Shown: positions 1-64,000 of the stretch, in pieces
How the letters are laid out: every line of letters starts with the position of its first letter
How positions within the stretch are numbered: position 1 is the stretch's first letter
NCBI GenBank assembly: GCA_016839705.1
Contig: JAEOTR010000041.1
Span: forward strand, 50,251 to 114,250
Length of the DNA stretch: 64,000 nt
Reading direction: 5' to 3'
Source of the DNA: Promethearchaeota archaeon
GTDB lineage: Archaea; Asgardarchaeota; Lokiarchaeia; Sigyniarchaeales; SOKP01
Position numbers and translations under genes: made by a program
The notes under the pieces: model-generated
Database searches by the model: none
What the model was told of the DNA's origin: nothing
The model's input: the letters and a program-made list of their open reading frames with translations, nothing else

Positions 1-729
1 AATCCCATAAACAAGGTTTACAGATGGTCCCGCTGCTTTACATAAACCTGTTTTTTTACTCACCTTTTCTAGCCCTAAAACTACAACTGCACCTGGTAAA
101 GCTAAAGAAGGTATTGGTATATTTAATAGTCCAGCAACTAGTGAAATAACAGTCAATAGCATACCGAATGTAAGAAGTCGAAATTTTGTCTGCAATTTAA
201 AACGTAAAGCTACTTGTCGATGACCGAATTCATGGAAAAGAAAAGCTGTCATGTAGATACCTGCTAGCATAAATGTTGTCCAACCATAACCTATGGCAAA
301 TAGAACTGGATCATAAAAGATCATAACTCCTATAACGAAAATCAAAACTGAGGCTATTACAAAATGTATTAACTCTGATAAATGTGGAAATAAGATTCCC
401 TTAAACTTTATCCCGGAATCGGGTTCAAAAGCATTTGCAGGAACGTGAGTTTCTTGACGAAACCATGTATAAGTCCCGTCTGTTGTCCCACGAGCTACAC
501 CCGGAGGTGATTGTTGATACTCCTGTACATGGTGAGTGGGTGAAATTTGAGTAGATTCAGTATAAGAACTCGTAGGAGGTTGCACTTGTGGAATATTCAG
601 AGCCTCCCTGACAATATTACATTCATGATCTATTGGATCTTTATGAAAAGAACAATAATCTTGACTACAATTGCTACAAAAAAAAGGTTCTCCCATAATT
701 TCATTTCCACAGTGAGCACATCTTACCAT
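1..729 (-). CDS. AN1-type zinc finger fused to site-2 protease (peptidase M50); runs off the left edge
   Basis: Not in the ORF track. Hand translation from ATG at 729: MVRCAHCGNEIMGEPFFCSNCSQDYCSFHKDPIDHEC (AN1 Cys/His pattern), then TM helices, HEFGH zinc motif and AAGPSVNL motif. Confidence 0.85.
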   Translation of the reverse strand, partial: MVRCAHCGNEIMGEPFFCSNCSQDYCSFHKDPIDHECNIVREALNIPQVQPPTSSYTESTQISPTHHVQEYQQSPPGVARGTTDGTYTWFRQETHVPANAFEPDSGIKFKGILFPHLSELIHFVIASVLIFVIGVMIFYDPVLFAIGYGWTTFMLAGIYMTAFLFHEFGHRQVALRFKLQTKFRLLTFGMLLTVISLVAGLLNIPIPSLALPGAVVVLGLEKVSKKTGLCKAAGPSVNLVYGI

Positions 730-922
730 TATTATAACCTAATATTATGAAATTTTTTTTGTGTTATTTTTTAATTAATTTATTATTAAATTCCAAATTT
801 AAAACTTTATTTAGATAGTTAGAGACACTTTTCTTCTGTGCTTATTAACCTTGTTTTTGCTAAATTTTATTAATGTAAAGTTTACTATTTTAGTAGAGTT
901 AAAGGATTTATAAGTGAGTGTG

Positions 923-1075
923 ATGAGTGAGGAAGAAGAACAAGATGAAAAATCTCTAGAAGAGGAACGACAAAAACTAGCTGAATTAGGTGTGGATAAC
1001 ACTTGGGGATTACTGACATCTGGTGAAAAAAAGAAAGAAGAACCGGAAAAGAAACCTTTTAGAGGTTTCAAATAA
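923..1075 (+). CDS. small charged hypothetical protein (50 aa)
   Basis: Below the ORF-track cutoff. MSEEEEQDEKSLEEERQKLAELGVDNTWGLLTSGEKKKEEPEKKPFRGFK; purine-rich coding-like composition, GTGAGTG just upstream. Confidence 0.6.
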   Translation: MSEEEEQDEKSLEEERQKLAELGVDNTWGLLTSGEKKKEEPEKKPFRGFK

Positions 1076-1166
1076 AAATATAAAACTTTCCTATTTTTAC
1101 AGAAACAGAATGTAATTATATTTCTAATTACTTAGTATAATTATTATAACTTATATAGAAGTCGGG

Positions 1167-1421
1167 TTGATACATACGAAAAAATCAAAAAGAACAGTGT
1201 ATTGCCCAACCTGTGAGTGTGAAGTTGTATTACGCAGAAAGAATTTTGAACACCAATATCATGAGTTACTTTGCTTTCTTGTAATCCTTACAATGGGTAT
1301 TGGATTTATTATTTATTATCTGTTAAAACATAGCAAAAAACCTAATACATGTCCTAATTGTGAAACTGAATTTGACTTGGAAACCCATAAAGAGATTATT
1401 ATTAAAGAAAGAGATTTTTAA
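1167..1421 (+). CDS. LITAF-like zinc-ribbon membrane protein
   Basis: CPTC - hydrophobic segment (LLCFLVILTMGIGFIIYYLL) - CPNC. Confidence 0.65.
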   Translation: MIHTKKSKRTVYCPTCECEVVLRRKNFEHQYHELLCFLVILTMGIGFIIYYLLKHSKKPNTCPNCETEFDLETHKEIIIKERDF

Positions 1422-1464
1422 ATTCACTACATGACGAAATTGGTAATAATTAGACAAAAGAACT

Positions 1465-1725
1465 CTATTTTATTTTCATTTCCTTTTTGCATCTTGGACA
1501 AATTTTATCATCTTCAGATAACTGCTTTTTCATAATTATCTTTTGATATTTGCATTTCGAATTAGGACATGTAAGAGTATATTTTGATAACTTAATATTT
1601 GATTTTTCAGGGACTTTAGCGTTATTAGTTTTACTCTCGATTTTTTTCTTTAGACTTGGAATTGGTGTCTTTCCTTTTGGCTTTAATTCTTCATCCTCTG
1701 GTTTAAGCCACTTGTCTAATCCCAC
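1465..1725 (-). CDS. small basic protein with C-terminal zinc ribbon
   Basis: CPNSKC...CPRC; GTG start preceded by AGTGAG. Confidence 0.65.
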   Translation of the reverse strand: MGLDKWLKPEDEELKPKGKTPIPSLKKKIESKTNNAKVPEKSNIKLSKYTLTCPNSKCKYQKIIMKKQLSEDDKICPRCKKEMKIK

Positions 1726-1835
1726 TTGATACTCACTTTAAAAATGCTCTCTATCAGTAATAAGGAAAAATAGAGCTTTAATATATTTTATAAAAAAGAG
1801 AAAAAAATAAAAATTTGTTTATCAAAATTTTCGAA

Positions 1836-3080
1836 TTAGAAGACTTGTACCTTTCCTGCTATTAAACGTCTTCTTAAGTCAAGAAAACTATCCTTGCTCA
1901 TTTTTTCCTCAAAAACTTCATTCGCAATCTTTCTTACCGACTCAAAATTAACATTTTCCGCTTCGATTAATTCTATACTCGCGATCCAAGGATCCGTAAT
2001 AGGCCTTCCTATCTGAGAGAGCAATTTTACATGAGCTTCTGCTATGTCACCTTGACCTAGTTGAAAAATTTCTCTTGCGATTTCCGTACTCAATACATTA
2101 TAAAGTTTTCCCACATGATTAACTGGGTTTTTTCCACAAACCGCTTCTAAACTCATAGTTCGGCAAGGAGTAATAAGGCCATTAGACCTATTGCCACGTC
2201 CTACTTCTCCATCATCTCCTGCTTCTGCTGAAGTGCCCGTAATTGTAAGATACATGATTCCTTTCTCAATATTATCTGCGACATTAACCTGACAAGTAAC
2301 ATCGCGTTCTGGAATGATATCTGAAGCTAAATCTAAAACAGCGTCTTTAATTTGATTTGTGTAACTCATATATTCACTTGCGTCTTCTATATATTTACTT
2401 ACCATTGCTGCTGCTACGGTTATCCCAACTTCATCTCCAATTCTCTCCACCATTATTTTAATATCCTCACCAGAACCTTTGCACTTCTTTTTGAATTTAT
2501 TTGAATTAATCATCCTTTCAGCTTCTAAAGCAATTTTTTCAACATCAGAATATGGGGCATAGCCCACTCCGAAACTAGTATCATTAGCAAGTGGAATATC
2601 CTCAGTATGATGTGATTCATCAAAAACTCCGGTTAAATCTATCGACCCGGGTCTAACCGCATAATCAAACTGAATATCTCGGTTTAAATCAAGGTTTCTA
2701 AATATTTCAGATAGTACTTTACGTTGTGTTTCAATACAGATAGTTGCGACAGGAATATAATCGAGTTTATTAGACCCATCAGAACATTCTGTAAGAATTT
2801 GGTGTATTGCCCTTCCAACAATCAAGAAATATTGTGGTTGGATGATTAAGCCTCCACCAAATTCTGGTTTTGCAGTTCCTCCAACAAGAGCCGCTTTATC
2901 AACATTATGGTGGTACACACGATCGTAATTTTCAAGATAATAAGCACACAAGGCTCTTGAGCAGGCATCAGCAACTGCATCGCAAACCGTATCAGGATGT
3001 CCAATACCTTTCCTTTCAACAAGCTCCGGAAATTCGCTTTTTTCTATTGGTAAAAAACCGGCTTTCGTTACCTTTAACAC
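1836..3080 (-). CDS. mat: archaeal S-adenosylmethionine synthetase
   Basis: [46 protein letters not shown] motifs. Confidence 0.95.
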
Positions 3081-3294
3081 AAAATATCAACTTTTACTTA
3101 GTTCGTTTTTTAAAATTATTTATTAAAAAGGTCCTTATTGTAAATATTTTATCTTTATTAAATGAAAAATGCTGTTATTGCATTTTATATAACTGCTAAA
3201 TATTGCATGATTTATATATTTTGTAACTATAATATGCATAATTGATATATTTTTTATAATTATAAAACTAAGAAAGATTTTTGAGTCAAATAGA

Positions 3295-3867
3295 ATGCAG
3301 AAATTTCCATCTTTAAGCGAAATAAAACCTTTAAGGAAAAAATTAAATATAAGCCAAAAAGAACTTGCTTTTGAAATGAAATTAACTCAGTCCACTATCT
3401 CAAGAATTGAAAGTGGTACAGTTGATCCTCCATATTCTAAAGTTAAAAACATATTTGAATATTTAGAGAGTGAACGCATAGCTCGTAAGAAATCAAAAAA
3501 GCAAGCTAAAGATATAATGACTCGTACAATCATTTCTATCAAGCCTAATTCATCAATAAGAGATGCTGTAGAATTAATGAATCAACATGGATATTCTCAA
3601 CTCCCCTTATTAGAGCAAAATGATAATTTTGGAAGCATTACATCGAAAAAAATTCAGAAATATATAACTGACAACCCTGAGATTCTTGGCGCTGATGTGT
3701 CCCTTATAAAAGAATTACCATTTCCTGAAGTTGATGAGAATTGGAATGTAAAGGATATTTCAGATTTACTTGTGAAATATTCCGCTGTATTGGTAAAAAA
3801 TGAAACACATAATATTGTTGGAATAATTACAGATGCTGATTTTCTCAAACTTTCTGGTAACTTTTAA
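3295..3867 (+). CDS. XRE-HTH plus tandem CBS domain transcription regulator
   Basis: RKKLNISQKELA...QSTISRIESG HTH; CBS motifs YSQLP and VGIITDADF. Confidence 0.9.
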   Translation: MQKFPSLSEIKPLRKKLNISQKELAFEMKLTQSTISRIESGTVDPPYSKVKNIFEYLESERIARKKSKKQAKDIMTRTIISIKPNSSIRDAVELMNQHGYSQLPLLEQNDNFGSITSKKIQKYITDNPEILGADVSLIKELPFPEVDENWNVKDISDLLVKYSAVLVKNETHNIVGIITDADFLKLSGNF

Positions 3868-3982
3868 TACATCACATGAAACCGTGCGAAAGATACGAAA
3901 ATAGAATTGATTTAAAAATATAATACAACATTAACAACATAAAAAAAATTTATTTATAACTTACCATTTAAGTAAACGGGAA

Positions 3983-4987
3983 TTGATGACTAGCACTGTA
4001 ATTGAAAAAGTTAACAACTTGTTAAAAAAGGCTAATTTTGAAACCTTTGTTTTAGGAAATTTTGCCACAAAGACGAGTAAATTTTGTTTTGATTTATTAG
4101 GAAAAAAGGATGATGTAGTGTTTAGTGTTAAAGTTTTTTCTAACATAGATAACATAAATCCCGAAGTAATTCAAGATATCAAATCACTTTCTCTGATATT
4201 AAAGTCTAAACCATTATTGATAGGATTGAAGAACCGATATCAAAAATTAGAAGATAATACAATATACGTAAGAGATGGATTACCTTTCATAACCGTTAAC
4301 ACGTTCGAGAATATTCTAAATAACAATATCTTTCCATATGTTTTAGCTCGGAGAGGTGGCGGCGTAATATTTCTGAATGGATTTTTGATGAAAAAAATAA
4401 GAGAAGAACATTCAATAACAAGAAAAGAGTTATCAGAACAATTAGGAGTAGCTAAGAGAACTATTAGTGCCTATGAAAATGAAAGTATGCGTCCATCGGA
4501 GGAAATGGCAGAAAAAATTCTAAGCATCTTAGAAAATAATGAAATTTTCAAAAAAATAAACATTTTCAAATGGAAAATTAAATACGACATGGATGCCCAA
4601 GAAATTTCTGAAGAAAAAGAGTTAAGTGAATTTGAATCGCATATAAAAACAATTATTGATGATATAGGATTATCGTCTTATTGGTATAAAAAAGCTACAG
4701 TTCCGTTCAAATTATCATTATTTTCCTCACTTAATCAAACAAAGAATGATGGTTTTTATCCTCTCTTTTCTAACATCTCTGAAGATCAGAATAATGTTAA
4801 TGAGATGAATTTTAACAGTTTGAAAATGTTCAATGATTTATTTCATAAAACAGCGTTATATATTATCGATAATAATGTAAGAATACCCGGAGCTACTAAA
4901 AGAAAAGATATCCATGTTGTAAAAATAAAAAATCTGGAAGAAGTTAATGATGAAGAAGAATTCATCGATCTCATTCAAGATTCATAA
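3983..4987 (+). CDS. archaeal HTH transcription regulator (COG1395-like)
   Basis: CFDLLGKK...VKVFSNID N-terminal domain, ARRGG, central HTH (ITRKELSEQLGVAKRTISAYEN). Confidence 0.85.
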   Translation: MMTSTVIEKVNNLLKKANFETFVLGNFATKTSKFCFDLLGKKDDVVFSVKVFSNIDNINPEVIQDIKSLSLILKSKPLLIGLKNRYQKLEDNTIYVRDGLPFITVNTFENILNNNIFPYVLARRGGGVIFLNGFLMKKIREEHSITRKELSEQLGVAKRTISAYENESMRPSEEMAEKILSILENNEIFKKINIFKWKIKYDMDAQEISEEKELSEFESHIKTIIDDIGLSSYWYKKATVPFKLSLFSSLNQTKNDGFYPLFSNISEDQNNVNEMNFNSLKMFNDLFHKTALYIIDNNVRIPGATKRKDIHVVKIKNLEEVNDEEEFIDLIQDS

Positions 4988-5000
4988 GGAGAAATAAAAT

Positions 5001-5690
5001 TTGATCTGCGGTATTGACGAGGCTGGTAGAATATAATCTATCTCGGATTATATACCAAAAGGCCCCGTAATTGGTCCTCTTGTGTTATGTGGAGTTTGCT
5101 ATAAAGAATCCAATTTATCCTATTTAGAGCGGATTGGCGTAAAAGACTCTAAAAAATTAACTGCCAAAAGGAGGAGAATTTTAGCTAAATTAATAAAGGA
5201 ATCGTGCCATTCATTTAAAATAATTGTCGTTCCTCCCCGAGAAATTGATGAAAGGGAAGAAAAAAGAATTACTCTGAATAAACTCGAGGAATTAAAAATG
5301 GCTGAAATTATTAGAGAATTAAAACCTGATACTATCTATATTGACGCAGTTGATGTAAATGAAGAAAGATTTACCCAATCAATCCTAGACCTCTTAAATT
5401 ATAGCCCAAAAGAAATTATTTCAAAACATAAAGCTGATGACCTATTCCCTATTGTATCTGCGGCTTCAATTATAGCAAAAGATAAAAGAGATGCATTAAT
5501 TGAGGAATTAAAGGAAAAATATGGAGATTTCGGCTCTGGATATCCCTCAGATTTAAGAACCACAGATTTTCTTCGGGAATATATAAAGAAAAAACAAAAA
5601 ATACCCCCCTACGCGAGAAAAACATGGGATACAATAAAGAAAATAGTGGATGAAGAATTAGGAAACAAAAAAATAACCGATTTTTTCTAA
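5001..5690 (+). CDS. rnhB: ribonuclease HII, two exons (5001-5029 and 5060-5690), 219 aa after splicing
   Basis: AAGGAGA SD, then TTG ATC TGC GGT ATT GAC GAG GCT GGT AGA (MICGIDEAGR), a 30-nt insert, then GGC CCC GTA ATT GGT CCT (GPVIGP). Downstream KDSKKL, SAASIIAK, GSGYPSD and C-terminal PIP-like KKITDFF. Confidence 0.93.
5030..5059 (+). other. 30-nt bulge-helix-bulge intron in rnhB mRNA
   Basis: Central helix TGGT(5024-27)/ACCA(5054-57), bulges AGA and AAA, inner stem ATATAATC/GATTATAT. Cutting after the 2nd nt of each bulge restores AGA GGC. In-frame TAA at 5034-36. Confidence 0.88.
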
Positions 5691-5692
5691 GT

Positions 5693-6385
5693 TTATCGTT
5701 TTTTCACTAATAAAACAATATGATTTGCTGCGTATTTATGAATGTTAATGCTTTCAATAATTTTATATCCCCTGTTTTCAAGAATTTTCTTTTCTTGGGC
5801 ATAGATATATTCAGATTTTTGGACACTATCAATAGATTGAGATTTGACTGCTAAAACTAATAATCCTTTCTCGTTTAGATAATAATTACTATTATCTATA
5901 GCTATTTCTGCTTGGTTAGGTTGAGAAACATCCTGATAAATTAAATCTATTTTTGAAAATATTGATTTTGCATATTCATCTGGATATCGAGCATCAGCAA
6001 AAATGGGAATAACATTTTTCCTTCGAGAGGTATTTTGTATTAACTGCCGAATGCTTCTTTCTGCAAATTCAACACCATAAATTATACCGTTCGTCAGTAT
6101 ATCAGAAAGATGAGAAATAGTAGTGCCAGAAGAAGCTCCTAAATATAAACAGCTTAAATCGTCGGATAGAAAATTATTAATTGGATTTTCCAATATTAGA
6201 GCTGCCAGTTTACTCCGAAATGGGTCCCATTCCCTATATTCATTTTCTTTATATTCGAGCAACCGTTCTCCATAAACTCTATTTCCTTTATCTCTGTTTC
6301 TTGTATAAAGTCTCAATTTTTCTTTGGATCCAGATGTGAAAACATTGCAAAATTTAGGATGATTTTTTATTTCAATTTGTGACAT
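5693..6385 (-). CDS. flpA: fibrillarin-like rRNA 2'-O-methyltransferase
   Basis: VYGERL, EYREWDPFRSKLAA, LYLGASSGTTISH, YQDVSQPNQ. Confidence 0.96.
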   Translation of the reverse strand: MSQIEIKNHPKFCNVFTSGSKEKLRLYTRNRDKGNRVYGERLLEYKENEYREWDPFRSKLAALILENPINNFLSDDLSCLYLGASSGTTISHLSDILTNGIIYGVEFAERSIRQLIQNTSRRKNVIPIFADARYPDEYAKSIFSKIDLIYQDVSQPNQAEIAIDNSNYYLNEKGLLVLAVKSQSIDSVQKSEYIYAQEKKILENRGYKIIESINIHKYAANHIVLLVKKR

Positions 6386-6396
6386 GCTTTATCACC

Positions 6397-7599
6397 TTAT
6401 CTTCTCTTTTTTGGCTTCTTTTTCTTTCCTTTAACAGGCTCTTCCTTTTTAGGTGGATTTGGATATTTAATTTCGATTTCGTTTATTTTAGATTCAATTT
6501 CTTTTGCTAGCTTATCTCCTATGAATTCACCGTTAAAATAATCGAGTTTAGCAGCAACTCCAATTTTCCCTGCGACTATTCGAGCAATTTTTCCACGATG
6601 ATATGATTTTGCTGACCTTATTTGATTCCATTGGAATATTAAACCATGTTTTGGGCGTTTCTCTCCCGTTTTGAGAAAACGATAAAGAGCTTTTTCAGCC
6701 CCTAACAATTGTATTCTTGATGCTGGCATAAAAGCCAGTTTTTTCATACTACCTGCTTTGGCGATAAGTTTAGCTCCGATTAATGCTCCGATAATAGCAT
6801 TTATGTTGGGGGCAATCTTTTCCATTATATCTGCTAGATTAATTTCTAAATCTTGTCTATACGAGTCTATAGAGATTATTTGATTTGCATAATCTTTAAC
6901 CATTCCTAAATCAAAATCCGCTCCCATTGAATCTGAAGCAAATTTCTGCAAAATTCGAATTTTTTTCTCTCCAAGTTCAAAATGTTTTATTAGATTTTCG
7001 TAAGTATATCTCTCCCTTGCTCCTAAAGTAGAAACCATTTTTGCTAAAAGAATGTTATCTTCAATAATCTTATCGGTTAATTCTGGAAAATATAAACCAT
7101 ACCATTCTCTGAGTTGACTTGAAAATAAACTTATAGATTTTTTAAGTATATCTAGAGTACCAATGATCTGAATAATTAAATTATCAGAATGACCACTTTC
7201 TTCTCTTACTTTTTTCTTGGTTAATTCCTCGTTGATTATTTTATATTGTGCGAGAATTTCATCTTTCCTTTTAATTATTCCTATGTTTTTTAATTGAGTT
7301 TCTAAATTGAGACGAAAATTTTTAAGTTCAAGTGAATCACTTTCTAAAAGTATACCATATCCTAATTGTTTTGTTAGTGTATGTAATTGTTTATTATCAA
7401 ATACAAACTCTTCAAATCCAGAATTCTTCAATTCAGATAAAAACTCTTTGTATTTACTCTGAATGATACCTTTATCAATATCAATATAGAATTGAATAAT
7501 TTTCTGGGTATCATTTTCAAAATCAATAAAATTCAAAATGGTTCCAGTTTCATCAAAAGCGAAAATCCCAACTAAAGTATCTGCTATATATGACTTCAT
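6397..7599 (-). CDS. nop5: C/D box snoRNP protein Nop5 (Nop56/58)
   Basis: LREWYGLYFPEL, PASRIQLLGAEKAL, PKHGLIF, RGKIAR, Lys-rich tail. Confidence 0.95.
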   Translation of the reverse strand: MKSYIADTLVGIFAFDETGTILNFIDFENDTQKIIQFYIDIDKGIIQSKYKEFLSELKNSGFEEFVFDNKQLHTLTKQLGYGILLESDSLELKNFRLNLETQLKNIGIIKRKDEILAQYKIINEELTKKKVREESGHSDNLIIQIIGTLDILKKSISLFSSQLREWYGLYFPELTDKIIEDNILLAKMVSTLGARERYTYENLIKHFELGEKKIRILQKFASDSMGADFDLGMVKDYANQIISIDSYRQDLEINLADIMEKIAPNINAIIGALIGAKLIAKAGSMKKLAFMPASRIQLLGAEKALYRFLKTGEKRPKHGLIFQWNQIRSAKSYHRGKIARIVAGKIGVAAKLDYFNGEFIGDKLAKEIESKINEIEIKYPNPPKKEEPVKGKKKKPKKRR

Positions 7600-7674
7600 T
7601 TTTATGAGAAAAACAGAGATATTTTTTCGTCATTAATAATTATTATAAAATTATAATCATTATTTTCTTAAAAA

Positions 7675-8601
7675 ATGCTTGAAATAAATCTCTCTGGGTT
7701 AAAGCTAAAATCTCCTCTTATTTTAGCTTCTGGAATTCTAGGTGTATCCTATTCTTCAATGAAGAGAATATTCAATGCCGGGGCTGGGGCAGTAACTTCT
7801 AAATCGATTGGACCTAGAGCAAGAAAAGGTTATAAAAACCCTTCTATCTTAGAGATTTATCCCGGTACTTTTATAAATGCTGTTGGTCTTGGAAATCCTG
7901 GAATTGATAATTTCTTATCTGAAATTAAAGAAATAAAAGAAAATAAAATCCCCCTTATAGTTAGTGTGTTTGGAGATACAAACCAATCATATTTAAATGT
8001 TGCTACTAAAGCAGAACAGGCAGGTGCCGATGCTATTGAGATTAATATATCTTGTCCACACGCAGAGGTATCATCGATAGGAATAGACAAAGATCTAACT
8101 TATTCCCTAGTTAAAACTCTAAAAGAAAAATTAGAAGTCCCGCTTTTTGTTAAGTTAAACCCTAACGTTACAAGTATAGGGGAAATAGCTTTAGCAGCGG
8201 AAAAGGGTGGTGCTGATGGAGTCGTTGCGATAAATACTCTAAGTGCTATGGTAATTGATATAAACACTAAAAGACCAATATTAGCTCATGGAAGTGGGGG
8301 TCTATCTGGAAGGGCGATTCATCCAATTGCCATTAAAAAAGTATATGATCTTTATCAATTATTAAAAATTCCAATTATTGGATGCGGAGGCATCTCTACT
8401 TGGAAAGAAGTAGTCGAATTTATATTGGCGGGTGCTTCTGCTGTTCAAATTGGGACTGCACTTTATAGGGGTGTCGAGATCATTACTGAAATTAATAATT
8501 CCTTACTCAATTTTCTAAAGATTAACGGATATAAATCTATATCTGAATTAATTGGATTATCACATGAATTTAAAACTCAGGAGGTACCTGATTTTGACTG
8601 A
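7675..8601 (+). CDS. pyrD: dihydroorotate dehydrogenase family 1B, catalytic subunit
   Basis: LASG, NAVGLGNPG, EINISCPH, VKLNPN, GGLSG. Confidence 0.93.
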   Translation: MLEINLSGLKLKSPLILASGILGVSYSSMKRIFNAGAGAVTSKSIGPRARKGYKNPSILEIYPGTFINAVGLGNPGIDNFLSEIKEIKENKIPLIVSVFGDTNQSYLNVATKAEQAGADAIEINISCPHAEVSSIGIDKDLTYSLVKTLKEKLEVPLFVKLNPNVTSIGEIALAAEKGGADGVVAINTLSAMVIDINTKRPILAHGSGGLSGRAIHPIAIKKVYDLYQLLKIPIIGCGGISTWKEVVEFILAGASAVQIGTALYRGVEIITEINNSLLNFLKINGYKSISELIGLSHEFKTQEVPDFD

Positions 8602-9442
8602 AAACATAATAAGAACAGTCATTATAACAAAATCAACAGATGAATGTAAAGACATTAAAACATTATCATTCAATATGAAAGAGGAGAACACAAACTACAT
8701 TCCACCAAAACCTGGGCAATTTGTTATGATTTGGGTTCCTGGTGTTGATGAAATCCCTATGTCTATATCTGATTGTGATATAAATGGAAATTGGAGTATT
8801 ACAGTAAAAAATATTGGTGAATGTACCAATGCGATTTATAACCTAAAAGAGGGTGATTTTATTGGCGTCAGAGGACCTTTAGGTAATTGGTTTGAACTTC
8901 CGGAAGAAAAATCTAAAAACATATTTTTAATCGGGGGAGGAATAGGTATGGCTCCTCTTCGTTTTCTTACCCAAGAGTTGTATAAACATAAATTTTCCTT
9001 TATTCTAATTCAAGGTGCAAAAATCAAAAGCGAATTAATGTTTACAACTCAATTTCAAATGTTAGACAAGAATTCTACCGATATTTTTTATTGTACTGAA
9101 GATGGGAGTTATGGAACCGAAGGCATTGTAACTCTAGCTTTTGAAAGAATTTTGGAAACTTACTCAAAAAGGCTACATTCAAATGCAATAACTTATACTT
9201 GTGGTCCTGAAAAAATGATATATTCTATCTACGAAATATGTGAGAAATGGAATATAGAACTTCATGCTAGTCTGGAGCGAATAATGAGATGTGGGTGTGG
9301 GCTGTGTGGATTGTGTGCAATCGATCCTTTAGGTTTATTAGTTTGTAAAGACGGACCTGTATTTAAGACTGAATCCTTAAAGAAGATGGAAGATTTTGGA
9401 AAATATAAAAGAGATTTTACCGGTAGGAAAGTAAAATTGTAA
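8594..9442 (+). CDS. pyrK: dihydroorotate dehydrogenase electron transfer subunit
   Basis: PGQFVMIW, RGPLG, GGGIGMAP, CGPEKM, MRCGCGLCGLC...CKDGPVF. Start placed at TTG 8594 after GGAGG. Confidence 0.92.
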   Translation: MTENIIRTVIITKSTDECKDIKTLSFNMKEENTNYIPPKPGQFVMIWVPGVDEIPMSISDCDINGNWSITVKNIGECTNAIYNLKEGDFIGVRGPLGNWFELPEEKSKNIFLIGGGIGMAPLRFLTQELYKHKFSFILIQGAKIKSELMFTTQFQMLDKNSTDIFYCTEDGSYGTEGIVTLAFERILETYSKRLHSNAITYTCGPEKMIYSIYEICEKWNIELHASLERIMRCGCGLCGLCAIDPLGLLVCKDGPVFKTESLKKMEDFGKYKRDFTGRKVKL

Positions 9443-9473
9443 AAACCTAATTATTTTTTGAATATCACTTGAC

Positions 9474-11105
9474 ATGGCTTCTGAAAAAACTGAATTTCCT
9501 GAAAAAATTGAAAAAATCTCTAGGGAAATAATCAAATTCCTAATTCAGAATCCACAGACTTCTCGGAAAAGAATTACTAATATAAAAGGTAAAATAGGAA
9601 AAAAATTCAACTTTAAAAAAGTTATTAAGAATGCTACAATCTTAGATTATGCTACTCCAGATGAGAAAGAAATTATTCTTCCAATCCTGAAAAGGAGATC
9701 TACTAGAACCTTATCAGGTGTCTCTGTTATAGCTATAATGACGAAACCACTTCCATGTCCAGGAACATGCATTTACTGTCCCGGACAGAATTCACAACCC
9801 GGTGAAAAGGTAGCCCAATCTTACACTGGTCGAGAACCCGCAGCCATGAGATCTATCCATAATAATTATGACCCTTATCAACAAGTACAGAGCAGAATCA
9901 GAGATTTGGAGGTCATCGGTCATACTGTAGACAAAATTGAGCTTATTTGTATGGGAGGTACCTTTTTATCTACAGATCTCAATTATCAACAAGAATTCAT
10001 TAAGGGTGCTCTTGAAGGGATTATTGAACAGAGAGTTAAGAGCTTAGAGGAAGCTAAAAAGCTTGCTGAAACTTCTAAAAGAAGAGTTATAGGAATTACT
10101 GTTGAAACTAGACCAGATTATTGTAAAGAGGAACATGTAGACAGAATGCTTAAATATGGAACAACTCGAGTTGAACTTGGCATACAAACAGTCTATGATG
10201 ATGTTTATGATTTGGTTAAAAGAGGTCATACCTCTATTGATAGCATTGAAGCAATTAGAATTGCTAAAGATGCGGGTTTAAAAATAAATGCTCATATAAT
10301 GCCCAATCTGCCTGGTTCTGATTATTCTAAAGATTTAGAATTATTTGATACATTATTTTCTAACTCCAATTATCGGCCAGATATGCTAAAGATTTATCCA
10401 ACTTTAGTAATACATGGGACAGAATTGTATAATTGGTGGAAAGAAGGCAAATATTCTCCTTACTTAGATGAAGAATTAATAGATTTAATCGCAAAGGTTA
10501 AAACTAATCTTCCACCTTATGTTAGGATTCAAAGAATTATGAGAGATATTCCCGCAACTTTAATTGAAGCTGGTTGCAAAAACAGCAATTTAAGGCAAAT
10601 AGTGCAAGAAAGATTAAGAGAAATAGAAGATACATGTAAATGTATAAGATGTAGGGAGTATGGGATCAGGAAGAAAAAGGAAATTATCGATGAGCGCTCT
10701 CTCGACGAAATTAAATTATATCGACTAGATTATGAAGCATCCGAAGGACAAGAAATTTTCTTGTCTTACGAGAATCAGAAAGAAGGATATTTGGTAGGTT
10801 ATTTACGCTTACGACAACCCTCTGAATCTGCTCATAGACCTGAATTAAATGATGGAAGGACCTTGATCGTAAGGGAAATTAAAGTTGTTGGCGAATTAGT
10901 ACCAAGGGATATGAAGCCAAATCGATTTTCTCAAATCCAGCATCGAGGATTTGGAAAGATGTTAATGCAAAATGCTGAGAAAATCTCATTCGAAGAATTC
11001 AATGCAAAAAAATTAGCCGTGATTAGCGGTATAGGTGCTAGAGATTGGTTCTATGAAATGGGATATAATTTAGATGGGGTATATGTTTCTAAATCTTTTG
11101 AATAA
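9474..11105 (+). CDS. elp3: tRNA uridine(34) acetyltransferase Elp3 (radical SAM plus KAT)
   Basis: CPGTCIYCPG, QSYTGREP, ETRPD, LKIYPT, QHRGFG. Confidence 0.95.
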   Translation: MASEKTEFPEKIEKISREIIKFLIQNPQTSRKRITNIKGKIGKKFNFKKVIKNATILDYATPDEKEIILPILKRRSTRTLSGVSVIAIMTKPLPCPGTCIYCPGQNSQPGEKVAQSYTGREPAAMRSIHNNYDPYQQVQSRIRDLEVIGHTVDKIELICMGGTFLSTDLNYQQEFIKGALEGIIEQRVKSLEEAKKLAETSKRRVIGITVETRPDYCKEEHVDRMLKYGTTRVELGIQTVYDDVYDLVKRGHTSIDSIEAIRIAKDAGLKINAHIMPNLPGSDYSKDLELFDTLFSNSNYRPDMLKIYPTLVIHGTELYNWWKEGKYSPYLDEELIDLIAKVKTNLPPYVRIQRIMRDIPATLIEAGCKNSNLRQIVQERLREIEDTCKCIRCREYGIRKKKEIIDERSLDEIKLYRLDYEASEGQEIFLSYENQKEGYLVGYLRLRQPSESAHRPELNDGRTLIVREIKVVGELVPRDMKPNRFSQIQHRGFGKMLMQNAEKISFEEFNAKKLAVISGIGARDWFYEMGYNLDGVYVSKSFE

Positions 11106-11252
11106 TTAAGATTTCTAAATTCCTAGAGTATTGAATAGTCTGAACTTGAAAAGTTATTAACTTACATTTAAAAAATTATGTTTTTTTATAAGTTAATATA
11201 CAAAAAGTTACATTATATTTTTGTGTCTAAAAAATAGGGTTATGGGTAAAAA

Positions 11253-12323
11253 ATGACATCAACAACAAAAAAAACTTCTCAACAAACAATTTCGATAAGT
11301 CCTAAACTTAAAGAACGAATTGAAAAATATGTCACGGCAAACCAACAGAAATTTCCAAAAGATAATAGGTTTAAAAGTATTTCTGCTTTTTATACCAGCG
11401 TGATGGAAAAGGTATTGGATAGTTTTGAAAAAGGTAAAACTCTTGATGATTTTGAAAGCTTTGTGGATAGTGATATTAAAGATTTTTTCGAGAAAATCTC
11501 CTTTAATGGGCTTATTCCGTATTACGAGGATGCAATTATAGCCAATAGATACCAAACTACTACTCTTGAAAGAAATCCTTTTTTCTACTTCACACTGAGA
11601 AGGTTCTATACATCAAGAATGGACCCCTATGATATTAAGAGCATACAATCCGTGTTCGATAGAGTTAGAAATTATATTCTTTCAAATAATCTTACTAAAG
11701 AATTCAGGTTAGATATTTTCTCTGGAAAAGGTGAAAAAAATCTAACGGCGGTTTTTGAACAAGCAGGTTTACATCAAAATTTATGTTTTGAGAATTTCAA
11801 ATTTTCGGCAGCACTTTTCGGCTTATTAGGCGCAAAAATTACTAATTATCTATATTCCAGAAAAAATAATTATTGTAGATTTGATCTAAAAACTACAGAT
11901 TTATTTTATCGAAAAGAGCTTTTAAAAAGAGAAAGGATCAAGCTAATGGAAGATAACTTATCCCATTTTATAAATTATAATAGAATAGTAGAAGATAAAG
12001 ACTTTTTCCTATGGATGAAGATAGCGAGAGATAAGAATGCTTTCATATCGTTTACTAATGATGAAACTAAACAAGAATGGGTAAACTTAATAGAAAGCGA
12101 AATTGAACAATTTGGGGATGAAGATGATTATCATCTTAATATACTAAGGCTTTTTCAGAGACTTCATTGGATCGAAATTGAAAATGAGAAAGAATTGTTA
12201 TTCCGAATTATACTACCCACATCTACAGACCAAAGTAATATCGATTATTTATTAGAAACCCTTTCAAAAAAGGTAGAAATTATAATAAACAATGGTAAAT
12301 ATCAATTAAAAAAAAGGAAATGA
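11253..12323 (+). CDS. hypothetical protein with N-terminal ribbon-helix-helix-like region; paralog of 12663
   Basis: QQTISISPKLKERIEKYV...FKSISAFY; collinear similarity with the next gene. Confidence 0.75.
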   Translation: MTSTTKKTSQQTISISPKLKERIEKYVTANQQKFPKDNRFKSISAFYTSVMEKVLDSFEKGKTLDDFESFVDSDIKDFFEKISFNGLIPYYEDAIIANRYQTTTLERNPFFYFTLRRFYTSRMDPYDIKSIQSVFDRVRNYILSNNLTKEFRLDIFSGKGEKNLTAVFEQAGLHQNLCFENFKFSAALFGLLGAKITNYLYSRKNNYCRFDLKTTDLFYRKELLKRERIKLMEDNLSHFINYNRIVEDKDFFLWMKIARDKNAFISFTNDETKQEWVNLIESEIEQFGDEDDYHLNILRLFQRLHWIEIENEKELLFRIILPTSTDQSNIDYLLETLSKKVEIIINNGKYQLKKRK

Positions 12324-12662
12324 AAGGCTAAAAAGATTAGATCTCATCCCTCAATTATCCTGTTTTGTTAATACCTGGTTTTTGCCTTTATGTCCTTAAA
12401 GATTCCCGTCTTTCCCCTTGATTTTATTGTCTAAATATAATTCATGACTATGAATATTTAAAGTAATATATTAGTCATTAAAAACATGAAATTTTAAAAA
12501 TGTACACTAAAAAAAGATTTTTAAAGAAAATTAGAATAGAAACATAATATTGGATAATATGTATTTTGTAAAGTAAATAATATTAAAGAAAATTTATATT
12601 TAGCTTATGTGAATTAAAAACATGGTAGATTTTATCTACTAAATATTTAATAATTAAGTAAA

Positions 12663-13751
12663 ATGTTTATAATTATGTCATCAAAGAAGTTCCTGTCAAC
12701 AAAAAAAACAGCACAACAAACTATTTCTATTAGTCCTGCGCTTAAAGATTGGATAACAAGGTATGTCCGAGTAAATCACCAAAAAAATCAGAAAGATGAT
12801 CGATATAAAAGTGTTTCAGCTTTCTATAATTATGTCATGGAAAAAACCCTGAGTCTATATAAAAAGGGAAAGACTCTGGACGATATTGAAAGAATTGAGG
12901 ATAAAAAAATTAAAGATTTCTTTGATCGTTTTACATTTAAAGCTACAATTCCACTTTATGAAATGGTAATAGAGGATCACAAGTATTCGCCCTTTTCATT
13001 TGAATTTAATACCCGTTTTCTATTATTGTATTTAGATATGTTTAGGAGAGAAGTAAAATCACATAATTTTGAAGATGTCGACATTTTCTTCGAAAGGATA
13101 AGAAGTCGATATGCAAAGACTACAGTATCAAAAGAAATGAGATTAGACTTGTCTCTAGGTAATGATAGAGAACCTGCCAGGGGAATTTTAGAGTTTATCG
13201 GAAAATACAAGAATCTCCATTTTGAAAATTGTAAGTTTTTCGCTGCGGTTTTCGGTATCCTTGGAGTGCGAATTACTGATTTCATTTATTCACCAGATGA
13301 TTATTATTGTCGATTAGAACTCCTTGAAACTGATCTTTTGTTTAACAGAGAAGATCTTGCAAAGAAAGAGAGACTGAAACTAATAGAAGAGAATGTAGAG
13401 TACATAATTAATTACGATAGGTTGCTCGAAGAAAAGGATATGTACCTGTGGGTGAAATTAGCTGACGATAATGAAGTATTTCTATCTTTCAAAAATCAAA
13501 CCGCATTTAATAAATGGATTAAAACTATCGAGGTTCAATTGCAAAAATTTGGGAAGAAAGAAGAATTTTTAGAAAAAATATTATTATTCTTTAATAAACT
13601 TCATTGGATTGGAATTGAGAATAGGAAACACCTTTCTTTTCGAATTGAACAAGTAATAGAAGAAACTAAAGAACAGAAACAGTATCTAATTAATTATCTT
13701 TCAAAATTTTCAAAAATCTCAGAAATGGAGGGAATTTATTACTTGAAATAG
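12663..13751 (+). CDS. hypothetical protein with N-terminal ribbon-helix-helix-like region; paralog of 11253
   Basis: QQTISISPALKDWITRYV...YKSVSAFY; shared FENxKF, YCR and LHWI motifs. Confidence 0.75.
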   Translation: MFIIMSSKKFLSTKKTAQQTISISPALKDWITRYVRVNHQKNQKDDRYKSVSAFYNYVMEKTLSLYKKGKTLDDIERIEDKKIKDFFDRFTFKATIPLYEMVIEDHKYSPFSFEFNTRFLLLYLDMFRREVKSHNFEDVDIFFERIRSRYAKTTVSKEMRLDLSLGNDREPARGILEFIGKYKNLHFENCKFFAAVFGILGVRITDFIYSPDDYYCRLELLETDLLFNREDLAKKERLKLIEENVEYIINYDRLLEEKDMYLWVKLADDNEVFLSFKNQTAFNKWIKTIEVQLQKFGKKEEFLEKILLFFNKLHWIGIENRKHLSFRIEQVIEETKEQKQYLINYLSKFSKISEMEGIYYLK

Positions 13752-13880
13752 AATTTATTTATAGGTAACTTAAATTAGGATAAAATAGATCTGTATTTCC
13801 ACTTAACATTATACCCCAAACTTTTTTTAAAAATGATTATATCTAAAATTCTTGAGAAATTACTTTTTATGTGATTTATT

Positions 13881-15794
13881 ATGGAAGAGTTTGATTATGA
13901 AAAGCTGGGGCTCAAATGCGGATTAGAGATTCATCAGCAACTTGATACAGATACTAAATTGTTTTGTCGGTGTCCTTCAAAGCTTCAAGGTACAAGAGAA
14001 CCAGATTTTACTGTAAATCGGAAAATGCGCCCTGTACTCTCAGAACTTGGTGTTTATGATGAAGCAATGATTACAGAATACCAGAAAGGAATGGGAATTA
14101 CATATGAAGGTTACAATGATGTCGTTTGTACATACGAGCTAGATGATACGCCCCCGTTTTCCTGCAACGATGAGGCCAGAAGGGTTGCTCTACAAATTGC
14201 ACTGCTCCTTAATGCTAATATCATCGAAGAAATGCATGTAGTTAGAAAAAATTACCTAGACGGAAGTGTTCCTTGTGGTTTTCAACGCACTATGATTCTA
14301 GGCACAGATGGTTTTATCACCTTAGACAGCGGAAAAAAGATTCGAATCGATATATTAAGTTTAGAAGAAGAAGCAGCCAGAAGAATTAAAACAGAGAATA
14401 AAACAAACTTTTTCCGGTTAGACAGATTAGGAATACCTTTAGTTGAAGTTACCACTAAACCCGATATTAGCACACCTGATGAATGTCGAGAATGTGCAGA
14501 AAGAATAGGTTTGTTATTGTGGTCAACTAACGTAAAGAAAATACTTGGCTCTGTTAGACAAGATATTAATGTAAGTATTAAATCAGGAACGAGAATTGAA
14601 ATAAAAGGAGTGCAGAAACTTGGATGGATTCCTGTTTTAATTAATCATGAGATTTCTAGACAACTTAAACTCCTTGAATTAAAAGGGGAACTTGAAAAGA
14701 GAAAGCTGGATGAAAAAAATGCTAATCAGAAGCCAATTGATTTAACTCAAACTTTATCTAAAACTAAATCGAAGTTTTTAACCAAAGGTATTAAATCAGG
14801 AAAAAAATTATACGGTATTACCTTCAGTGGTTTTAAGGGTATCTTTGGAAAAGTATTAATGGAGGATTATAGGTTTGGTACGGAAGTGAGTAGTAAAGTA
14901 AAATTAATTTCTGGATTAAAAGGAATAATTCATTCTGATGAGGATCTAAACAATTACAATTTTTCTAATGAAGATATTAAGAAAATAGAAGAAAAACTGG
15001 ATGCAAAAGAAGAAGATTGCTTTGTTTTAGTTTTAGGCTCCATGATAGAAGTAAATAAAGCAATGGATGTCATTACGAAAAGAGTAAAATATGCCTTTAA
15101 GGGTGTTCCTCCTGAAACTAGAAAAGCTCTTGAAAATGGAAATACAGAATTTTTACGAGAACTACACGGGGGAGCAAGATTGTATCCTGACACCGATACG
15201 GAAGCGATTTTCAATCCTGAAGAAGATATTGCTGAAATAAAAAATAATCTTCCAGAATATCCATGGATTGTTATAAAGCAGTATTCTAAGAAATATAAAA
15301 CCGAAGAAAGATTAATAAAAGATCTTATTTTTACTGGAAGGTTAAAATTATTTGACGATTTGATAAAATTACATCCAGAGAATTCCTCATTGATCCTTAA
15401 CACATTATTAGAAACTACAACCGCTCTTAGAAGAGAAGGGAAGAACATCGATAACATAGCTGATAAAGATTTTATTGAGATATTTGATCTATTGAAAAAA
15501 AAGGAAATCAGTAAAGAAGCAATCGAAGATATTATGAACCTTAAGGCAGATTATACAGATCTTTCTATTAACCAAATAAGAAAGAAGCTAAATATTGAAA
15601 GTATCTCCGTTGATGACCTTAAAAATTTGATTATTGAAATTGTAAATAAGAATTCTACTTTAATAAAAGAAAAAGGAATTAGAGCAAAAGGACCATTAAT
15701 GGGAGAAATTATGAAAAAAGTGCGAGGTAAAATAGATGGTGCCATTGTTTCTAAGGAAATAGATAATGCTTTAAAAGAAATAATAGGGAAGTGA
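13881..15794 (+). CDS. gatE: Glu-tRNA(Gln) amidotransferase subunit E
   Basis: GLKCGLEIHQQL, DGSVPCGFQRT, LDRLGIPLVEV, RQDINVSI, GARLYPDTD. Confidence 0.96.
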   Translation: MEEFDYEKLGLKCGLEIHQQLDTDTKLFCRCPSKLQGTREPDFTVNRKMRPVLSELGVYDEAMITEYQKGMGITYEGYNDVVCTYELDDTPPFSCNDEARRVALQIALLLNANIIEEMHVVRKNYLDGSVPCGFQRTMILGTDGFITLDSGKKIRIDILSLEEEAARRIKTENKTNFFRLDRLGIPLVEVTTKPDISTPDECRECAERIGLLLWSTNVKKILGSVRQDINVSIKSGTRIEIKGVQKLGWIPVLINHEISRQLKLLELKGELEKRKLDEKNANQKPIDLTQTLSKTKSKFLTKGIKSGKKLYGITFSGFKGIFGKVLMEDYRFGTEVSSKVKLISGLKGIIHSDEDLNNYNFSNEDIKKIEEKLDAKEEDCFVLVLGSMIEVNKAMDVITKRVKYAFKGVPPETRKALENGNTEFLRELHGGARLYPDTDTEAIFNPEEDIAEIKNNLPEYPWIVIKQYSKKYKTEERLIKDLIFTGRLKLFDDLIKLHPENSSLILNTLLETTTALRREGKNIDNIADKDFIEIFDLLKKKEISKEAIEDIMNLKADYTDLSINQIRKKLNIESISVDDLKNLIIEIVNKNSTLIKEKGIRAKGPLMGEIMKKVRGKIDGAIVSKEIDNALKEIIGK

Positions 15795-15799
15795 AATGA

Positions 15800-17158
15800 A
15801 TGAGTGAAAATTTAAAGGGATATAAAGGAGAGGGGAAAGAACTTTTAGAAAAGTATAAAGTAAATATTTGGGATATAATTCAAATTAAAACCGCAAAAAC
15901 CAGTTATGAAGGGATAATTTTACCCAGAAGTGAATATTCTGTTGCGAATTATATAAACCTTAAGTTAGAAAATAATTATAATGTTGGAATTAAAGTTACC
16001 GAAATCAAGGAAATAAAAAAGATTGGAAAAAGAGAAGCTTCATATAAAATTCCTGAGAAAGAATTTCCAAAAAATAAGGCTCTTCCTAATGTAACTCTTT
16101 TAGGAACTGGTGGAACTGTTGCTTCACGATTAGATTATACCACTGGGGGAGTAATCCCATCCTTTACACCTGGAGAATTATTTAGTTCTGTTCCAGAGTT
16201 GGCTGAAATATGCAACCTTGATTGTGAAATGGTATTTGAAATCTTATCCGAAAATATGAAACATGAATACTGGCAGAAATTGGCCAAAAAAGTCGAGGAA
16301 GCAGCTAATTCCGGCATTGAGGGGATTATGATTGGTCATGGTACAGACACTATGTCTTTTACTAGCGCAGCTTTGTCCTTCATGCTCAAAGATTTATCAA
16401 TTCCCGTAGTGTTGGTAGGGAGTCAAAGAAGCTCTGACAGGCCTTCTTCCGATGCTGCTTTAAACTTAATTAACGCAGCTGTCGTAGCTAGCTCTGATAT
16501 CGCTGAAGTAGTGGTTTCAATGATGGGATCATCTTCTCATACCTATGCTTTAATTCATCGAGGAACATTAGTAAGAAAAATGCATTCTTCTGTTAGACAC
16601 ACATTCAGAACCATAGATAGCATTCCTTTAGGAATGGTTCGAAATAGAAAAACCAAAATGTTTACCCAAGATTATAGAAAAAGATCAAAATCAGAAACGA
16701 AGGCAATTACAGAATTCGAAAATAAAATCACTCTAATCTATTCATATCCTGAAATAGATAATGAATTGATCGATTTTTTCATTGATAAAGGGTATAAAGG
16801 GATAGTTCTAGCCGGAACGGGATTAGGACATGTACCTACAACTCTTTATGATTCAATAAAAAGAGCAATTCAGGAAGGAATAACCATTCTTATGACTACT
16901 CAAACTCTACATGGTTATGTGGGTATGAATGTGTATTCGACTGGAAGAGAACTACAAAACATGGGTGTTATACCCGGTAGAAACCTGTTACCGGAAGTTG
17001 GTTATGTTAAATTAGGTTGGGTATTAGGACAGACAAGCAATCCTGAAGAAATTAAAAAATTACTTCTACAAAATATCGCAGGTGAATTTGTAGCTAGAGA
17101 ACTACCTATTGCTTTTAATTATAATATTGATGAACTTCTCAAAAATAAAAAACTCTAA
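15800..17158 (+). CDS. gatD: Glu-tRNA(Gln) amidotransferase subunit D
   Basis: LGTGGTVASRLDY, HGTDTM, GSQRSSDRPSSD. Confidence 0.96.
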   Translation: MSENLKGYKGEGKELLEKYKVNIWDIIQIKTAKTSYEGIILPRSEYSVANYINLKLENNYNVGIKVTEIKEIKKIGKREASYKIPEKEFPKNKALPNVTLLGTGGTVASRLDYTTGGVIPSFTPGELFSSVPELAEICNLDCEMVFEILSENMKHEYWQKLAKKVEEAANSGIEGIMIGHGTDTMSFTSAALSFMLKDLSIPVVLVGSQRSSDRPSSDAALNLINAAVVASSDIAEVVVSMMGSSSHTYALIHRGTLVRKMHSSVRHTFRTIDSIPLGMVRNRKTKMFTQDYRKRSKSETKAITEFENKITLIYSYPEIDNELIDFFIDKGYKGIVLAGTGLGHVPTTLYDSIKRAIQEGITILMTTQTLHGYVGMNVYSTGRELQNMGVIPGRNLLPEVGYVKLGWVLGQTSNPEEIKKLLLQNIAGEFVARELPIAFNYNIDELLKNKKL

Positions 17159-17289
17159 AATCTCTTCTCTTAATAGATACAACAGTAAAACCTTTATTCA
17201 TATCCTTTACATCACTTCTTAGCGAAAATGATAAAAAATTTATAGTTAAAATAATTTAAAATTATATCCACAAAATATCGTGAAGTTTT

Positions 17290-18012
17290 ATGGGAAAACG
17301 AATACTTGCTCAGCGAAAAGGTCGAGGATCTTTACCATTTCGATCACCCTCACATCGCCATATAGGTGCTGTAAAATATCGTCCATTTTTAGAAGGACAA
17401 AATGAATTCACATTTAAAGTAATTGAATTACTGCACTCTCCTGGTAGAGGTGCGCCTGTGGCATTAATAAAATACAATGATGATAAAAAATCTCTATGGC
17501 TTCCTCCCGAAGGTATTTTTGAAGGTGAAGAATTCATCCAATCTAATTCCCAAACTGAGATTAAAGTAGGGAATATCTTACCCTTAAAAGATATACCACT
17601 TGGAACTTTAGTATTTAATGTTGAATCAGCTCCTCAAGATGGAGGAAAATTCGCGAGATCCTCTGGAGTTTCGGCAATTGTAAGAAATAGAACCGGAAAT
17701 AAAGTAGAACTTCTATTCCGTTCGAAAAGAACAAAATGGATCCATGAAAAATGCTTAGCAACTATCGGTGTGGTCGCTGGTGGAGGTCGTACAGATAAAC
17801 CTTTCCTTAAAGCGGGGAACAAGTATCATTACAATAAATCCAAAGCAAAGAAATGGCCCGTCGTTCGCGGTGTTGCTATGAATGCTGTATCTCATCCTTA
17901 TGGAGGCGGCGCAAAACAAAGTCCACATAAATCAACCACAACTTCAAGAAATAGACCTCCTGGACGTAAAGTAGGACAAATTGCGGCTAGGAGAACAGGA
18001 CATCAAAATTAA
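17290..18012 (+). CDS. rpl2: 50S ribosomal protein uL2
   Basis: MGKRILAQRKGRG, VRGVAMNAVSHPYGGG, PPGRKVGQIAARRTG. Confidence 0.97.
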   Translation: MGKRILAQRKGRGSLPFRSPSHRHIGAVKYRPFLEGQNEFTFKVIELLHSPGRGAPVALIKYNDDKKSLWLPPEGIFEGEEFIQSNSQTEIKVGNILPLKDIPLGTLVFNVESAPQDGGKFARSSGVSAIVRNRTGNKVELLFRSKRTKWIHEKCLATIGVVAGGGRTDKPFLKAGNKYHYNKSKAKKWPVVRGVAMNAVSHPYGGGAKQSPHKSTTTSRNRPPGRKVGQIAARRTGHQN

Positions 18013-18179
18013 AATCTCTATTCTAAATTTAATACAACAATCTATTGAAGCTTTAATTCATTTTAGTGCGAAAAATAGAGCATCTAAGATCTTATAAAGC
18101 TAAATCTAAAAGTTATTTAAAAATTAGAAAATATTACTTTTTAGCCCTAATCTTATTTAAAAAAAGAATAACAGAATAA

Positions 18180-19070
18180 TTAGTTTGCATTAAAATTGAA
18201 ACTAATATGTTGTAAAAACTCCTTATATCTTGAGCGAAGTGTTACTTCTGTCACCCCGATAACTCTTGAAATGTCCTTCTGGCTTATTTTTTGGTTTTTT
18301 AGCTTGGAAATCAAATAAATCGATCCTGCACACAAACCTTTTGGATCCTTGCCGCAAATTGATGTATTTGCTATGAAGTTCTTTAAAACTTTAATTGCCT
18401 CCTTCTCTATCTGAATATCAAGCCCTAAATCTGCACAATACCTTGGAATTAACGCAACCGGATCGATATGTGGTGATTTTAAGTTGAGCTCACGTACTAA
18501 AATTTTATAGCACTTCTTCACAATGTTATCATTAATCGATGCCTCGTCTAATATCTCCTGCAAGGTTATTGGAACTCTCTCCTGCTTGCATACATAATAC
18601 GCGCACGCTGCAATCATCCCATTAATAGACCTTCCCCGTAAAAGGTTTTTCTTAAATACCTCTTTATAAAGACGGACTGCTGCCTTCTTCACACGCTCAG
18701 GAAAATTTAAATTGCCACCAATTCTCTTTAACTCAGTTATGGCTATAAGCATATTTCTTTTTTCCCATGATAAATGCGTGTTCCATTTAGCTGCCCTCCT
18801 TAAATCAGGATTCTTGATCATCTTCCTATCAATGATAGTACTCAACCCAATATCCGGCATTAAAATAGAAATAGGACAGCCTGTCCGTTCTTTTTTATCC
18901 TTCTCCGACTTTGAATAGGCTCTTATACCACTATGAGAAATATCTACTTCTTTCTCACCTACAACTAAACCACACTGCTGACACACTGTCTCCCCTCTCT
19001 GGTGGATAGAGATTGTACCCCCGCCACATTCCGGACAAAAATTCGATTGTGGAATTACCTCAACGACCAT
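18180..19070 (-). CDS. tfb: transcription initiation factor IIB paralog
   Basis: Zn ribbon CPEC...CQQCG, two cyclin repeats (RGRS, GKDP, VTEVTLRSRYKE). Confidence 0.93.
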   Translation of the reverse strand: MVVEVIPQSNFCPECGGGTISIHQRGETVCQQCGLVVGEKEVDISHSGIRAYSKSEKDKKERTGCPISILMPDIGLSTIIDRKMIKNPDLRRAAKWNTHLSWEKRNMLIAITELKRIGGNLNFPERVKKAAVRLYKEVFKKNLLRGRSINGMIAACAYYVCKQERVPITLQEILDEASINDNIVKKCYKILVRELNLKSPHIDPVALIPRYCADLGLDIQIEKEAIKVLKNFIANTSICGKDPKGLCAGSIYLISKLKNQKISQKDISRVIGVTEVTLRSRYKEFLQHISFNFNAN

Positions 19071-19881
19071 GTCTTTTTACCTTTTCCCAAATCTTATGTT
19101 TAATTTGTATTTTTGTTAATTTTTTACACACACTTTCAATGAAAAATCCTTTTGTACTCATAAAGGTGTAAAAAGTTATTCTTTGTTATAACAATAGATC
19201 CCTAATTCATATATAAATCTTTTCGTTATAAAAATTCCTTTATATATGCAAATTTTTCAAAATTTTTGTTCAAATTTGTTATAATATTTATATGGGTTAT
19301 AATGTAAAAAAGTATGAAATATCTTTTATTGAAATGACATAATATCAGCATAATACATATTTTGGGTAAAAATCCATAATAAGAAAGAATTGAAGTACGA
19401 TTTGGGGGTACAAATGAGGTATAGCTAATTTTTTATTACAAAAATGTAAAAGAGAGAGTTATTTTTCGGATACAATTAACGACAAAAAACGACGTAAATC
19501 AAATATTCCGCAATTTTGACAAAAATATGGTTTGTGGTAAAAAAATATAAATACGAATTTTTTGTGAAAATTTGTAATCAATGGAAGTTAAACCAGTTTA
19601 GATCTTTATATAATCAATTTATTTTTTATATCATCCTTATAACAGCACAATTGATATTAGAAAATACATGAATCAAAGATATTATGAGAAAATCGATTTA
19701 AACATAATTTCGCATTGAAATCCACATTCTTATACATTACATCTAAAAAAAATTTAGTTAACTATTATTTTTATCCATAATGACATCTCGCAAATATTAT
19801 CTAATAAAAAAACATTAAATACAAGTTCTTTTATTAAGTTTTCAACAAAAACTAACACATTCATTTAGTGGTCAAAAAACT

Positions 19882-20832
19882 TTGAAGCCAGAGGAGCCAG
19901 AGAACCCATCTGATAAAATTATTGGTAATCCAGATGACATGGATTTAATTAAAATTGATTATAATTCCTTTGAGAAGACGGAAGATATGAAAAGATATGA
20001 GGATGAAACTGGCAAATACTCGGTATGGCGGGGCATTGTAACGGAAGGATTTAAAAAGTGGCAACGAGGAGAAAAAATCTATCATCGAGAAAAAGAACGA
20101 ATTTCACTCTATGTTTCCGATGAAACCAAAGCAAAATGGATAGAATATACCAAAAGTGATGGCACTACCATTTCGAAGTTGATAAGGGAAGCGGTTGAGT
20201 CATTTATTGAAAATCAAGAGAATCATAGTAATCATAATTTATCGATGTTCGATCCTCAAACGATTTCCACTATTTCTCATACATTAAAAGAACCGTTAAC
20301 TTCAATTAAAGGTTATTCGCAATTGCTTATTGAAAATTACCGAGAAAAATTGAATGATCAAGTTTTAGAGACGGTAAAAAATATATTTGAGCAGAGTATT
20401 CTTCTCGAAAAGAAAATTATTAACATATTAGATAATATTAAAGTAGAACCTGAGCATGAAGTTTTACTAATTGAAGATGACCTTGCAACTATTCGACTTA
20501 TTAAAAACTATTTTGAAAGTAAAGGCTATAAATGTAAAGGAGTTGTTAGTGGTTCGAAAGGATTGGAAGAATTAGGAAATGCTATTCCAAAACTGATATT
20601 ATTAGATATAATTTTACCAGATTTGAGTGGATACGATATCTGTATAAATATAAAATCTGATAATGAATATAAAAATATCCCTGTTTTTTTCTTAACTGCT
20701 ATAGCGGGTTCTGAAGTACAGAAAAACTTAGAGGAAACTAAAGCCGATGGGTATATCTTAAAACCTTTTAATTTTTCTGACTTCGAAGTTATCTTCGATA
20801 TTTTAAAAAAGAAGAGAAAAAAAGAAAAATAA
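19882..20832 (+). CDS. RHH-HisKA-receiver regulator
   Basis: ERISLYVSDETK...TISKLIREAV (RHH), ISHTLKEPLTSIKG (H-box), LLIEDD/LILLDIILP/LTA/KPF (REC). Confidence 0.85.
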   Translation: MKPEEPENPSDKIIGNPDDMDLIKIDYNSFEKTEDMKRYEDETGKYSVWRGIVTEGFKKWQRGEKIYHREKERISLYVSDETKAKWIEYTKSDGTTISKLIREAVESFIENQENHSNHNLSMFDPQTISTISHTLKEPLTSIKGYSQLLIENYREKLNDQVLETVKNIFEQSILLEKKIINILDNIKVEPEHEVLLIEDDLATIRLIKNYFESKGYKCKGVVSGSKGLEELGNAIPKLILLDIILPDLSGYDICINIKSDNEYKNIPVFFLTAIAGSEVQKNLEETKADGYILKPFNFSDFEVIFDILKKKRKKEK

Positions 20833-21234
20833 ATTTCTAGATATTTGAAGACTCATACTAAATTCTCGAATATTCACCATTTCACTAACATATATAGGCT
20901 ATTTTAGGGATAACACAATAATATAAATATTCTTGAGTAAGATATATAAAATGATAAAAAACTACACAATATTGTAAACAACTATTTAATGAACTGCAAA
21001 TTTTATAAAAAAAGGAATTATCTACAACAATGGTTATCAATTTTAAATAAATAGTATACAAAAATATTAATAACAGAAATTTTACCTAATTATATAGAAA
21101 TATTACTCAAAGAAGAAAGAGGGGGAAAGGATATTTCAAAAGAGAAAAAAAACTCCAATAACAATGATTCTAAAGATCTAGAAAATGATTATGAAAAATT
21201 AAGTTTCACCGATGAAGAAATAACGAACTTAAAG

Positions 21235-22095
21235 GTGGGGAGCAAACAATTTGAGGAGTTAAGGAAATTATACGAAGATCAGACTCATAAATACGCCGAA
21301 TGGCGTGGTACTATAACCGAAGGGTTTAAAAAGTGGTTAAAAGGAGAAAAAATCTATGACAGAGATAAAGAACGAATCTCTCTCTATGTATCAGAAGATA
21401 CTAAAACAAAATGGGAAGATTTTAAGGATTCAAATAAATATTCGACAATATCCGCATTAATCAGAGATAGTGTTGATTATTACATTGAACAAAAATCCGA
21501 TTTTTTAAGTGGAGGATTACAGGGGATGCCTGAAAAGACCATCTCCAACATATCTCATGCCTTAAAGGAGCCGTTGACAACTATAAAAGGCTTCAGTCAA
21601 CTTCTTCTGGAGAATTACAAAGATGAATTAGATTCTGAAGTATTATCGACAATAAAGAACATTTTTGATCAGTCTATGTTGCTTGAGAATAAAATTATTA
21701 ATATTCTTGATAACATTAAAACAGAAGACGTTGAACATCAGTATGATATCCTCCTGATTGAAGATGACCTTGTCACGATTAGGTTATTAACGAGTTACTT
21801 CGAAAGTAAGGGCATTAAATGTAAGGGAGTGGTTAGTGGTACCAAAGGTTTAGAGGAAATAAGAGGTGGTGCCCCCAAATTAATACTTTTAGACATAATT
21901 CTACCTGATATATCCGGATATGAAATCTGTAAAATGATAAAAGATCATAGTAAATATAAAGAAGTGCCTGTATTCTTGTTGACAGCTATTCCTGGTTCTG
22001 AAGTTGAAAAGAAAATTGCTGAAACGAAAGCAGATGGTTACATCTTAAAACCATTTGATTTTTCAGATTTCGAAATATTATTCCAATACATTTAG
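21235..22095 (+). CDS. RHH-HisKA-receiver regulator, tandem paralog (may start upstream at ATT 21133)
   Basis: Same architecture: ERISLYVSEDTK, ISHALKEPLTTIKG, IEDD...LLDIILPD...KPF. Confidence 0.85.
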   Translation: MGSKQFEELRKLYEDQTHKYAEWRGTITEGFKKWLKGEKIYDRDKERISLYVSEDTKTKWEDFKDSNKYSTISALIRDSVDYYIEQKSDFLSGGLQGMPEKTISNISHALKEPLTTIKGFSQLLLENYKDELDSEVLSTIKNIFDQSMLLENKIINILDNIKTEDVEHQYDILLIEDDLVTIRLLTSYFESKGIKCKGVVSGTKGLEEIRGGAPKLILLDIILPDISGYEICKMIKDHSKYKEVPVFLLTAIPGSEVEKKIAETKADGYILKPFDFSDFEILFQYI

Positions 22096-22115
22096 GATCC
22101 CAAGTTAAAACTTTT

Positions 22116-22559
22116 TTATTTAATTGACCCTAAATAAACATAGGTTTTTTTCTGTCGGTTTTTTTTAAGAATCTTATAACGGGTATATCCATCCAACAAT
22201 TCCATTCCATTATTATTAACTATTAAAGGTTCGATGGAACTCCCTCGTAATACCGATTCTTCCATCTCTTCAGCCCTCAAAGTTAATTCTTCTAAAAAAT
22301 TATAACCATCTTTTTGATAATTCATTAAGTTAGATCTAAGTTTAATATCATCCAAATTTATGATTACTAATTTAAATTTCATATTGGGTACGAGATTTAA
22401 CCATTCAGTAGTCCATGTTTGGTCGGGAAATTCCTCATGATCACGTTGCCATTCTTTTCCAATCCATTTTAACAAAAATGGCTTCAAATTGTTTTTGTTT
22501 TTTACTAAGTAATATGTGAAGTTGCCGAGTTTTTTATATATAAATATCTTTCTCATCAA
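22116..22559 (-). CDS. ParB/sulfiredoxin-like domain protein
   Basis: GSSIEPLIV...ELLDGYTRY resembles the ParB-N motif. Confidence 0.65.
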   Translation of the reverse strand: MMRKIFIYKKLGNFTYYLVKNKNNLKPFLLKWIGKEWQRDHEEFPDQTWTTEWLNLVPNMKFKLVIINLDDIKLRSNLMNYQKDGYNFLEELTLRAEEMEESVLRGSSIEPLIVNNNGMELLDGYTRYKILKKNRQKKTYVYLGSIK

Positions 22560-22569
22560 GGAATAATAA

Positions 22570-22643
22570 CGGGCTATGAGGGAATCGAACCCCCGACCGT
22601 CAGGTTAAGAGCCTGCTGCGCTACCTGCCTGCGCTAATAGCCC
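22570..22643 (-). tRNA. tRNA-Lys(CTT), no intron
   Basis: GGGCTAT/ATAGCCC acceptor, GCGC D-stem, CT-CTT-AA loop, GGTTCGATTCC T-arm. Confidence 0.93.
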
Positions 22644-22666
22644 AAATAATATGTCCAATGAAAATG

Positions 22667-22768
22667 CGCAGATGGAGGGACTCGAACCCCCGAGCGCTCC
22701 CGCGCACTGGCTTGCTTGAATGCATTAGATACTCAAGGCCAGCGTCTTACCAGCTAGGCTACATCTGC
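22667..22768 (-). tRNA. tRNA-Ser(TGA) with 19-nt canonical 37/38 intron (22713-22731)
   Basis: GCAGATG/CATCTGC acceptor, G73, long variable arm, CTGGC/GCCAG anticodon stem, central BHB helix CTTG/CAAG with CAA bulge. Confidence 0.88.
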
Positions 22769-22945
22769 TGATTTAAAATTATTTTGTATTTTTATTTTAA
22801 AATATTGTAGTTCTATTAAAATAGATTATATACAGCAAAATAAATGTTTTTTCATTTTTTTCTTTATATCTTTAGAGCTCTCCCGTCGTTTTAAGAAAAA
22901 TATAAATTTTATGATACATTGAATCCTACTTGAGATGATAAAAAT

Positions 22946-23434
22946 ATGAGTGGATCAAAAGATTTTCGTTATCTGATACCTGAAAGTTTATTTCAAGAAA
23001 TTACCCAAAAGAGCGCAGAAGAGCATCCTATGATTTGTCACGGGTGGCTCTTTGCAGAGCGTAAAGAAAACTTCGGTATTTGCACTAAATTTATTATGAA
23101 TACAGATTTACGTAAGACTAAAGCTCACGTTAAGCCAAGAAGCTGGATGAGATATAAAAAATCAAAGATTTATAATATGCGGAAATTTAAAGAGGAGCTT
23201 GGTGTGGACATTGTGTGGCAATGGCACTCTCATCCTAGTGGTAATGAGAAGCTACACGCTATTGACAAGAGGATATTGAAGTATTTATCAAACGGGGTTA
23301 TGATAATCGTGATCCCATCAGTTCCAGGGAAAGAACCAGAACAAAAAGCACATCTGGTTGGGTGGTACTATGACAAACGGTATACCAAAAAGCCAATCAT
23401 AGAAAAAATGGTTTTTGAAATAATTTCCGAATAA
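22946..23434 (+). CDS. JAB/MPN (JAMM-like) domain protein
   Basis: WQWHSHPSGNEKLHAID, similar to HSHP-x7-SxxD. Confidence 0.75.
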   Translation: MSGSKDFRYLIPESLFQEITQKSAEEHPMICHGWLFAERKENFGICTKFIMNTDLRKTKAHVKPRSWMRYKKSKIYNMRKFKEELGVDIVWQWHSHPSGNEKLHAIDKRILKYLSNGVMIIVIPSVPGKEPEQKAHLVGWYYDKRYTKKPIIEKMVFEIISE

Positions 23435-23555
23435 ACAATATTCTTTTTCTTTTATTTTTTTTGATAAGATGCATGAAATCATATTTTATAATAAAATATT
23501 AAAATTTTAAATCGTTATATATACTTACAACTCTACGCTCGGGAAATTAAACGAA

Positions 23556-23697
23556 GCTCAGATCATCAATCCTTTAGATTGCTGAAAGAAAGTCGCTTAG
23601 CCTGGTAGAGCGCTGGATTGCTAATCCAGTGTCCATCGGATACGTGGGTTCGAAAAGAAACGCATTTCGCATATTCTTGAAATTCCCACCCTGAGCG
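23556..23697 (+). tRNA. tRNA-Ser(GCT) with two non-canonical introns: about 6/7 (23562-23591) and 59/60 (23655-23683); alternative 5' end at 23537
   Basis: CTGGA-TT-GCT-AA-TCCAG anticodon arm, long variable arm, GTGGG/CCCAC T-stem, 3' CCTGAGC-G. GCTCAG plus GTC gives a perfect acceptor stem. T-loop intron has BHB TTCG/TGAA with AAA and ATT bulges. Confidence 0.8.
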
Positions 23698-23898
23698 CTT
23701 AAATATTTCGATATATTCAAATCTTCAAGATCAATTTGAAAAATCATCTAACCTTCTTTCTTTACGTTTAATAGAATTTGTTAAAAGATCATAAAATAAA
23801 TTATACTTTTGTGGTAATTTTATGCCTAAATTTTGGAAAAACTCAGTAGCAAATAAGTCCGACATCAAACGATATTCTAAATAAAAATAACTCAAAGG

Positions 23899-24135
23899 AT
23901 GTGGACAAACAAAATTACTGGTAAAACGTCAATTTCATATAAAACTGCTGTTGCATCAAAAAGTCAGATTTCAAAATTCCTTTCTATAGTGAAGCCCAAA
24001 AAGTGGCAATTTAATTGGGAAAGAATAGGTCATAGACTGAAATTAGTCGGTTCAAATTTTAAAGAAGCACTCAAATATAATAAAGAGAAAACCCTAAGCA
24101 ATTTTGCTAAAGATGCCTTAAAGGACTTAGAATAG
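23899..24135 (+). pseudogene. possible C-terminal remnant of a LAGLIDADG-like or other protein
   Basis: Short ORF between tRNAs; ASKSQISKFLSIVKP only loosely resembles the end of a LAGLIDADG domain; no LAGLIDADG motif present. Confidence 0.25.
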
Positions 24136-24228
24136 TTATATATCATCTAAATTCTATATTTAAAAAAATATTAAAATATTGAATGATTATATTATTTCTC
24201 TGTGTATTGAGTATATGAGTGTTAACAT

Positions 24229-24364
24229 GGGCCAGTGGTCTAGCGGTTATAACAGTAGTTAATTTCTAAAATGTAACAAAGACGTCTCGCTTACACCGAG
24301 AAGGTCGGGAGTTCAAAAAGAAATAATAATTCATTATTTCTTGAGAACCTCTCCTGGCCCACCA
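24229..24364 (+). tRNA. tRNA-Val(TAC) with encoded CCA and two 30-nt non-canonical introns: 22/23 (24251-24280) and 59/60 (24318-24347)
   Basis: GGGCCAG/CTGGCCC-ACCA, TCTCG-CT-TAC-AC-CGAGA. Intron 1: GTT/AAC helix, ATA and AAG bulges, ACA/TGT. Intron 2: TTCA/TGAG, AAA and AAC bulges, AGAAATAAT/ATTATTTCT. Confidence 0.9.
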
Positions 24365-24374
24365 TTACACTTCT

Positions 24375-25160
24375 CTAATTGAATAATTGTCTAATTCTTT
24401 TGGGCCGTAAAGCACTAAATTTACAATTTTCTAGATATGTTCCAATATGAGAAATTATACCTGGGGCGTTAGAATCCTCCTTTAGTAATACCATATTTTC
24501 TAAAAATCCGAATCTTTTAACCGTTATAATGTCTCGGAAGTGACCTTTTCTAGTTATTGCTTTTTTAAATTGCCCTTTTGTCTCTCCGCTTAAAAAAACA
24601 GCTTCAAGGTTTTCGTCTAAAATCTTTTTAAATAAGTCTAGGGTAATTGGAGCGAGCTCTCCTTGCACTTTTAAGTTTTCTTTGTCGGTTTTAAGAATCT
24701 TTACATAAACAGGAAAATGATCTATAAAATCATAAGCTTCAATTATTTGCTTTAAAGATTTTTCCTTTCCGTGGCATAACTGTTCTCTAAGTGTATGTAA
24801 ATTTAATAAAACTTCAACTTTGGGGTTCATAAAAGCACAATCGACAAATAATCCAAAACCAACTTTCCCTACATCAGTAAAATTACCCTGATAAATTGCA
24901 CCTTCATCAATGTCTTTAAACTCCTTAATGTTCCCTATTTCTTTTTTCAAGATATTATACATGAAAACTTCTTCAGGACCACTGATTGAAACTTCGAATC
25001 TTTTATCGAAATCTCGTAATTTTTTTATTTCTAAAGAGGTATCAGGAAATCCTTTAACACGTTCTTTTAGATATTTTAAATACCTCAGATACACGTCTTC
25101 TTTCCGCCCAGCCTTAGGGATATTATAAATTTGGTCAAATAGAACAAGCGTTTTTACCAT
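24375..25160 (-). CDS. DUF2110-like archaeal conserved protein (OB-fold like)
   Basis: YQGNFTDVGKVGFGLFVD, RKGHFRDI..VKRFGFLE..V.LK...APGI. Confidence 0.7.
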   Translation of the reverse strand: MVKTLVLFDQIYNIPKAGRKEDVYLRYLKYLKERVKGFPDTSLEIKKLRDFDKRFEVSISGPEEVFMYNILKKEIGNIKEFKDIDEGAIYQGNFTDVGKVGFGLFVDCAFMNPKVEVLLNLHTLREQLCHGKEKSLKQIIEAYDFIDHFPVYVKILKTDKENLKVQGELAPITLDLFKKILDENLEAVFLSGETKGQFKKAITRKGHFRDIITVKRFGFLENMVLLKEDSNAPGIISHIGTYLENCKFSALRPKRIRQLFN

Positions 25161-25335
25161 GATGAACACAAAATAGTTGGAAACATATGGAATTTAAGTA
25201 TTTTAATATATGAGAAGTAAAATACTTTTCTCATCTCATTCAGATTCAGTTTTTTTGTTTCTAAAAAGACTTAAATTCTAATATTATTATTTTTCAATGT
25301 AACCAAAAACAGATTAATTGAAAGATGAAAAAAGT

Positions 25336-25707
25336 ATGGAAGAACAAAGATTTCACTCATTAGTCGAAGCTCTAAGAGAGCAGGAAGGAGTTGAAGAAAT
25401 TTTCCTTTTAAATAGTGAAGGTGAAATAGTTCACAAGTCAGGGGATTTTCAATTAACTAGTGAAGAAGCAAAACTGATTCTTACTGCCTGGAAGACAAAA
25501 GAACCCGCTCTTATATTTCAGGGTCATCGATTCGCAGTTTTAAAAAATGACGATATCCAACTTGCTGCTAGAAATGTAGTTGGGGGAAAAGGAAATATTG
25601 TGGGTTCAATTACGAGGGAAGGAGATTATCTCGTCGCTCACACTAGAGATGAAGGATTGATAATTTTAGAATGGTCAATTTTCATTAATAAAGTCGCTTG
25701 GTCATAA
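25336..25707 (+). CDS. profilin-like protein (Asgard eukaryotic signature protein)
   Basis: About 123 aa; IFLLNSEGEIV, AWKTKEPALIFQGHRFAVL, LAARNVVGGKGNIVG resemble Asgard profilins. Confidence 0.75.
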   Translation: MEEQRFHSLVEALREQEGVEEIFLLNSEGEIVHKSGDFQLTSEEAKLILTAWKTKEPALIFQGHRFAVLKNDDIQLAARNVVGGKGNIVGSITREGDYLVAHTRDEGLIILEWSIFINKVAWS

Positions 25708-25944
25708 TTTCCCTAAAAAATAGGATAGATTATTTAAACCTATTCTATAATGTTTTTTCATTAAAATTTTCCCCTTTTTTTAAATTATTTGAACAAAATA
25801 TTTATGGCATAATTTATTACTACTTGTTAACTAAGTAAGTTAAAAAAATAAAAAAATAATATAAATACAACAAAGTAGTTAGATAAATAAAATCTTTCAG
25901 GATTTTATTTGAATATTTAAATGCGTAAAGGAGGTTAAAGAAAA

Positions 25945-26667
25945 ATGTTTCAACAAGCAGGACGGGGATATGATATGGCTATTACCCAGTTTTCACCTGA
26001 AGGGAGACTTTTCCAAGTTGAATATGCCATAGAAGCAGTTCGTCGTGGGACAACTGCTGTCGTATGTAGGAATAATCAATCTGTTGCGTTTGCCGTTGAG
26101 AAAAAAAGTTCTGAGCTTCAAGAAGTTATTGGCTCGGAAAAAATTTTTAAGATTGACGACCATATTGGAGTCGCAATCTCAGGGTTGACAGCTGACGCTC
26201 GTGTGTTAATCGACCGAGCCAGAATACAAGCCCAGGTTAATCTGTTAAATTATGATGAAAAAATATCTGTGAAGGATAGCACGCTAAATATTTGCGAGTA
26301 TAAACAAGTATTTACCCAGAATGCAGGAGTGCGTCCATTCGGAGTTTCATTTCTAATTGCAGGTATTGACGCAGACGGGCCTAAACTTTACTTAACGGAT
26401 CCCAGTGGTGCTTTTTGGAACTACTTCGCGTTTGCAATTGGTGCTAACGCAACTGAAGCAAGAGCTTATCTTGAAGAACATTATAATGAAGATATGAGCG
26501 ATGAAGAATTGAAATTATTGCCCTTAAAAACTTTAAGTGAATTAATGGGCGATACCTTAAATAAGACCACGTGTGATGTAGCTTTTATATTAAAAGAAGA
26601 TATGACTTTTAAGTTATTAAGTTTGGATGAAAAGGAAGAGTTGTTAAATAAGATTTCAACTTCCTAA
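25945..26667 (+). CDS. psmA: proteasome alpha subunit
   Basis: GYDMAITQFSPEGRLFQVEYA, RPFGVSFL, TDPSG. Confidence 0.97.
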   Translation: MFQQAGRGYDMAITQFSPEGRLFQVEYAIEAVRRGTTAVVCRNNQSVAFAVEKKSSELQEVIGSEKIFKIDDHIGVAISGLTADARVLIDRARIQAQVNLLNYDEKISVKDSTLNICEYKQVFTQNAGVRPFGVSFLIAGIDADGPKLYLTDPSGAFWNYFAFAIGANATEARAYLEEHYNEDMSDEELKLLPLKTLSELMGDTLNKTTCDVAFILKEDMTFKLLSLDEKEELLNKISTS

Positions 26668-26784
26668 AATTAAATATCAAAATCAAGGTTATAGCTCTTT
26701 ATATTTATCAATTATCGCAAAGGCAAAAGAAAGAATAGGGTAGAAATCAAGGATAATTAAGTTATCGTTAAAGGGAGTTATATT

Positions 26785-27588
26785 ATGATCGATCGACCAA
26801 CTGACCGAGCAAGAATTGATTTAGGCGGGTATATCATCGGAAAGATTGAGAAATCTGGTAGACGTTTTGAAATGTTATTGGATCCAGAGAAAGCTTGGGA
26901 AGCCAAGAAATTAATTCGGGAAGAAATCGAAAATCGTCTAAAAGAGGGAAAGGATAAATCAAGATTAAGCGTTGACGAAATATTGAACAGTAATAAGATC
27001 GATCTGGAACTAATTTTTGAAAGTTTTACGGTATTTGAAGACTTACGGAGAGGAAAAAAAGCAACAGATGGTGATATGGAAGTTGTTTTTGATACAACAG
27101 ATGGTAGAAGAATCGCGGGACATATCTTAATCGATGGAGAAATGCATTGGACTCAAACTCAAAGAGAAGAGGAGAGAAGTAAGAAATTGAAGCAAATTAT
27201 TACGATTATTAGTAAAAATGCGATTAATCCTCAGAATAAGAAACCTCATCCCTATCAAAGAATAGAAAAGGCAATCGAAGAAGGTAATGTTAAAATTGAT
27301 TTAATGAGGAACGCTGAAGAACAAGTTGATGATGTACTCAAAAGTATTCGATCTATCATTCCTATTCGCATGGAACAAGTGGAGATGGCAATAAAACTAC
27401 CTTCAGCTTTTACCGCAAAGGGTTATAATATCGTAGCTCAATTAGCCCAAATTAAGAAAGAAGAATGGCAATCAGATGGCTCTTGGGTTTCTGTTGTTAG
27501 TTTACCTGCAGGACTTCAAATGGAATTAATTGATAAATTAAATAAACTCACGCATGGGAGAGTTCAAACCAAATTTTTAAAATCCTGA
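26785..27588 (+). CDS. sdo1: ribosome maturation factor SBDS/Sdo1
   Basis: GRRFE, INPQNKKPHP..RIE, EEWQSDGSW, LNKLTHG. Confidence 0.93.
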   Translation: MIDRPTDRARIDLGGYIIGKIEKSGRRFEMLLDPEKAWEAKKLIREEIENRLKEGKDKSRLSVDEILNSNKIDLELIFESFTVFEDLRRGKKATDGDMEVVFDTTDGRRIAGHILIDGEMHWTQTQREEERSKKLKQIITIISKNAINPQNKKPHPYQRIEKAIEEGNVKIDLMRNAEEQVDDVLKSIRSIIPIRMEQVEMAIKLPSAFTAKGYNIVAQLAQIKKEEWQSDGSWVSVVSLPAGLQMELIDKLNKLTHGRVQTKFLKS

Positions 27589-27672
27589 CCTAAAAACATC
27601 TAATTACTTCTCATTATGTTATTTTTTTGCAACAGTTAGGTAAAATAAAGTAAAAAAAGAGTGTGAGTAATA

Positions 27673-28515
27673 ATGGAGAATGAAACAGATAATGAATCAG
27701 ATAATGAATCCATCGAATTAGACTCAGAAGATGAGGAATATGAAGAATTTGCTGACGATGAAGGTTCAAGAGAGGTTGTTGTACCTGGTGAAATCTTGAC
27801 AGAAGATACAAAAACCTATTTACCGGGAAGAGGAACAATATATAATAATGATAGAACGAAAATTATGTCATTAAATATTGGTTTAAAACAAATCACCAAG
27901 AACTATATTAATGTAATACCTCTAAGGGGTTTTTACACCCCTAGACCAGGTGATAAAGTTATAGCTCTTGTGGTAGATAAAAATCCTGTGAAATACAAGT
28001 GTGATATCAACGCAAAAGATTTTGGGACTCTTAAACCCAAAAACACAATAAAGAAAGATAAATCAAGATCTTTCAGAGGAAGTGGAGGGAGTAGAGGAAG
28101 AGGAGGCGGAGGCGGCTATAGTCAAGAAGAAGTAAATACTAGTAAATACAAAATAGGAGATATCTTAATAGTAAAAATCCTATCAGCTGATCGAATCAAC
28201 AAGCCTGAACTAACAACAGTCGGAAAATACTTAGGGATAAGGAATAATGGGATTGTGATTTCAATTGATCCACCAAAGATCCCGAGAGTTATTGGTCGTA
28301 GTGGTTCGATGATTAAAATGTTAAAGAATTTAACGAAAACTAATATATTTGTTACCCAAAATGGACGTATTTGGATCAAAGGGGAAGACCTTGCTCATGA
28401 AAGACTTTTGATAGAATCAATACATAAGATAGAAGATGAAGCGCACACTGTGGGTTTAACAGATCGAATAAAAGAATTTATTATGAATGAAAAAAAAATT
28501 AGAGGTTTAGAATAA
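27673..28515 (+). CDS. rrp4: exosome RNA-binding subunit Rrp4
   Basis: VVPGE, YTPRPGDKVI (S1), KIPRVIGRSGSMI (KH), QNGRIW, AHTVGLTDRI. Confidence 0.93.
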   Translation: MENETDNESDNESIELDSEDEEYEEFADDEGSREVVVPGEILTEDTKTYLPGRGTIYNNDRTKIMSLNIGLKQITKNYINVIPLRGFYTPRPGDKVIALVVDKNPVKYKCDINAKDFGTLKPKNTIKKDKSRSFRGSGGSRGRGGGGGYSQEEVNTSKYKIGDILIVKILSADRINKPELTTVGKYLGIRNNGIVISIDPPKIPRVIGRSGSMIKMLKNLTKTNIFVTQNGRIWIKGEDLAHERLLIESIHKIEDEAHTVGLTDRIKEFIMNEKKIRGLE

Positions 28516-29292
28516 ATGCCATTAGTAATAAAAGATGAATATCCTGAGAAACTCTTCCGTAAAGATGGAAAAAGGCTCGATGGGAGAGACTTAGACGAAT
28601 TAAGACCCATCAAGATGGAAGTTGGTGTAATTAAAAATGCAGATGGTTCTGCGTATTTAGAATGGGGGAATAACAAAGTTTATGCAGCAGTTTATGGACC
28701 AAGAGAAGTCCATCCTCATCACTTATCTAAACCAGATCGAGGGATTCTAAGAGTATTTTATAGGATGGCTACTTTTTCCGTTTTTGACCGAAAAAGACCA
28801 GCTCCTGGACGTAGAGAGAAAGAAATATCTATGATTGTATCAGATTGCTTAGAACCAATTCTATTTCTCGAACTATATCCGGGTACCAGCTTTGAAGTTT
28901 TCATTGAAGTAATGGATGCGGATGGCGGAACTAGATGTGCAAGCACTACCGTAGCAGCCTTAGCTTTAGCTGATGCGGGAATACCCATGAAAAGTTTGGT
29001 CTCAGCAATAGCTGTAGGTAAGATTGATGGAAAAAGAGTGGTGGATCTTTCTGGAATTGAGGATAAAGCCGGTGAAGCAGATTTTCCAATCGCTATTACA
29101 TGGTATAACGAAGAAATTTCGCTATTACAATTTGATGGGGATATGGATTTAGATGAAATGAATGATTTCTTAGAAAAAGCAAAGGTAGCCTTAAGTAAAA
29201 TACATCAAATACAATTGGACACACTAAAAAGTAAATATCTTCTCGCGCAAGGAGAATTAACAAATGAAAAAGAAATAGAGGGTGAGAACTAA
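28516..29292 (+). CDS. rrp41: exosome core subunit Rrp41
   Basis: RLDGR..DELRP, ADGSAYLEWG, VYGPRE, ADGGTRCA. Confidence 0.96.
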   Translation: MPLVIKDEYPEKLFRKDGKRLDGRDLDELRPIKMEVGVIKNADGSAYLEWGNNKVYAAVYGPREVHPHHLSKPDRGILRVFYRMATFSVFDRKRPAPGRREKEISMIVSDCLEPILFLELYPGTSFEVFIEVMDADGGTRCASTTVAALALADAGIPMKSLVSAIAVGKIDGKRVVDLSGIEDKAGEADFPIAITWYNEEISLLQFDGDMDLDEMNDFLEKAKVALSKIHQIQLDTLKSKYLLAQGELTNEKEIEGEN

Positions 29293-29294
29293 TA

Positions 29295-30122
29295 ATGATG
29301 GATGTCAAACGTATTGTCTCGAGAATTGAAAAAAATTATATTACTTCGAACTTGAGAAAAGAAGAACGGATTGATGGACGAGGACTCTGGGAGTACCGAA
29401 AGTTTGAAGTTAAAAGTGATATTATTGCCTCAGCTGAAGGTTCTGCTGATGTGACATTAGGAGATACAAGGATAATTACCGGTTTAAAATACGAAGTCGG
29501 TGAACCTTTTCCAGATCTTCCAAATGAAGGTGTTTGCACTATAATGGCGGAGTTACTTCCATTAGCATCCCCATTGTTTGAAAGAGGACCTCCAGATGAA
29601 CAATCAATAGAATTAGCACGAGTTGTTGATCGAGGAATCAGGCATGCAGATTGTGTTCAAACTAAAAAACTTTGTATTAAAGAGAAGGAAGCAGTTTATA
29701 TACTTTTTGTTGATATGTACGTATTAAATCATAACGGGAATTTAATTGATGCTGGAGCTGTAAGTGCGTTGACTACATTACTTTCTGCACACATTCCTGA
29801 AGGGATAATTGGGGATAATGGTCTAGAATGGACAGGTAAATATCTAAAAGGAAAGGATATAGTTAATGAGTTGCCATTAGCATTAACTTATGGAAAAATT
29901 GATGATATAATTTTTCTCGATCCTATGTTACCTGAAGAATTAGTATGTGACGGGAGAATGTCAATATCGGTCACAAAAGATAAAATAACTTCAATTCAAA
30001 AGAGTGGAACTGCTACATTTTCAATTGATGAGATTAAAATGCTCGGTAAAAAATCAATTGAAATTGGCCAACAATTAAGAAAACAGTTAAATCTATCCCA
30101 GTATCAATCTTCTAATAAATAA
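29295..30122 (+). CDS. rrp42: exosome core subunit Rrp42
   Basis: RIDGR...EYR, AEGSA, PFPDLPNEG, ELARVVDRGIR. Confidence 0.96.
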   Translation: MMDVKRIVSRIEKNYITSNLRKEERIDGRGLWEYRKFEVKSDIIASAEGSADVTLGDTRIITGLKYEVGEPFPDLPNEGVCTIMAELLPLASPLFERGPPDEQSIELARVVDRGIRHADCVQTKKLCIKEKEAVYILFVDMYVLNHNGNLIDAGAVSALTTLLSAHIPEGIIGDNGLEWTGKYLKGKDIVNELPLALTYGKIDDIIFLDPMLPEELVCDGRMSISVTKDKITSIQKSGTATFSIDEIKMLGKKSIEIGQQLRKQLNLSQYQSSNK

Positions 30123-30138
30123 AATAATTTTATTCCTA

Positions 30139-30158
30139 TTTTTTTGTATTTTTTTTTT
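30139..30158 (+). terminator. oligo-T archaeal terminator after rrp42
   Basis: Two long T tracts just downstream of the stop codon. Confidence 0.45.
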
Positions 30159-30491
30159 GGAAATAATTTTTTTAAGAAAGTTGTTTCGAATTAATATAGT
30201 CAGATTAAATGCTTTATTATCAACTTCTAAATAATCATCAATAATCTGGTTTCAATCTATAAGGAATGACATCTTACTCGACATTTAAGTCAACAAGAAT
30301 TTAGTTTGATCTTTTAGATCTTTAATATAATTGTTTAATTTGTGTTTATTTATAAATTTCCTTTAAATGAGATGATTCTTTAAGGTAGAATATATAAAAT
30401 ATCTTGGAAACATATTAAACTGTTTAGAAAAATTTATAGTTTATTCAATATTTAAAATTACATCAATTATTAAAAATAAACTTTGATTAAA

Positions 30492-30779
30492 TTGGGAAAA
30501 ACAAAAAAAGTCGGTCCAACGGGAAAGTACGGGGCACGATTTGGGAGCACTTTGCGTAAAAGAACTCGCTTAATTTTAGAAAAGATGAAAGGCGATTCTA
30601 GATGTCCTAAATGTCTGACTAAAGGAACCACACATAGAATTTCAACAGGAATTTGGCATTGTAAAAAATGCGATGCACGATTCACTGGTGGAGCCTATTA
30701 CATTGAAACCCCTCGTGGTGCTGAATCTTTCCGAATCAGTAAACGCAGGCAAAGAGAATTAGAAGCAATTGAAGAATAA
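30492..30779 (+). CDS. rpl37ae: ribosomal protein eL43 (L37ae)
   Basis: GKTKKVGPTGKYGARFG, CPKC, GIWHCKKC, FTGGAY; TTG start at 30492 preferred. Confidence 0.95.
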   Translation: MGKTKKVGPTGKYGARFGSTLRKRTRLILEKMKGDSRCPKCLTKGTTHRISTGIWHCKKCDARFTGGAYYIETPRGAESFRISKRRQRELEAIEE

Positions 30780-31051
30780 TGAGTCAAAACAGAATTTTTT
30801 CAATTTCATCATCTATAGAGTTAAAATTTAATAATTCTGAGACACGAGATAGATCTTATAACTCATTTATTCCAGATATAAAAAAATTACAAACTAATCG
30901 TTCTAAAGTTTTGATGGAGAAAAAAAATTCTAAAATTCTTATTTTTAAGATTGAGAGTAATGACATCACAGCTTTTAGAGCATCAGTTAATGAGGTTATA
31001 AACTTTGGGAAAATAGTTGATAATGTTGTAAGAATATCAGAAATTTCTTAA
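30779..31051 (+). CDS. pcc1: KEOPS subunit Pcc1
   Basis: RSKV...IESNDITAFRASVN; canonical position between rpl37ae and pfdB. Confidence 0.85.
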   Translation: MSQNRIFSISSSIELKFNNSETRDRSYNSFIPDIKKLQTNRSKVLMEKKNSKILIFKIESNDITAFRASVNEVINFGKIVDNVVRISEIS

Positions 31052-31108
31052 GAAAATAAATACTATCTACAATAATATAATAAATACTGAAAATAGGGAA
31101 AAGAAAAT

Positions 31109-31474
31109 ATGACAATTAATCTTGATGATTTAGATGAAGAACAGAAAAATAAAATCCAAAATCTGGCTAATTTACAACAAACTTATGAAATTATTGAAAC
31201 CCAGCGAAGGCAAACAGAATCTCATCTAAGAGAAACAGAATTTGCTATTGAAGAATTGGAAAAAGTGACTTCTGAGGATACAACAGTATATAAATCCTTA
31301 GGTGGAATTCTTGTATTGAGTGATAAGAATAAGTTACTTGATGAGAAAAAAAGTCTTAAAGTAACTCTTGAAATGAGATTGAAAACATTAGACCAGAAAA
31401 AATCAAGATTGGAAAATCAAATAAAAACATTAACTAGTTCAATTCAGAGTGATCTTCAAAATAAAGACGACTAG
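31109..31474 (+). CDS. pfdB: prefoldin beta subunit
   Basis: Coiled coils flanking VYKSLGGILV hairpin. Confidence 0.9.
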   Translation: MTINLDDLDEEQKNKIQNLANLQQTYEIIETQRRQTESHLRETEFAIEELEKVTSEDTTVYKSLGGILVLSDKNKLLDEKKSLKVTLEMRLKTLDQKKSRLENQIKTLTSSIQSDLQNKDD

Positions 31475-31482
31475 CCAACTTT

Positions 31483-32505
31483 ATGTTAAATTTCAAATAT
31501 GAAGATTTTTTATCCTATTTGAAAGGTAAAAAGATCCTCATTACAACTCATGATCTAGTAGATATTGACGGTCTTGCTTCATGTTTTGCATTAAAGTTTT
31601 TTTTAACTGAGTATTTTTACAAACCAACTATCTCTATATTTTTTTCAGAATTATCGAAACCTACTAGAAACTACATGGTTAAATTTTCTGAGAAATTCCC
31701 TGAATTTATTTTTACCTACAGCAATAATGTTAAACTGTCTAATTATGATGTGTGTTTAATAATTGATGCAAATGAAGTTAACCAAATAGGATTAACCACG
31801 AAAAATAATACTTCACAATTAAGTATACCTTATATTATTATAGATCATCATCACTTCAATAAAGATAACTTGAATAATGAAAATTTGGGATTGTTAAATT
31901 TAATTAATGATAATTTTTCTTCCACTGCTGAAATAATTTTGAATTTATGTCAGCAATATTCTCAAAAATTACCTACCCCTTATAAATATCTAATTACCAC
32001 CGCAATTTTAACTGATTCTGGCTTTTTTAATTATGGAAACAATAATACCATAAAAAATGTAAGTGATTTATTAGATAAAGATTTAGATATTCAAGACGTT
32101 AGATTATTATTGAATAAAGAAATCGATATTTCTGAAAGAATAGCACAGATTAAAGGATTACAGAGAGTAGAATTAATCCGAGAAGGAAATTATTTAATTG
32201 GGATTTCAAATGTCAGTAGTTTTGGGGCAAAGGTTGCAAGTACTCTCCTTAAAATTGGTTTTGATATCAGTATTATCCATTCAATAGAAAAAGAACAGAA
32301 AATAATTAATGGTAGAGTTAAAAAAACTATATGTATTAAAACGGGGTTACACATTGGGAAAATATTTGAAGAAATATCCAAGAAATTTGGGGGAAGTGGG
32401 GGCGGACATGATGGTGCTGCCGCATTAACCGTTGATATGGATTCAGAAGTGATACTGAAAAAAATTATTGAAAAAATAATAGAAGTGTTACGATCTAAAA
32501 TTTAA
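31483..32505 (+). CDS. DHH family phosphoesterase
   Basis: TTHDLVDIDG, IIDHH, TDSG, GGGHDGAA. Confidence 0.9.
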   Translation: MLNFKYEDFLSYLKGKKILITTHDLVDIDGLASCFALKFFLTEYFYKPTISIFFSELSKPTRNYMVKFSEKFPEFIFTYSNNVKLSNYDVCLIIDANEVNQIGLTTKNNTSQLSIPYIIIDHHHFNKDNLNNENLGLLNLINDNFSSTAEIILNLCQQYSQKLPTPYKYLITTAILTDSGFFNYGNNNTIKNVSDLLDKDLDIQDVRLLLNKEIDISERIAQIKGLQRVELIREGNYLIGISNVSSFGAKVASTLLKIGFDISIIHSIEKEQKIINGRVKKTICIKTGLHIGKIFEEISKKFGGSGGGHDGAAALTVDMDSEVILKKIIEKIIEVLRSKI

Positions 32506-32556
32506 TTTAATAAAAGATTATTATAATTCAAAATTTAAAATCGATTTACTTTAAGC

Positions 32557-33402
32557 ATGGATTTAATAAGATTCGAAAATTTCTTTTACCGTTATAAAGG
32601 AAATGAGGAATATGCCTTAAATAATATTAATTTAAAAATAGAAAAAGAAGATAATTTCATATTACTCTGTGGAGAAACAGGATCTGGAAAAACAACATTA
32701 ATTAAATGCATGAACGGGTTAATCCCGCAATTTTATTCGGGTTTTTATAAAGGGAGTGTGTTTATAAATGAAAAAAACACAGTTGATACATCAATTGCTA
32801 ATTTATCGACGGAAGTTGGTATAGTTTTTCAAAATCCGGAGAACCAGTTAATTGCTATGAATGTAGAACACGAAATCGCATTTGGGTTAGAAAATCTTGG
32901 CATACCTCGCAAAGAAATAGCTCAAAAAATAGAAGAAAGTGCTTCATTAACTGAAATTGAACATCTCCTTGATAAAGCACCATTTGAATTAAGTGGTGGG
33001 GAACAACAACGTGTAGCAATTGCTTCAATATTAGTACTAGAACCAAAAATATTGATCTTAGATGAACCCACAGCATTATTAGATCCCAAAATGGCAAGGA
33101 AGATTATTCGTCTCTTAAAAGAGATTCAATTAGAAAGAAAAATTACAATTTTGATAAGCGAACATCGACTAGATTTGTTACTCCCGTTCGCTGATCAAAT
33201 GATCTTGATGAAAAATGGGAGAGTTATTGAACATAATTCTCTTGAAATGGTTATTAATGGAGAAAACTTCCAGAATTTAAATCTTAACAAACCAATAATT
33301 TATTCCATTTTCATGAAATTAAAGGAAGAAAATTTGTTTGAAGGAAAGATTCCCACCTCTATTCCAGAGGCGGTGAATTCCTTAAAAAGTGTATTAAAAT
33401 AA
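32557..33402 (+). CDS. ecfA1: ECF transporter ATPase
   Basis: GETGSGKTT, VFQNPENQ, LSGGEQQR, LDEPT. Confidence 0.9.
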   Translation: MDLIRFENFFYRYKGNEEYALNNINLKIEKEDNFILLCGETGSGKTTLIKCMNGLIPQFYSGFYKGSVFINEKNTVDTSIANLSTEVGIVFQNPENQLIAMNVEHEIAFGLENLGIPRKEIAQKIEESASLTEIEHLLDKAPFELSGGEQQRVAIASILVLEPKILILDEPTALLDPKMARKIIRLLKEIQLERKITILISEHRLDLLLPFADQMILMKNGRVIEHNSLEMVINGENFQNLNLNKPIIYSIFMKLKEENLFEGKIPTSIPEAVNSLKSVLK

Positions 33403-33432
33403 TTGGTGAGATAGATAAGTCCTGAATTACCC

Positions 33433-34278
33433 TTGATAATGATTAAAGATGTAGTGTATACTTACCCAAATGGCACTACGGCATTGAAAGAAATTAATTT
33501 AAACATTTATCAAGGAGAATTAGTTGGTATAATGGGTAAAAACGGAGCAGGTAAGACAACCCTTATTCGAACTTTAAATGGATTAATAAGACCAACGCAA
33601 GGTAATATCTATATTAATAACAACAATATTAAGAACACTACTATTGCATCATTATCAAAAGAGGTAGGACTTATATTTCAGAATGCTTCTCATCAACTTT
33701 TTGCAAACACTTTAGAGGACGAAATTAAATTTTCCTTGAAAAGTTTTAATTTAAGTAAGGAAGAGAGTCAAAAAAAAACAAATGAGATTTTACACCAGTT
33801 TAATCTTGAGAAATATAAAAATAGATCTCCCCTGAATCTATCTGGAGGGGAATCAAAAAAATTAGCTATTGCATCGATATTTTGTAGAGATCCAGATATT
33901 TTAATATTTGATGAACCGACTTTAGGTCAAGATGCTAAAGAAATTGATTTCTTTTTAAGATTAATCAAAAAAGAAAGAGAGTATAACAAAACTATAATAA
34001 TTATCACCCACAATGTTGAATTTGCGTTTGAATATATACCTAGGACAATTTTAATGGCAGAGGGGAAAATAATTGCTGATGGACCGACACAAAAAGTATT
34101 AAAAAATAAGAAGTTAGTGGAGGATTCTTCATTAGTATTGCCCCAATCCCAACAACTATCCTTAGCATTAGAATCAGAGGGATTTCAAAACACGGATACT
34201 TTACTTTCTAAGTCTGATGCAACACTATATTTAATGCAATTTTTTAAGAACGCTATTAGGAGGAATCAGGGGGAATAA
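33433..34278 (+). CDS. ecfA2: ECF transporter ATPase
   Basis: GKNGAGKTT, LSGGE, FDEPTLGQD. Confidence 0.9.
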   Translation: MIMIKDVVYTYPNGTTALKEINLNIYQGELVGIMGKNGAGKTTLIRTLNGLIRPTQGNIYINNNNIKNTTIASLSKEVGLIFQNASHQLFANTLEDEIKFSLKSFNLSKEESQKKTNEILHQFNLEKYKNRSPLNLSGGESKKLAIASIFCRDPDILIFDEPTLGQDAKEIDFFLRLIKKEREYNKTIIIITHNVEFAFEYIPRTILMAEGKIIADGPTQKVLKNKKLVEDSSLVLPQSQQLSLALESEGFQNTDTLLSKSDATLYLMQFFKNAIRRNQGE

Positions 34279-34283
34279 ATAGT

Positions 34284-35051
34284 ATGTCTTTAGAATTTCT
34301 TAACGCCTTTAAATTTATGAGAAAAGAATCATTTTTACATAATTTAGATCCTCGGGCTAAATTAATTCTTGCGATAACTTATACAATTATAGCATTATTA
34401 TTCAATCAAATCATTCCATTATTCTTAATTTTCTTAAGCTTAATTCCACTCATAATCATTGGAAAGATTTTTAGACAGTGGATTAAAAGTATTCGAGGAT
34501 TATCCTTTTTGGTCATTTTTATAGTAGTTTTAAATACGTTGTTTATTTCGTTATCTTTTGCAATTGCGATGATACTGAGAATTTTCATTATGATTTCAGC
34601 ATTTTCAATCTTTTTCTTAACAGTAGATCCAAATAATTTAGCTCTTTCTTTAATATCTATGAAATTGCCTTATGAATTTGCCTTCTCTTTTTCCTTAGCC
34701 TTTAGATTTGTTCCAACCATCGCAAAAGAAGCCCAAAATATAATGGATGCTCAACAAAGTAGAGGGTACGAAATGCAAGAAAAAGGACTTATTAACCAAA
34801 TTAAAAATCTTTTTCCATTATTAATTCCATTAATCATATGCTCAATTAGAAGAGCCTTTAACGTAGCTGAAGCTCTAGAATCAAGAGCATTTGGAAGTAA
34901 AAAAGAACGTTCATATTATTACACAATTAAATATTCTGTCAAAGACTGGATTTTTACGCTCTATTTGTTATTATTTCTTACATTTTTTATTATATTAAAA
35001 ATTCAATTTAATTTAATGCCTGAATTCTTTTCATGGAGTTTACCGTTGTGA
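34284..35051 (+). CDS. ecfT: ECF transporter transmembrane component
   Basis: LHNLDPRAK, FRFVP, AQQSRG, ALESRAF. Confidence 0.9.
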   Translation: MSLEFLNAFKFMRKESFLHNLDPRAKLILAITYTIIALLFNQIIPLFLIFLSLIPLIIIGKIFRQWIKSIRGLSFLVIFIVVLNTLFISLSFAIAMILRIFIMISAFSIFFLTVDPNNLALSLISMKLPYEFAFSFSLAFRFVPTIAKEAQNIMDAQQSRGYEMQEKGLINQIKNLFPLLIPLIICSIRRAFNVAEALESRAFGSKKERSYYYTIKYSVKDWIFTLYLLLFLTFFIILKIQFNLMPEFFSWSLPL

Positions 35052-35728
35052 TTGTAAAAGATTTTAACATTGAACACATAGGTTTAAAATATTATGTTGG
35101 GATTTCTCAAATAAGAATCGAATTAAATCAATTTTTAAAATCTTATAACTTACCTAATGAAGAAGAAGCGCTAAATTATTTGTTTAAAATAATAGAGGAC
35201 GTTCAAAATAAAAATAAAGAATTGATAATACAAGTTTTCAAGGATAAATATGTTTTAAACCAAGATCATATTTTTATCGCATGTTATTATCTACAAAAAG
35301 CAATATTTCATGAAACCCTAATATCTAAAAAGAAAAATATTGAATTACTATTATATTTATCAACATATAGGCAAATAGGTAAGGGTATAAAATCGTTTGG
35401 TGTTGATACTTCTGACTTAAAGAAGGGCACATTTCTAATCTGTATTATCTCACCGATTAACAACCTCACCAAGATTAATAATGATATTTTAGAAATTCTT
35501 AATGCAACAGAGTTAGACATATCTATCAATGATTTAACAGATGAGAAGATCAAAGAAATACTAAAGTTTTATGAGATGTCTAAACCACAAATCAAATCTG
35601 TATTAAATTCTTATGGGATTAAAAATATCAATATAGAAAATCCAAATAACAACTTAAATGATATATCAGTGGCAATATTTGACTTAATATGTGAGAAAAT
35701 GGCGCTGTTGAGTTTGGAAAAAATATAA
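35033..35728 (+). CDS. cgi121: KEOPS subunit Cgi121 (true start may be a few codons downstream)
   Basis: ELLLYLSTYRQIGKGIKSFGV, C-terminal EKMALL. Confidence 0.8.
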   Translation: MEFTVVIVKDFNIEHIGLKYYVGISQIRIELNQFLKSYNLPNEEEALNYLFKIIEDVQNKNKELIIQVFKDKYVLNQDHIFIACYYLQKAIFHETLISKKKNIELLLYLSTYRQIGKGIKSFGVDTSDLKKGTFLICIISPINNLTKINNDILEILNATELDISINDLTDEKIKEILKFYEMSKPQIKSVLNSYGIKNINIENPNNNLNDISVAIFDLICEKMALLSLEKI

Positions 35729-35743
35729 TTAGGCATATCAAAC

Positions 35744-36259
35744 TTAATCTACTTTATGGACAATATCATTCTTTTGCAAAAAAGATACACTACTAAAATT
35801 ACCTAAAATTTCTATCCTAATTACTTTATCGGGATTCTCAAGATCAACTTTATTATGTATTCCCGCAGCAATTCGTTCGATAAGAGTATCTCTTTCTATT
35901 TTCTCATGCTTTCTCCGCTTTAATTCAATTTTAAAAGAATCTTGTTCTTTGATAAATGTGTTACAATGATGATGTATCAAATTTACCAATATTTTGGTAT
36001 TTGTTTCACATACAAAATCTATAGGGATAATTTTCAGTATATATTGGAAAAAGTGGGATTTTTCTTTCAATAGCTTTCGAATTTTTCGAGTAACTAATTT
36101 GGCATTTATCTCAGTTAACGCAGTTAATAACCCGGGAAATGTCAATGTTGAGATTATTGGATAGGTATCACCACATATTAATAGAGTAAACCATAACTCT
36201 GTACTGGCATTTGTCTCATTATATCTTGACGTAGAAATTAATAAATTGAAATTTTTTAT
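35744..36259 (-). CDS. THUMP domain RNA-binding protein, probable ATA start
   Basis: KIIPID, SFKIELKRR, KVDLENPDKVIRIEILG. Frame is open 38 codons upstream of the track start (IKNFNLLISTSRYNE...) up to an in-frame TAA. Confidence 0.8.
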   Translation of the reverse strand: MKNFNLLISTSRYNETNASTELWFTLLICGDTYPIISTLTFPGLLTALTEINAKLVTRKIRKLLKEKSHFFQYILKIIPIDFVCETNTKILVNLIHHHCNTFIKEQDSFKIELKRRKHEKIERDTLIERIAAGIHNKVDLENPDKVIRIEILGNFSSVSFLQKNDIVHKVD

Positions 36260-36273
36260 TTATATCACTTTCT

Positions 36274-36933
36274 TTATTTTGACAAAAACTCTAAAATCTC
36301 TTCTTTAGGGATCTTCCCAATTCTTAAAAACTTTGGTACAGGTGTTGAACAGTCAATAATGGTAGTTGAAAGTTGAGATTGAGACTTACCCCCATCAATA
36401 ATTAAATCAATTGGACTTAGTATTTTCTTTGCTACTTCGTCCCCACTAATACAGGGAGGTTCCCCTGAATAGTTTGCTGAAGTTCCTATTATAATCCCTA
36501 AGAAGCCTTGAGATTTTAAAATATTTAATATTTCCGCAATAATTTCATTCTCAGGAACTCGCAATCCAATTGTATCTTTGTATGCAGTAACTTCGGGTGG
36601 TATTATACATTGGTCTTTCTTTCTTAATATTAGTGTCAATTGACCTGGCCAATATTTTTTTGCCAATCTAAGAGCTAAATCGTTAAATTCAGCAATCTTT
36701 AAAGCCTCTTCAATATCGGAAGCTAAAAGTAAGAATCCTTTAGATTTATCTCGAAACTTTATATCATACAATCTGTTGATAACATTTAAATTTAACGGGT
36801 TACCTCCAATACCATAAACGGAATTAGTAGGGAAGGCAATTATTTTCCCCTCTATTATATTTTCAACAGCAACCTCTAAATAGAAGGCTACTTCTCTCAA
36901 ATCTTTCCCAGCAAGCTTTACTAAAAATCCCAT
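36274..36933 (-). CDS. sua5: threonylcarbamoyl-AMP synthase (YrdC/Sua5 domain)
   Basis: AFPTNSVYGIG, IKFR, WPGQLT, IGLRVP, TSANYSG. Confidence 0.92.
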   Translation of the reverse strand: MGFLVKLAGKDLREVAFYLEVAVENIIEGKIIAFPTNSVYGIGGNPLNLNVINRLYDIKFRDKSKGFLLLASDIEEALKIAEFNDLALRLAKKYWPGQLTLILRKKDQCIIPPEVTAYKDTIGLRVPENEIIAEILNILKSQGFLGIIIGTSANYSGEPPCISGDEVAKKILSPIDLIIDGGKSQSQLSTTIIDCSTPVPKFLRIGKIPKEEILEFLSK

Positions 36934-37105
36934 GAATATTAGCTAAGTTTGTTCAATATTTAAATTCATTAAATTGAAAAAAATCAATATTAATTATAAA
37001 TTTGTTTTATTAGACTATAATTTGCGATAACAAACCACTCAGAAATCAATTTTTAAATTGATAATATTTATTTACAATAATAAGTGTAGTTTAAAAGATT
37101 TGTAA

Positions 37106-38047
37106 TTATTTTGGATATTGGTCTTGACAACTTAATTCTACGGTTATTCGTTCCCAATTATGATCCAATTGTTCTTGAAGTTCTATCAAATCTTTTTCAG
37201 AAATTTGTGAGAATCGTTTCTGTTTGGAAAGATAATCGATTAATGGAGCTCTCCTAGAAGCATCTGTCAACGATTTACTTTTTTTCGATAATGTCATTAT
37301 ACCATTTTCAACCTCAAACAATATCCACGAACCTGATTTTACTGCCAATCGTGCAACTTCAATTGCATTTTCAGAATTGAATCCCCATCCCGGAGGGCAA
37401 GGAGCTAAAATATGAATATATTTACAGCCTTTAATTGATTTTGCTTTTTTAAATTTATCATATAAATCAAGTGGTTCGCTAATACTGCAGGTTGCAACAT
37501 AAGGTATCTCATGGGCTGCTAAAATAGCTGGAAGGTTCTTCTTAAACCTATCTTTTCCAAGAGTTGTAGTTGTAGTAATTGCTCCGTGAGGTGTGCTTGA
37601 AGACCGCTGAATTCCAGTGTTCATATATGCCTCGTTATCATAACAGCAATAAATTATATTTGTATTTCTTTCTGCTGCTCCGCTTAGACCTTGAATACCT
37701 ATGTCTGCTGTGCCTCCATCTCCCGCAAATACTAATGTAGTTATTTCTTCCCATCCTCTATTTGGGAACTTATATGCTTTCGCATCGAATGCAGCTTTCA
37801 TTCCAGTAGCTGCAGCTGCCCCTGCCGCAAATGCCATATTGGTAAATGGGAAATTTGGAGCTGTTTTAGGCCATAACCCAATAACAACATTTAAGCATGA
37901 CGCAGGGGTTACAAGAGCGGTATTAGGACCTAAAGCTTTCATTGCCCATCTAAGTGCAATCTCAAGACCACAACCCGCACAGCAAGAGTTACCCGGGAGA
38001 AAAAACTCCTCTTGACATGAATCTAACGCTTCTTTTAATTTTACCAT
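37106..38047 (-). CDS. porB: 2-oxoacid:ferredoxin oxidoreductase beta subunit
   Basis: CAGCG, GDGGTADIG, DNEAYMNTGIQRS, PCPPGW. Confidence 0.9.
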   Translation of the reverse strand: MVKLKEALDSCQEEFFLPGNSCCAGCGLEIALRWAMKALGPNTALVTPASCLNVVIGLWPKTAPNFPFTNMAFAAGAAAATGMKAAFDAKAYKFPNRGWEEITTLVFAGDGGTADIGIQGLSGAAERNTNIIYCCYDNEAYMNTGIQRSSSTPHGAITTTTTLGKDRFKKNLPAILAAHEIPYVATCSISEPLDLYDKFKKAKSIKGCKYIHILAPCPPGWGFNSENAIEVARLAVKSGSWILFEVENGIMTLSKKSKSLTDASRRAPLIDYLSKQKRFSQISEKDLIELQEQLDHNWERITVELSCQDQYPK

Positions 38048-38050
38048 CTT

Positions 38051-39307
38051 TTACTCAACCTCCAATAATCCATCCCAGAGAGTTCCATGAAGTATATCTT
38101 TCGGAAGCTCTCCGGTTTCATTTAATTTAACTAACATTTTTAATTGGTTTTTTTGGTGCTCCACGGAAACCTCTCTTCCACCTAATCCATTAATGATTGG
38201 CAATACCTTCGCAGTTTCCTTAATACCATGTAAAGCAGCTTTGACTTCACAACTAACTGGACCTCCTGTTTGAGATCCAAATGCAGTTGCTCTATCAATA
38301 ATCCCTATTAAATCAACCTTTTTAACAACATTTATGATGTCTTCAACAGGAAAAGGACGAAAATGTCTCAACTTTACCATCCCTACCTTGTAACCTTCTT
38401 CTCGTACTTCATCAATAGCTTGTTCCATTTGTAATGCGAGATCACCATAAGCCATAACCGCTACATCAGCGTCATTTATTTTATACTCTTGAATTAATCC
38501 ATTCCCATAATTTCTCCCAAAAACTTTTTCAAACTCTTTAGTGGCATTTCTAATTTTTTCTTTTGCTTGAATGTGAGCATCATGAATTTTCATTCTAAAT
38601 TCATAATAAAAGCCTGAGGGCATAATCAAATTTCCGAACATCATTGGTCTTTTAGGATCCATCCATATATGAGGCCATCCCTCTTCCGCTGGTAAGGAAG
38701 GCAAATATTCATTAACAAGATCTTGGTCTTCTATGATTACTGGTTTTGAAGTGTGAGACAGAATAAAACCCCCATAGGCAATAAATTTTGGAAGCAATAT
38801 CTCGTGATCTTCACACACTTTGTACGACATCAATATTTCATCATAAATTTCTTGATGAGAGGCACAAAATGAACTCATCCATCCTGTGTCTCGTTGACTT
38901 AATACATCAGTAAAATCCGCCCAAATGTTCCAAGGAGGTGCTGGACCTCTTGAAGCAATCGCAACAACAATTGGAAGTCTCGCTCCAGCAGCCCAGTGAA
39001 TCATTTCATGGGCATAAAATATACCTTGACCAGAGGTAGCAGTGAATGTTCTCGTCCCCGCTTTACTAGCACCTATAACCGCGGCAAAAACGCTATGCTC
39101 GGATTCGACCTTAATAAATTGAGTTCCCGGCATTTCTCTATTATCCGCAAATTCAGATAATTTTTCTACAACAGTTGTTTGAGGGGTTATTGGATATGCA
39201 CTGATTACTTGAACTCGTGCTGATTTTGCAGCATAAGCTGCCGCTACATTTCCTTTAATTATTTTAGTTTCTCTTTCTTGAATAAAATCTTGTTGGGTTT
39301 CAACCAT
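38051..39307 (-). CDS. porA: 2-oxoacid:ferredoxin oxidoreductase alpha subunit
   Basis: AYPITPQT, VESEHS, TATSGQG, FRPFP, GLGGR. Confidence 0.9.
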   Translation of the reverse strand: MVETQQDFIQERETKIIKGNVAAAYAAKSARVQVISAYPITPQTTVVEKLSEFADNREMPGTQFIKVESEHSVFAAVIGASKAGTRTFTATSGQGIFYAHEMIHWAAGARLPIVVAIASRGPAPPWNIWADFTDVLSQRDTGWMSSFCASHQEIYDEILMSYKVCEDHEILLPKFIAYGGFILSHTSKPVIIEDQDLVNEYLPSLPAEEGWPHIWMDPKRPMMFGNLIMPSGFYYEFRMKIHDAHIQAKEKIRNATKEFEKVFGRNYGNGLIQEYKINDADVAVMAYGDLALQMEQAIDEVREEGYKVGMVKLRHFRPFPVEDIINVVKKVDLIGIIDRATAFGSQTGGPVSCEVKAALHGIKETAKVLPIINGLGGREVSVEHQKNQLKMLVKLNETGELPKDILHGTLWDGLLEVE

Positions 39308-39653
39308 CGTTTAAATCACACTCTCTAATCATTTCAATTGAATTTGATGGACATTCTTTAGCACAGATTCCGCAACCTTTACAGTATTCAAGCTCAATTT
39401 CAAATGTACCATCTTCTTTCCTTTTAACAACCCCTTCAGGGCAATACATCCAACAAATACCACATTGATTACATCCTTCCTTGATTATGGGTCTAAAAGT
39501 TCTCCAATCACCTGTTGAGCCGATACTCCCTTCTATAGGTAATGAAATGGGGATTGGGGGTAATTCTTTCCAATTTTTATATTCTTGAACTTTAGGACGT
39601 TCCTTTACTGATTTATTAATTTTTTTCCAATTTTTTGATTTAGATTTTGACAT
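39300..39653 (-). CDS. porD: 2-oxoacid:ferredoxin oxidoreductase delta subunit
   Basis: TGDWRTFRP, CNQCGIC..YCP, YCKGCGICAKECP. Confidence 0.9.
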   Translation of the reverse strand: MSKSKSKNWKKINKSVKERPKVQEYKNWKELPPIPISLPIEGSIGSTGDWRTFRPIIKEGCNQCGICWMYCPEGVVKRKEDGTFEIELEYCKGCGICAKECPSNSIEMIRECDLNDG

Positions 39654-39654
39654 A

Positions 39655-40233
39655 TTAACTCTCTCTAACTGTCTCATAAGCATCTTTAGCGACGCTCATA
39701 TTCTTTTCTACTCTACTATCTCCAAATTCTTTTTTGATAACTTTTTCCATAATTTTTAAATCATAATACCCAGTGACTTTACCGAAAGCCCCTAACATAG
39801 GAATGTTTAAAATAGGACCACTAGAATGCATAAATTCTCTTTTAATGCAAATACCTGTAGCATCAACAATAAAAATCTTTATATTTTTTGGTAATCCATT
39901 AGTATCTATTGGATTAGGGCTATTTACAATGAGTGTAACTCCCTCCTTTATAGTGTCCTTAATTCTTGGTACATCCAATAGTGATACATCAAATAATAGA
40001 AAGTAATCAGGATTTACTACACTATCATAAGTTTTAATTGGTTTTTTCATTGAAATTTTTGCAAATGCTTGTATTGGGGCACCTCTTCTTTCTGCTCCGA
40101 TGATGGGAATAGCTATTGTATCTTTAAAACCTTTTTCAAATGCCATTTCTGCCAATAATTGACTTGCTGTTATACAAGTTTGACCCCCTCTACAATGCAT
40201 TGAAATTTCCACAATTTTTTCATCGTTCGACAA
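39655..40233 (-). CDS. porG: 2-oxoacid:ferredoxin oxidoreductase gamma subunit
   Basis: HCRGGQ, GAERRGAP, VDATGI, NIPMLGA. Confidence 0.9.
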   Translation of the reverse strand: MSNDEKIVEISMHCRGGQTCITASQLLAEMAFEKGFKDTIAIPIIGAERRGAPIQAFAKISMKKPIKTYDSVVNPDYFLLFDVSLLDVPRIKDTIKEGVTLIVNSPNPIDTNGLPKNIKIFIVDATGICIKREFMHSSGPILNIPMLGAFGKVTGYYDLKIMEKVIKKEFGDSRVEKNMSVAKDAYETVRES

Positions 40234-40463
40234 TTTTTTTTCAGCTTCCTACGGTTTTTCTGGAGTAAACTATACTTATTTCATTATTTCTTTAAAAATA
40301 GAGATCAATAAAAAATTTTCGAAATAAATTTATAATCTGTAGGGTTTTTATGGTAATATTTCATTTACCCGAATATTTTAACCCAAAAGGAACAAAAATG
40401 ATGGTAATTTTATTTAATAATCAGACTAACTTTTAACTTATAGATACATCAGAAGTAGTCACT

Positions 40464-41015
40464 ATGACACAAGAAGAATTTTCAATCAAATGTCCTGCTT
40501 GTGAACAAGGAATTATTGTTATCAGCAAAACTATGTATGATTTGCCGGATAAGGACAAAATGCTCATTTTGAAATTTGAATGTGATAAATGTAGTTTTTT
40601 CAAAAATGATATTATCCCTCTTACGACAAATATGGATTCTGGGGTAATGACTCTTGAAATTACAAATGAAGCAGATCTCAAATCAAAAATATACCGCTCT
40701 CCTATGGGGAAATTGGAAATCCCTGAGCTTGAGCTAGAGGTAGAACCAGGTCCGAGAGCAGATTTCTACTACACTAATGTAGAAGGCATACTACTTCGTT
40801 TTGAAAATGCAGTTTCAATTTATAGGAACAATCTCGAGGAAGATGATCAACAAATTGTTGAAATTGAGAAACTTCAAAATGATCTGAAAAAGGCAATGAA
40901 AGGAAAATTAAAATTTACTTTAATAATTACTGATACTCAAGGAGGGAGTTATATAATTCCACAGGATAAATCAAAATACACATTTGAAAAATTAATGAAA
41001 AACGATTTAGAATAA
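40464..41015 (+). CDS. ZPR1 zinc finger protein
   Basis: CPAC...CDKC, IPELELEVEPG, TNVEG.L, D..GGSYI. Confidence 0.9.
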   Translation: MTQEEFSIKCPACEQGIIVISKTMYDLPDKDKMLILKFECDKCSFFKNDIIPLTTNMDSGVMTLEITNEADLKSKIYRSPMGKLEIPELELEVEPGPRADFYYTNVEGILLRFENAVSIYRNNLEEDDQQIVEIEKLQNDLKKAMKGKLKFTLIITDTQGGSYIIPQDKSKYTFEKLMKNDLE

Positions 41016-41072
41016 ATATAAAAAATGATTTTATCATAATGTTTTATTAAATTAAATCAACTCTGAAATATT

Positions 41073-42236
41073 GTGAAAGTGATGGGAGATCAAATAAAAA
41101 GAATTGGAATCTTAACCGGTGGTGGGGATTGTCCAGGTTTGAATTCAGTAATCTATGGAATTATGCTCAAAGCTTATGACGCGGGTATTGAATGTATTGG
41201 GATTTTAAAAGGTTGGAAAGGTTTTATTGAAAACCTTACCATACCCTTGAACATAGCTGACCATGATGACCTACATACTGTGGGTGGGACCATTCTATAT
41301 ACAAGTAGAACAAATCCTTTCAAAACAAATTCATCAAAAGAACAGGTCGCCAAGGATCTAGCTAGTAAATTTGAAGAACTTGGAATTGATGCTTTAGTTG
41401 CAATAGGGGGCGATGACACACTCGGGGTTGCTGATGCTTTATATAAATATGCCGATGCAAAAGTGGTAGGCGTGCCAAAAACCATTGATAATGACTTAAA
41501 AGGAACACATTATACGTTTGGATTTTGGAGTGCTGTTCAATTGGCATCAAATTCAATGGATAATTTAACAACAACAGCAAGATCTCACCAAAGAGTCTTT
41601 GTTGTGGAAATTATGGGTCGAGATGCAGGATTTCTTACAATGTATAGTGGTATATCTGCTGGAGCCGATATTATTTTGATCCCTGAAACTCCATTTGACT
41701 TAGAGAAAGATATTATTGAAGTGTTAAAAAATCGAGTAAAATCAGGTTATAAACACCATATAATTGCAGTTTCAGAGGGTGCTTATCCCGAAGCTGAATC
41801 GTTAAAAAACGATTTTAAAACGATTTCACAAGATACTATTAATAAATTACCCAAAGATACGTTTGGAAATCCTTTACTTACTCATTTGAAAATCTCGCAA
41901 ATAATTGTAGAAGAATTGAATTTAAGAGATGACCTAAAACAAGAATTCAATAAGAATGGAGTAGATTATGAGTGTAGAAGTGTTATTCTTGGTCATACTA
42001 TGAGAGCTGGAACACCAAACTCATTCGATAGAATTTTAGGATTAAGATTTGGATTAGCAGCTATGAAGTTAATAATAGAATCTAAATTTGGGAATATGGT
42101 CTCACTTCAAGGCAATAAAATGGAAACAGTTCCTCTCTCAGAAGGAGTAAAAAAGAAATATATTACCCCCGATAATGATAAAATGGAATTAAGAGATTTG
42201 CTAGTGAAAATTAGGTATCTCTCTAAACAAAAGTAA
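41073..42236 (+). CDS. pfp: PfkA-family 6-phosphofructokinase, PPi-type signature
   Basis: LTGGGDCPGLN, GGDDT, PKTIDND, EIMGRDAG. Confidence 0.85.
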   Translation: MKVMGDQIKRIGILTGGGDCPGLNSVIYGIMLKAYDAGIECIGILKGWKGFIENLTIPLNIADHDDLHTVGGTILYTSRTNPFKTNSSKEQVAKDLASKFEELGIDALVAIGGDDTLGVADALYKYADAKVVGVPKTIDNDLKGTHYTFGFWSAVQLASNSMDNLTTTARSHQRVFVVEIMGRDAGFLTMYSGISAGADIILIPETPFDLEKDIIEVLKNRVKSGYKHHIIAVSEGAYPEAESLKNDFKTISQDTINKLPKDTFGNPLLTHLKISQIIVEELNLRDDLKQEFNKNGVDYECRSVILGHTMRAGTPNSFDRILGLRFGLAAMKLIIESKFGNMVSLQGNKMETVPLSEGVKKKYITPDNDKMELRDLLVKIRYLSKQK

Positions 42237-42254
42237 GACTAATCTTCTCACACT

Positions 42255-43508
42255 CTAGCCAAAATGTTTTTCTTCTTCGGCATCTGAGTCTAATGCATCT
42301 TGCTCTACGTCACGACCTAACCATTTATCACTTAAAATCTCTTTATAATACTCATGCTGGATTATCAAATTCATGATTTCAGTTGTACCCGTCCATATTT
42401 CACCTAATCTCGCATCTCGTAATAACCGTTCAATTGGATAGACCGTAGTATAACCGATACCCCCCATGATCTGCATAGCATTATTAATAACTTTCCAGCA
42501 AGCTTTTGTTGAAAACTTCTTTGATTCGGAAACCAATCTTCTCTGTAGAGATGCTGGAGCCTCAGCATCAATACTCTTTGCAGTATTGTAAACCATCGCT
42601 CTAACAGCATCTAAAAGTGTAATGCTATCAGAAATTTTAAAGCTGACTCCTTGAAAATTTTTAATAGTTTGCCCAAAAGCTTTTCTTTTAGTGCTATATT
42701 TAGTAGCAATCCTAAGACAAGCTCTAGCAAGTCCAATAAAACCAGAAGCGGTAGTTAACCTTTCTGGGACCATCATTTGATAGAAAATCTGTCCTCCCGC
42801 ACCTTCTTTAAGAAGAATATTCTCTTGGGGGACTTCCACATCCTTAAATCGTATACGTCCCGCTCCTCCCCCACGAGTGCCTAGCAATCCAAAGAGATAT
42901 TCTACTTTGATATCCTCATTTCTATCTACGATAAATAAACTTAGGGAGTTTCGTGGATCTATATCTGGATTTAAAATTGTTTTTGCATAAACCAATAAGA
43001 AATCAGCGCCTTCTGCTCCTACCACAAACCGTTTTTCCCCGTTTAAGATATAATTGTCTCCCTTCTTTTCCGCTGTACAAGTGGCTCCAAAAAAATCAGA
43101 ACCACCTCTTGGCTCAGTTAAAGCTTCAGCGGTACACTTTTTCCCTTCACACATTGGTTTGAGATATTTTCGTTTCTGGTCTTCTGTCCCAAATTTATTA
43201 AGAGCTTCTCCACAAATACTTGGTAATGAAAATAAACATGCCAGAGAACTCCCTAATTCCCCAATTTCTTCTAGAGCAATAACTTCACTCTCCCAATTTA
43301 ATCCACGACCTCCATATTCTTTGGGGAATCTTACTCCTATTAAATTTTGCTTTGCTAAAGCCTTTAAATACTCAGTAGGGTATTGGATCTCATCTTTATC
43401 TAATTTTTTTAATAGTGAGGGAGGAACAGCATTTTTTACAAATTCACGAACCTCTTCTCTAAATTTTCTATTTTCTTCACTCAATAAGTAGTCATACATG
43501 TTCTTCAC
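42255..43508 (-). CDS. acyl-CoA dehydrogenase
   Basis: [38 protein letters not shown]. Confidence 0.93.
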
Positions 43509-43564
43509 TATTTAGGAATTTAACAAATATACTAAGGTTTGGTAGTATTAATTTTTTTTACAAC

Positions 43565-43588
43565 TTCGTGAAATCTATCTTTCACGAA
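43565..43588. promoter_or_regulatory. perfect 9-bp inverted repeat in a divergent promoter region
   Basis: TTCGTGAAA-tctatc-TTTCACGAA. Confidence 0.5.
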
Positions 43589-43755
43589 AATTTTTTTAAA
43601 AAAATTTTCTAAAAATTCCCGTTTATTCAAACTTCAATTATAGTTCAACAATTTAATCTATAAATAGTAAAAATCATTATTTAAAACACATTAAAAACCT
43701 AAAAATATTATTATATAAAGACAATCTGTTTTAAGGGTTCACAGGTGACTTTATT

Positions 43756-45027
43756 ATACTCACAAAAATTAAACATATATATAATAGCTATCCTAATGCT
43801 TTTAAAGTGCTGACTCTTGCCACGTTCATTGACATGCTTGGATCTTTTTTATTATATCCTTTTTATGCACTGTATGTAACCGAGCATTTTGGGGTGGGTA
43901 TGACTCATGTAGGAATTTTATTTTCAATTTTCTCGGTAGGAAATATATTTGGCGGTATAATCGGAGGTGCATTAGCCGACAAATATGGACGTCGTTTGAT
44001 GGTCCTGATAGGGTTGATTACAAGCGGAGTTGGAAGTATTTTTCTAGGATTCATCAATGAACTGAATTTATTTTTTATTTTTTCCGCATTATTAGGTTTG
44101 GTTGGCGCCTTTGGACGTCCTGCTCGACAAGCGATGGTGGCTGATCTACTTCCTGAGGGAAAACAAGCAGAAGGATTTGGAATACTACGTGTAGCTTTCA
44201 ATATTTCAGCTACAATCGGACCTATCCTTGGTGGATTTTTAGCCACCCAATCTTATATGTCTTTATTTATCGCAGATGCAGTGAGTAGTATAATTACGGC
44301 TATAATCGTATATCTCGTCATTCCGGAAACAAAACCTCAAACACATGATGATAAATCTGAAGAAACAGTAATGAAAACAATTATTGGATACAAAGAGGTG
44401 TTAAAGGACGGAACTTTTATTGTATTTATCTCTGTGTCTGCTCTTATGGTATTAGTATATATGCAAATGAATAGTACTTTGTCAGTATTCTTGCGGGATG
44501 TTCATGAATTTCCCGTGCAGAATTTTAGCTTATTATTAAGTATGAATGCGCTTATGGTGGTAGTATTTCAATTCTGGATAGCCAGAAAGATTTCAAAATA
44601 TGCTCCTATGAAGATGATGGCTTTTGGGACTCTTTTTTATATGGTTGGTTTTGGTATGTATGGTTTTGTTGCTGAGTCATATCTGTTTTTCATCGCTATG
44701 GCGATTATCACCATAGGCGAGATGATTGTGACACCTGTTGGACAAGCTGCGGCAGCTTCTTTTGCTCCTGAAGATAAACGAGGACGATACATGGCGGTTT
44801 ACAGTTTCCAGTGGACGATTCCTAATCTTTTTGGGATTCTAGTCGCTGGATTAGTTATGGAAAATCTTGGACCAAACTGGGTGTGGTATTTGGCGGGGAT
44901 CCTGAGTCTAATTTCAGTTGTAGGTTTTTGGTTACTTAATGTTGCTACAAAAAATCGCTTATTAAAAGAAGAGAAATCTTTGGATGAAGAAGACAAACTA
45001 ACTACTCTACCTCAAATACAATCTTAA
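43756..45027 (+). CDS. MFS transporter (probable ATA or ATT start upstream of GTG 43807)
   Basis: GALADKYGRR motif A, about 12 TM segments, APEDKRGRY. Confidence 0.9.
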   Translation: MLTKIKHIYNSYPNAFKVLTLATFIDMLGSFLLYPFYALYVTEHFGVGMTHVGILFSIFSVGNIFGGIIGGALADKYGRRLMVLIGLITSGVGSIFLGFINELNLFFIFSALLGLVGAFGRPARQAMVADLLPEGKQAEGFGILRVAFNISATIGPILGGFLATQSYMSLFIADAVSSIITAIIVYLVIPETKPQTHDDKSEETVMKTIIGYKEVLKDGTFIVFISVSALMVLVYMQMNSTLSVFLRDVHEFPVQNFSLLLSMNALMVVVFQFWIARKISKYAPMKMMAFGTLFYMVGFGMYGFVAESYLFFIAMAIITIGEMIVTPVGQAAAASFAPEDKRGRYMAVYSFQWTIPNLFGILVAGLVMENLGPNWVWYLAGILSLISVVGFWLLNVATKNRLLKEEKSLDEEDKLTTLPQIQS

Positions 45028-46150
45028 GATATTCATATTTAGAATTAAGTAATTTCAGAACATTTCCTGCAAATAACCTTAAATTTCGGACATGAAGAGG
45101 TTTTTCATCTTTTTGTTCTAGGAAGAATTCATGTAGCATATTTCTGGTTGCATCTGGACCATTTTTTTCGAGATATTGCATCCAGTGGATTGAGGTTCTA
45201 CAGATTTTTTCTAATTCTTCATCAGGATATTCATTTTTATCAAGAATTTTATTATGATACTTATCTAAAGCATTGTTTATCCGTTCTAAGTGATCAGCAA
45301 TACCTAATGAATAGCGACATAAACTAATTAAATTGGAAGTAATTCTAGAGTTTCTTGTGTTAGTGGCTGCTTCAAATGATTCCCAGACATCATTCCACTC
45401 ATCTTTATTTCTACCATTTAAACCATTATTAAAGAGCGCAACATTAATTATATCACTTAAATCAACATCATGCCCTCTTTTTAACTTCTTATTAAAAATC
45501 TCTTTTAATCTTGTTCCTTCCAGATAGCTTCCAGCACCAAAATCAAGTAATTGATTTAAATTATTTGCAGCACAAAGTGCTTCATATCTAGTTTCCCCTG
45601 TATCTGGGTTAACCCATGAAACCCTCTTCTCGAATTCTCCCGTTTCTTTGTTTTTAATCCAACCGCATTCTTTTAGCGCATGGTCTAAAACACTTATCTG
45701 AAAGCACCAAAAGTCGATATCATCAGTAAAGCGTTTTCTTCTCCAATCTCGGGATGTGTATTTGCCCAGGTAAAGCTTTAAAGTACCTCGCACCATAGCC
45801 TTTTTACCTTCCTTTAAAGCTTTTTTAGCATTGTCACAATATGGATTACTTGAATCATTTGAACAAGCAACAATATGGTTTAGAACATCTCTAGCTTCGG
45901 CAGCAACAATATCGCAAGGGATTTTCCCATCAGAGGGATAGGATCTTGAACCTCCATCTACAAACTTTTTAAATAACTCCAAGTCATCATCAGGAATGGT
46001 ATACCATGAATTGCTGAATAGCAATTTGCTGAATATATAATGCGTAAAACCATTTTCATCCACATTAGTTTTTTTAGTCAAAGGAGAAACATCTCTCAGT
46101 TTATCTCCTTTTTGAACAGCATCAGCTTTAGTATCCCAAATTGAAGTCAT
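45002..46150 (-). CDS. hypothetical protein with nucleotidyltransferase-like motifs
   Basis: RGTL...RFTDDIDFW and KKLKRGHDVDLSDI. Confidence 0.6.
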   Translation of the reverse strand: MTSIWDTKADAVQKGDKLRDVSPLTKKTNVDENGFTHYIFSKLLFSNSWYTIPDDDLELFKKFVDGGSRSYPSDGKIPCDIVAAEARDVLNHIVACSNDSSNPYCDNAKKALKEGKKAMVRGTLKLYLGKYTSRDWRRKRFTDDIDFWCFQISVLDHALKECGWIKNKETGEFEKRVSWVNPDTGETRYEALCAANNLNQLLDFGAGSYLEGTRLKEIFNKKLKRGHDVDLSDIINVALFNNGLNGRNKDEWNDVWESFEAATNTRNSRITSNLISLCRYSLGIADHLERINNALDKYHNKILDKNEYPDEELEKICRTSIHWMQYLEKNGPDATRNMLHEFFLEQKDEKPLHVRNLRLFAGNVLKLLNSKYEYLKIVFEVE

Positions 46151-46237
46151 ACGAGATAATATATTGCATGTAATTTTTAAAAATTATTAATTTAAAATAT
46201 AAAATCAATTAATAAGTATTGATTCTATTGATAATAT

Positions 46238-46918
46238 ATGAGTGATTTTTTTAATGTGAAATTATTTACGCCTTGGGATTCACTTAATTCAAAAAATCTA
46301 ACTCAAGTGAAGCTATTTTCATTACAAAATATTTTCAAATCATTTCCTGTAATAGAACCTCAGTTTTTTGATGATCTTCTCTCAAATTTGTATAAATTCA
46401 AACATTATTCATGGACTGAATGTATTAAAAGAATAGTTGGACCTTATGATGAAGATTATGATATCTCTAGCTTTAATTTTATTTGGGGTTATGATGACCA
46501 AAATCGGATATATCAATTCCTGTTTCAAAAAATCGAAGAAAAGGAGACGACTCAAGCAATATTGGCAGCTTTAGCACCACCAGAGCTAGGGAAATTATTT
46601 AAACAATATAAAGATGAAGCCATATTGCGTACATTGACTTTACTGAATAATCCAAAAAAAATGAAATTTGTAATGGTTTTAGCACCACAAGGAAAATCCA
46701 TTGCCGAAGAACAACAGTTACTTCAAGTGGGTAAAAAAGATCTGGAAAAATTGAAATTCAATGCCATGCTCAAGCAAATGCCTAACATAAAAGGACAGTG
46801 GTTTCCGGAGTATTCACCATGTTGTCCCAGTTGCAATAGGATTATCACAGAGATAAAAGGATTTAATGTTGGTCTTCTTAAATTAAAATGTCCTTATTGT
46901 GGGTATCAAACAAAGTAA
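46238..46918 (+). CDS. hypothetical protein with C-terminal zinc ribbon
   Basis: CPSC...CPYCG. Confidence 0.7.
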   Translation: MSDFFNVKLFTPWDSLNSKNLTQVKLFSLQNIFKSFPVIEPQFFDDLLSNLYKFKHYSWTECIKRIVGPYDEDYDISSFNFIWGYDDQNRIYQFLFQKIEEKETTQAILAALAPPELGKLFKQYKDEAILRTLTLLNNPKKMKFVMVLAPQGKSIAEEQQLLQVGKKDLEKLKFNAMLKQMPNIKGQWFPEYSPCCPSCNRIITEIKGFNVGLLKLKCPYCGYQTK

Positions 46919-47001
46919 GGTAAACTTTAATAAGAATTTTTATTCAATAATTCGCTCTATAATTTATTAATAGAACTAATAAATATGGAAGTAATTCAAT
47001 T

Positions 47002-48537
47002 TTGTATGTTACAGCTTTAGATTTAGGAACATCAGGGTGTAGAACATTTATTTTCGATTTAGCTGGGACAATTATTGCTAGCGATTACCAAGAATGGGAA
47101 AGCTACTTTCCTTCCCCATCATATGTTGAACAAGATGCAAATATCTGGTGGGATTCTATCAAAAAAACAATTGAACGAGCAATTATAAAAAGTGGAATTG
47201 ATAAAACGGATATTGTAAGCCTTTCTGTAACCAATCAACGTGAAACTATTGTTCCTGTTGATAAAGAGGGTAATCCACTTCATAATGCTTTAGTCTGGCA
47301 AGATAGACGTACGATTGATCAAGTAGAATTTATTGAGAAGGTAGTAGGAATCGATAAAATCTATGAAATTACTGGGCTAACAATTGATCCCTATTTTTCA
47401 GCGACAAAAATCCTGTGGTTCAAAGATGTAAAACCAGAAATTTACAAAAATACTCATAAATTTCTCCTTGTTTCAGATTTTATTATTCATAAATTAACCG
47501 GAAATTTCTATACCGATTTCTCAAATGCATCACGAACGATGCTATTTGATATAAATAAATTGCAATATTCTGATCAAATTGCTTCTGATTTAGGGATTGA
47601 CTTGGATAAAATGCCAGATGCTTTAGAGAGTGGAGTTGACATCGGAGAAATTAATACTAATGAGACAGTATTTGATAAAAAAACATTAGTTGTAACTGGT
47701 GCTGGAGATCAGCAATCTGCAGCATTAGGAGTTGGAGTTGTTTCTCCAGGAGAAATTAAATGCACCACGGGAACGGGGAGCTTTATTTTAGCTTATCAAT
47801 CACACCCTAAATTTGATCCTGAGAAAAGAGTCTTATGTAGTTGTCATGCCATTCCAGGTGCTTGGGTACAAGAAGCAAGTATTTTTACAACTGGGGCCGT
47901 GTTAAGGTGGTTTAGGGATCAAATTGGATATGCAGAATGTGCTGCGGCTCAAGAAGGTCAAGATCCTTATAATTTAATTACTGCTGAAGCAGAAAAATCA
48001 TCTATTGGTGCGAATGGTTTACTTCTCATTCCCCATTTTGTTGGTTCTGGAGCACCTCATTGGAATCCACTTGCGAAGGGGATTATTTTTGGATTAGCAT
48101 TAGGACATGAACGTAAGGATCTTTATAGAGCCGTGCTTGAGGGTGTAGCCTTCGAAATACGAAAAAACATTGAAGTTTTCAAAGATTTAGGAATCGAACC
48201 AAATGAACTAATGCTAACTGGTGGGGGTTCTCGTTCTGATTTATGGAATCAAATTATTACAGATGTACTAGGAATCACCTGTGTTAGAAATGTTATTGAA
48301 GAATCAACCTCCCTAGGAGCTGCAATATTAGCTGCTTCAGGGGCAGGAATATTTCCTGATATAGCAAAAGCAGCAGAAAATTTATGCAAAGTTGATAAAA
48401 AATGGATTCCCAATGATGATCGACACAAATTCTACCAAAAATATTATGACTTCTCTTATGAAATATATGAAGTGCTAAATAGCAAAAATCTATACAAGAA
48501 ATATAATGATATTATTCTACACAAAGATTTTGAGTAA
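47002..48537 (+). CDS. FGGY-family carbohydrate kinase (glycerol kinase/xylulokinase-like)
   Basis: DLGTSG, TNQRET, WQDRRT, SNASRT, GDQQ, GAPHW. Confidence 0.92.
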   Translation: MYVTALDLGTSGCRTFIFDLAGTIIASDYQEWESYFPSPSYVEQDANIWWDSIKKTIERAIIKSGIDKTDIVSLSVTNQRETIVPVDKEGNPLHNALVWQDRRTIDQVEFIEKVVGIDKIYEITGLTIDPYFSATKILWFKDVKPEIYKNTHKFLLVSDFIIHKLTGNFYTDFSNASRTMLFDINKLQYSDQIASDLGIDLDKMPDALESGVDIGEINTNETVFDKKTLVVTGAGDQQSAALGVGVVSPGEIKCTTGTGSFILAYQSHPKFDPEKRVLCSCHAIPGAWVQEASIFTTGAVLRWFRDQIGYAECAAAQEGQDPYNLITAEAEKSSIGANGLLLIPHFVGSGAPHWNPLAKGIIFGLALGHERKDLYRAVLEGVAFEIRKNIEVFKDLGIEPNELMLTGGGSRSDLWNQIITDVLGITCVRNVIEESTSLGAAILAASGAGIFPDIAKAAENLCKVDKKWIPNDDRHKFYQKYYDFSYEIYEVLNSKNLYKKYNDIILHKDFE

Positions 48538-48630
48538 GTTCAGAAATTATCTCATAATAATCAATTTTATATATTTTAAATGTTATTCTTTCTTTAATTA
48601 AAACTACTTTCAGAGCAGAAAAAGAAAGAA

Positions 48631-49248
48631 GTGATTGAAATGGGATATGAATCTTCAAGTATTACTAAAGAATATAGGAAAAGTCAGAGATTTATAGCTT
48701 TAACATTCTTTATAATAATAGTTATTGCAAGTATAGTTACTCTGGGGGGAGTTGTTTGGACTTTTGCAGACATTTTTATCGGTACAACAGGAAAATGGGT
48801 TGCATTTCTTGGACTTAACTTAGGATATCAGATAGCTATTATTGGTGGGCTTCTAGCTGGGATGTTTTTCTTACTCGTTTTTTTCTTTGGATTATTTAAA
48901 AAAACTTCAAAGTCATTAATCCATTTTATATATAAAAAAAGGGAGCTTGAAGAAAAATATAAAAATCGAATGGATGTAAAAATTGCAGCATGGGGTTTAT
49001 TAATTAGTTTAATTGGTATTATTATCGGAGTTATTTTTGCAATTATCTTAGATATTTTTGCAAGTTCCTCGGGAGATCCATCAACTATAATGACTTTTTT
49101 GGGCAGTACTGGTCCTCGAGTGCTATTTATTGGAATTGGACTCTTTTTAATCGTTGGCATTGCCCTTTTTATGATTTATTTTTGGAAGAATGGGTATTAC
49201 CTGATATTAAGAATTTTGGGTGGCTTAGAAAAAGAAAAAAAGGATTAA
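48631..49248 (+). CDS. 4-TM membrane protein with an internal two-fold repeat
   Basis: Two similar TM-hairpin halves ending FFGLFKK and MIYFWKNG. Confidence 0.7.
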   Translation: MIEMGYESSSITKEYRKSQRFIALTFFIIIVIASIVTLGGVVWTFADIFIGTTGKWVAFLGLNLGYQIAIIGGLLAGMFFLLVFFFGLFKKTSKSLIHFIYKKRELEEKYKNRMDVKIAAWGLLISLIGIIIGVIFAIILDIFASSSGDPSTIMTFLGSTGPRVLFIGIGLFLIVGIALFMIYFWKNGYYLILRILGGLEKEKKD

Positions 49249-49383
49249 TTTAACAGAAACCTTAAATTTACTTTTTTTTTTGGTTAAATTAGAAATTTTC
49301 TGCCCTTATCTTTTTTTTATGTAAAAAACATCTCTAATACACTCAAACCATTATCATGAATCAAGCGTCGCCAAGTAAAGAAT

Positions 49384-50910
49384 ATGGCTATTAAAATTGG
49401 AACTGTGTTTAATTTTCTTCAATTACCTGATGTCTCACAGTTCCCTTTCGTTATCAGTAAAAGAAACGATGACACTTTTATTCAAAAAGGATTATTTGTC
49501 TATACATATTCTAATGAGGGATTCCTAATCGGCATTATTGAACGAATTGCTCTTTTAAATGAATACTTTACTGATGCCTTAACAATTAAAGCCTACAATA
49601 ACAATAACAATCCAAATATATTAAAAGGATTATTCCCAAGTGAGGATTTCGAATTCGCGATTGGTATTGTAAAATGTCTAGGAATAATAAAGTTCGAGGA
49701 TGATTCTGAAAGGGAAATTAAGAAGATTTTAAGAATGACTTATCCCGCTAGTCCTGGAAGAGACGTCTATATTCTTGAAGAAATCCTCCTTAATCAATTC
49801 ATTGGGTTTTCTAGAGAAGATGGGTTAGAAGTAGGTAAGGTTAAAGTTTGCACCATGGATGCAAAAATTAATATGAATAGGTTATTGAATAAACATTTTG
49901 CAATTCTTTCTATTTCTGGTGGTGGAAAAAGTTACCTTACATCAGTTCTCATTGAAGAATTATTAACAAGGGACGAGGAATATGGCACTCCCGCGATAAT
50001 ACTTTTTGATGTGCATGGTGAATATCTATATTTAAAGCAAACACCGGAATTACAAGACAGAGTAAGAATTCAAGATGTTTCCTATTTTCAAATAGCAGTC
50101 CCTAAAATGTCAGCATACTCCTTTAAAAAATATCAAGAAGACATTTCACCCGTTCAAGTACGAGAATTATCAAAATATATCAAAAAATTGAGGAAAAGGG
50201 ATGACAAGAAAGGACATTATGCCATAAGTGATATTATTAATCAAATTGAGGACGAATCTGATGGAAATAAAAGTACACGCCAAGCTTTAATAGGTTGGTT
50301 ATCTGATCTTGAACGTTTGACTTTATTTGGCTCTCAAGAAAATCCTACATTAGATAAAATAATTGAAAAACAAAAAATAACTATTTTTAATCTTCAAAAA
50401 GAGATAAGTATCAGAAAGAAGCAAATTATTCTAGACTACATTTGCGATCGATTATTTAAATTAAGAAGAATGGATAAAATTCCCCCATTTTTGCTTATTG
50501 TTGAAGAAGCCCATCAGTTTTGTCCTGAGGCTGCTCATTCTAAAGCAATTTCGAAACCTATAATTGAAATGATTGCAAGGGAGGGGAGAAAATTCATGGC
50601 ATGTTTATGTCTCATTAGTCAAAGACCTAAAAGATTAAGTACCACAGCCCTTTCTCAATGTAATTCAAAAATGGTATTAAATATAAAAAATCCTTATGAT
50701 TTAAAGCATCTTATGGATAGTTCTGAAGCAATCACCAAAGAATATGCCACAATGATTTCAAGTCTAGGGGTAGGTGAAATGTTACTAATGGGGAATGCGG
50801 TAAATTATCCTGTTTTTATTGACATAAGAGAAAGAAGATATAAATCTGTAACAGATAAAATATCACTATCTCAGGTTTGTTTGAGTTGGGATAAAAAACA
50901 ACTAAATTAA
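49384..50910 (+). CDS. herA: HerA/FtsK-family ATPase
   Basis: KHFAILSISGGGKS, FDVHGEY, VEEAHQF, IAREGRKF, SQRP, ALSQC. Confidence 0.85.
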   Translation: MAIKIGTVFNFLQLPDVSQFPFVISKRNDDTFIQKGLFVYTYSNEGFLIGIIERIALLNEYFTDALTIKAYNNNNNPNILKGLFPSEDFEFAIGIVKCLGIIKFEDDSEREIKKILRMTYPASPGRDVYILEEILLNQFIGFSREDGLEVGKVKVCTMDAKINMNRLLNKHFAILSISGGGKSYLTSVLIEELLTRDEEYGTPAIILFDVHGEYLYLKQTPELQDRVRIQDVSYFQIAVPKMSAYSFKKYQEDISPVQVRELSKYIKKLRKRDDKKGHYAISDIINQIEDESDGNKSTRQALIGWLSDLERLTLFGSQENPTLDKIIEKQKITIFNLQKEISIRKKQIILDYICDRLFKLRRMDKIPPFLLIVEEAHQFCPEAAHSKAISKPIIEMIAREGRKFMACLCLISQRPKRLSTTALSQCNSKMVLNIKNPYDLKHLMDSSEAITKEYATMISSLGVGEMLLMGNAVNYPVFIDIRERRYKSVTDKISLSQVCLSWDKKQLN

Positions 50911-51183
50911 ATCTCTAGTAAGTTCTTCCCTTATCACTTTGTTACGCTTATTAAACACAATCATTTTTTTATTCTTAGATACGCGAAACACATTGATTAT
51001 TCCCATACTCTCCATTTTCATGAATAATTCTTCTAAAAGTAAATAATTAACATGTGGGAATTCTTTCCTTAAGAGCTCTTCAAGACGTTTATCCAAGATT
51101 TCTCCCTTGTTTTTAATTAAGAGATCCATAATTGAATTTATAATCGGTTTTTTATTCCAACGACTAGATTCGATATTAATCAC
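50902..51183 (-). CDS. small winged-helix protein downstream of cdc48
   Basis: Helix-helix-helix plus MESMGIINV wing pattern. Confidence 0.65.
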   Translation of the reverse strand: MINIESSRWNKKPIINSIMDLLIKNKGEILDKRLEELLRKEFPHVNYLLLEELFMKMESMGIINVFRVSKNKKMIVFNKRNKVIREELTRDLI

Positions 51184-51258
51184 CTGATGAATTTATTTAA
51201 AATTGGGTTTATTTAATCTACATTTGATAGTATTTTCTTTCTAAATAATATTATGTCC

Positions 51259-53502
51259 TTATACAAATAGTCTATCTTCTTTCTTTTCTTCTATTCTTCT
51301 ACTTTTTAATTTTTCACCGAATTTTTCATACCAATCAATTATTTCTTTTGTCATCGTAGGATGCATATCTTTTCTGGATTCTTTGAAATGATCTTCTGTA
51401 ACTTTTCTTGCTCTAATATTTTCTCGAAGCGCTAACATCGCAGCTTCACGGCACCATGTTTCTAAATCCGCACCAGAAAATCCCTCGGTTAACTCAGTTA
51501 ATTTTTCAATGCTTATATTCGTGGCTAGAGGCATTTGCTTTGTGAATATTTTAAGGATTTCAATTTTTGCTTTATGATCTGGGGGAGGAACCAACAAAAT
51601 ACGATCAATTCTTCCAGGTCTAATCAGTGCAGGATCTAAAATATCAGGGCGATTAGTTGCAGCTATCACGACGATATCTTTCATTACTTCTAATCCATCT
51701 AATTCTGTTAAAAATTGAGATAATACTTTTTCTGATACTCCTGAATCAGATGTATATCTTCCACGACTTGGTGCTATTGAATCGAATTCATCAAAAAAGA
51801 TAATACATGGCGCTGCCATTTTAGCTTTTCTAAATACTTCTCTTATGGCTTTTTCACTTTCCCCGACCCATTTAGAAAGAAGTTCTGGTCCCTTTATTGA
51901 TATAAAATTCGCTTTACTTTCTGTAGCAACTGCCCTTGCAAGTAAAGTTTTACCACATCCAGGAGGTCCATATAACAAAATCCCTTTCGGAGGTGATATT
52001 CCCATACGGGTAAATATAGTTGGATGAGACAGTGGCCATTCTACAGCCTCAACTAATCGTTGTTTTAATTCTTCTAACCCTCCTACTTGATCCCAGGTTA
52101 CATTTGGAACTTCGACGAATACTTCTCTTATTCCAGAGGGTAATACCTCTTTTAAGGCAGAATCGAAATCATTTTGAGTTACCTCAATTTGCTCTAAAAG
52201 CTCTGGATCAATAATCTCTGATTCTAAATCTATGTGGGGTAAATATCTTCTTAATGCTGCCATCGCAGCCTCTCGAGATACAGCAGATATATCTGCCCCA
52301 ACAAACCCATGAGTTATTTTTGAAAATTGTTTTAATGAAATTGTCTTATCTAAGGGCATATTACGTGTATGAATTTGAAAAATCTCTAACCTTCCCTTTT
52401 CATTTGGTACTTTTATCTCAATTTCACGATCAAATCTCCCAGGTCTCCTTAAAGCAGGATCCAAGGAATTTGGTCTATTGGTTGCCCCAATGACAATAAC
52501 CTTACCCCTTCCATGCAAACCGTCCATTAAGGCCAAAAGCTGAGCAACTACTCGACGTTCTACCTCTCCAGTAACAGTTTCTCTTTTTGGAGCAATAGCA
52601 TCTATTTCATCAATAAAGATAATAGATGGGCTTTTTTCTTCAGCTTCAATAAAAAGCTTTCGTAGTTTTTTCTCAGATTCGCCGTAAAATTTGCTCATAA
52701 CTTCTGGTCCATTTATTGATATAAAATGTGCTTCACTCTCATTAGCAACAGCTTTAGCGAGTAAAGTCTTCCCACAACCGGGTGGTCCTCTTAACAATAC
52801 CCCTTTTGGAGGATCTATTCCTAGTCGTTTAAATAAAGAAGGATGTCTCAAAGGCAATTCAACCATTTCTCTAACACGTTGGATTTCCCTATCCAGACCA
52901 CCAACATCTTCATATGTAATATAACCAACACCAGTTTCAACATCTTCGGTAACTTTTTCACTAATGTTGAGAACGGTTTCTGGTTTTATTATGCACACAA
53001 CGTTTGGTCTCATACTAATTACTTTAAAGGTAATCTCTCTGCTGATCCCTAAAGAAATGAATACAAAATCATCAACTGTTATCGGATAGTTAGTTAACTT
53101 TCTTTTGACAAAACTTTCGAATCGGGGAGTATTTCTTAATTTCACGCTTGATGGTGCTAAAACTATATTTTGCGCAACCTCTGCTTTTACTTTGCGAATT
53201 TCCACTGTATCATCTATTCTTGTTCCTGTGTTCTTCTGTAATCTTGAGTCAACACGAACAATTCCTAAACCATTATCTTGAGGATAACTTGGCCATGCAA
53301 TCCCTGCACTCTGTTTCTTACCAATGACCTCAATGTGATCACCAGTTTGAATATTTAATTTTTCCATTGTCTTTTGGTCAATTCTTATTATACTCTTCCC
53401 AATATCTCTCTTTTTGGCTTTTTGGACTCTTAAAACGACACTAGGGGCTTTATTTTCCCCATTCTCAATGTCTTTATCCTCTTTATTGTCTTTCGACGAC
53501 AT
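51259..53502 (-). CDS. cdc48: CDC48/VCP AAA+ ATPase
   Basis: N-domain plus two AAA modules ([11 protein letters not shown] twice, [15 protein letters not shown]). Confidence 0.97.
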
Positions 53503-53591
53503 AATATTTCAATTATTAGTAAATACTTTTCAACTAAGATTTTAAATTAATAATTCTGTAAAAATTTTTCTATTTTTTTTTAAGCGATTCC

Positions 53592-54647
53592 TTAAGAACT
53601 TTTAAGAAAATCATCCAGAGATACTTGGACTTTAGAGGAATCTAATTTCCTTAAGCGATCTAAAGCATTTTGCACCCTCTGTCTTGAGAAATTATGTTGT
53701 TCAATTAGTAATTCCTCAATTCTTTCATAATTGATCTTTTTAGATTTTGGTGCATTATAATCCTTTTTAACATCAGGAAACAAAAATATTTTTTTAACTT
53801 GCTCTGCTAATTTTAGATCTAAATTAATTTCTTTAGTTCCCACTTTAACTTTATTTTTTAAGATATTTTCAATAGAGCCAAATTTTTTAATTAACTCTAA
53901 GGCAGTCTTTTGACCAATTCCTTTAATCCCTGGGAAAAAATCAGTTCCAATTAAAATGCCCATTTCAACTAGCTGCTCACGGTTTATCTCTAATTTCTTT
54001 AAAAATTTTGATAATGAAACATATTCTATATCTAAAGTTACAGTTGTATCTCTTACTTTTTTCGTTCGATTAATGGCGAAATTCCGGAGTAATCTATCAC
54101 CCCCAAATAATAGAGTGTCATAATCTTGAGAAGCACAAGCCCAAGCATCTCCAACCTCAACCATATATGCGGATTGAGCTTCCCCTTCAGAGCTAGCTTG
54201 AATAATTGGAATACCCATAGATTCAATTAATTTTTTGCTTTCCTCAATCATGTCTGCATCAAGTTTAGATGTCAATTGTGCAAATTTCTTTGCTTCTTTA
54301 AAGTCTTCAGCATCTTGAGCTTCGATCATTTTCTTTTGAGCTTCTACCTTAATTTTTTTCCGTTCTCTAATCGTTTCTAACTTTAAATCAGAAGAAATCC
54401 CATCAAAAACATAAATTGGTTTGATATTATGCTCTAAAAAATTTATACTCCTGTAGAATAATCCTGATAGATGTGAGGTAATATTTCCTTGGTAATCTTT
54501 TAAAGGAGTTCCATCTCGTTGGCGGATTATAGCTAAAAATTGATATATTGTGTTAAACGCGTCAATACTTATAACTTTTTTAAAAAGATTATCAAACGTT
54601 ATTGTTCTTTTAACTTCATTTACTAATTCATTGATTTTTAATCCCAT
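53592..54647 (-). CDS. fen1: flap endonuclease 1
   Basis: IDAFNTIYQFL, SHLSGLFYR, EGEAQ, SQDYD, GTDF, PIP box QVSLDDFL. Confidence 0.97.
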   Translation of the reverse strand: MGLKINELVNEVKRTITFDNLFKKVISIDAFNTIYQFLAIIRQRDGTPLKDYQGNITSHLSGLFYRSINFLEHNIKPIYVFDGISSDLKLETIRERKKIKVEAQKKMIEAQDAEDFKEAKKFAQLTSKLDADMIEESKKLIESMGIPIIQASSEGEAQSAYMVEVGDAWACASQDYDTLLFGGDRLLRNFAINRTKKVRDTTVTLDIEYVSLSKFLKKLEINREQLVEMGILIGTDFFPGIKGIGQKTALELIKKFGSIENILKNKVKVGTKEINLDLKLAEQVKKIFLFPDVKKDYNAPKSKKINYERIEELLIEQHNFSRQRVQNALDRLRKLDSSKVQVSLDDFLKSS

Positions 54648-54716
54648 GGTAACACTTTTACCTCTTTTTTACTCCTGCAATCATTATTTATGATCCAATT
54701 TATATAATTACCACGA

Positions 54717-55250
54717 TTATAATTCTTTACTTTTTGGTCTTCTTTTTAACTTGGAACCACATATTTCACATCTTCTCTTTAGGTCTTCTGCTTTAAAAGT
54801 CTTTTGACAAAACGAACAATACACTTCCCACATAATTTTTGTTTCAATTCCCTCTTTATATAATGGAGAATAGGAGATATTTAATTCAGAACATACGTTT
54901 TCAATTGAATAATCATCCGAAAAAAGAATTACATTTTGATTTTCAGTATCAATTAGTTCAACGGCTAAAGCTATAAGTTGTTTATCCGCTTCAGATAAGG
55001 CATTAAAATCACCAGTATTCTTTGCCTTTTCTTCAACAATTTTAGAATACTTCTCCATTGGGGATTTTATAATTAACTTTTTATTATCTAAAGCAACTTG
55101 TATTCGGTTTAAGATATTTCTATTCTTTTCTTTATATTTATAAAATTTGATTTCTTCGATAATCCTAGGAGTAGTATATATTATTCCTGGTATTAAATTA
55201 AACTCTAATCCTTTTAGAAATATATTAGTATCAAATATGTGAAACTTCAT
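54717..55250 (-). CDS. nob1: rRNA endonuclease Nob1 (PIN plus Zn ribbon)
   Basis: FDTN, TGD...LSEAD, SDDYSIENV, CSFC...CEICG. Confidence 0.9.
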   Translation of the reverse strand: MKFHIFDTNIFLKGLEFNLIPGIIYTTPRIIEEIKFYKYKEKNRNILNRIQVALDNKKLIIKSPMEKYSKIVEEKAKNTGDFNALSEADKQLIALAVELIDTENQNVILFSDDYSIENVCSELNISYSPLYKEGIETKIMWEVYCSFCQKTFKAEDLKRRCEICGSKLKRRPKSKEL

Positions 55251-55261
55251 TATTCAAATAA

Positions 55262-56185
55262 TTATTCCTCTGGGCTATCATCCAAAGGTACTCTGACAGT
55301 TCCTATAATTTTCTTTCTTAAACGTGAATAATAACTTCTCTTAAAACGAATAAACTTATTTTTAGTAGTTGATTTACGAATTCTGATTCTCGTATTAGGT
55401 GCAATTCTTTTAATTATACGTTGTCCATCAATAACAATTTTTGCATCTAATCGGGGTCTTAAAACCTGAATTTCAACAACAGAATCAAGTGAAACTATAA
55501 TTGGCTTTAACCCTGATCCTGCAAAACTATTTAAAGGGGTAATTTGCATAACTTCTATACTAGGATTCACAATTGCTCCTCCTGCACTTAAATTATACGC
55601 TGTGGATCCTGTTGATGTAGAAATTATTACGCCATCCAAATAACTTCGATTAAGAAACACATTGTTTATCCTTATTGATACTTGTAAAACCTTGGAACTT
55701 TTGGAGGATATAATCAAAACCTCATTTAAAGCATCACTTAATCTAATTTCATCAGAGTTTTTGACGATATAGGGTGTTATTTTCGAACATATTTCATATT
55801 CATATTCACCCTTTAATGCCTTCGATAAGTCTTTAAAAATTGTTATTTCATTTGATTCATCTAAGAAACCTATAGAACCAACATTTACTCCTAAAATAGG
55901 GGGAGGATCTCTTTGAGATAAACTGCTAGCAACTCGTAATACAGAACCATCTCCTCCAATTATAATAATGAATTTTATGTTTTTTTCAGTCATCTCACTT
56001 AAATCCATGCCATTATGTGGAAAAATCTTTGGCGCGATTCTCGTTTCTAAAGAAACTACTTCCCCGTTCTTAACTAAAAACTCAAATATTTTCTTTGCTA
56101 ACTTAATTGCTCTTTCTGAATCCAGTCTACATGCTATAGCAATAGGTTTCTTTTCCATAATTCTCTGCCTTTGAAATGAATTCAC
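55262..56185 (-). CDS. nadK: NAD kinase
   Basis: GGDGSVL, GVNVGSIGFL, ALNE, STGSTAYNLSAGG. Confidence 0.95.
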   Translation of the reverse strand: MNSFQRQRIMEKKPIAIACRLDSERAIKLAKKIFEFLVKNGEVVSLETRIAPKIFPHNGMDLSEMTEKNIKFIIIIGGDGSVLRVASSLSQRDPPPILGVNVGSIGFLDESNEITIFKDLSKALKGEYEYEICSKITPYIVKNSDEIRLSDALNEVLIISSKSSKVLQVSIRINNVFLNRSYLDGVIISTSTGSTAYNLSAGGAIVNPSIEVMQITPLNSFAGSGLKPIIVSLDSVVEIQVLRPRLDAKIVIDGQRIIKRIAPNTRIRIRKSTTKNKFIRFKRSYYSRLRKKIIGTVRVPLDDSPEE

Positions 56186-56282
56186 ACCTAATTAATCAAT
56201 ATTAAATCTTGATCCAAAAAATAAAGGATTATCTGGAAATTAAAATTAATGATTTTTGACCTTTATAATCTTCAAAGCGGGA

Positions 56283-56723
56283 TTAGTTAGTGAAAACTCT
56301 ATTGATAAGAGTTTTACCAGCTAGTTGCCAATAATCAACTTGGGCTGTGGAAATTTTATCTGGACTTGCTTGGAGTTCTTTTAATTTCTTTATTAAATCC
56401 TCTTCTTTCGGCCAATCAACGTCAATTGATTCATATGATTCTAAATCCATAATATTTATTGAATTATCTTCAATAAAGTTGATTTGAGCACTTCCCTTGA
56501 ATATCTCAGGAACCTCAACCATATGACCACTTGGAATGGTTAGTGAGCGTTTGTTGTTGTCAAAGAGACCAACACATACTACCCTAACTTTAGCGTGACC
56601 ATGTTTCCCACTTTTAGACCTTTCTGTTGACTTAATAATGCAAGGTTCGCTCTCATCTCCCTCTCCAACCATGATATATTGCCCGTTTTTTAACTTCTGT
56701 ATCTCTGTTCTTCTAATAGACAA
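56283..56723 (-). CDS. eif5a: translation factor aIF5A/eIF5A
   Basis: SKSGKHGHAK hypusine motif. Confidence 0.95.
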   Translation of the reverse strand: MSIRRTEIQKLKNGQYIMVGEGDESEPCIIKSTERSKSGKHGHAKVRVVCVGLFDNNKRSLTIPSGHMVEVPEIFKGSAQINFIEDNSINIMDLESYESIDVDWPKEEDLIKKLKELQASPDKISTAQVDYWQLAGKTLINRVFTN

Positions 56724-56876
56724 TCAGTTTTACACCTCAGTTTATTAATTTATATCCAAAATTTTTTAATTTTGACATTTCTTTTTCTTTATGATAATAT
56801 TATATTATTTCAAAAAAAAATATTAGTTTTTGAGACTTTTTTGAAATACAAATAAAAATTTAAAAGCTGGGATTAA

Positions 56877-58250
56877 ATGGTTTTAGAAAAACTTGGTAGA
56901 TCTTTAGATAATGCCATTCGTAAAATTAGACGTTTACCTATAGTAGATAAAGATGCAGTAGACGCGCTACTACAAGATCTTCAACGCAGTTTACTACAAG
57001 CTGATGTGCTTGTGGAACTAGTTTTTGAAATGACAGAAAACATAAGAAAAGAAGCAATGAATACAAAGCTACAGAAAGCCCGAAGGAAAGACTTTATAAT
57101 AAAATTAGTACATGACGAATTAATTCATCTTTTAGGAGGGAAACCTTCCCCAATTCGGATAAAACCTGGAAAAAAGAATGTAATTTTACTCGTTGGGATT
57201 CAAGGTTCTGGAAAAACAACTACAATTGGTAAACTTGCGAAATATTATAAAAGTAAAGGATTTAAGGTTGCAGCTTTAACAACCGATACATGGCGCCCCG
57301 GAGCTTATGAACAATTAGTACAATTAACCAGTAAAATTGGGGTCAAATGTTATGGGAATCCAAATGAAAAAAATGCAATTAAAATTGCTATCCAAGAGAC
57401 AAAAAAAGCGATCAATGATGGTAATGATCTGATAATTGCTGATACCGCAGGAAGACATAAAGAAGAGAAAGAATTAATGAAAGAAATGACCATTCTTGAA
57501 CAAAAATTTAAACCTAACGAAGTTTGTCTGGTGATTGATGGAACTCTCGGCCAACAAGCCTTCAATCAGGCAGAAGAATTTGCTAAAACCACTAATCTTG
57601 GAAGCATTATCGTCACAAAACTAGACGGAACGGCTAAAGGTGGGGGTGCTCTGTCGGCATGTGCTGCGACGAATGTTGGGATTAGATTTATAGGTACTGG
57701 AGAAAAAATCGATGATCTTGAAGAATTTGAACCTACAAAGTTTGTCGGAACCCTCCTTGGGGTACCAGATTTAGAATCATTAGTTCAAAAAGTGCAAGAA
57801 GCTGAAATTACACCAGATGATGAGACAGTAAGACGAATGATGCACGGAAAATTCACACTTGAAGATTTGTATATTCAATTGTCTCAGATTAAGAAAGTGG
57901 GAAAATTTCAGCAAATATTATCAATGATGGGCGGTGGAAATATCCCAGACGCTTTAAAGGACGATGCAGAGCGAAACCTTGAAAGATGGAGAATAGTGTT
58001 AGACTCTATGACCCATGAAGAGAAAATGGAACCAAAAATCATTAAAAAGACGAGGAAAAGAAGGATTGCTATTGGTTCAGGAACTAATTATTCCGTAATA
58101 AATAAAATGCTTGATCAGTATAACCAAATGAAGAAGTTTATGAAAAGATTTCTACAAATGCAAAAGAAAGGAAAAAGCATCCCTGGTATGCCTGGTTTAC
58201 CCGGTGGAAAAGCTGGTGCGGATTTCATGAAAAAGTTAGGTAAATTTTAG
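56877..58250 (+). CDS. srp54: signal recognition particle protein SRP54
   Basis: GIQGSGKTT, DTAGRH, TKLDGTAKGGG, M-domain. Confidence 0.97.
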   Translation: MVLEKLGRSLDNAIRKIRRLPIVDKDAVDALLQDLQRSLLQADVLVELVFEMTENIRKEAMNTKLQKARRKDFIIKLVHDELIHLLGGKPSPIRIKPGKKNVILLVGIQGSGKTTTIGKLAKYYKSKGFKVAALTTDTWRPGAYEQLVQLTSKIGVKCYGNPNEKNAIKIAIQETKKAINDGNDLIIADTAGRHKEEKELMKEMTILEQKFKPNEVCLVIDGTLGQQAFNQAEEFAKTTNLGSIIVTKLDGTAKGGGALSACAATNVGIRFIGTGEKIDDLEEFEPTKFVGTLLGVPDLESLVQKVQEAEITPDDETVRRMMHGKFTLEDLYIQLSQIKKVGKFQQILSMMGGGNIPDALKDDAERNLERWRIVLDSMTHEEKMEPKIIKKTRKRRIAIGSGTNYSVINKMLDQYNQMKKFMKRFLQMQKKGKSIPGMPGLPGGKAGADFMKKLGKF

Positions 58251-58275
58251 TAATTATTTTATATTAAAATTAAGT

Positions 58276-58926
58276 TTGATTAGATTGGTTAACTTCCTAT
58301 TACTCATTGAAGAGATTATTCAATATAATAAAGAGAACATTGATAAAGGTCTCACTCCTCAAAAAATCTACGAGTTATGTTCCTGTATTAGAGAAACTTT
58401 TTGTTTATCATATTCGATTAGGAAAGATAATAATCTATTTTTATATTTTCAAAAAGAATATATTTTTGTTAGTTTTATCGGTGAAGAATTAAGGTACTTG
58501 GGGCCGGATGAACGATCTCAAGCTCTACTATTAGAGAAAGCTTTGAAAAAATCTAAAGGGATAGATCCCAACTTAGAAGAGGGAAGAAAACTATCGACTC
58601 CGGGAATTTATATCTCAAGGTTTTTTGATCATATTTCATTTCTCGGTTATTTTAAGTCCATAGTTAGGGGAACCTTTTATCTCATAACTGATAAAGATGA
58701 ATATTTTAGAAAGGAAAGAGTTATTAATACTTTTAATCTCACTTTTGAACCGTTTTTAGATGATATTGCTTTTATATTACCAGCTTATGAGAATTCTAAT
58801 AATGATTCAAAGATCTTGAATTTATTTCAGGAAATGAAAAATATAAAATTCTTTTCTCTTTCTAAAATTAAACAAATAGAAAATAAAATTTTATATCTTA
58901 ATTATCTAAAAGATCTTCAAAAATAA
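58276..58926 (+). CDS. TrmY-like SPOUT protein, divergent
   Basis: F.LSYSIR, GEELRYLGPDERS, STPGIYI. Confidence 0.6.
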   Translation: MIRLVNFLLLIEEIIQYNKENIDKGLTPQKIYELCSCIRETFCLSYSIRKDNNLFLYFQKEYIFVSFIGEELRYLGPDERSQALLLEKALKKSKGIDPNLEEGRKLSTPGIYISRFFDHISFLGYFKSIVRGTFYLITDKDEYFRKERVINTFNLTFEPFLDDIAFILPAYENSNNDSKILNLFQEMKNIKFFSLSKIKQIENKILYLNYLKDLQK

Positions 58927-58934
58927 GCATAGTT

Positions 58935-60335
58935 ATGATTTTAACAAACGGTAAAATCTTCTCTGGAGGATTAATACATAACGGAGATATACTCATCAAC
59001 AACGGCATAATCTCAAAAGTCGTATATGAACCAGAGGAGCAAGAATTCAAAAAATTGGTTAATAAAAATCAAGACGGGAAAATCATAGACTGTGAAAATA
59101 AAATTGTCTTACCTGGAATAATCGATATCCATTCTCATTTACGCGATATGAAACAAAGCGAGAAAGAAACCTTCTTTACAGGAACGATGGCTGCAGCATA
59201 TTCGGGAATTACAACTGTCTTTAACATGCCTAATACGAATCCCCCTGCTAATACTGAGGATCAAGTTAAAAAGTGGATGGATAAAGCTAAAAATAGCATC
59301 AACGTAGATGTCGGATTCATTGCTGGTGTTCCTAAAGGAATTGATGAAGATCAGATTAAAAAAATATTAGATTTAGGTGTAATTGGTTTTAAAATTTACC
59401 CATTAAGTCCATTAAGCGAAATTGATTGGAAAAAATCTGTATCCCTTCAAAAAATCCTAGATATATCTTCTAAATATCAAGTTCCTATATTTATTCATGC
59501 TGCTTTTCCTATCTCCGACAAAGAACATCACAAATTAGTTGATGATTTTAAAGTAATAAAATTTCCTATCCTAGAGTTTCATGATAGATTAAATCCTGTT
59601 AGGATGGAAGTAAAATATTCTGAGTTTGTGATACAAAATTATAAGGACTACATCACAGATAATAAAACAGAACCTAAGAGATATCCAATTATTCATTTTT
59701 GTCATGTAAGTTGTAAAGAGGCTTTTCTACTTATCCAGAAAGCAATAAATTCAGATAAAAACTTTCGAATAACTTTTGAAGTTACTCCTCATCATCTACT
59801 TTTATCAAAGGATATATCATTAGATAATGAAACTCACGGGAAAGTTTTACCTCCCTTAAGAGGTAGAGAACATAGTCAATTTTTGTTAAATGAACTCAAA
59901 GAAGGCAATATATTATTAATTGGAACTGATCATGCTCCTCATACTAGAGAAGAAAAATCTCAAGAATATTTAAAAACACCATCCGGGTTTCCTGGTTTTG
60001 AAACTTATCCAATAATATTGTTTGATCAAATTTTTAGATACAAACTCTCCTTAGAAAACTTTGTAAAGGCCTCTTCAGAAAATCCGGCAAAAGTTTTTAA
60101 TTTGAGAAATAAAGGCTTTATTGAAGAAGGATATGATGCGGATTTAATAATAATTAATAAAATCCCTGAATATTTGATTAAGGCCCAGAATTTTAAGACT
60201 AAAGCTAAATTTTCTCCATTTGAAAACTTTACTAGCACAGTTAATATTTGGAAAGTTTTCTTGAAAGGAATTGAAATAAATGTTGAGAAACATATCACAA
60301 AAGGGACAATCATAAAAGCGAACTATAAAGTATAA
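58935..60335 (+). CDS. pyrC: dihydroorotase / cyclic amidohydrolase
   Basis: PGIIDIHSHLR, MPNTNP, EVTPHHL, PPLR, GTDHAPH. Confidence 0.85.
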   Translation: MILTNGKIFSGGLIHNGDILINNGIISKVVYEPEEQEFKKLVNKNQDGKIIDCENKIVLPGIIDIHSHLRDMKQSEKETFFTGTMAAAYSGITTVFNMPNTNPPANTEDQVKKWMDKAKNSINVDVGFIAGVPKGIDEDQIKKILDLGVIGFKIYPLSPLSEIDWKKSVSLQKILDISSKYQVPIFIHAAFPISDKEHHKLVDDFKVIKFPILEFHDRLNPVRMEVKYSEFVIQNYKDYITDNKTEPKRYPIIHFCHVSCKEAFLLIQKAINSDKNFRITFEVTPHHLLLSKDISLDNETHGKVLPPLRGREHSQFLLNELKEGNILLIGTDHAPHTREEKSQEYLKTPSGFPGFETYPIILFDQIFRYKLSLENFVKASSENPAKVFNLRNKGFIEEGYDADLIIINKIPEYLIKAQNFKTKAKFSPFENFTSTVNIWKVFLKGIEINVEKHITKGTIIKANYKV

Positions 60336-60388
60336 ATGGTTAAACGATATAATATTACATAACTCAAAAGAATCATGTGAAATAGAAT

Positions 60389-61021
60389 ATGTCAGATGAG
60401 GAAAGGTTTACACTAGAAGATGGAGAAATGCTAATTAAGTTTGCGCGAGATAATATTGAATATTTCATTAAAAACAATAGAAAAATTCCTGTAGCAGAAG
60501 AAATAAAAGAAAAATTTAAGGATAAATATGGTGCCTTTGTTACTTTAAACAGATACGGTGTATCAGATAATTCACTAAGAGGATGTATTGGCTACATTGA
60601 GCCTATATATTCTTTGTATGAAGCTATCCACAGAGTTTCCATTAGTTCTGCCATTGAGGACCCTCGATTTTCTTCTGTAGCACTTGAAGAAATGGAGAAT
60701 ATCGTGATTGAATTATCGATACTGACTCCACCTAAACTGATAGAAGTTAACGATCCAAAAGAATATATAGAAAAAATCGTAATTGGAAGAGATGGTTTAA
60801 TTGCTGAAAGAGGAATGAGGCGAGGTTTGCTTCTTCCACAAGTACCGGTTGATCATGAAAGAAATTGGGACGTAAAAACATTTCTTTCTCATACATGTTC
60901 AAAAGCTTGGTTAGATCCTGATGCTTGGAAAGAATTGGAAACTAAAATTTATTCTTTTCAAGCAATATTATTTGAAGAGGAAACACCAAGAGGAGAAGTT
61001 ACGAGAAAGTATCTTAAATAG
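60389..61021 (+). CDS. AMMECR1 domain protein
   Basis: GAFVTL, LRGCIG, EDPRF, GLLLPQV. Confidence 0.93.
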   Translation: MSDEERFTLEDGEMLIKFARDNIEYFIKNNRKIPVAEEIKEKFKDKYGAFVTLNRYGVSDNSLRGCIGYIEPIYSLYEAIHRVSISSAIEDPRFSSVALEEMENIVIELSILTPPKLIEVNDPKEYIEKIVIGRDGLIAERGMRRGLLLPQVPVDHERNWDVKTFLSHTCSKAWLDPDAWKELETKIYSFQAILFEEETPRGEVTRKYLK

Positions 61022-61237
61022 AACATTACTATTTGTATAATACCCTTGGATATTTTTCTAAAACTGAAATCCCGGTTTTTTTAAACAAATCATATCAAAT
61101 TCATTTAAATTTAATACTTGATTATTATTAAGATAATTACAGTATCATATGTGTTTCTCCAAGAATAAATTTCTTCAAAAATTGTAAATACTCAAAAAAC
61201 TAACATTTATATACTTTTTCTAGAAGAGGAAGCTAAA

Positions 61238-63328
61238 GTGCCACAAATCAATGGCGTTATGTGTAATACCTTAACATTCTACGATAAAAACTTCAACATA
61301 ATGGAAGAACTAAATTCATTACTTTTTAAACACATTCTTACTAATGATGCAAATTCTCTCCTCCTCTTTGGGAGTACCGGGGAGGGTGCTTTATTTTCAA
61401 ATAATATTGAAGAAAAAACCAAACTGATCAATATAGCTCTTAAAACTACTGAAGGGAAAATACCTATTATTGTCCGATTATATGGTGAGGAGGCAGAAGA
61501 AATAATAAGTCAGGTTGAAACTATAGGTAAAAAGTCTGAAAATATTTGTTTTATGATTTCACCCCCTATTTCTCTAAATATAACACTTGATGCACTGAAA
61601 TCATACTTTCACAACATTTTAGGCTCAATTAACACTAGACATCCTTTATTTTTGGAAAATAATCCCCTTCAATTTTCTAGAAATGAAATTGATCCTGACC
61701 TCTTAAAATCATTATTGAGTTTTGATAATTTGAAAGGTATAAATGATTCATTTTATAATATTAGAATTTGTAGATCTTATGCTCAATTAATAAATGAGGA
61801 TTTTTCTTTTTTTTGCGGATTAGAACAAAATTTTCACAATTTTTTCCAGCTTATTCCTCCAAATCAGAGAAAAAGTACAGGAATTATATCCAGCATCAGT
61901 AATTTAGTTAATTTATGCTCCAAACTATATTTTTATGCTTTAGAAGACAATTTATTGGAGCTTCTAAATTTGCAAGAGCAGATAAATGATATTAGGAGTA
62001 AAATATATAATATTAAATCAAAGGAAGATAACTCAGAACAAGGATTAAAGTTCGCATTTCTAAACTTATATAAGGATTCAATATTAAAATCAAATGAAGG
62101 TTTTGAATTCATCAATTCAAAACTAGATACTGAAATTGATAAAATATCAAAAGAGAGAATTGAAGCAACTGTTCATTATTTACTTAATCACAAACAAATT
62201 TATCAATTATATTCTATTGGCAAAAAAGATCTTTATCAGTTTCATGAAATTATCAAAATTTTCTCAAAAATTGATGCATTGGTTCAACAAGGTAAAGTAA
62301 AGAAAATAACAGGTCCCTATAGAGCGGACGTTAATACCATTTATAAGGTTAAGTTTGATAATAATCAATTAGTTTTTAGATTTCGAACTAGTAATTTTTT
62401 CCAATATGAAAATTTGATTAAGGAAAAACTCTTATATCCTTTTTTAGATAGATATTTAAGACCTATGGATATTCATTTGAGAAAAAAAGTAAAAGAAATA
62501 ATCACTACAGAAACTGGGGCTTACATCTTTAAAAAAGAGACTCCTCCTATCATTCCCGTCTGCAACTTAGTCTATTTTGACGAAACAAAAGAAATAGTTC
62601 CTTATGTTTTCTCGGTACAAGAATATATTAAAGGAAAACCATTATTCCCGATCATAAATAGATATATTAATGATGCAAAGAATTTGAATACAGCTAAGTT
62701 TCTAAACTTATTTAGTATATTAGGAGAACATCTAGGAAATTTGCATCAAATAAAATTCGATTCTTTCTATAAAAGTATTATCAATATTGGGAAAAAAGAT
62801 AAAGTTTCATATTATGAATTTTTTCAAGGTAAATTGGGAAAAGAATTACAGGAAGCCAAAAAGAATAATATTGATTTTGGAAATGAAATTAGACGATACT
62901 TCAAAGATAATCAGGCATTAATAGAGGATGAAAATGAATTTGTTTTGCTACATAATGATTTTAATAGTCAAAATGTTATTATAAAAGAAGATCGTGGTGT
63001 ATTCCATCTTAATGGTTTTGTAGATTTTGATAATTGGTGTGTTGGAAGTAGAGCACAAGATTTTATTAAACTAGATTATTTGATTTTCAAACCTTTAAAT
63101 ATCCCCTCCCTATATGAAGCATTTCAAAAAGGATATTCTAAAAATTACTTTTTTGATAAGGAATTTAGCAAAAAAATTGAAATATATAAACTACTATGGC
63201 TTTTAAAGGAATATAATATAGAATCAGAATTAAAAAGGAATTCTAATGAGTTCCAAATTACAAGTTCAACTTCGACTTCATTAGAAAATTATCTCTTTGA
63301 GATACAAGCTATTATCCGGGACCTATAA
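61238..63328 (+). CDS. DapA-like TIM barrel fused to APH/choline-kinase-like phosphotransferase
   Basis: N-terminal FGSTGEG, ENNP, KGINDS; C-terminal LLHNDFNSQNV and VDFD. Confidence 0.8.
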   Translation: MPQINGVMCNTLTFYDKNFNIMEELNSLLFKHILTNDANSLLLFGSTGEGALFSNNIEEKTKLINIALKTTEGKIPIIVRLYGEEAEEIISQVETIGKKSENICFMISPPISLNITLDALKSYFHNILGSINTRHPLFLENNPLQFSRNEIDPDLLKSLLSFDNLKGINDSFYNIRICRSYAQLINEDFSFFCGLEQNFHNFFQLIPPNQRKSTGIISSISNLVNLCSKLYFYALEDNLLELLNLQEQINDIRSKIYNIKSKEDNSEQGLKFAFLNLYKDSILKSNEGFEFINSKLDTEIDKISKERIEATVHYLLNHKQIYQLYSIGKKDLYQFHEIIKIFSKIDALVQQGKVKKITGPYRADVNTIYKVKFDNNQLVFRFRTSNFFQYENLIKEKLLYPFLDRYLRPMDIHLRKKVKEIITTETGAYIFKKETPPIIPVCNLVYFDETKEIVPYVFSVQEYIKGKPLFPIINRYINDAKNLNTAKFLNLFSILGEHLGNLHQIKFDSFYKSIINIGKKDKVSYYEFFQGKLGKELQEAKKNNIDFGNEIRRYFKDNQALIEDENEFVLLHNDFNSQNVIIKEDRGVFHLNGFVDFDNWCVGSRAQDFIKLDYLIFKPLNIPSLYEAFQKGYSKNYFFDKEFSKKIEIYKLLWLLKEYNIESELKRNSNEFQITSSTSTSLENYLFEIQAIIRDL

Positions 63329-63379
63329 TCTACCATAACATCTTTCGAAATTGTTCAAATGTTTCATGTAATAAAATCT

Positions 63380-64000
63380 TTATGCAAAAACGTAATTTAA
63401 AATATCTTCCTGTCGAACTCTTACATTTTTTTCGAGATTAGATAATTTAATCCCAACCAGTCTCACCTTCTTGTCATTATTTGAAAATTCTTTAAATAAA
63501 TCTAAAATAACATTAAGGACCTTTTGTTTGTTTTGAATAGAGAAAAGTAATGTCTTAGAGCGTGTATAAGTTTGAAAACCTTCAAACCGAATCTTTAAAG
63601 TAATGGTTTTATACGTGATTTGGTGCTTATTAACTGATTTATGGATTTTATTATTTATGTCTGTAATTTTTGATAAAATTTCATTAAAATCCTTTGTATC
63701 ATTAAAGAAAGTTCTCTCGGCACTTATTGATTTTCTCTCTTCATGGAATTCGTTGACTTTTCGATTATCTAAACCATTTGCTACATTCCAAATCCATTTA
63801 CCATGCTTCCCATATAGATTTATCATTTCAGGTAAAGATGTGTTTAGTATATCCCCAATTGTTTTTATTCCTTTCTTAACAAACTTAATTTTTGTTTTTT
63901 TTCCAATACCAGGGATACAAGTTATATCTTTGTCTTTTAAAAGGGCTTTGAAATTGTCTAGTGTGAATATTGTTAATCCATTAGGCTTTTCAAAATCAGA
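63380..64000 (-). CDS. dinB: DNA polymerase IV (Y family), C-terminal part; runs off the right edge
   Basis: Frame continues to the window end: SDFEKPNGL, IPGIGKKT, KSISAERTF, VRLVGIKLS. Confidence 0.92.
   Translation of the reverse strand, partial: SDFEKPNGLTIFTLDNFKALLKDKDITCIPGIGKKTKIKFVKKGIKTIGDILNTSLPEMINLYGKHGKWIWNVANGLDNRKVNEFHEERKSISAERTFFNDTKDFNEILSKITDINNKIHKSVNKHQITYKTITLKIRFEGFQTYTRSKTLLFSIQNKQKVLNVILDLFKEFSNNDKKVRLVGIKLSNLEKNVRVRQEDILNYVFA

What the first reader, a model, noticed from the sequence alone, without database searches (positions are those of the whole stretch)
5001..5081. BHB intron inside a protein-coding gene, splitting the RNase HII active-site motif
Seen: after an AAGGAGA SD, TTG 5001 reads MICGIDEAGR, then 30 extra nt containing an in-frame TAA (5034-36), then GPVIGPLVLCG. 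The insert folds into an archaeal splicing motif: 4-bp helix TGGT/ACCA, bulges AGA and AAA, 8-bp inner stem ATATAATC/GATTATAT. The exon-exon outer helix is imperfect: one C-G pair in the 3-nt-bulge register, or GGC/GCC plus ACG/CGT if the second bulge is 4 nt. Cutting after the second nt of each bulge removes 5030-5059 and gives exactly DEAGR-GP. Established: EndA cuts BHB motifs at these positions; DEAGRGP carries catalytic acidic residues of RNase HII; archaeal mRNA introns are rare, the cbf5 intron of Crenarchaeota being the classic case. Inference: this archaeon needs tRNA-type splicing to make RNase HII, since unspliced mRNA yields an 11-aa peptide. Gene callers miss this and call a catalytically dead truncated ORF at 5082.
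Basis: partly seen in the sequence, partly recalled or inferred. Interest (0 to 1): 0.95.

Follow-up and report, generated by a model that had tools for sequence, protein, structure and literature searches.

The report
tRNA-type mini-intron splitting Asgard rnhB
The only RNase HII gene of this Asgard archaeon is broken inside its catalytic motif by a 30-base insert shaped like the introns archaea cut out of tRNAs, and comparison with over 130 related genomes indicates it is spliced out of the mRNA, which papers report for one other archaeal coding gene (cbf5).

Summary
In the window, TTG 5001 opens MICGIDEAGR. A 30-nt insert follows (5030-5059, in-frame TAA at 5034-36), then GPVIGPLV... of RNase HII (Pfam E 1.9e-41).

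The insert has bulge-helix-bulge (BHB) geometry: a 4-bp helix, two 3-nt bulges and a 9-bp inner hairpin. Cutting after the second base of each bulge restores DEAGR|GP.

It is neither an artefact nor gene decay:
- Contigs from two samples carry it.
- 83 of 135 genomes of the same family carry it at the same codon.
- Lengths are 28, 29, 30 and 31 nt, plus 26 nt in a Bathyarchaeia.
- 91.6% of cells in the proposed structure pair (24-46% in shifted controls), and 9 pairs show compensatory changes.
- Exon dN/dS is 0.08-0.18, and the gene is single-copy.
- Close relatives lack the insert precisely.
- The genome encodes an EndA closest to crenarchaeal heterotetramer alpha subunits, and RtcB.
- Three other genes of this genome (EF-2-like, mevalonate kinase, NifU) carry similar mini-introns.

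No RNA data exist for this lineage, so splicing is inferred, not shown.

This scan has noted rnhB BHB introns before on other genomes. I found no published report beyond cbf5 and a Haloferax 5' UTR intron.

The parts
4986..4992 (+). Shine-Dalgarno-like AAGGAGA, 8 nt upstream of the TTG start
   Evidence: Read directly. The closest relatives have ATG, TTG or GTG at the same codon, after an in-frame TAA.
5001..5029 (+). rnhB exon 1: MICGIDEAG plus the first two bases (AG) of the Arg codon. It carries the catalytic Asp and Glu.
   Evidence: In 38 aligned relatives, the aligned last 17 nt of exon 1 (5013-5029) varies only at third codon positions. It corresponds to residues 1-11 of T. kodakarensis RNase HII, which exon 2 lacks.
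5030..5059 (+). 30-nt BHB mini-intron, with an in-frame TAA at 5034-5036
   Evidence: Relatives that lack it lack exactly this stretch.
5060..5690 (+). rnhB exon 2: the last base of the Arg codon, then GPVIGPLV... to the TAA stop
   Evidence: Pfam RNase_HII 1.9e-41, profile positions 9-198. It aligns to residues 12-209 of T. kodakarensis RNase HII and keeps the Asp105 and Asp135 equivalents. dN/dS is 0.08-0.18.
5019..5023 (+). Outer (exon-exon) helix h, 5' strand. It pairs with 5061-5065 and is imperfect in this genome (3 of 5 pairs).
   Evidence: 88.8% of cells pair across 38 sequences. There are no compensatory changes, because both strands are coding.
5024..5027 (+). Central 4-bp helix H, 5' strand (TGGT, in exon 1)
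   Evidence: 94.1% of cells pair. Pair 5024/5057 occurs as U-A, A-U and C-G. Pair 5027/5054 occurs as U-A, U.G, G-C and C-G and is never unpaired.
5028..5030 (+). Bulge 1 (AGA). The predicted 5' cut lies between 5029 and 5030.
   Evidence: In L050 and L138 the bulge is AGT, so only this cut restores Arg.
5031..5053 (+). Inner hairpin h': 9-bp stem (5031-39 with 5045-53) and 5-nt loop (5040-44)
   Evidence: 7 of 9 pairs show changes on both sides, and 91.8% of cells pair.
5054..5057 (+). Central helix H, 3' strand (ACCA, in the intron)
5058..5060 (+). Bulge 2 (AAA). The predicted 3' cut lies between 5059 and 5060.
   Evidence: Positions 5058-59 vary (AA, GT, AT, AG, AC, CA). Position 5060 is a purine in 38 of 38 sequences, as needed for an AGR Arg codon after joining.
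5061..5065 (+). Outer helix h, 3' strand (in exon 2)
5082..5690 (+). Truncated 202-aa ORF that gene callers report. It lacks the Asp-Glu of the active site.
   Evidence: Protein P0001.

Best explanation
Positions 5030-5059 are an archaeal bulge-helix-bulge (BHB) intron inside the rnhB coding sequence.

Proposed mechanism:
1. The pre-mRNA folds so that exon-1 bases 5024-27 pair with intron bases 5054-57. This helix is flanked by two 3-nt bulges and a 9-bp intron hairpin.
2. The tRNA-splicing endonuclease EndA cuts after the second base of each bulge (5029|5030 and 5059|5060).
3. RtcB joins the exons, and probably circularises the 30-mer.
4. The joined mRNA encodes a full RNase HII with the DEAGRGP motif and all four catalytic acidic residues.

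Shown here:
- the structure and its covariation;
- conservation of the exact site;
- precise absence of the insert in relatives;
- selection on both exons;
- presence of the enzymes.

Inferred: the cleavage and ligation themselves.
For: 1. Geometry and reading frame fit.
2. The same site is interrupted in every same-genus rnhB recovered (23 of the 24 sampled genomes). A covariance model finds a full-length match in 83 of 135 genomes of the family, one per genome.
3. Covariation: 91.6% of cells pair, against 24-46% when partners are slid. Nine pairs carry double changes, against 3.9 +/- 1.2 in shuffles (0 of 500 reach the observed value). Both freely variable positions of the central helix covary with their partners.
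4. Insert lengths of 26, 28, 29 and 31 nt occur. In those genomes only excision at the RNA level restores the frame.
5. The splice register is pinned. Bulge 1 is AGT in L050 and L138, and position 5060 is always a purine.
6. The gene is alive. dN/dS is 0.08-0.18. The aligned end of exon 1 (the last 17 nt) varies only at synonymous sites. There is a single rnhB in the genome.
7. Intron-less alleles lack the insert exactly, including one whose protein is 89% identical to that of an intron-bearing copy.
8. EndA is closest to the alpha subunits of the A. pernix, S. tokodaii and P. aerophilum heterotetramers, the broad-specificity type, with a KPR loop aligned to the A. pernix one. Fifteen of 18 congeners have two EndA paralogues. 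RtcB is present.
9. The same genome has comparable 27-31-nt BHB inserts in EF-2-like, mevalonate kinase and NifU genes. For the EF-2-like and NifU genes both exons hit consecutive parts of one Pfam profile; mevalonate kinase rests on the motif rebuilt across the junction, since its short exon 1 gave no Pfam hit.
10. The cut rule (between the 2nd and 3rd bulge residues) is as published for cbf5 (PMC2738675).
Against: - There is no RNA evidence. No RNA run holds this locus, and no spliced form was found in metagenome contigs or in the protein collection.
- For this sequence alone, the minimum-free-energy fold is a shifted register with a 4-nt second bulge. That register would give a 28-nt, frame-breaking excision. 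The folding energy is not exceptional (z -1.03). The strict BHB register was the predicted optimum in none of 37 relatives.
- In most congeners the central helix is three G.U pairs plus one A-U pair, which is weak.
- The exon-exon helix is imperfect in this genome.
- Only one EndA paralogue was found in this assembly, which is 93% complete.
Confidence: 0.88

Rival explanations
1. There is no splicing. The functional product is the truncated protein started downstream (GTG 5082 here, or an ATG inside the insert in many relatives), and the upstream 10 codons are a leftover.
For: Public annotation-213-aa proteins. In many congeners the 3' end of the insert supplies an in-frame ATG.
Against: - The truncated form lacks the catalytic Asp and Glu, which correspond to residues 7 and 8 of the T. 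kodakarensis enzyme.
- The aligned end of exon 1 (its last 17 nt) changes only at synonymous sites, and exon 1 has a usable start codon in every relative checked.
- This genome has no ATG in the insert.
- This reading does not explain the covarying helix between exon 1 and the insert.
Confidence: 0.04
2. The insert is handled by translational recoding. The ribosome hops over the hairpin, as in phage T4 gene 60, or reads through the stop codon.
For: There is a stop codon just after the break and a stable hairpin. Bypassing would tolerate lengths that are not multiples of three.
Against: - No matching take-off and landing codons exist: AGA before the insert, against AAA, ATA, GTA, AGG or ACG before GGC.
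- Read-through is excluded by the 26-, 28-, 29- and 31-nt variants, and it would insert 10 residues into the active-site loop.
- Conservation of exact 3-4-3 geometry, and the purine at 5060, are what EndA cutting predicts, not hopping.
Confidence: 0.04
3. The gene is disrupted by a small palindromic mobile insertion (or an assembly error) and is a pseudogene, or is made as two separate peptides.
For: The insert is a short AT-rich palindrome with a stop codon. Its presence is patchy among genera.
Against: - Contigs from two samples carry it unchanged.
- It is unique in the genome.
- It has been retained across at least 83 species-level genomes, with dN/dS 0.08-0.18 in the gene and compensatory changes in the stem.
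- No second rnhB exists.
Confidence: 0.03

Closest known systems
cbf5 pre-mRNA intron of Crenarchaeota (Desulfurococcales, Sulfolobales; Watanabe 2002; Yokobori 2009, PMC2738675)
   Same: - It is a BHB-type intron inside a protein-coding gene, placed next to a catalytic residue codon.
- The predicted cuts fall between the 2nd and 3rd bulge residues.
- The BHB is relaxed and is attributed to a heterotetrameric EndA.
- Gain and loss among related lineages is patchy.
- Gene callers mis-annotate the gene.
   Different: - The gene differs (rnhB) and the phylum differs (Asgard/Promethearchaeota).
- Splicing of cbf5 mRNA was shown by cDNA. Here it is only inferred.
- This intron has a near-fixed 30-nt architecture (1+9+5+9+4+2).
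- It is one of several such inserts in the same genome.
Non-canonical BHB introns of archaeal tRNA genes (Marck and Grosjean 2003), abundant in Asgard tRNA genes (PMC11291895; bioRxiv 10.64898/2026.10.13.758758)
   Same: - The 3-4-3 bulge-helix-bulge motif is the same, with half of the central helix supplied by exon sequence.
- The size is similar, and the same enzymes (EndA, RtcB) are expected.
   Different: - The host is an mRNA, so the exons are constrained by codons and not by the tRNA fold.
- The outer helix is made of two coding segments.
BHB intron in the 5' UTR of Haloferax volcanii HVO_1309 (PMC7714728)
   Same: It is an EndA substrate in an mRNA. It was found as a circular RNA and confirmed in vitro.
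   Different: It lies in the untranslated leader, so removal is not needed to restore a reading frame. It is 46 nt long, and the host is a euryarchaeon with a homodimeric EndA.
IRE1/RtcB splicing of HAC1 and XBP1 mRNA in eukaryotes (reviewed in PMC13149111)
   Same: The splicing is spliceosome-independent, by an endonuclease plus a ligase. It removes a small intron from an mRNA, changes the reading frame or product, and uses RtcB for ligation.
   Different: The endonuclease (IRE1) and the RNA motif (twin stem-loops) differ. It is stress-regulated. No homology of the intron is implied.

Membership tests
Archaeal BHB (EndA-dependent) intron | [quoted passage not shown] | tested here: met
   TGGT/ACCA with bulges AGA and AAA. 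The register holds in 38 sequences, with 94.1% of cells in the central helix pairing and covariation at both free positions.
Archaeal BHB (EndA-dependent) intron | Flanking helices: inner h' (intron) and outer h (exon-exon) | tested here: inconclusive
   h' is met: 9 bp, with 7 pairs showing compensatory changes. h is imperfect in this genome (3 of 5 pairs) and better in most congeners (4 of 5, extendable). That makes it a relaxed motif of the HBh' kind. Folding programs prefer another register.
Archaeal BHB (EndA-dependent) intron | Cutting after the 2nd base of each bulge yields a functional product | tested here: met
   It restores DEAGR|GP. AGT bulges in L050 and L138, and the invariant purine at 5060, fix the register. 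The rule is quoted from PMC2738675.
Archaeal BHB (EndA-dependent) intron | The host encodes a splicing endonuclease and an RNA ligase | tested here: met
   EndA is at G000:C56:35901-36491 (97.8 bits to PF01974; PF02778). RtcB is at C25:19832-21139 (564 bits). A second EndA paralogue was not found in this assembly but is present in 15 of 18 congeners.
Archaeal BHB (EndA-dependent) intron | The intron is actually excised and the exons ligated in RNA | not testable with these tools
   No RNA run holds the locus. No spliced form was seen in metagenome contigs or in the protein collection.
RNase HII (Pfam PF01351), catalytically competent | Four acidic active-site residues (Asp7, Glu8, Asp105, Asp135 in T. 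kodakarensis numbering; this set is from my own knowledge) | tested here: met
   Met only in the spliced reading. Asp and Glu are in exon 1. The Asp105 and Asp135 equivalents are in exon 2 (alignment).
Programmed translational bypass (T4 gene 60 type) | Matching take-off and landing codons flanking the gap | tested here: not met
   The codon before the gap is AGA or AGT. The codons before GGC are AAA, ATA, GTA, AGG, ACG or ACA.

The most novel reading that the evidence does not exclude
The rnhB insert is one member of a family of mobile, near-fixed-format (about 30 nt) BHB micro-introns. On this reading they repeatedly enter and leave protein-coding genes of Asgard archaea, and the same rnhB codon in other phyla such as Bathyarchaeia. 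tRNA-type mRNA splicing would then be a routine, possibly regulatory, step of gene expression in the closest prokaryotic relatives of eukaryotes.

Support so far:
- There are at least 3, and best 6, gain or loss events on the rnhB tree.
- One rnhB copy lacks the insert although its protein is 89% identical to that of a copy that carries it.
- Three other interrupted genes exist in this genome, and the EF-2-like insert has the same 1+9+5+9+4+2 layout.

Not shown: the direction of the events (gain or loss), and any mechanism of mobility.
Probability: 0.4. Interest if true: 0.85.

Novelty: new member of a known kind. Interest (0 to 1): 0.72.

Why it matters
In the papers I could search, endonuclease-mediated splicing of an archaeal coding sequence is documented only for cbf5 in Crenarchaeota. 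A 2020 study still calls that the only example besides one 5' UTR intron (PMC7714728).

Here a core DNA-maintenance enzyme of an Asgard archaeon cannot be made without such splicing. The same holds in at least 83 related species, and other genes of the same genome are interrupted likewise.

Three consequences follow:
- It would show that mRNA splicing by the tRNA machinery is common in the lineage nearest to eukaryotes.
- It would give a concrete, testable substrate (a 100-nt transcript, two enzymes).
- It exposes a systematic annotation error: public records list catalytically dead, truncated "ribonuclease HII" proteins for these genomes.

Tried and rejected
- **RNA evidence.** No RNA holder is listed for window 4700-5700. 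Only DNA contigs could be laid; they carry the insert and show no joint.
- **Spliced junction in JGI metagenome contigs.** There were 25 hits, all from unrelated, uninterrupted rnhB lineages (at most 63% identity to any sampled protein).
- **Spliced-form proteins in the 5.8-billion-protein collection.** All hits above about 74% identity are truncated calls. A typed junction query for the Gly-Ser clade found no matching full-length protein.
- **Closest full-length and truncated pair.** L094 and L096 proved to be a DNA allele without the insert (it uses CGA for Arg) and one with it, not an RNA copy.
- **Rfam.** No family matches 4700-5400.
- **Folding energy.** It is not significant as evidence, and the strict BHB register is never the predicted optimum. 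One column of that script (H+h' only) was mis-registered and is ignored.
- **My own genome-wide BHB plus reading-frame scan.** It gave 113 candidates, against 87-102 with deliberately shifted splice sites, so the list as a whole is mostly chance. I kept only cases whose joined peptide rebuilt a known motif, and checked them with Pfam.
- **Covariance model outside the family.** It gave only weak hits. Those I read were uninterrupted rnhB (L133-135) or unrelated sequence (L136, L137). The model is tuned to this family, so this does not show absence elsewhere.
- **Second EndA subunit in this assembly.** Not found with Pfam or with the alpha protein as query.

Full report
**What is in the sequence**

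One search shows AAGGAGA at 4986-4992 and TTG at 5001. The reading is MICGIDEAGR, then ATA TAA (stop at 5034-36). From 5061 the same frame reads GPVIGPLVLCG... to a TAA at 5688-90.

The downstream part is RNase HII: Pfam PF01351, E 1.9e-41, matching profile positions 9-198 of 199. The missing first eight positions are what exon 1 encodes. It aligns to residues 12-209 of Thermococcus kodakarensis RNase HII and keeps the Asp105 and Asp135 equivalents. Residues 1-11 of that enzyme, including Asp7 and Glu8, correspond to exon 1 (the identity of the four catalytic residues is from my own knowledge).

The ORF finder, and the protein collection's own record for this window, give only the 202-aa ORF from GTG 5082.

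**Is it real DNA, and is it more than chance?**

- The 23-nt core of the insert occurs once in the 3.36-Mb assembly.
- Assembled contigs from two samples of one marine-sediment study cover 4800-5300 without any difference. Short contigs from a cold-seep study span the insert with a few substitutions.
- For the single sequence, the folding energy is unremarkable (z -1.03). The optimum is a shifted register with a 4-nt second bulge.

The single sequence therefore does not prove a motif. The comparison with relatives does.

**Comparison with relatives**

The organism is an Asgard archaeon; related records are titled Promethearchaeota/Promethearchaeia. rnhB is single-copy in this genome.

- All 23 same-genus genomes with an rnhB match have an insert between the Arg and Gly codons of DEAGRG. 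Three other families of the order have the uninterrupted motif.
- A covariance model built from 38 distinct sequences finds one full-length match in 83 of 135 genomes of the GTDB family, including 50 of 53 in the genus. Five further weak matches were found, four of them spanning only 30 nt like uninterrupted genes (the one I later read, G105, is not among the loci I fetched).
- In a sample of 126 Asgard genomes outside the family, the model found nothing convincing. It is tuned to this family.
- A protein search did find a 26-nt insert at the same codon in a Bathyarchaeia MAG (L091).

**The RNA structure is under selection**

I counted pairs on a gap-free 60-nt alignment of 38 distinct sequences, using the strict register (outer helix, 4-bp helix, 3-nt bulges, 9-bp hairpin).

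| Measure | Observed | Control |
|---|---|---|
| Cells forming a standard pair | 91.6% | 24-46% with partners slid by 1-3 columns |
| Pairs with changes on both sides | 9 | 3.9 +/- 1.2 in shuffles (0 of 500 as high) |

In the central helix, the only positions free to vary in exon 1 are the third bases of the Ala and Gly codons.
- Pair 5024/5057 is seen as U-A, A-U and C-G.
- Pair 5027/5054 is seen as U-A, U.G, G-C and C-G, with no unpaired case.
- L050 and L060 discriminate the strict register from the shifted one: 5031 pairs with 5053 in both, whereas 5028 does not.

**The splice points are pinned**

Position 5030 equals 5060 here, so two cut pairs would give the same product. In L050 and L138 the first bulge reads AGT. 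Only a cut after its second base, joined to the last base of bulge 2, gives an Arg codon.

The last two intron bases vary freely. The first base of exon 2 is a purine in 38 of 38 sequences, giving AGA or AGG. This is the cut position published for BHB motifs, including cbf5 (PMC2738675).

**It cannot be read-through, and the gene is alive**

- Inserts of 26, 28, 29 and 31 nt occur (L091, L139, L021, L138).
- All 30-nt inserts I translated (this genome, L047, L050, L055, L060 and the commonest type) contain in-frame stops.
- Pairwise dN/dS of exon 2 between intron-bearing genes is 0.08-0.18, with dS up to about 1.5.
- All variation in the aligned end of exon 1 (its last 17 nt) is at third codon positions.
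- Every relative checked has a usable start for exon 1. In most it is an ATG 26-27 codons upstream that overlaps the preceding gene. In this genome's subclade it is a TTG, ATG or GTG at the ninth codon before the Arg codon, following an in-frame TAA.

**Gain and loss**

On a maximum-likelihood tree of 58 exon-2 proteins, the insert needs 6 changes of state, and at least 3 are forced by well-supported branches.

One DNA contig without the insert (L094, Arg codon CGA) encodes a protein 89% identical to that of an intron-bearing copy (L096). Absences are exact to the base.

**The machinery**

- The genome encodes a 197-aa EndA with both Pfam domains.
- Its closest solved relatives are the catalytic alpha subunits of the Aeropyrum pernix, Sulfolobus tokodaii and Pyrobaculum aerophilum enzymes (E 1e-34 to 1e-24). 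The M. jannaschii homotetramer scores 4e-20. The loop YG.PL..KPR aligns with the A. pernix one. That this loop confers broad specificity is from my own knowledge of the literature, and is in line with PMC5829648.
- A second paralogue was not found in this 93%-complete assembly. It is present in 15 of 18 congeners.
- RtcB lies on the same contig, outside the window.

**Context in the same genome**

A crude scan of my own for BHB geometry plus joined reading frames is dominated by chance: 113 hits, against 87-102 with shifted junctions. Three hits rebuild textbook motifs and were checked with Pfam:

| Gene | Insert | Pfam check |
|---|---|---|
| EF-2-like | 30 nt; same 9-bp stem and 5-nt loop layout | exon 1 hits GTP_EFTU positions 3-35, exon 2 hits 49-187 |
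| NifU/IscU | 27 nt | profile positions 2-30, then 32-125 |
| Mevalonate kinase | 31 nt, inside GK.ILFGEH|FVVYG | exon 2 hits the GHMP kinase domains |

ARAGORN finds only 18 tRNA genes in the assembly, 12 of them with introns. This is rough, but it fits published reports of heavily interrupted Asgard tRNA genes (PMC11291895; bioRxiv 10.64898/2026.10.13.758758).

**What is missing**

No RNA run holds this locus. Searches for the spliced junction in metagenome contigs and for full-length proteins of the intron-bearing clades found none. Splicing is therefore an inference, though I regard it as strong (0.88).

**Prior knowledge**

The papers I could search describe BHB introns in coding sequences only for cbf5 (PMC2738675). 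A 2020 study calls cbf5 the only example besides the Haloferax HVO_1309 5' UTR intron it reports (PMC7714728). Searches pairing RNase HII or Asgard with BHB and mRNA returned nothing relevant. The library lacks most subscription journals.

This scan's own earlier notes record rnhB BHB introns in many other genomes, and other mRNA mini-introns in this genome. I re-derived the EF-2 and mevalonate kinase cases and the EndA loop independently. I could not check the note that an RNA contig lacks the rnhB insert in another Asgard genome.

**Verdict**

This is a new member (new gene, new phylum) of the known kind "EndA-spliced intron in an archaeal mRNA". It awaits RNA-level proof.

Noticed in passing
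G000:C82:11187-11216 (locus L130:388-417), outside the window: A 30-nt BHB insert with the same 9-bp stem and 5-nt loop layout splits an EF-2-like gene at ...DSD|DEEQARGITI. The two exons hit consecutive parts of Pfam GTP_EFTU.
   Followed up: partly
G000:C85:74326-74352 (L132) and G000:C29:8703-8733 (L131), outside the window: A 27-nt insert lies in a NifU/IscU gene (Pfam NifU_N positions 2-30, then 32-125). A 31-nt insert lies in a mevalonate kinase gene inside the GK.ILFGEH|FVVYG motif.
   Followed up: partly
L091:1450-1510 (Bathyarchaeia MAG CAYWPD010000039.1): A 26-nt insert with helix CGGG/CCCG and bulges AGA/AAG sits at the same rnhB codon in a different phylum. Its nearest sampled relative (L067) has none.
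   Followed up: partly
window 3983-4997: The upstream HTH_3 gene is a conserved neighbour in both intron-bearing and intron-less relatives, so it does not track the intron. In most congeners rnhB exon 1 starts at an ATG 26-27 codons upstream that overlaps this gene's end. Here an in-frame TAA (4995-97) cuts that off, and TTG 5001 with its own Shine-Dalgarno sequence is used.
   Followed up: partly
L007, L010, L032 and many other loci, last 12 nt of the insert: The 3' end of the insert often reads ..ATG NNA AAA GGC in frame. This is why public records list 212-213-aa 'ribonuclease HII' proteins beginning MLKGS or MPKGP.
   Followed up: yes
window 5693-7599, minus strand: A fibrillarin gene and a Nop5 gene converge on rnhB, with only 2 nt between the two stop codons.
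   Followed up: no
whole assembly G000: ARAGORN calls only 18 tRNA genes in 3.36 Mb, 12 of them with introns (some calls look spurious). Many tRNA genes are probably hidden by non-canonical introns. The window holds one uninterrupted tRNA-Lys(CTT) at 22569-22644.
   Followed up: no
window 11224-11253 (G000:C25:61474-61503): This is a weak BHB-plus-frame candidate from my scan (7-bp stem with one mismatch, low-complexity peptide). It is probably chance, given the scan's high background.
   Followed up: no

What the first reader, a model, noticed from the sequence alone, without database searches (positions are those of the whole stretch)
5030..24347. A shared 29-30 nt intron size class across tRNA and mRNA suggests an intron-spreading system
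Seen: five non-canonical introns measure 30 nt (rnhB), 30 and 29 nt (tRNA-Ser GCT) and 30 and 30 nt (tRNA-Val). All are AT-rich, start with A, mostly end in AA and can form a hairpin, while the canonical 37/38 intron in Ser(TGA) is 19 nt. Inference: a lineage-specific process inserts uniform mini-introns at many RNA sites, including mRNAs, so other apparently broken genes in this genome may be spliced. A 30-nt intron without a stop codon would keep the frame and be invisible to ORF calling. Speculative: because RNase HII processes RNA:DNA hybrids and embedded ribonucleotides, an intron in rnhB could couple splicing capacity to intron gain.
Basis: inference. Interest (0 to 1): 0.85.

Follow-up and report, generated by a model that had tools for sequence, protein, structure and literature searches.

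The report
30-base tRNA-type introns, including in rnhB
An Asgard archaeon carries short hairpin introns of about 30 bases, of the kind normally cut out of tRNAs, both in its tRNA genes and inside protein genes such as RNase HII. This suggests its messenger RNAs are routinely spliced by the tRNA-splicing enzymes, but I found no sign that the introns are copied from a common source.

Summary
All five inserts are at the stated places, and removing them restores an intact RNase HII active-site motif and two good tRNA cloverleaves.

- **rnhB insert (5030-5059):** it is a canonical bulge-helix-bulge (BHB) intron. It sits at the same codon in 42 distinct relatives' sequences, is exactly 30 nt in 40 of them, always carries an in-frame stop, and shows strong compensatory base-pair changes.
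- **Size class:** in my partial census of this genome, 15 of 27 tRNA introns are 29-31 nt. I also confirmed introns in EF-2 (30 nt) and IscU (27 nt), and partly in mevalonate kinase (31 nt).
- **Turnover:** tRNA introns come and go between species of the genus, whereas the rnhB intron is old.
- **Copying:** 30 introns are no more alike than shuffled sequences.
- **Hidden introns:** stop-free in-frame inserts show no excess at 30 nt.
- **Insertion machinery:** I searched only for the splicing enzymes. The ordinary EndA and RtcB genes are present.

My reading is ordinary archaeal splicing applied unusually widely. The common length is most likely set by hairpin stability in an AT-rich genome, not by a spreading element. 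The proposed link to RNase HII function is unsupported.

No RNA data were available. Earlier notes of this scan report further mRNA introns on other pieces of this genome.

The parts
5001..5029 (+). rnhB exon 1: TTG start, LICGIDEAG, and the first two bases of the Arg codon.
   Evidence: The amino acids are conserved across relatives while the codons vary synonymously.
5030..5059 (+). rnhB BHB intron, 30 nt, with an in-frame TAA. Central helix: 5024-5027 (TGGT) pairs with 5054-5057 (ACCA). Bulges: 5028-5030 and 5058-5060. Inner hairpin: 5031-5038 pairs with 5046-5053, loop 5039-5045.
   Evidence: Sequence read directly and MFE fold. On 39 distinct of 40 aligned sequences, 91.2% of cells are paired against 24-46% for slid controls, and 9 of 17 pairs show compensatory change.
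5060..5690 (+). rnhB exon 2 (RNase HII, GPVIGP... to the TAA stop).
   Evidence: Pfam PF01351, E = 1.9e-41, profile positions 9-198 of 199.
22667..22768 (-). tRNA-Ser(TGA) with a canonical 37/38 BHB intron of 19 nt at 22713-22731.
   Evidence: Rfam tRNA, 44.3 bits, with a 22-nt stretch of sequence where the model has 3 positions in the anticodon loop. Boundaries read.
23556..23697 (+). tRNA-Ser(GCT) in three exons: 23556-23561, 23592-23654, 23684-23697.
   Evidence: The spliced cloverleaf scores 30.1 of 30.5. Intron-less orthologues in 11 congeners have the same exon sequences.
23562..23591 (+). Ser(GCT) intron 1, 30 nt, between positions 6 and 7. The motif is relaxed: a TCAG/CTGA helix and a 5-bp hairpin, but the bulges are not 3 nt.
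   Evidence: Also present in G005 (30 nt) and G010 (34 nt) and not seen in 11 other congeners.
23655..23683 (+). Ser(GCT) intron 2, 29 nt, T-loop 59/60. Canonical hBHBh': the T-stem is the outer helix, TTCG pairs with TGAA, the bulges are AAA and ATT, and AGAA pairs with TTCT.
   Evidence: Read. Found as a strict BHB candidate by my scanner. A homologous 29-nt intron is present in G010 only.
24229..24364 (+). tRNA-Val(TAC) in three exons, with an encoded CCA at 24362-24364.
   Evidence: Spliced cloverleaf 30.1 of 30.5. Ten congeners have an intron-less orthologue.
24251..24280 (+). Val(TAC) D-arm intron, 30 nt by comparison with orthologues (28-29 nt by other criteria). The motif is relaxed: GTTA pairs with TAAC and the inner helix is weak.
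24318..24347 (+). Val(TAC) T-loop intron, 30 nt, position 59/60. Canonical hBHBh': TTCA pairs with TGAG, the bulges are AAA and AAC, and the inner hairpin has 9 bp.
   Evidence: Congeners G017 and G001 have 30-nt introns of different sequence at the same position. G016 also has one there, but the locus ends inside it, so its length is unknown.

Best explanation
The five inserts are ordinary archaeal bulge-helix-bulge introns.

**Mechanism.** After transcription, the exon next to the insert pairs with the insert's 3' part to form a 4-bp helix flanked by two 3-nt bulges. The tRNA-splicing endonuclease EndA cuts in both bulges, and the RNA ligase RtcB joins the exons. For rnhB this removes a stop codon and rebuilds the catalytic GIDEAGRGP motif, so RNase HII can be made only from spliced mRNA.

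**What is unusual.** This Asgard lineage applies the tRNA machinery to many sites:
- non-canonical tRNA positions;
- several protein-coding genes (rnhB, EF-2, IscU, probably mevalonate kinase).

**Why about 30 nt.** An intron is 1 + hairpin + 4 + 2 nt. I infer that in a genome of 32% GC an AU-rich inner hairpin needs about 8-9 bp plus a loop (about 23 nt) to be stable enough. The shared length is then a constraint on what can be spliced and retained, not a mark of common descent or of a dedicated inserting element.

**Shown and inferred.**
- *Shown:* the anatomy, conservation, covariation, restored products, and presence of EndA and RtcB.
- *Inferred:* the cutting and joining themselves, and the reason for the length.
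For: **rnhB structure and product**
- It has the canonical BHB layout at 5024-5060.
- 42 distinct sequences carry an insert at exactly the Arg codon, and 40 of them are exactly 30 nt.
- 91.2% of cells pair, against 24-46% in slid controls. Nine of 17 pairs change on both sides, and 0 of 500 shuffles reach this.
- Synonymous sites of the exon codons GCN GGN covary with the intron strand of the central helix: TGGT with ACCA, AGGG with CCCT, CGGG with CCCG.
- All 40 introns of 30 nt carry an in-frame stop.
- Intron-less homologues read straight through ...DEAGRGP....

**tRNAs**
- Spliced cloverleaves score 30.1 of 30.5.
- Intron-less orthologues match the exons.

**Machinery**
- One EndA gene, C56:35901-36491, matches both Pfam domains. 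Its best solved relatives are the chains of entries 3p1z, 3ajv, 2cv8 and 2zyz.
- RtcB is at C25:19832-21139.

**Length as a constraint**
- The rnhB intron stays at 30 nt although its sequence is almost wholly replaced in L046, L049, L054 and L059.
- Val T-loop introns of two other species are also 30 nt with different sequences.
- The one GC-rich example, a Bathyarchaeia rnhB intron at the same codon, has a 6-bp GC-rich hairpin and is only 26 nt.
- Other Asgard classes are reported to have a median of 22-23 nt (preprint 10.64898/2026.10.13.758758).

**No common source**
- Pairwise similarity of 30 introns equals that of shuffles: mean score 5.59 against 5.65 +/- 0.07, and maximum 11 against 9-15.
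Against: - No RNA data could be obtained, so splicing itself has not been observed.
- Two of the four non-canonical tRNA introns in the window (Ser 6/7 and Val D-arm) do not fit the strict motif. They need an enzyme with relaxed specificity.
- Only one EndA gene was found. The second subunit expected for the broad-specificity heterotetramer was not detected in this 93%-complete genome.
- The stability argument for the 30-nt mode is an inference from a few cases, not a test.
- Canonical 37/38 introns in the Ser tRNAs of the same genome are only 18-22 nt. AT-richness alone therefore does not force 30 nt everywhere.
- My tRNA census is partial (32 genes). It has boundary errors of 1-2 nt and at least one mis-solved gene.
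Confidence: 0.65

Rival explanations
1. An active, lineage-specific process creates or inserts mini-introns of a fixed size of about 30 nt at many RNA-coding sites, in tRNA and mRNA alike. One route would be reversal of the cutting and joining reaction followed by reverse transcription and recombination.
For: - Orthologous tRNA loci differ between species of one genus. The Ser(GCT) 6/7 intron is in 3 of 14 genomes and its T-loop intron in 2 of 14. The Val(TAC) T-loop intron is in 4 of 15, and other Val positions are occupied in G011 and G016.
- Those inserts whose length could be read are 29-34 nt.
- A separate gain at the very same rnhB codon in a Bathyarchaeia genome suggests that sites able to form the motif are hit repeatedly.
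Against: - Introns are no more similar to each other than shuffles. This agrees with the preprint's negative tests for copying, mobile elements and reverse transcription in other Asgard.
- The rnhB intron is old and vertically inherited, with a few losses.
- Presence and absence among species can equally be explained by loss.
- I did not search this genome for a reverse transcriptase or any other inserting enzyme.
Confidence: 0.2
2. The rnhB intron is a regulatory device. RNase HII output is tuned by how well the mRNA is spliced, or splicing capacity is coupled to genome-maintenance functions.
For: - The intron sits in the first 30 bases of the gene.
- It always carries a stop, so unspliced mRNA yields no enzyme.
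- It has been kept for a long time in most of the clade.
Against: - Several members of the clade lost it precisely without other visible change (L040, L042, L048, L050, L060-L064).
- Unrelated genes (EF-2, IscU, mevalonate kinase) carry similar introns. This argues for neutral retention, not for a function specific to rnhB.
- Nothing here links it to intron gain.
Confidence: 0.08
3. The inserts are not spliced. rnhB would be a pseudogene or an assembly artefact, would start downstream, or would be read by ribosomal bypass. The tRNA genes would be decayed copies.
For: No RNA evidence is available. One congener (L020) has a 29-nt insert that would shift the frame if cut in the same way.
Against: - The insert is found in 42 distinct sequences from independent assemblies.
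- Exon 1 shows purifying selection, with conserved amino acids and synonymous changes.
- Covariation fits the BHB fold.
- A start downstream would remove the catalytic Asp of the DEAG motif.
- rnhB matched a single place in this genome.
- My incomplete tRNA census found no second Ser(GCT) or Val(TAC) gene.
Confidence: 0.03

Closest known systems
BHB intron in the cbf5 pre-mRNA of Desulfurococcales and Sulfolobales (Watanabe 2002; Yokobori 2009, PMC2738675)
   Same: - A short BHB intron lies inside a coding sequence.
- It is presumably removed by the tRNA endonuclease and ligase.
- It is present in one clade, with precise secondary losses in some members.
   Different: - Different gene (RNase HII) and different phylum (Asgard).
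- Here it is one of several interrupted protein genes in one genome.
- As of 2020 the literature I could read counted cbf5 as the only intron inside an archaeal coding sequence (PMC7714728).
Multiple non-canonical tRNA introns and 'intron transposition' in Thermoproteales (Sugahara 2008; Fujishima 2010, as summarised in the preprint read)
   Same: - Many tRNA genes carry two or more introns at non-canonical positions such as 59/60 and the D-arm.
- The motifs are relaxed.
- The closest solved EndA chains are, from my own knowledge, crenarchaeal catalytic subunits.
   Different: Thermoproteales introns fall into sequence families shared between tRNAs. Here 30 introns show no similarity above shuffles.
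[quoted passage not shown]
   Same: - Same superphylum.
- Frequent non-canonical and multiple introns.
- Repeated gains.
- No evidence of copying between genes.
   Different: - Those studies concern the Atabey- and Freyr-type classes, report a median of 22-23 nt, and do not treat mRNAs.
- Here the lineage is Loki-type, the mode is 29-31 nt, and protein genes are included.
BHB element in the 5' UTR of Haloferax volcanii HVO_1309 mRNA (Schwarz 2020, PMC7714728)
   Same: An mRNA is processed by the tRNA-splicing endonuclease.
   Different: That element lies in the untranslated leader, not in the reading frame.

Membership tests
Archaeal bulge-helix-bulge (EndA-type) intron | Two 3-nt bulges on opposite strands separated by a 4-bp helix, with the cuts after the second base of each bulge | tested here: met
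   Met for rnhB (5024-5060), the Ser(GCT) T-loop intron, the Val(TAC) T-loop intron and the Ser(TGA) 37/38 intron. The Ser 6/7 and Val D-arm introns fit only relaxed forms.
Archaeal bulge-helix-bulge (EndA-type) intron | The helices are supported by compensatory changes in relatives | tested here: met
   rnhB: 91.2% of cells paired, 9 of 17 pairs with changes on both sides, 0 of 500 shuffles as high, slid controls 24-46%. Not tested for the tRNA introns.
Archaeal bulge-helix-bulge (EndA-type) intron | Removal restores a functional product | tested here: met
   GIDEAGR|GPV is restored. Cloverleaves score 30.1 of 30.5 and match intron-less orthologues.
Archaeal bulge-helix-bulge (EndA-type) intron | The host encodes the splicing endonuclease and the RtcB ligase | tested here: met
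   EndA at C56:35901-36491 and RtcB at C25:19832-21139. A second EndA subunit was not found with these queries.
Archaeal bulge-helix-bulge (EndA-type) intron | The spliced RNA and the excised (often circular) intron are observed | not testable with these tools
   No RNA run was listed for this DNA.
Transposing intron families (Thermoproteales type) | Introns at different sites share sequence beyond what the motif demands | tested here: not met
   For 30 introns, the mean local score is 5.59 against 5.65 +/- 0.07 in shuffles, and the best score is 11 against 9-15.
Self-splicing or mobile introns (group I, group II) | A ribozyme core of hundreds of bases, often with an encoded protein | tested here: not met
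   The inserts are 19-30 nt. Rfam reports only tRNA matches above its thresholds in the window.
cbf5-type intron in an archaeal protein gene | A BHB intron inside a reading frame, clade-restricted, with precise losses | tested here: met
   41 of 49 rows of one Asgard RNase HII clade carry it. Eight rows inside that clade lack it precisely. At least 2 changes are forced by well-supported branches and 5 is the fewest changes of the label on the quick tree.

The most novel reading that the evidence does not exclude
This Loki-type Asgard lineage still gains new introns of about 30 nt in both tRNA and protein genes. The process leaves no sequence trace of a donor. Interrupted genes and obligatory mRNA splicing by the tRNA endonuclease and RtcB are therefore a normal and growing part of its gene structure. 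This would be a prokaryotic exon-intron organisation in the closest relatives of eukaryotes, independent of the spliceosome.
Probability: 0.2. Interest if true: 0.9.

Novelty: new variant of a known kind. Interest (0 to 1): 0.72.

Why it matters
- **Rarity in print.** Splicing of protein-coding mRNA by the tRNA machinery is documented for essentially one archaeal gene, cbf5. Here an enzyme of DNA maintenance, a translation factor and an iron-sulfur scaffold protein all appear to depend on it, in the archaeal group closest to eukaryotes.
- **Annotation.** Gene callers will truncate or split such genes. In this window rnhB is called without its catalytic N-terminus.
- **Biology.** An essential part of the proteome would depend on EndA and RtcB.
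- **A testable question.** It becomes possible to ask what sets intron size, and how such introns arise without a recognisable donor.

Tried and rejected
- **tRNA finders.** ARAGORN with and without its intron option, and Rfam, find only a third of the expected tRNAs and misplace introns.
- **Raw BHB motif count.** Over the whole genome it is flat in length, at about 115 per length. The motif alone cannot reveal a size class.
- **ORF-fusion scans.** Filtering by BHB quality, flank GC or codon usage left the scans dominated by junctions between neighbouring genes.
- **False mRNA candidates.** Two good-looking candidates were shown by Pfam to be gene junctions: C37:26563-26592 and C87:16915-16941.
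- **Free-deletion search with ARAGORN.** It is too permissive until re-scored with a strict cloverleaf. At least one gene (C25:5785) is still mis-solved.
- **Hidden introns.** Stop-free in-frame inserts show no excess at 30 nt: 748 at 30 nt against 726 at 27 nt and 681 at 33 nt. This crude test could miss a handful.
- **Second EndA subunit.** Not found with PF01974, PF02778 or the alpha protein as query.
- **Lost script.** A genome-wide blastn for extra copies of each intron was in a script that returned no answer. It was not repeated.
- **Tree.** The careful tree search did not finish, so the quick tree was used.
Full report
**Source of the window.** The window is G000:C25:50251-114250 of a 3.36-Mb assembly of 97 contigs, 93% complete, with about 32% GC. 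The closest public records of its RNase HII gene are metagenome-assembled genomes labelled Promethearchaeota or Promethearchaeia, that is, Loki-type Asgard archaea.

**Checking the observation**

*rnhB.*
- The gene starts with TTG at 5001 behind a GGAG motif. It reads LICGIDEAGR and then hits TAA inside a 30-nt stretch at 5030-5059.
- From 5061 the frame continues GPVIGPLV... and matches Pfam RNase_HII from profile position 9 to the end (E = 1.9e-41).
- Removing 5030-5059 joins AG to A and gives GIDEAGR|GPV, the motif that intron-less homologues encode without interruption.

*tRNAs.*
- Standard finders see only tRNA-Lys and an intron-bearing tRNA-Ser(TGA) in the window.
- Removing candidate inserts and re-scoring with a strict cloverleaf recovered two more genes. 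tRNA-Ser(GCT) spans 23556-23697 with inserts of 30 nt (6/7) and 29 nt (59/60). tRNA-Val(TAC) spans 24229-24361 with a D-arm insert and a 30-nt insert at 59/60. Both score 30.1 of a possible 30.5.
- The Val D-arm insert is 30 nt (24251-24280) if the mature tRNA is to equal its intron-less orthologues. Other criteria give 28-29 nt.
- The canonical intron of Ser(TGA) is 19 nt.

**Anatomy**

*rnhB.* The layout is textbook:
- exon bases TGGT (5024-5027) pair with intron bases ACCA (5054-5057);
- the bulges are AG|A and AA|A;
- the inner hairpin has 8 bp (5031-5038 with 5046-5053).

*T-loop introns.* Both use the T-stem as the outer helix and four T-loop bases as the exon half of the central helix. 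They are the exact counterpart of the 37/38 position in the anticodon arm.

*Ser 6/7 and Val D-arm introns.* These fit only relaxed forms of the motif.

**Is the rnhB intron real?** I collected the gene from 40 related genomes and from a scan of public genomes.
- 42 distinct sequences carry an insert at exactly this codon. Forty are exactly 30 nt, one is 29 nt (L020) and one, from a Bathyarchaeia genome (L090), is 26 nt.
- All 40 introns of 30 nt contain an in-frame stop.
- On an alignment of 40 sequences (A1) my BHB structure pairs 91.2% of cells, against 24-46% when the partners are slid. Nine of 17 pairs have changes on both sides, and none of 500 shuffles reaches the observed values.
- Most telling, the synonymous third positions of the exon codons GCN GGN change together with the intron strand of the central helix (TGGT/ACCA, AGGG/CCCT, CGGG/CCCG).
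- Exon 1 keeps its amino acids through synonymous changes, so it is translated.
- A pseudogene, an artefact or a downstream start is therefore very unlikely.

**Age of the rnhB intron.** A quick maximum-likelihood tree of 80 RNase HII proteins has modest support at many forks.
- It puts 41 intron-bearing rows in one Asgard clade of 49.
- Eight members of that clade lack the intron precisely.
- The Bathyarchaeia case sits apart, among intron-less Bathyarchaeia.
- This is the pattern described for cbf5: one old gain, some precise losses, and here a second gain at the same codon elsewhere.

**Is there a size class?**

*tRNA introns.* My census resolved 32 tRNA genes of this genome with 27 introns. 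It is incomplete, boundaries are good to 1-2 nt, and at least one gene is mis-solved.

| Length (nt) | Number of introns |
|---|---|
| 18 | 2 |
| 22 | 2 |
| 24 | 1 |
| 26 | 1 |
| 27 | 2 |
| 29 | 5 |
| 30 | 7 |
| 31 | 3 |
| 37 | 3 |
| 40 | 1 |

More than half (15 of 27) lie in 29-31 nt. The canonical Ser introns are the short ones.

*mRNA introns.*
- My scan for BHB candidates that mend broken frames was noisy. It did turn up EF-2 (C82:11187-11216, 30 nt), IscU (C85:74326-74352, 27 nt) and mevalonate kinase (C29:8703-8733, 31 nt).
- Pfam confirmed EF-2 and IscU: the two exons match adjacent parts of one domain (GTP_EFTU 3-35 and 49-187; NifU_N 2-30 and 32-125).
- For mevalonate kinase only the second exon could be matched.
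- Earlier notes of this scan list further mRNA introns of 29-32 nt on other pieces of this genome. I used them as leads only.

**Is there a spreading system?**

*For ongoing turnover.* At the orthologous Ser(GCT)-Val(TAC) locus of 13-14 congeners, most species have no intron at all.
- The Ser 6/7 intron is in G000, G005 and G010 (30, 30 and 34 nt).
- The Ser T-loop intron is in G000 and G010 (29 nt, clearly homologous).
- The Val T-loop intron is in four genomes. It is 30 nt with unlike sequences in the three where its length can be read.
- G011 and G016 carry introns at yet other Val positions.

*Against copying.*
- Thirty introns (26 tRNA, 4 mRNA) are no more alike than shuffles. This agrees with a recent preprint on other Asgard classes.
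- The rnhB intron is ancient. It held 30 nt while its sequence was almost entirely replaced in some lineages.
- The GC-rich Bathyarchaeia version, with a 6-bp GC hairpin, is shorter at 26 nt.
- Other Asgard classes are reported with medians of 22-23 nt.

*My inference.* The length is maintained by what can be folded and cut. It equals 7 nt of fixed motif plus a hairpin that must be long when it is AU-rich. It is not inherited from a donor. This is an inference from few cases. The short canonical Ser introns show it is not the whole story.

**Other predictions**
- Stop-free in-frame inserts with a BHB shape inside good ORFs show no excess at 30 nt.
- The rnhB introns always keep a stop. Introns 'invisible to ORF calling' therefore seem rare, although this crude test would miss a few.
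- Nothing bears on a functional link between RNase HII and intron gain.

**Machinery**
- One EndA gene (197 aa, both Pfam domains) lies at C56:35901-36491.
- Its best solved relatives are the chains of 3p1z, 3ajv, 2cv8 and 2zyz. From my own knowledge these are crenarchaeal enzymes of the heterotetrameric, broad-specificity kind.
- A partner subunit was not found.
- RtcB lies on the same contig as the window.

**Limits.** No RNA run was listed, so cutting and joining remain inferred.

**Verdict.**
- These are real tRNA-type introns with a lineage-typical length of 29-31 nt, in tRNAs and in several protein genes.
- There is turnover in tRNAs, and the rnhB intron is old.
- There is no evidence for a copying element or for the RNase HII coupling.
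- The rnhB intron is a new example of the cbf5 kind. The breadth of mRNA targets in an Asgard genome is the notable part.

Noticed in passing
L090 (CAYWPD010000039.1, Bathyarchaeia), about 239-318: A Bathyarchaeia rnhB has a GC-rich 26-nt BHB insert at exactly the same Arg codon. Its 6-bp hairpin is AGACTC/GAGTCT and its central helix is CGGG/CCCG. Its closest relatives on the tree lack it, which suggests an independent gain at the same site.
   Followed up: partly
window 23698-24228: In most congeners tRNA-Ser(GCT) and tRNA-Val(TAC) lie only about 8-20 nt apart. In this genome about 530 nt, including a 78-aa ORF (23899-24135), separate them.
   Followed up: no
L106 (G011) and L108 (G016), Val(TAC) orthologues: These congeners carry inserts at other positions of the same tRNA (D-arm and anticodon stem). 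Intron positions therefore differ between species at a single locus.
   Followed up: no
L020 (G023), rnhB intron: This is the only congener whose insert is 29 nt (one base missing in the 3' half of the hairpin). If cut like the others it would shift the frame. It may be an assembly error, a shifted cut or a dying gene.
   Followed up: no
window 5030-5038 and the same columns of alignment A1: Nearly all rnhB introns read AGA AT(A/T) TAA in frame, so a TAA stop sits at the same place right behind the splice site. Stops inside these introns may be selected to stop translation of unspliced mRNA.
   Followed up: partly
L005-L023, position aligned to window 5001-5003: In many congeners the codon aligned with the TTG start of rnhB is TTA or CTA, with no ATG, GTG or TTG nearby in frame. 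The start of exon 1 in those species is unclear.
   Followed up: no
window 24362-24364: tRNA-Val(TAC) has its CCA end encoded in the gene.
   Followed up: no
G000:C16:22950-23079 and G000:C87:137426-137555: Two identical SeC-like tRNA regions were each solved with the same 37-nt insert. The C87 one lies at the very end of its contig, so this may be assembly redundancy, not two genes.
   Followed up: no

Follow-up and report, generated by a model that had tools for sequence, protein, structure and literature searches.

A three-exon tRNA-Ser(GCU) gene in a Loki-type Asgard archaeon, preceded by a conserved leader copy of its acceptor 5′ strand that may act as a stand-in during splicing

The window analysed here is a 64,000-nt stretch from a draft genome (3.36 Mb, 32% GC, 93% complete) of a Loki-type Asgard archaeon. 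As read from its sequence, the locus at 23556-23697 is a tRNA-Ser(GCU) gene made of three exons and two introns. The gene and the elements upstream of it, all on the forward strand, are as follows.

23488-23520, + strand: AT-rich conserved block, ATAATAAAATATTAAAATTTTAAATCGTTATAT, present upstream in nearly all genus members.
23537-23543, + strand: putative leader copy of the acceptor 5′ strand ("copy 1"), GCTCGGG, recognised by its conservation, its RNAalifold pairing and its presence only in interrupted genes.
23544-23555, + strand: spacer of 12 nt (10-12 nt in relatives), variable in sequence in the lineage alignment.
23556-23561, + strand: exon 1, tRNA positions 1-6, GCTCAG ("copy 2"); ARAGORN accepts the spliced product.
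23562-23591, + strand: intron 1, 30 nt, at position 6/7, placed by bulge-helix-bulge (BHB) geometry and by intron-less orthologues.
23592-23654, + strand: exon 2, tRNA positions 7-59, from G7 through A59, with a partial Rfam match.
23655-23683, + strand: intron 2, 29 nt, at position 59/60, in a strict hBHBh′ motif.
23684-23697, + strand: exon 3, comprising T60, CCCAC, CCTGAGC and G73, from the ARAGORN spliced product.

Exon 2 carries G7, the D-arm (GCTT/GAGC), the anticodon arm with anticodon GCT (CTGGA-TTGCTAA-TCCAG, stem CTGGATTGCTAATCCAG), an extended variable arm (GTCC-ATC-GGAT) and, up to A59, the first half of the T-arm, whose T-stem strand reads GTGGG; 52 of its 63 columns are invariant across seven lineages. 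Exon 3 supplies the 3′ acceptor strand CCTGAGC (23690-23696) and the discriminator G73 (23697), and CCA is not encoded at the 3′ end. A first-pass annotation of the window had described a tRNA body intact from G7 onward and the acceptor strand CCTGAGC, and both are confirmed, G7 lying at 23592 ahead of an intact D-arm and the anticodon loop TTGCTAA. On the unspliced locus neither ARAGORN nor Rfam called a tRNA: Rfam returned only a sub-threshold partial match at 23595-23629 (model positions 10-42), and ARAGORN called an 83-nt tRNA-Ser(gct) only once both introns had been removed. Splicing yields a standard class-II tRNA-Ser that matches genes of the genus in which introns are lacking. All three exons follow one another in tRNA order within 23556-23697, unlike those of a split (trans-spliced) or permuted gene.

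The T-arm had been left unexplained in the first-pass annotation. It contains the second intron (23655-23683), and 36 nt separate GTGGG from CCCAC in place of the usual 7. Cleavage sites were assigned by the BHB rule, under which each 3-nt bulge is cut after its second base and the 4-bp central helix pairs exon positions -5 to -2 with intron positions n-5 to n-2. The 59/60 intron lies in a strict and perfect hBHBh′ motif, with a central helix H of TTCG/TGAA (4/4 pairs), bulges AA|A and AT|T, an inner helix h′ of AGAA/TTCT and the 5-bp T-stem as outer helix h. Its removal leaves the T-loop TTCGAAT, identical to that of genus members without this intron, and the excision thus validates the cutting rule. 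Some members of the genus carry the 59/60 intron and others do not, independently of the intron at 6/7, and where present it has the conserved core GCATTTMGCAT. This patchy distribution suggests either repeated loss or the gain of one homologous intron.

The 5′ interruption was assessed against 36 tRNA-Ser(GCU) loci from 54 genus genomes together with two metagenome lineages. In the 28 genes without a 5′ interruption the acceptor strand runs directly into the body, as GCTCAGG-TCGC or, in a second acceptor type, as GCAATCG-TCGC. Nine lineages instead have GCTCRGG, a spacer of 10-12 nt, GCTCAG and a hairpin insert of 30-35 nt before G-TCGC. Since the intron-less genes of the genus read GCTCAGGTCGC, the junction is fixed at 6/7: exon 1 joined to 23592 restores GCTCAGGTCGC, and other junctions fail to do so. 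We therefore hold with high confidence that the intron at 6/7 is real and that exon 1 lies at 23556-23561, in agreement with the first-pass annotation, which had placed an intron inside the 5′ acceptor strand at this position.

Measured by the same rule, intron 1 has bulges AG|A and AA|G of 3 nt each with exactly four positions between them. The hairpin TCAtCAATC/GATTGcTGA (23563-71, 23577-85), reported earlier within these 30 nt, forms the inner helix h′ as 3 bp (23563-65/23583-85) plus 5 bp (23567-71/23577-81), and in the window gene it begins exactly at i2:n-6. Only two of the four central pairs between GCTC and AAGA can form (C23557:G23588 and T23558:A23587), and the motif is a relaxed rather than a strict BHB, as the first-pass annotation had also judged it. 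The same geometry, with bulges AG|N and NN|G around a four-position central helix, recurs in the insert of all nine lineages, with the inner hairpin starting at i2:n-6 in seven of them. Central pairing amounts to 2/4 in the window and two further lineages, 3/4 in four and 4/4 in two; the pairs C2:G and U3:A occur in all nine. Compared by eye, h′ keeps its pairing through sequence change, one pair being T.C, T.G or T-A depending on the lineage and the stem CAATC/GATTG being exchanged for AGC/GCT or TTAG/CTAA elsewhere. The outer helix h has 1-3 bp, and the 3′ end of the spacer (CGA or GA) is able to form it with U8-C9(-G10). When introns were shuffled with the junctions held where the exons fix them, and H and h′ pairing were scored together, 1.8% of trials matched the observed pairing for the window gene, and from 3% to <0.01% did so for the eight related lineages. 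The central helix of the window taken alone is at chance level (2/4 pairs, P=0.38 by shuffling). An unconstrained BHB scan of 23500-23640 gave hundreds of relaxed matches and is uninformative unless the junctions are fixed.

The first-pass annotation had supposed that such an intron would need an EndA of relaxed specificity, and the genome appears to encode a suitable enzyme. The predicted catalytic (α) subunit, encoded on contig 56 at about 35.9-36.5 kb, aligns end to end with the EndA α subunit of A. pernix and retains K44-P-R46 of the Crenarchaea-specific loop, an element that gives broad substrate specificity (PMC3241643). EndA of the (αβ)2 type with an L1 loop has been reported from Asgard archaea (PMC5829648). 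RtcB and the RNase P RNA are also encoded in the genome. Searches of the genome with intron 1 and intron 2 found only short matches at chance level, and there is thus no sign of recent transposition.

The position had been called very unusual, which overstates the case: Thermoproteales have a documented intron in the acceptor stem, at 3/4 (Sugahara 2008, reviewed in PMC4090602), and Asgard tRNA genes with multiple introns, missed by standard annotators, have been published (PMC11291895; bioRxiv 10.64898/2026.10.13.758758). The intron at 6/7 is of a known kind, but its position is new. Like the non-canonical BHB introns of Crenarchaea (PMC4090602; Marck and Grosjean 2003), it is small, lies away from the anticodon loop and would be spliced by proteins, with a relaxed motif, an (αβ)2 EndA bearing the Crenarchaea-specific loop and more than one intron per gene. 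It differs from them in that 6/7 is missing from the positions listed in the PMC4090602 review and in that the host is an Asgard archaeon. The published Asgard genes resemble the present one in having T-arm introns in canonical BHB motifs and weaker motifs elsewhere; those studies centred on Atabeyarchaeia and Jordiarchaeia, and neither describes a leader element.

Two candidate 5′ strands had been reported ahead of the tRNA body, GCTCGGG at 23537-23543 and GCTCAG at 23556-23561, and both are present. The upstream one, copy 1, pairs with CCTGAGC at all seven positions, G5-U68 being a wobble. Six of its seven positions are identical throughout the nine-lineage alignment, compared with 3 of 12 spacer columns and 6 of about 35 intron columns; a seven-lineage comparison of the whole 20-nt leader gave 5 of 20 as invariant. 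Were copy 1 to change at the rate of its flanks, such conservation would have a chance of about 3e-4 by our own binomial estimate. Its sole change, A5 to G in the window genome and its nearest relative, still allows pairing with U68, and in one relative (L070) a substitution in the 3′ strand likewise preserves pairing with the copy. Copy 1 occurs in 9/9 interrupted genes and in the nearby sequence of 0/28 uninterrupted ones, although the interrupted genes all share one homologous 5′ region and the association counts as a single evolutionary origin. A metagenome scan with TGAAAGNNNGTCGCTTAGC yielded at least four true loci and two new lineages, most of the listed matches being unrelated; no acceptor-stem variant able to show covariation was found among the metagenome matches listed. 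In the window genome the copy is absent from all 32 other T-arm-anchored tRNA genes, and a direct-repeat search of the genome gave no further pair of copy and acceptor strand. Nor was another first intron before about position 12 seen in the approximately 35-40 tRNA genes recognised there, some ten tRNAs being unfound. Downstream of the copy lies, as a stand-in strand would call for, an intron whose central helix engages tRNA positions 1-4. The conserved leader copy is probably functional, to judge from these comparisons.

RNA folding was predicted with and without the copy. For each of the lineages, minimum-free-energy and consensus folds pair copy 1 with the 3′ acceptor strand (RNAalifold, 9/9 sequences), with a predicted probability of about 1.0 for this pairing and 0.00 for exon 1 with the 3′ strand while the copy is present. 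When the copy was deleted or mutated, the predicted probability of exon 1 pairing with the 3′ strand rose to 0.91-0.99 in four lineages. In L002 loss of the copy lowered the predicted central-helix probability from 0.95 to 0.5-0.2, and in L075 it did so from 0.7 to 0; no central-helix gain from the copy was predicted in L003 and L071, and in the window genome the central helix was not predicted with or without it. Even for the spliced RNA, the two-dimensional energy model favours pairing of the copy rather than of the real strand (0.99 vs 0.01), so that a hand-over would have to involve tertiary folding or irreversible cleavage by RNase P. A further helix is predicted for exon 1: together with the first intron base (23556-23562) it is nearly complementary to the 5′ side of the D-arm, GCUUAGC (23595-23601), and the RNAalifold consensus prefers this invariant GCUCAG/GCUUAGC helix. 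In the folding model, such pairing may rival formation of the BHB or come before it.

Transcription of the leader copy is inferred because a TATA-like TTTTAAAT at 23505-23512 is centred 28 nt before it, in AT-rich DNA. A TATA-like box stands at -28 from copy 1 in five of the nine interrupted genes, such words being common at 32% GC. The box lies within the 33-nt upstream block (ATAATAAAATATTAAAATTTTRAATCGTTATAT), which is far better conserved than the adjacent intergenic DNA and whose 15-mer core occurs three times in the genome. On this conservation the block is probably a promoter, though its length exceeds that of a BRE plus TATA box; the upstream regions of the other tRNA genes are too AT-rich to be aligned for promoter calibration.

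To form its central helix, the 6/7 intron depends on tRNA positions 1-4, which otherwise belong to the acceptor stem, and this creates a structural conflict that a stand-in strand would resolve. In the pathway we propose, transcription would start at or just before 23537, giving an RNA that opens with the 7-nt copy of the acceptor 5′ strand. The copy would pair with the 3′ acceptor strand and hold the precursor in a tRNA-like frame, leaving the real 5′ strand (23556-61) unpaired and free to form the BHB central helix with the intron's 3′ end. If the copy were missing, the acceptor stem would sequester GCUCAG, and the BHB would be impossible. A broad-specificity (αβ)2 EndA would then cut after G6 and before G7, and RtcB would join the ends. 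Once spliced, the real strand, 7 nt long and contiguous with U8, would replace the copy, and RNase P would cut before G23556 and discard copy and spacer together. The mature tRNA would carry A, not G, at position 5. In our estimate, a functional stand-in role for the leader copy has slightly the better of the argument. The stronger proposition, that the copy is an obligatory cis-acting RNA helper, a disposable stand-in that lets an intron within the first dozen nucleotides use the real 5′ strand for its splice motif, is in our estimate evenly balanced.

If the 6/7 intron is spliced as described, GCTCGGG might still have no part in splicing and be kept instead as an element of the start site or of the region next to the promoter, as a remnant of the ancestral 5′ end, or as an aid to 3′-end processing or stability. 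We regard this as rather unlikely, with points of some weight on its side: in L004 the copy takes the place that the mature 5′ end has in uninterrupted genes, 34 nt after the conserved block; in L003 and L071 it brings no predicted central-helix gain; and the two-dimensional model gives no hand-over after splicing. A relic, however, should decay like its flanks, where about 20-25% of columns are invariant, and copy 1 has not done so; nor do uninterrupted genes have such a word at the equivalent place. The copy also keeps a constant distance of 10-12 nt to exon 1, whereas its distance to the upstream promoter block is either 16 or 34 nt, and its one change maintains complementarity to the 3′ strand. 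Far less probable is the alternative raised in the first-pass annotation, in which GCTCGGG (23537-43) is itself the true 5′ exon, followed by a 49-nt intron at 7/8 or by nested introns, with G5 in the mature tRNA. All seven nucleotides of that strand can pair with the 3′ strand, and ARAGORN accepts its product also, but no BHB can be drawn for it: drawn by hand, its junctions give a central helix of 2/4 pairs and no inner helix (A23544 faces A23585), and the inner hairpin is in register only at the 23561/62 junction. GCTCAG at 23556 is moreover unchanged across all nine lineages of the alignment, and removal of a 19-nt leader by RNase P is a simpler route to the same product. Copy 1 is better described as a conserved leader copy.

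Least probable of all, and in our view scarcely credible, is a decaying pseudogene whose serine AGY codons are read by another tRNA. Standard tRNA finders do miss the locus, and the assembly is just 93% complete. The first-pass annotation had named the lack of a mature product together with a second, intact tRNA-Ser(GCT) gene as the finding that would make this a pseudogene; searches of the assembly with anticodon-arm and D-arm patterns and by BLAST revealed no such second gene, and the pseudogene reading fails on this point. Against it, too, exons are 92% identical across lineages and introns 57%, both introns retain their splice motifs, and the architecture is kept in nine lineages, each relative having one tRNA-Ser(GCU) match. 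AGY makes up 29% of the serine codons in the long ORFs of the window. The reading that we favour, a working single-copy gene in three exons that matures by way of the leader stand-in, is on the whole fairly probable.

Candidate introns that start from GCTCGGG or lie between the two copies were drawn and rejected. Starting from GCTCGGG, a 49-nt intron at 7/8 or a 48-nt intron at 6/7 has a central helix of 2/4 and no inner helix. A 19-nt intron between the two copies, excised before or after the first splicing, lacks the palindromic or self-complementary word required (drawn by hand on the sequences of the window and its relatives), and its GCTC-GAGC pairing lies two bases out of register and leads to a wrong product.

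In the searchable literature on such introns, no published description of a leader copy of the acceptor strand was found. A parallel exists with trans-spliced split tRNAs of Nanoarchaeum equitans and Caldivirga maquilingensis (PMC4090602, PMC4033280), in which sequence foreign to the mature tRNA likewise pairs, holds an EndA substrate together and is then discarded. Unlike these, the window gene lies entirely in cis within 161 nt, and its putative helper would pair with its own 3′ acceptor strand rather than with the leader of a partner and would be removed by RNase P rather than by EndA.

Read as a working gene, the locus shows how much fragmentation of a tRNA gene is compatible with function in the archaea most closely related to eukaryotes. 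Standard annotators here fail to see an essential single-copy tRNA, which makes genome-based tRNA counts, and inferences of codon reassignment drawn from them, unsafe for such lineages. The spare acceptor strand hints at a way for introns to survive in the acceptor stem, where splice motif and tRNA fold exclude each other. If the proposed pathway is true, a cis-acting RNA helper would act alongside EndA, ligase and RNase P, and some of the bias in where archaeal tRNA introns lie would be explained; were the pathway to hold generally in intron-rich archaea, it would amount to an undescribed step of tRNA maturation and a rule for the sites where introns can settle.

Across the whole 93%-complete genome Rfam called 24 tRNAs and ARAGORN 31, many of them with introns, and pattern scans of the genome did not find Phe, Cys, His, Trp and other isoacceptors. 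The low number of calls together with the frequency of introns indicates that many tRNA genes are hidden by interruptions, in keeping with publications on other Asgard classes (PMC11291895; bioRxiv 10.64898/2026.10.13.758758).

Within the genus, near-identical tRNA-Ser(GCU) bodies are found with two acceptor stems, GCUCAGG/CCUGAGC and GCAAUCG/CGAUUGC. Between the two versions (L005-L020 and L072-L085 compared with 23556-61/23690-96 of the window) there are five differences per strand, with every pair kept. Their distribution is discordant with the tree of the neighbouring JAB-domain gene, itself weakly resolved, and this hints at replacement or recombination of the 5′ and 3′ ends of the tRNA; the tree of this flanking gene is too weak to date or order gains and losses.

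In many relatives tRNA-Val(UAC) follows tRNA-Ser by 7-12 nt. In the window about 530 nt (23698-24228) lie between tRNA-Ser and tRNA-Val(TAC), which is found near 24229-24364, and the extra sequence may be an insertion; a 78-aa ORF within it (23899-24135) has no Pfam match. About 0.8 kb upstream of the locus, on the reverse strand, are an uninterrupted tRNA-Lys(CUU) at 22569-22644 and a tRNA-Glu(UUC) at 22667-22768 with an anticodon-loop intron, which appears as 22 extra bases in the Rfam alignment and is placed as a 15-nt intron by ARAGORN. A profilin-like ORF also lies near the tRNA-Ser(GCU) locus.
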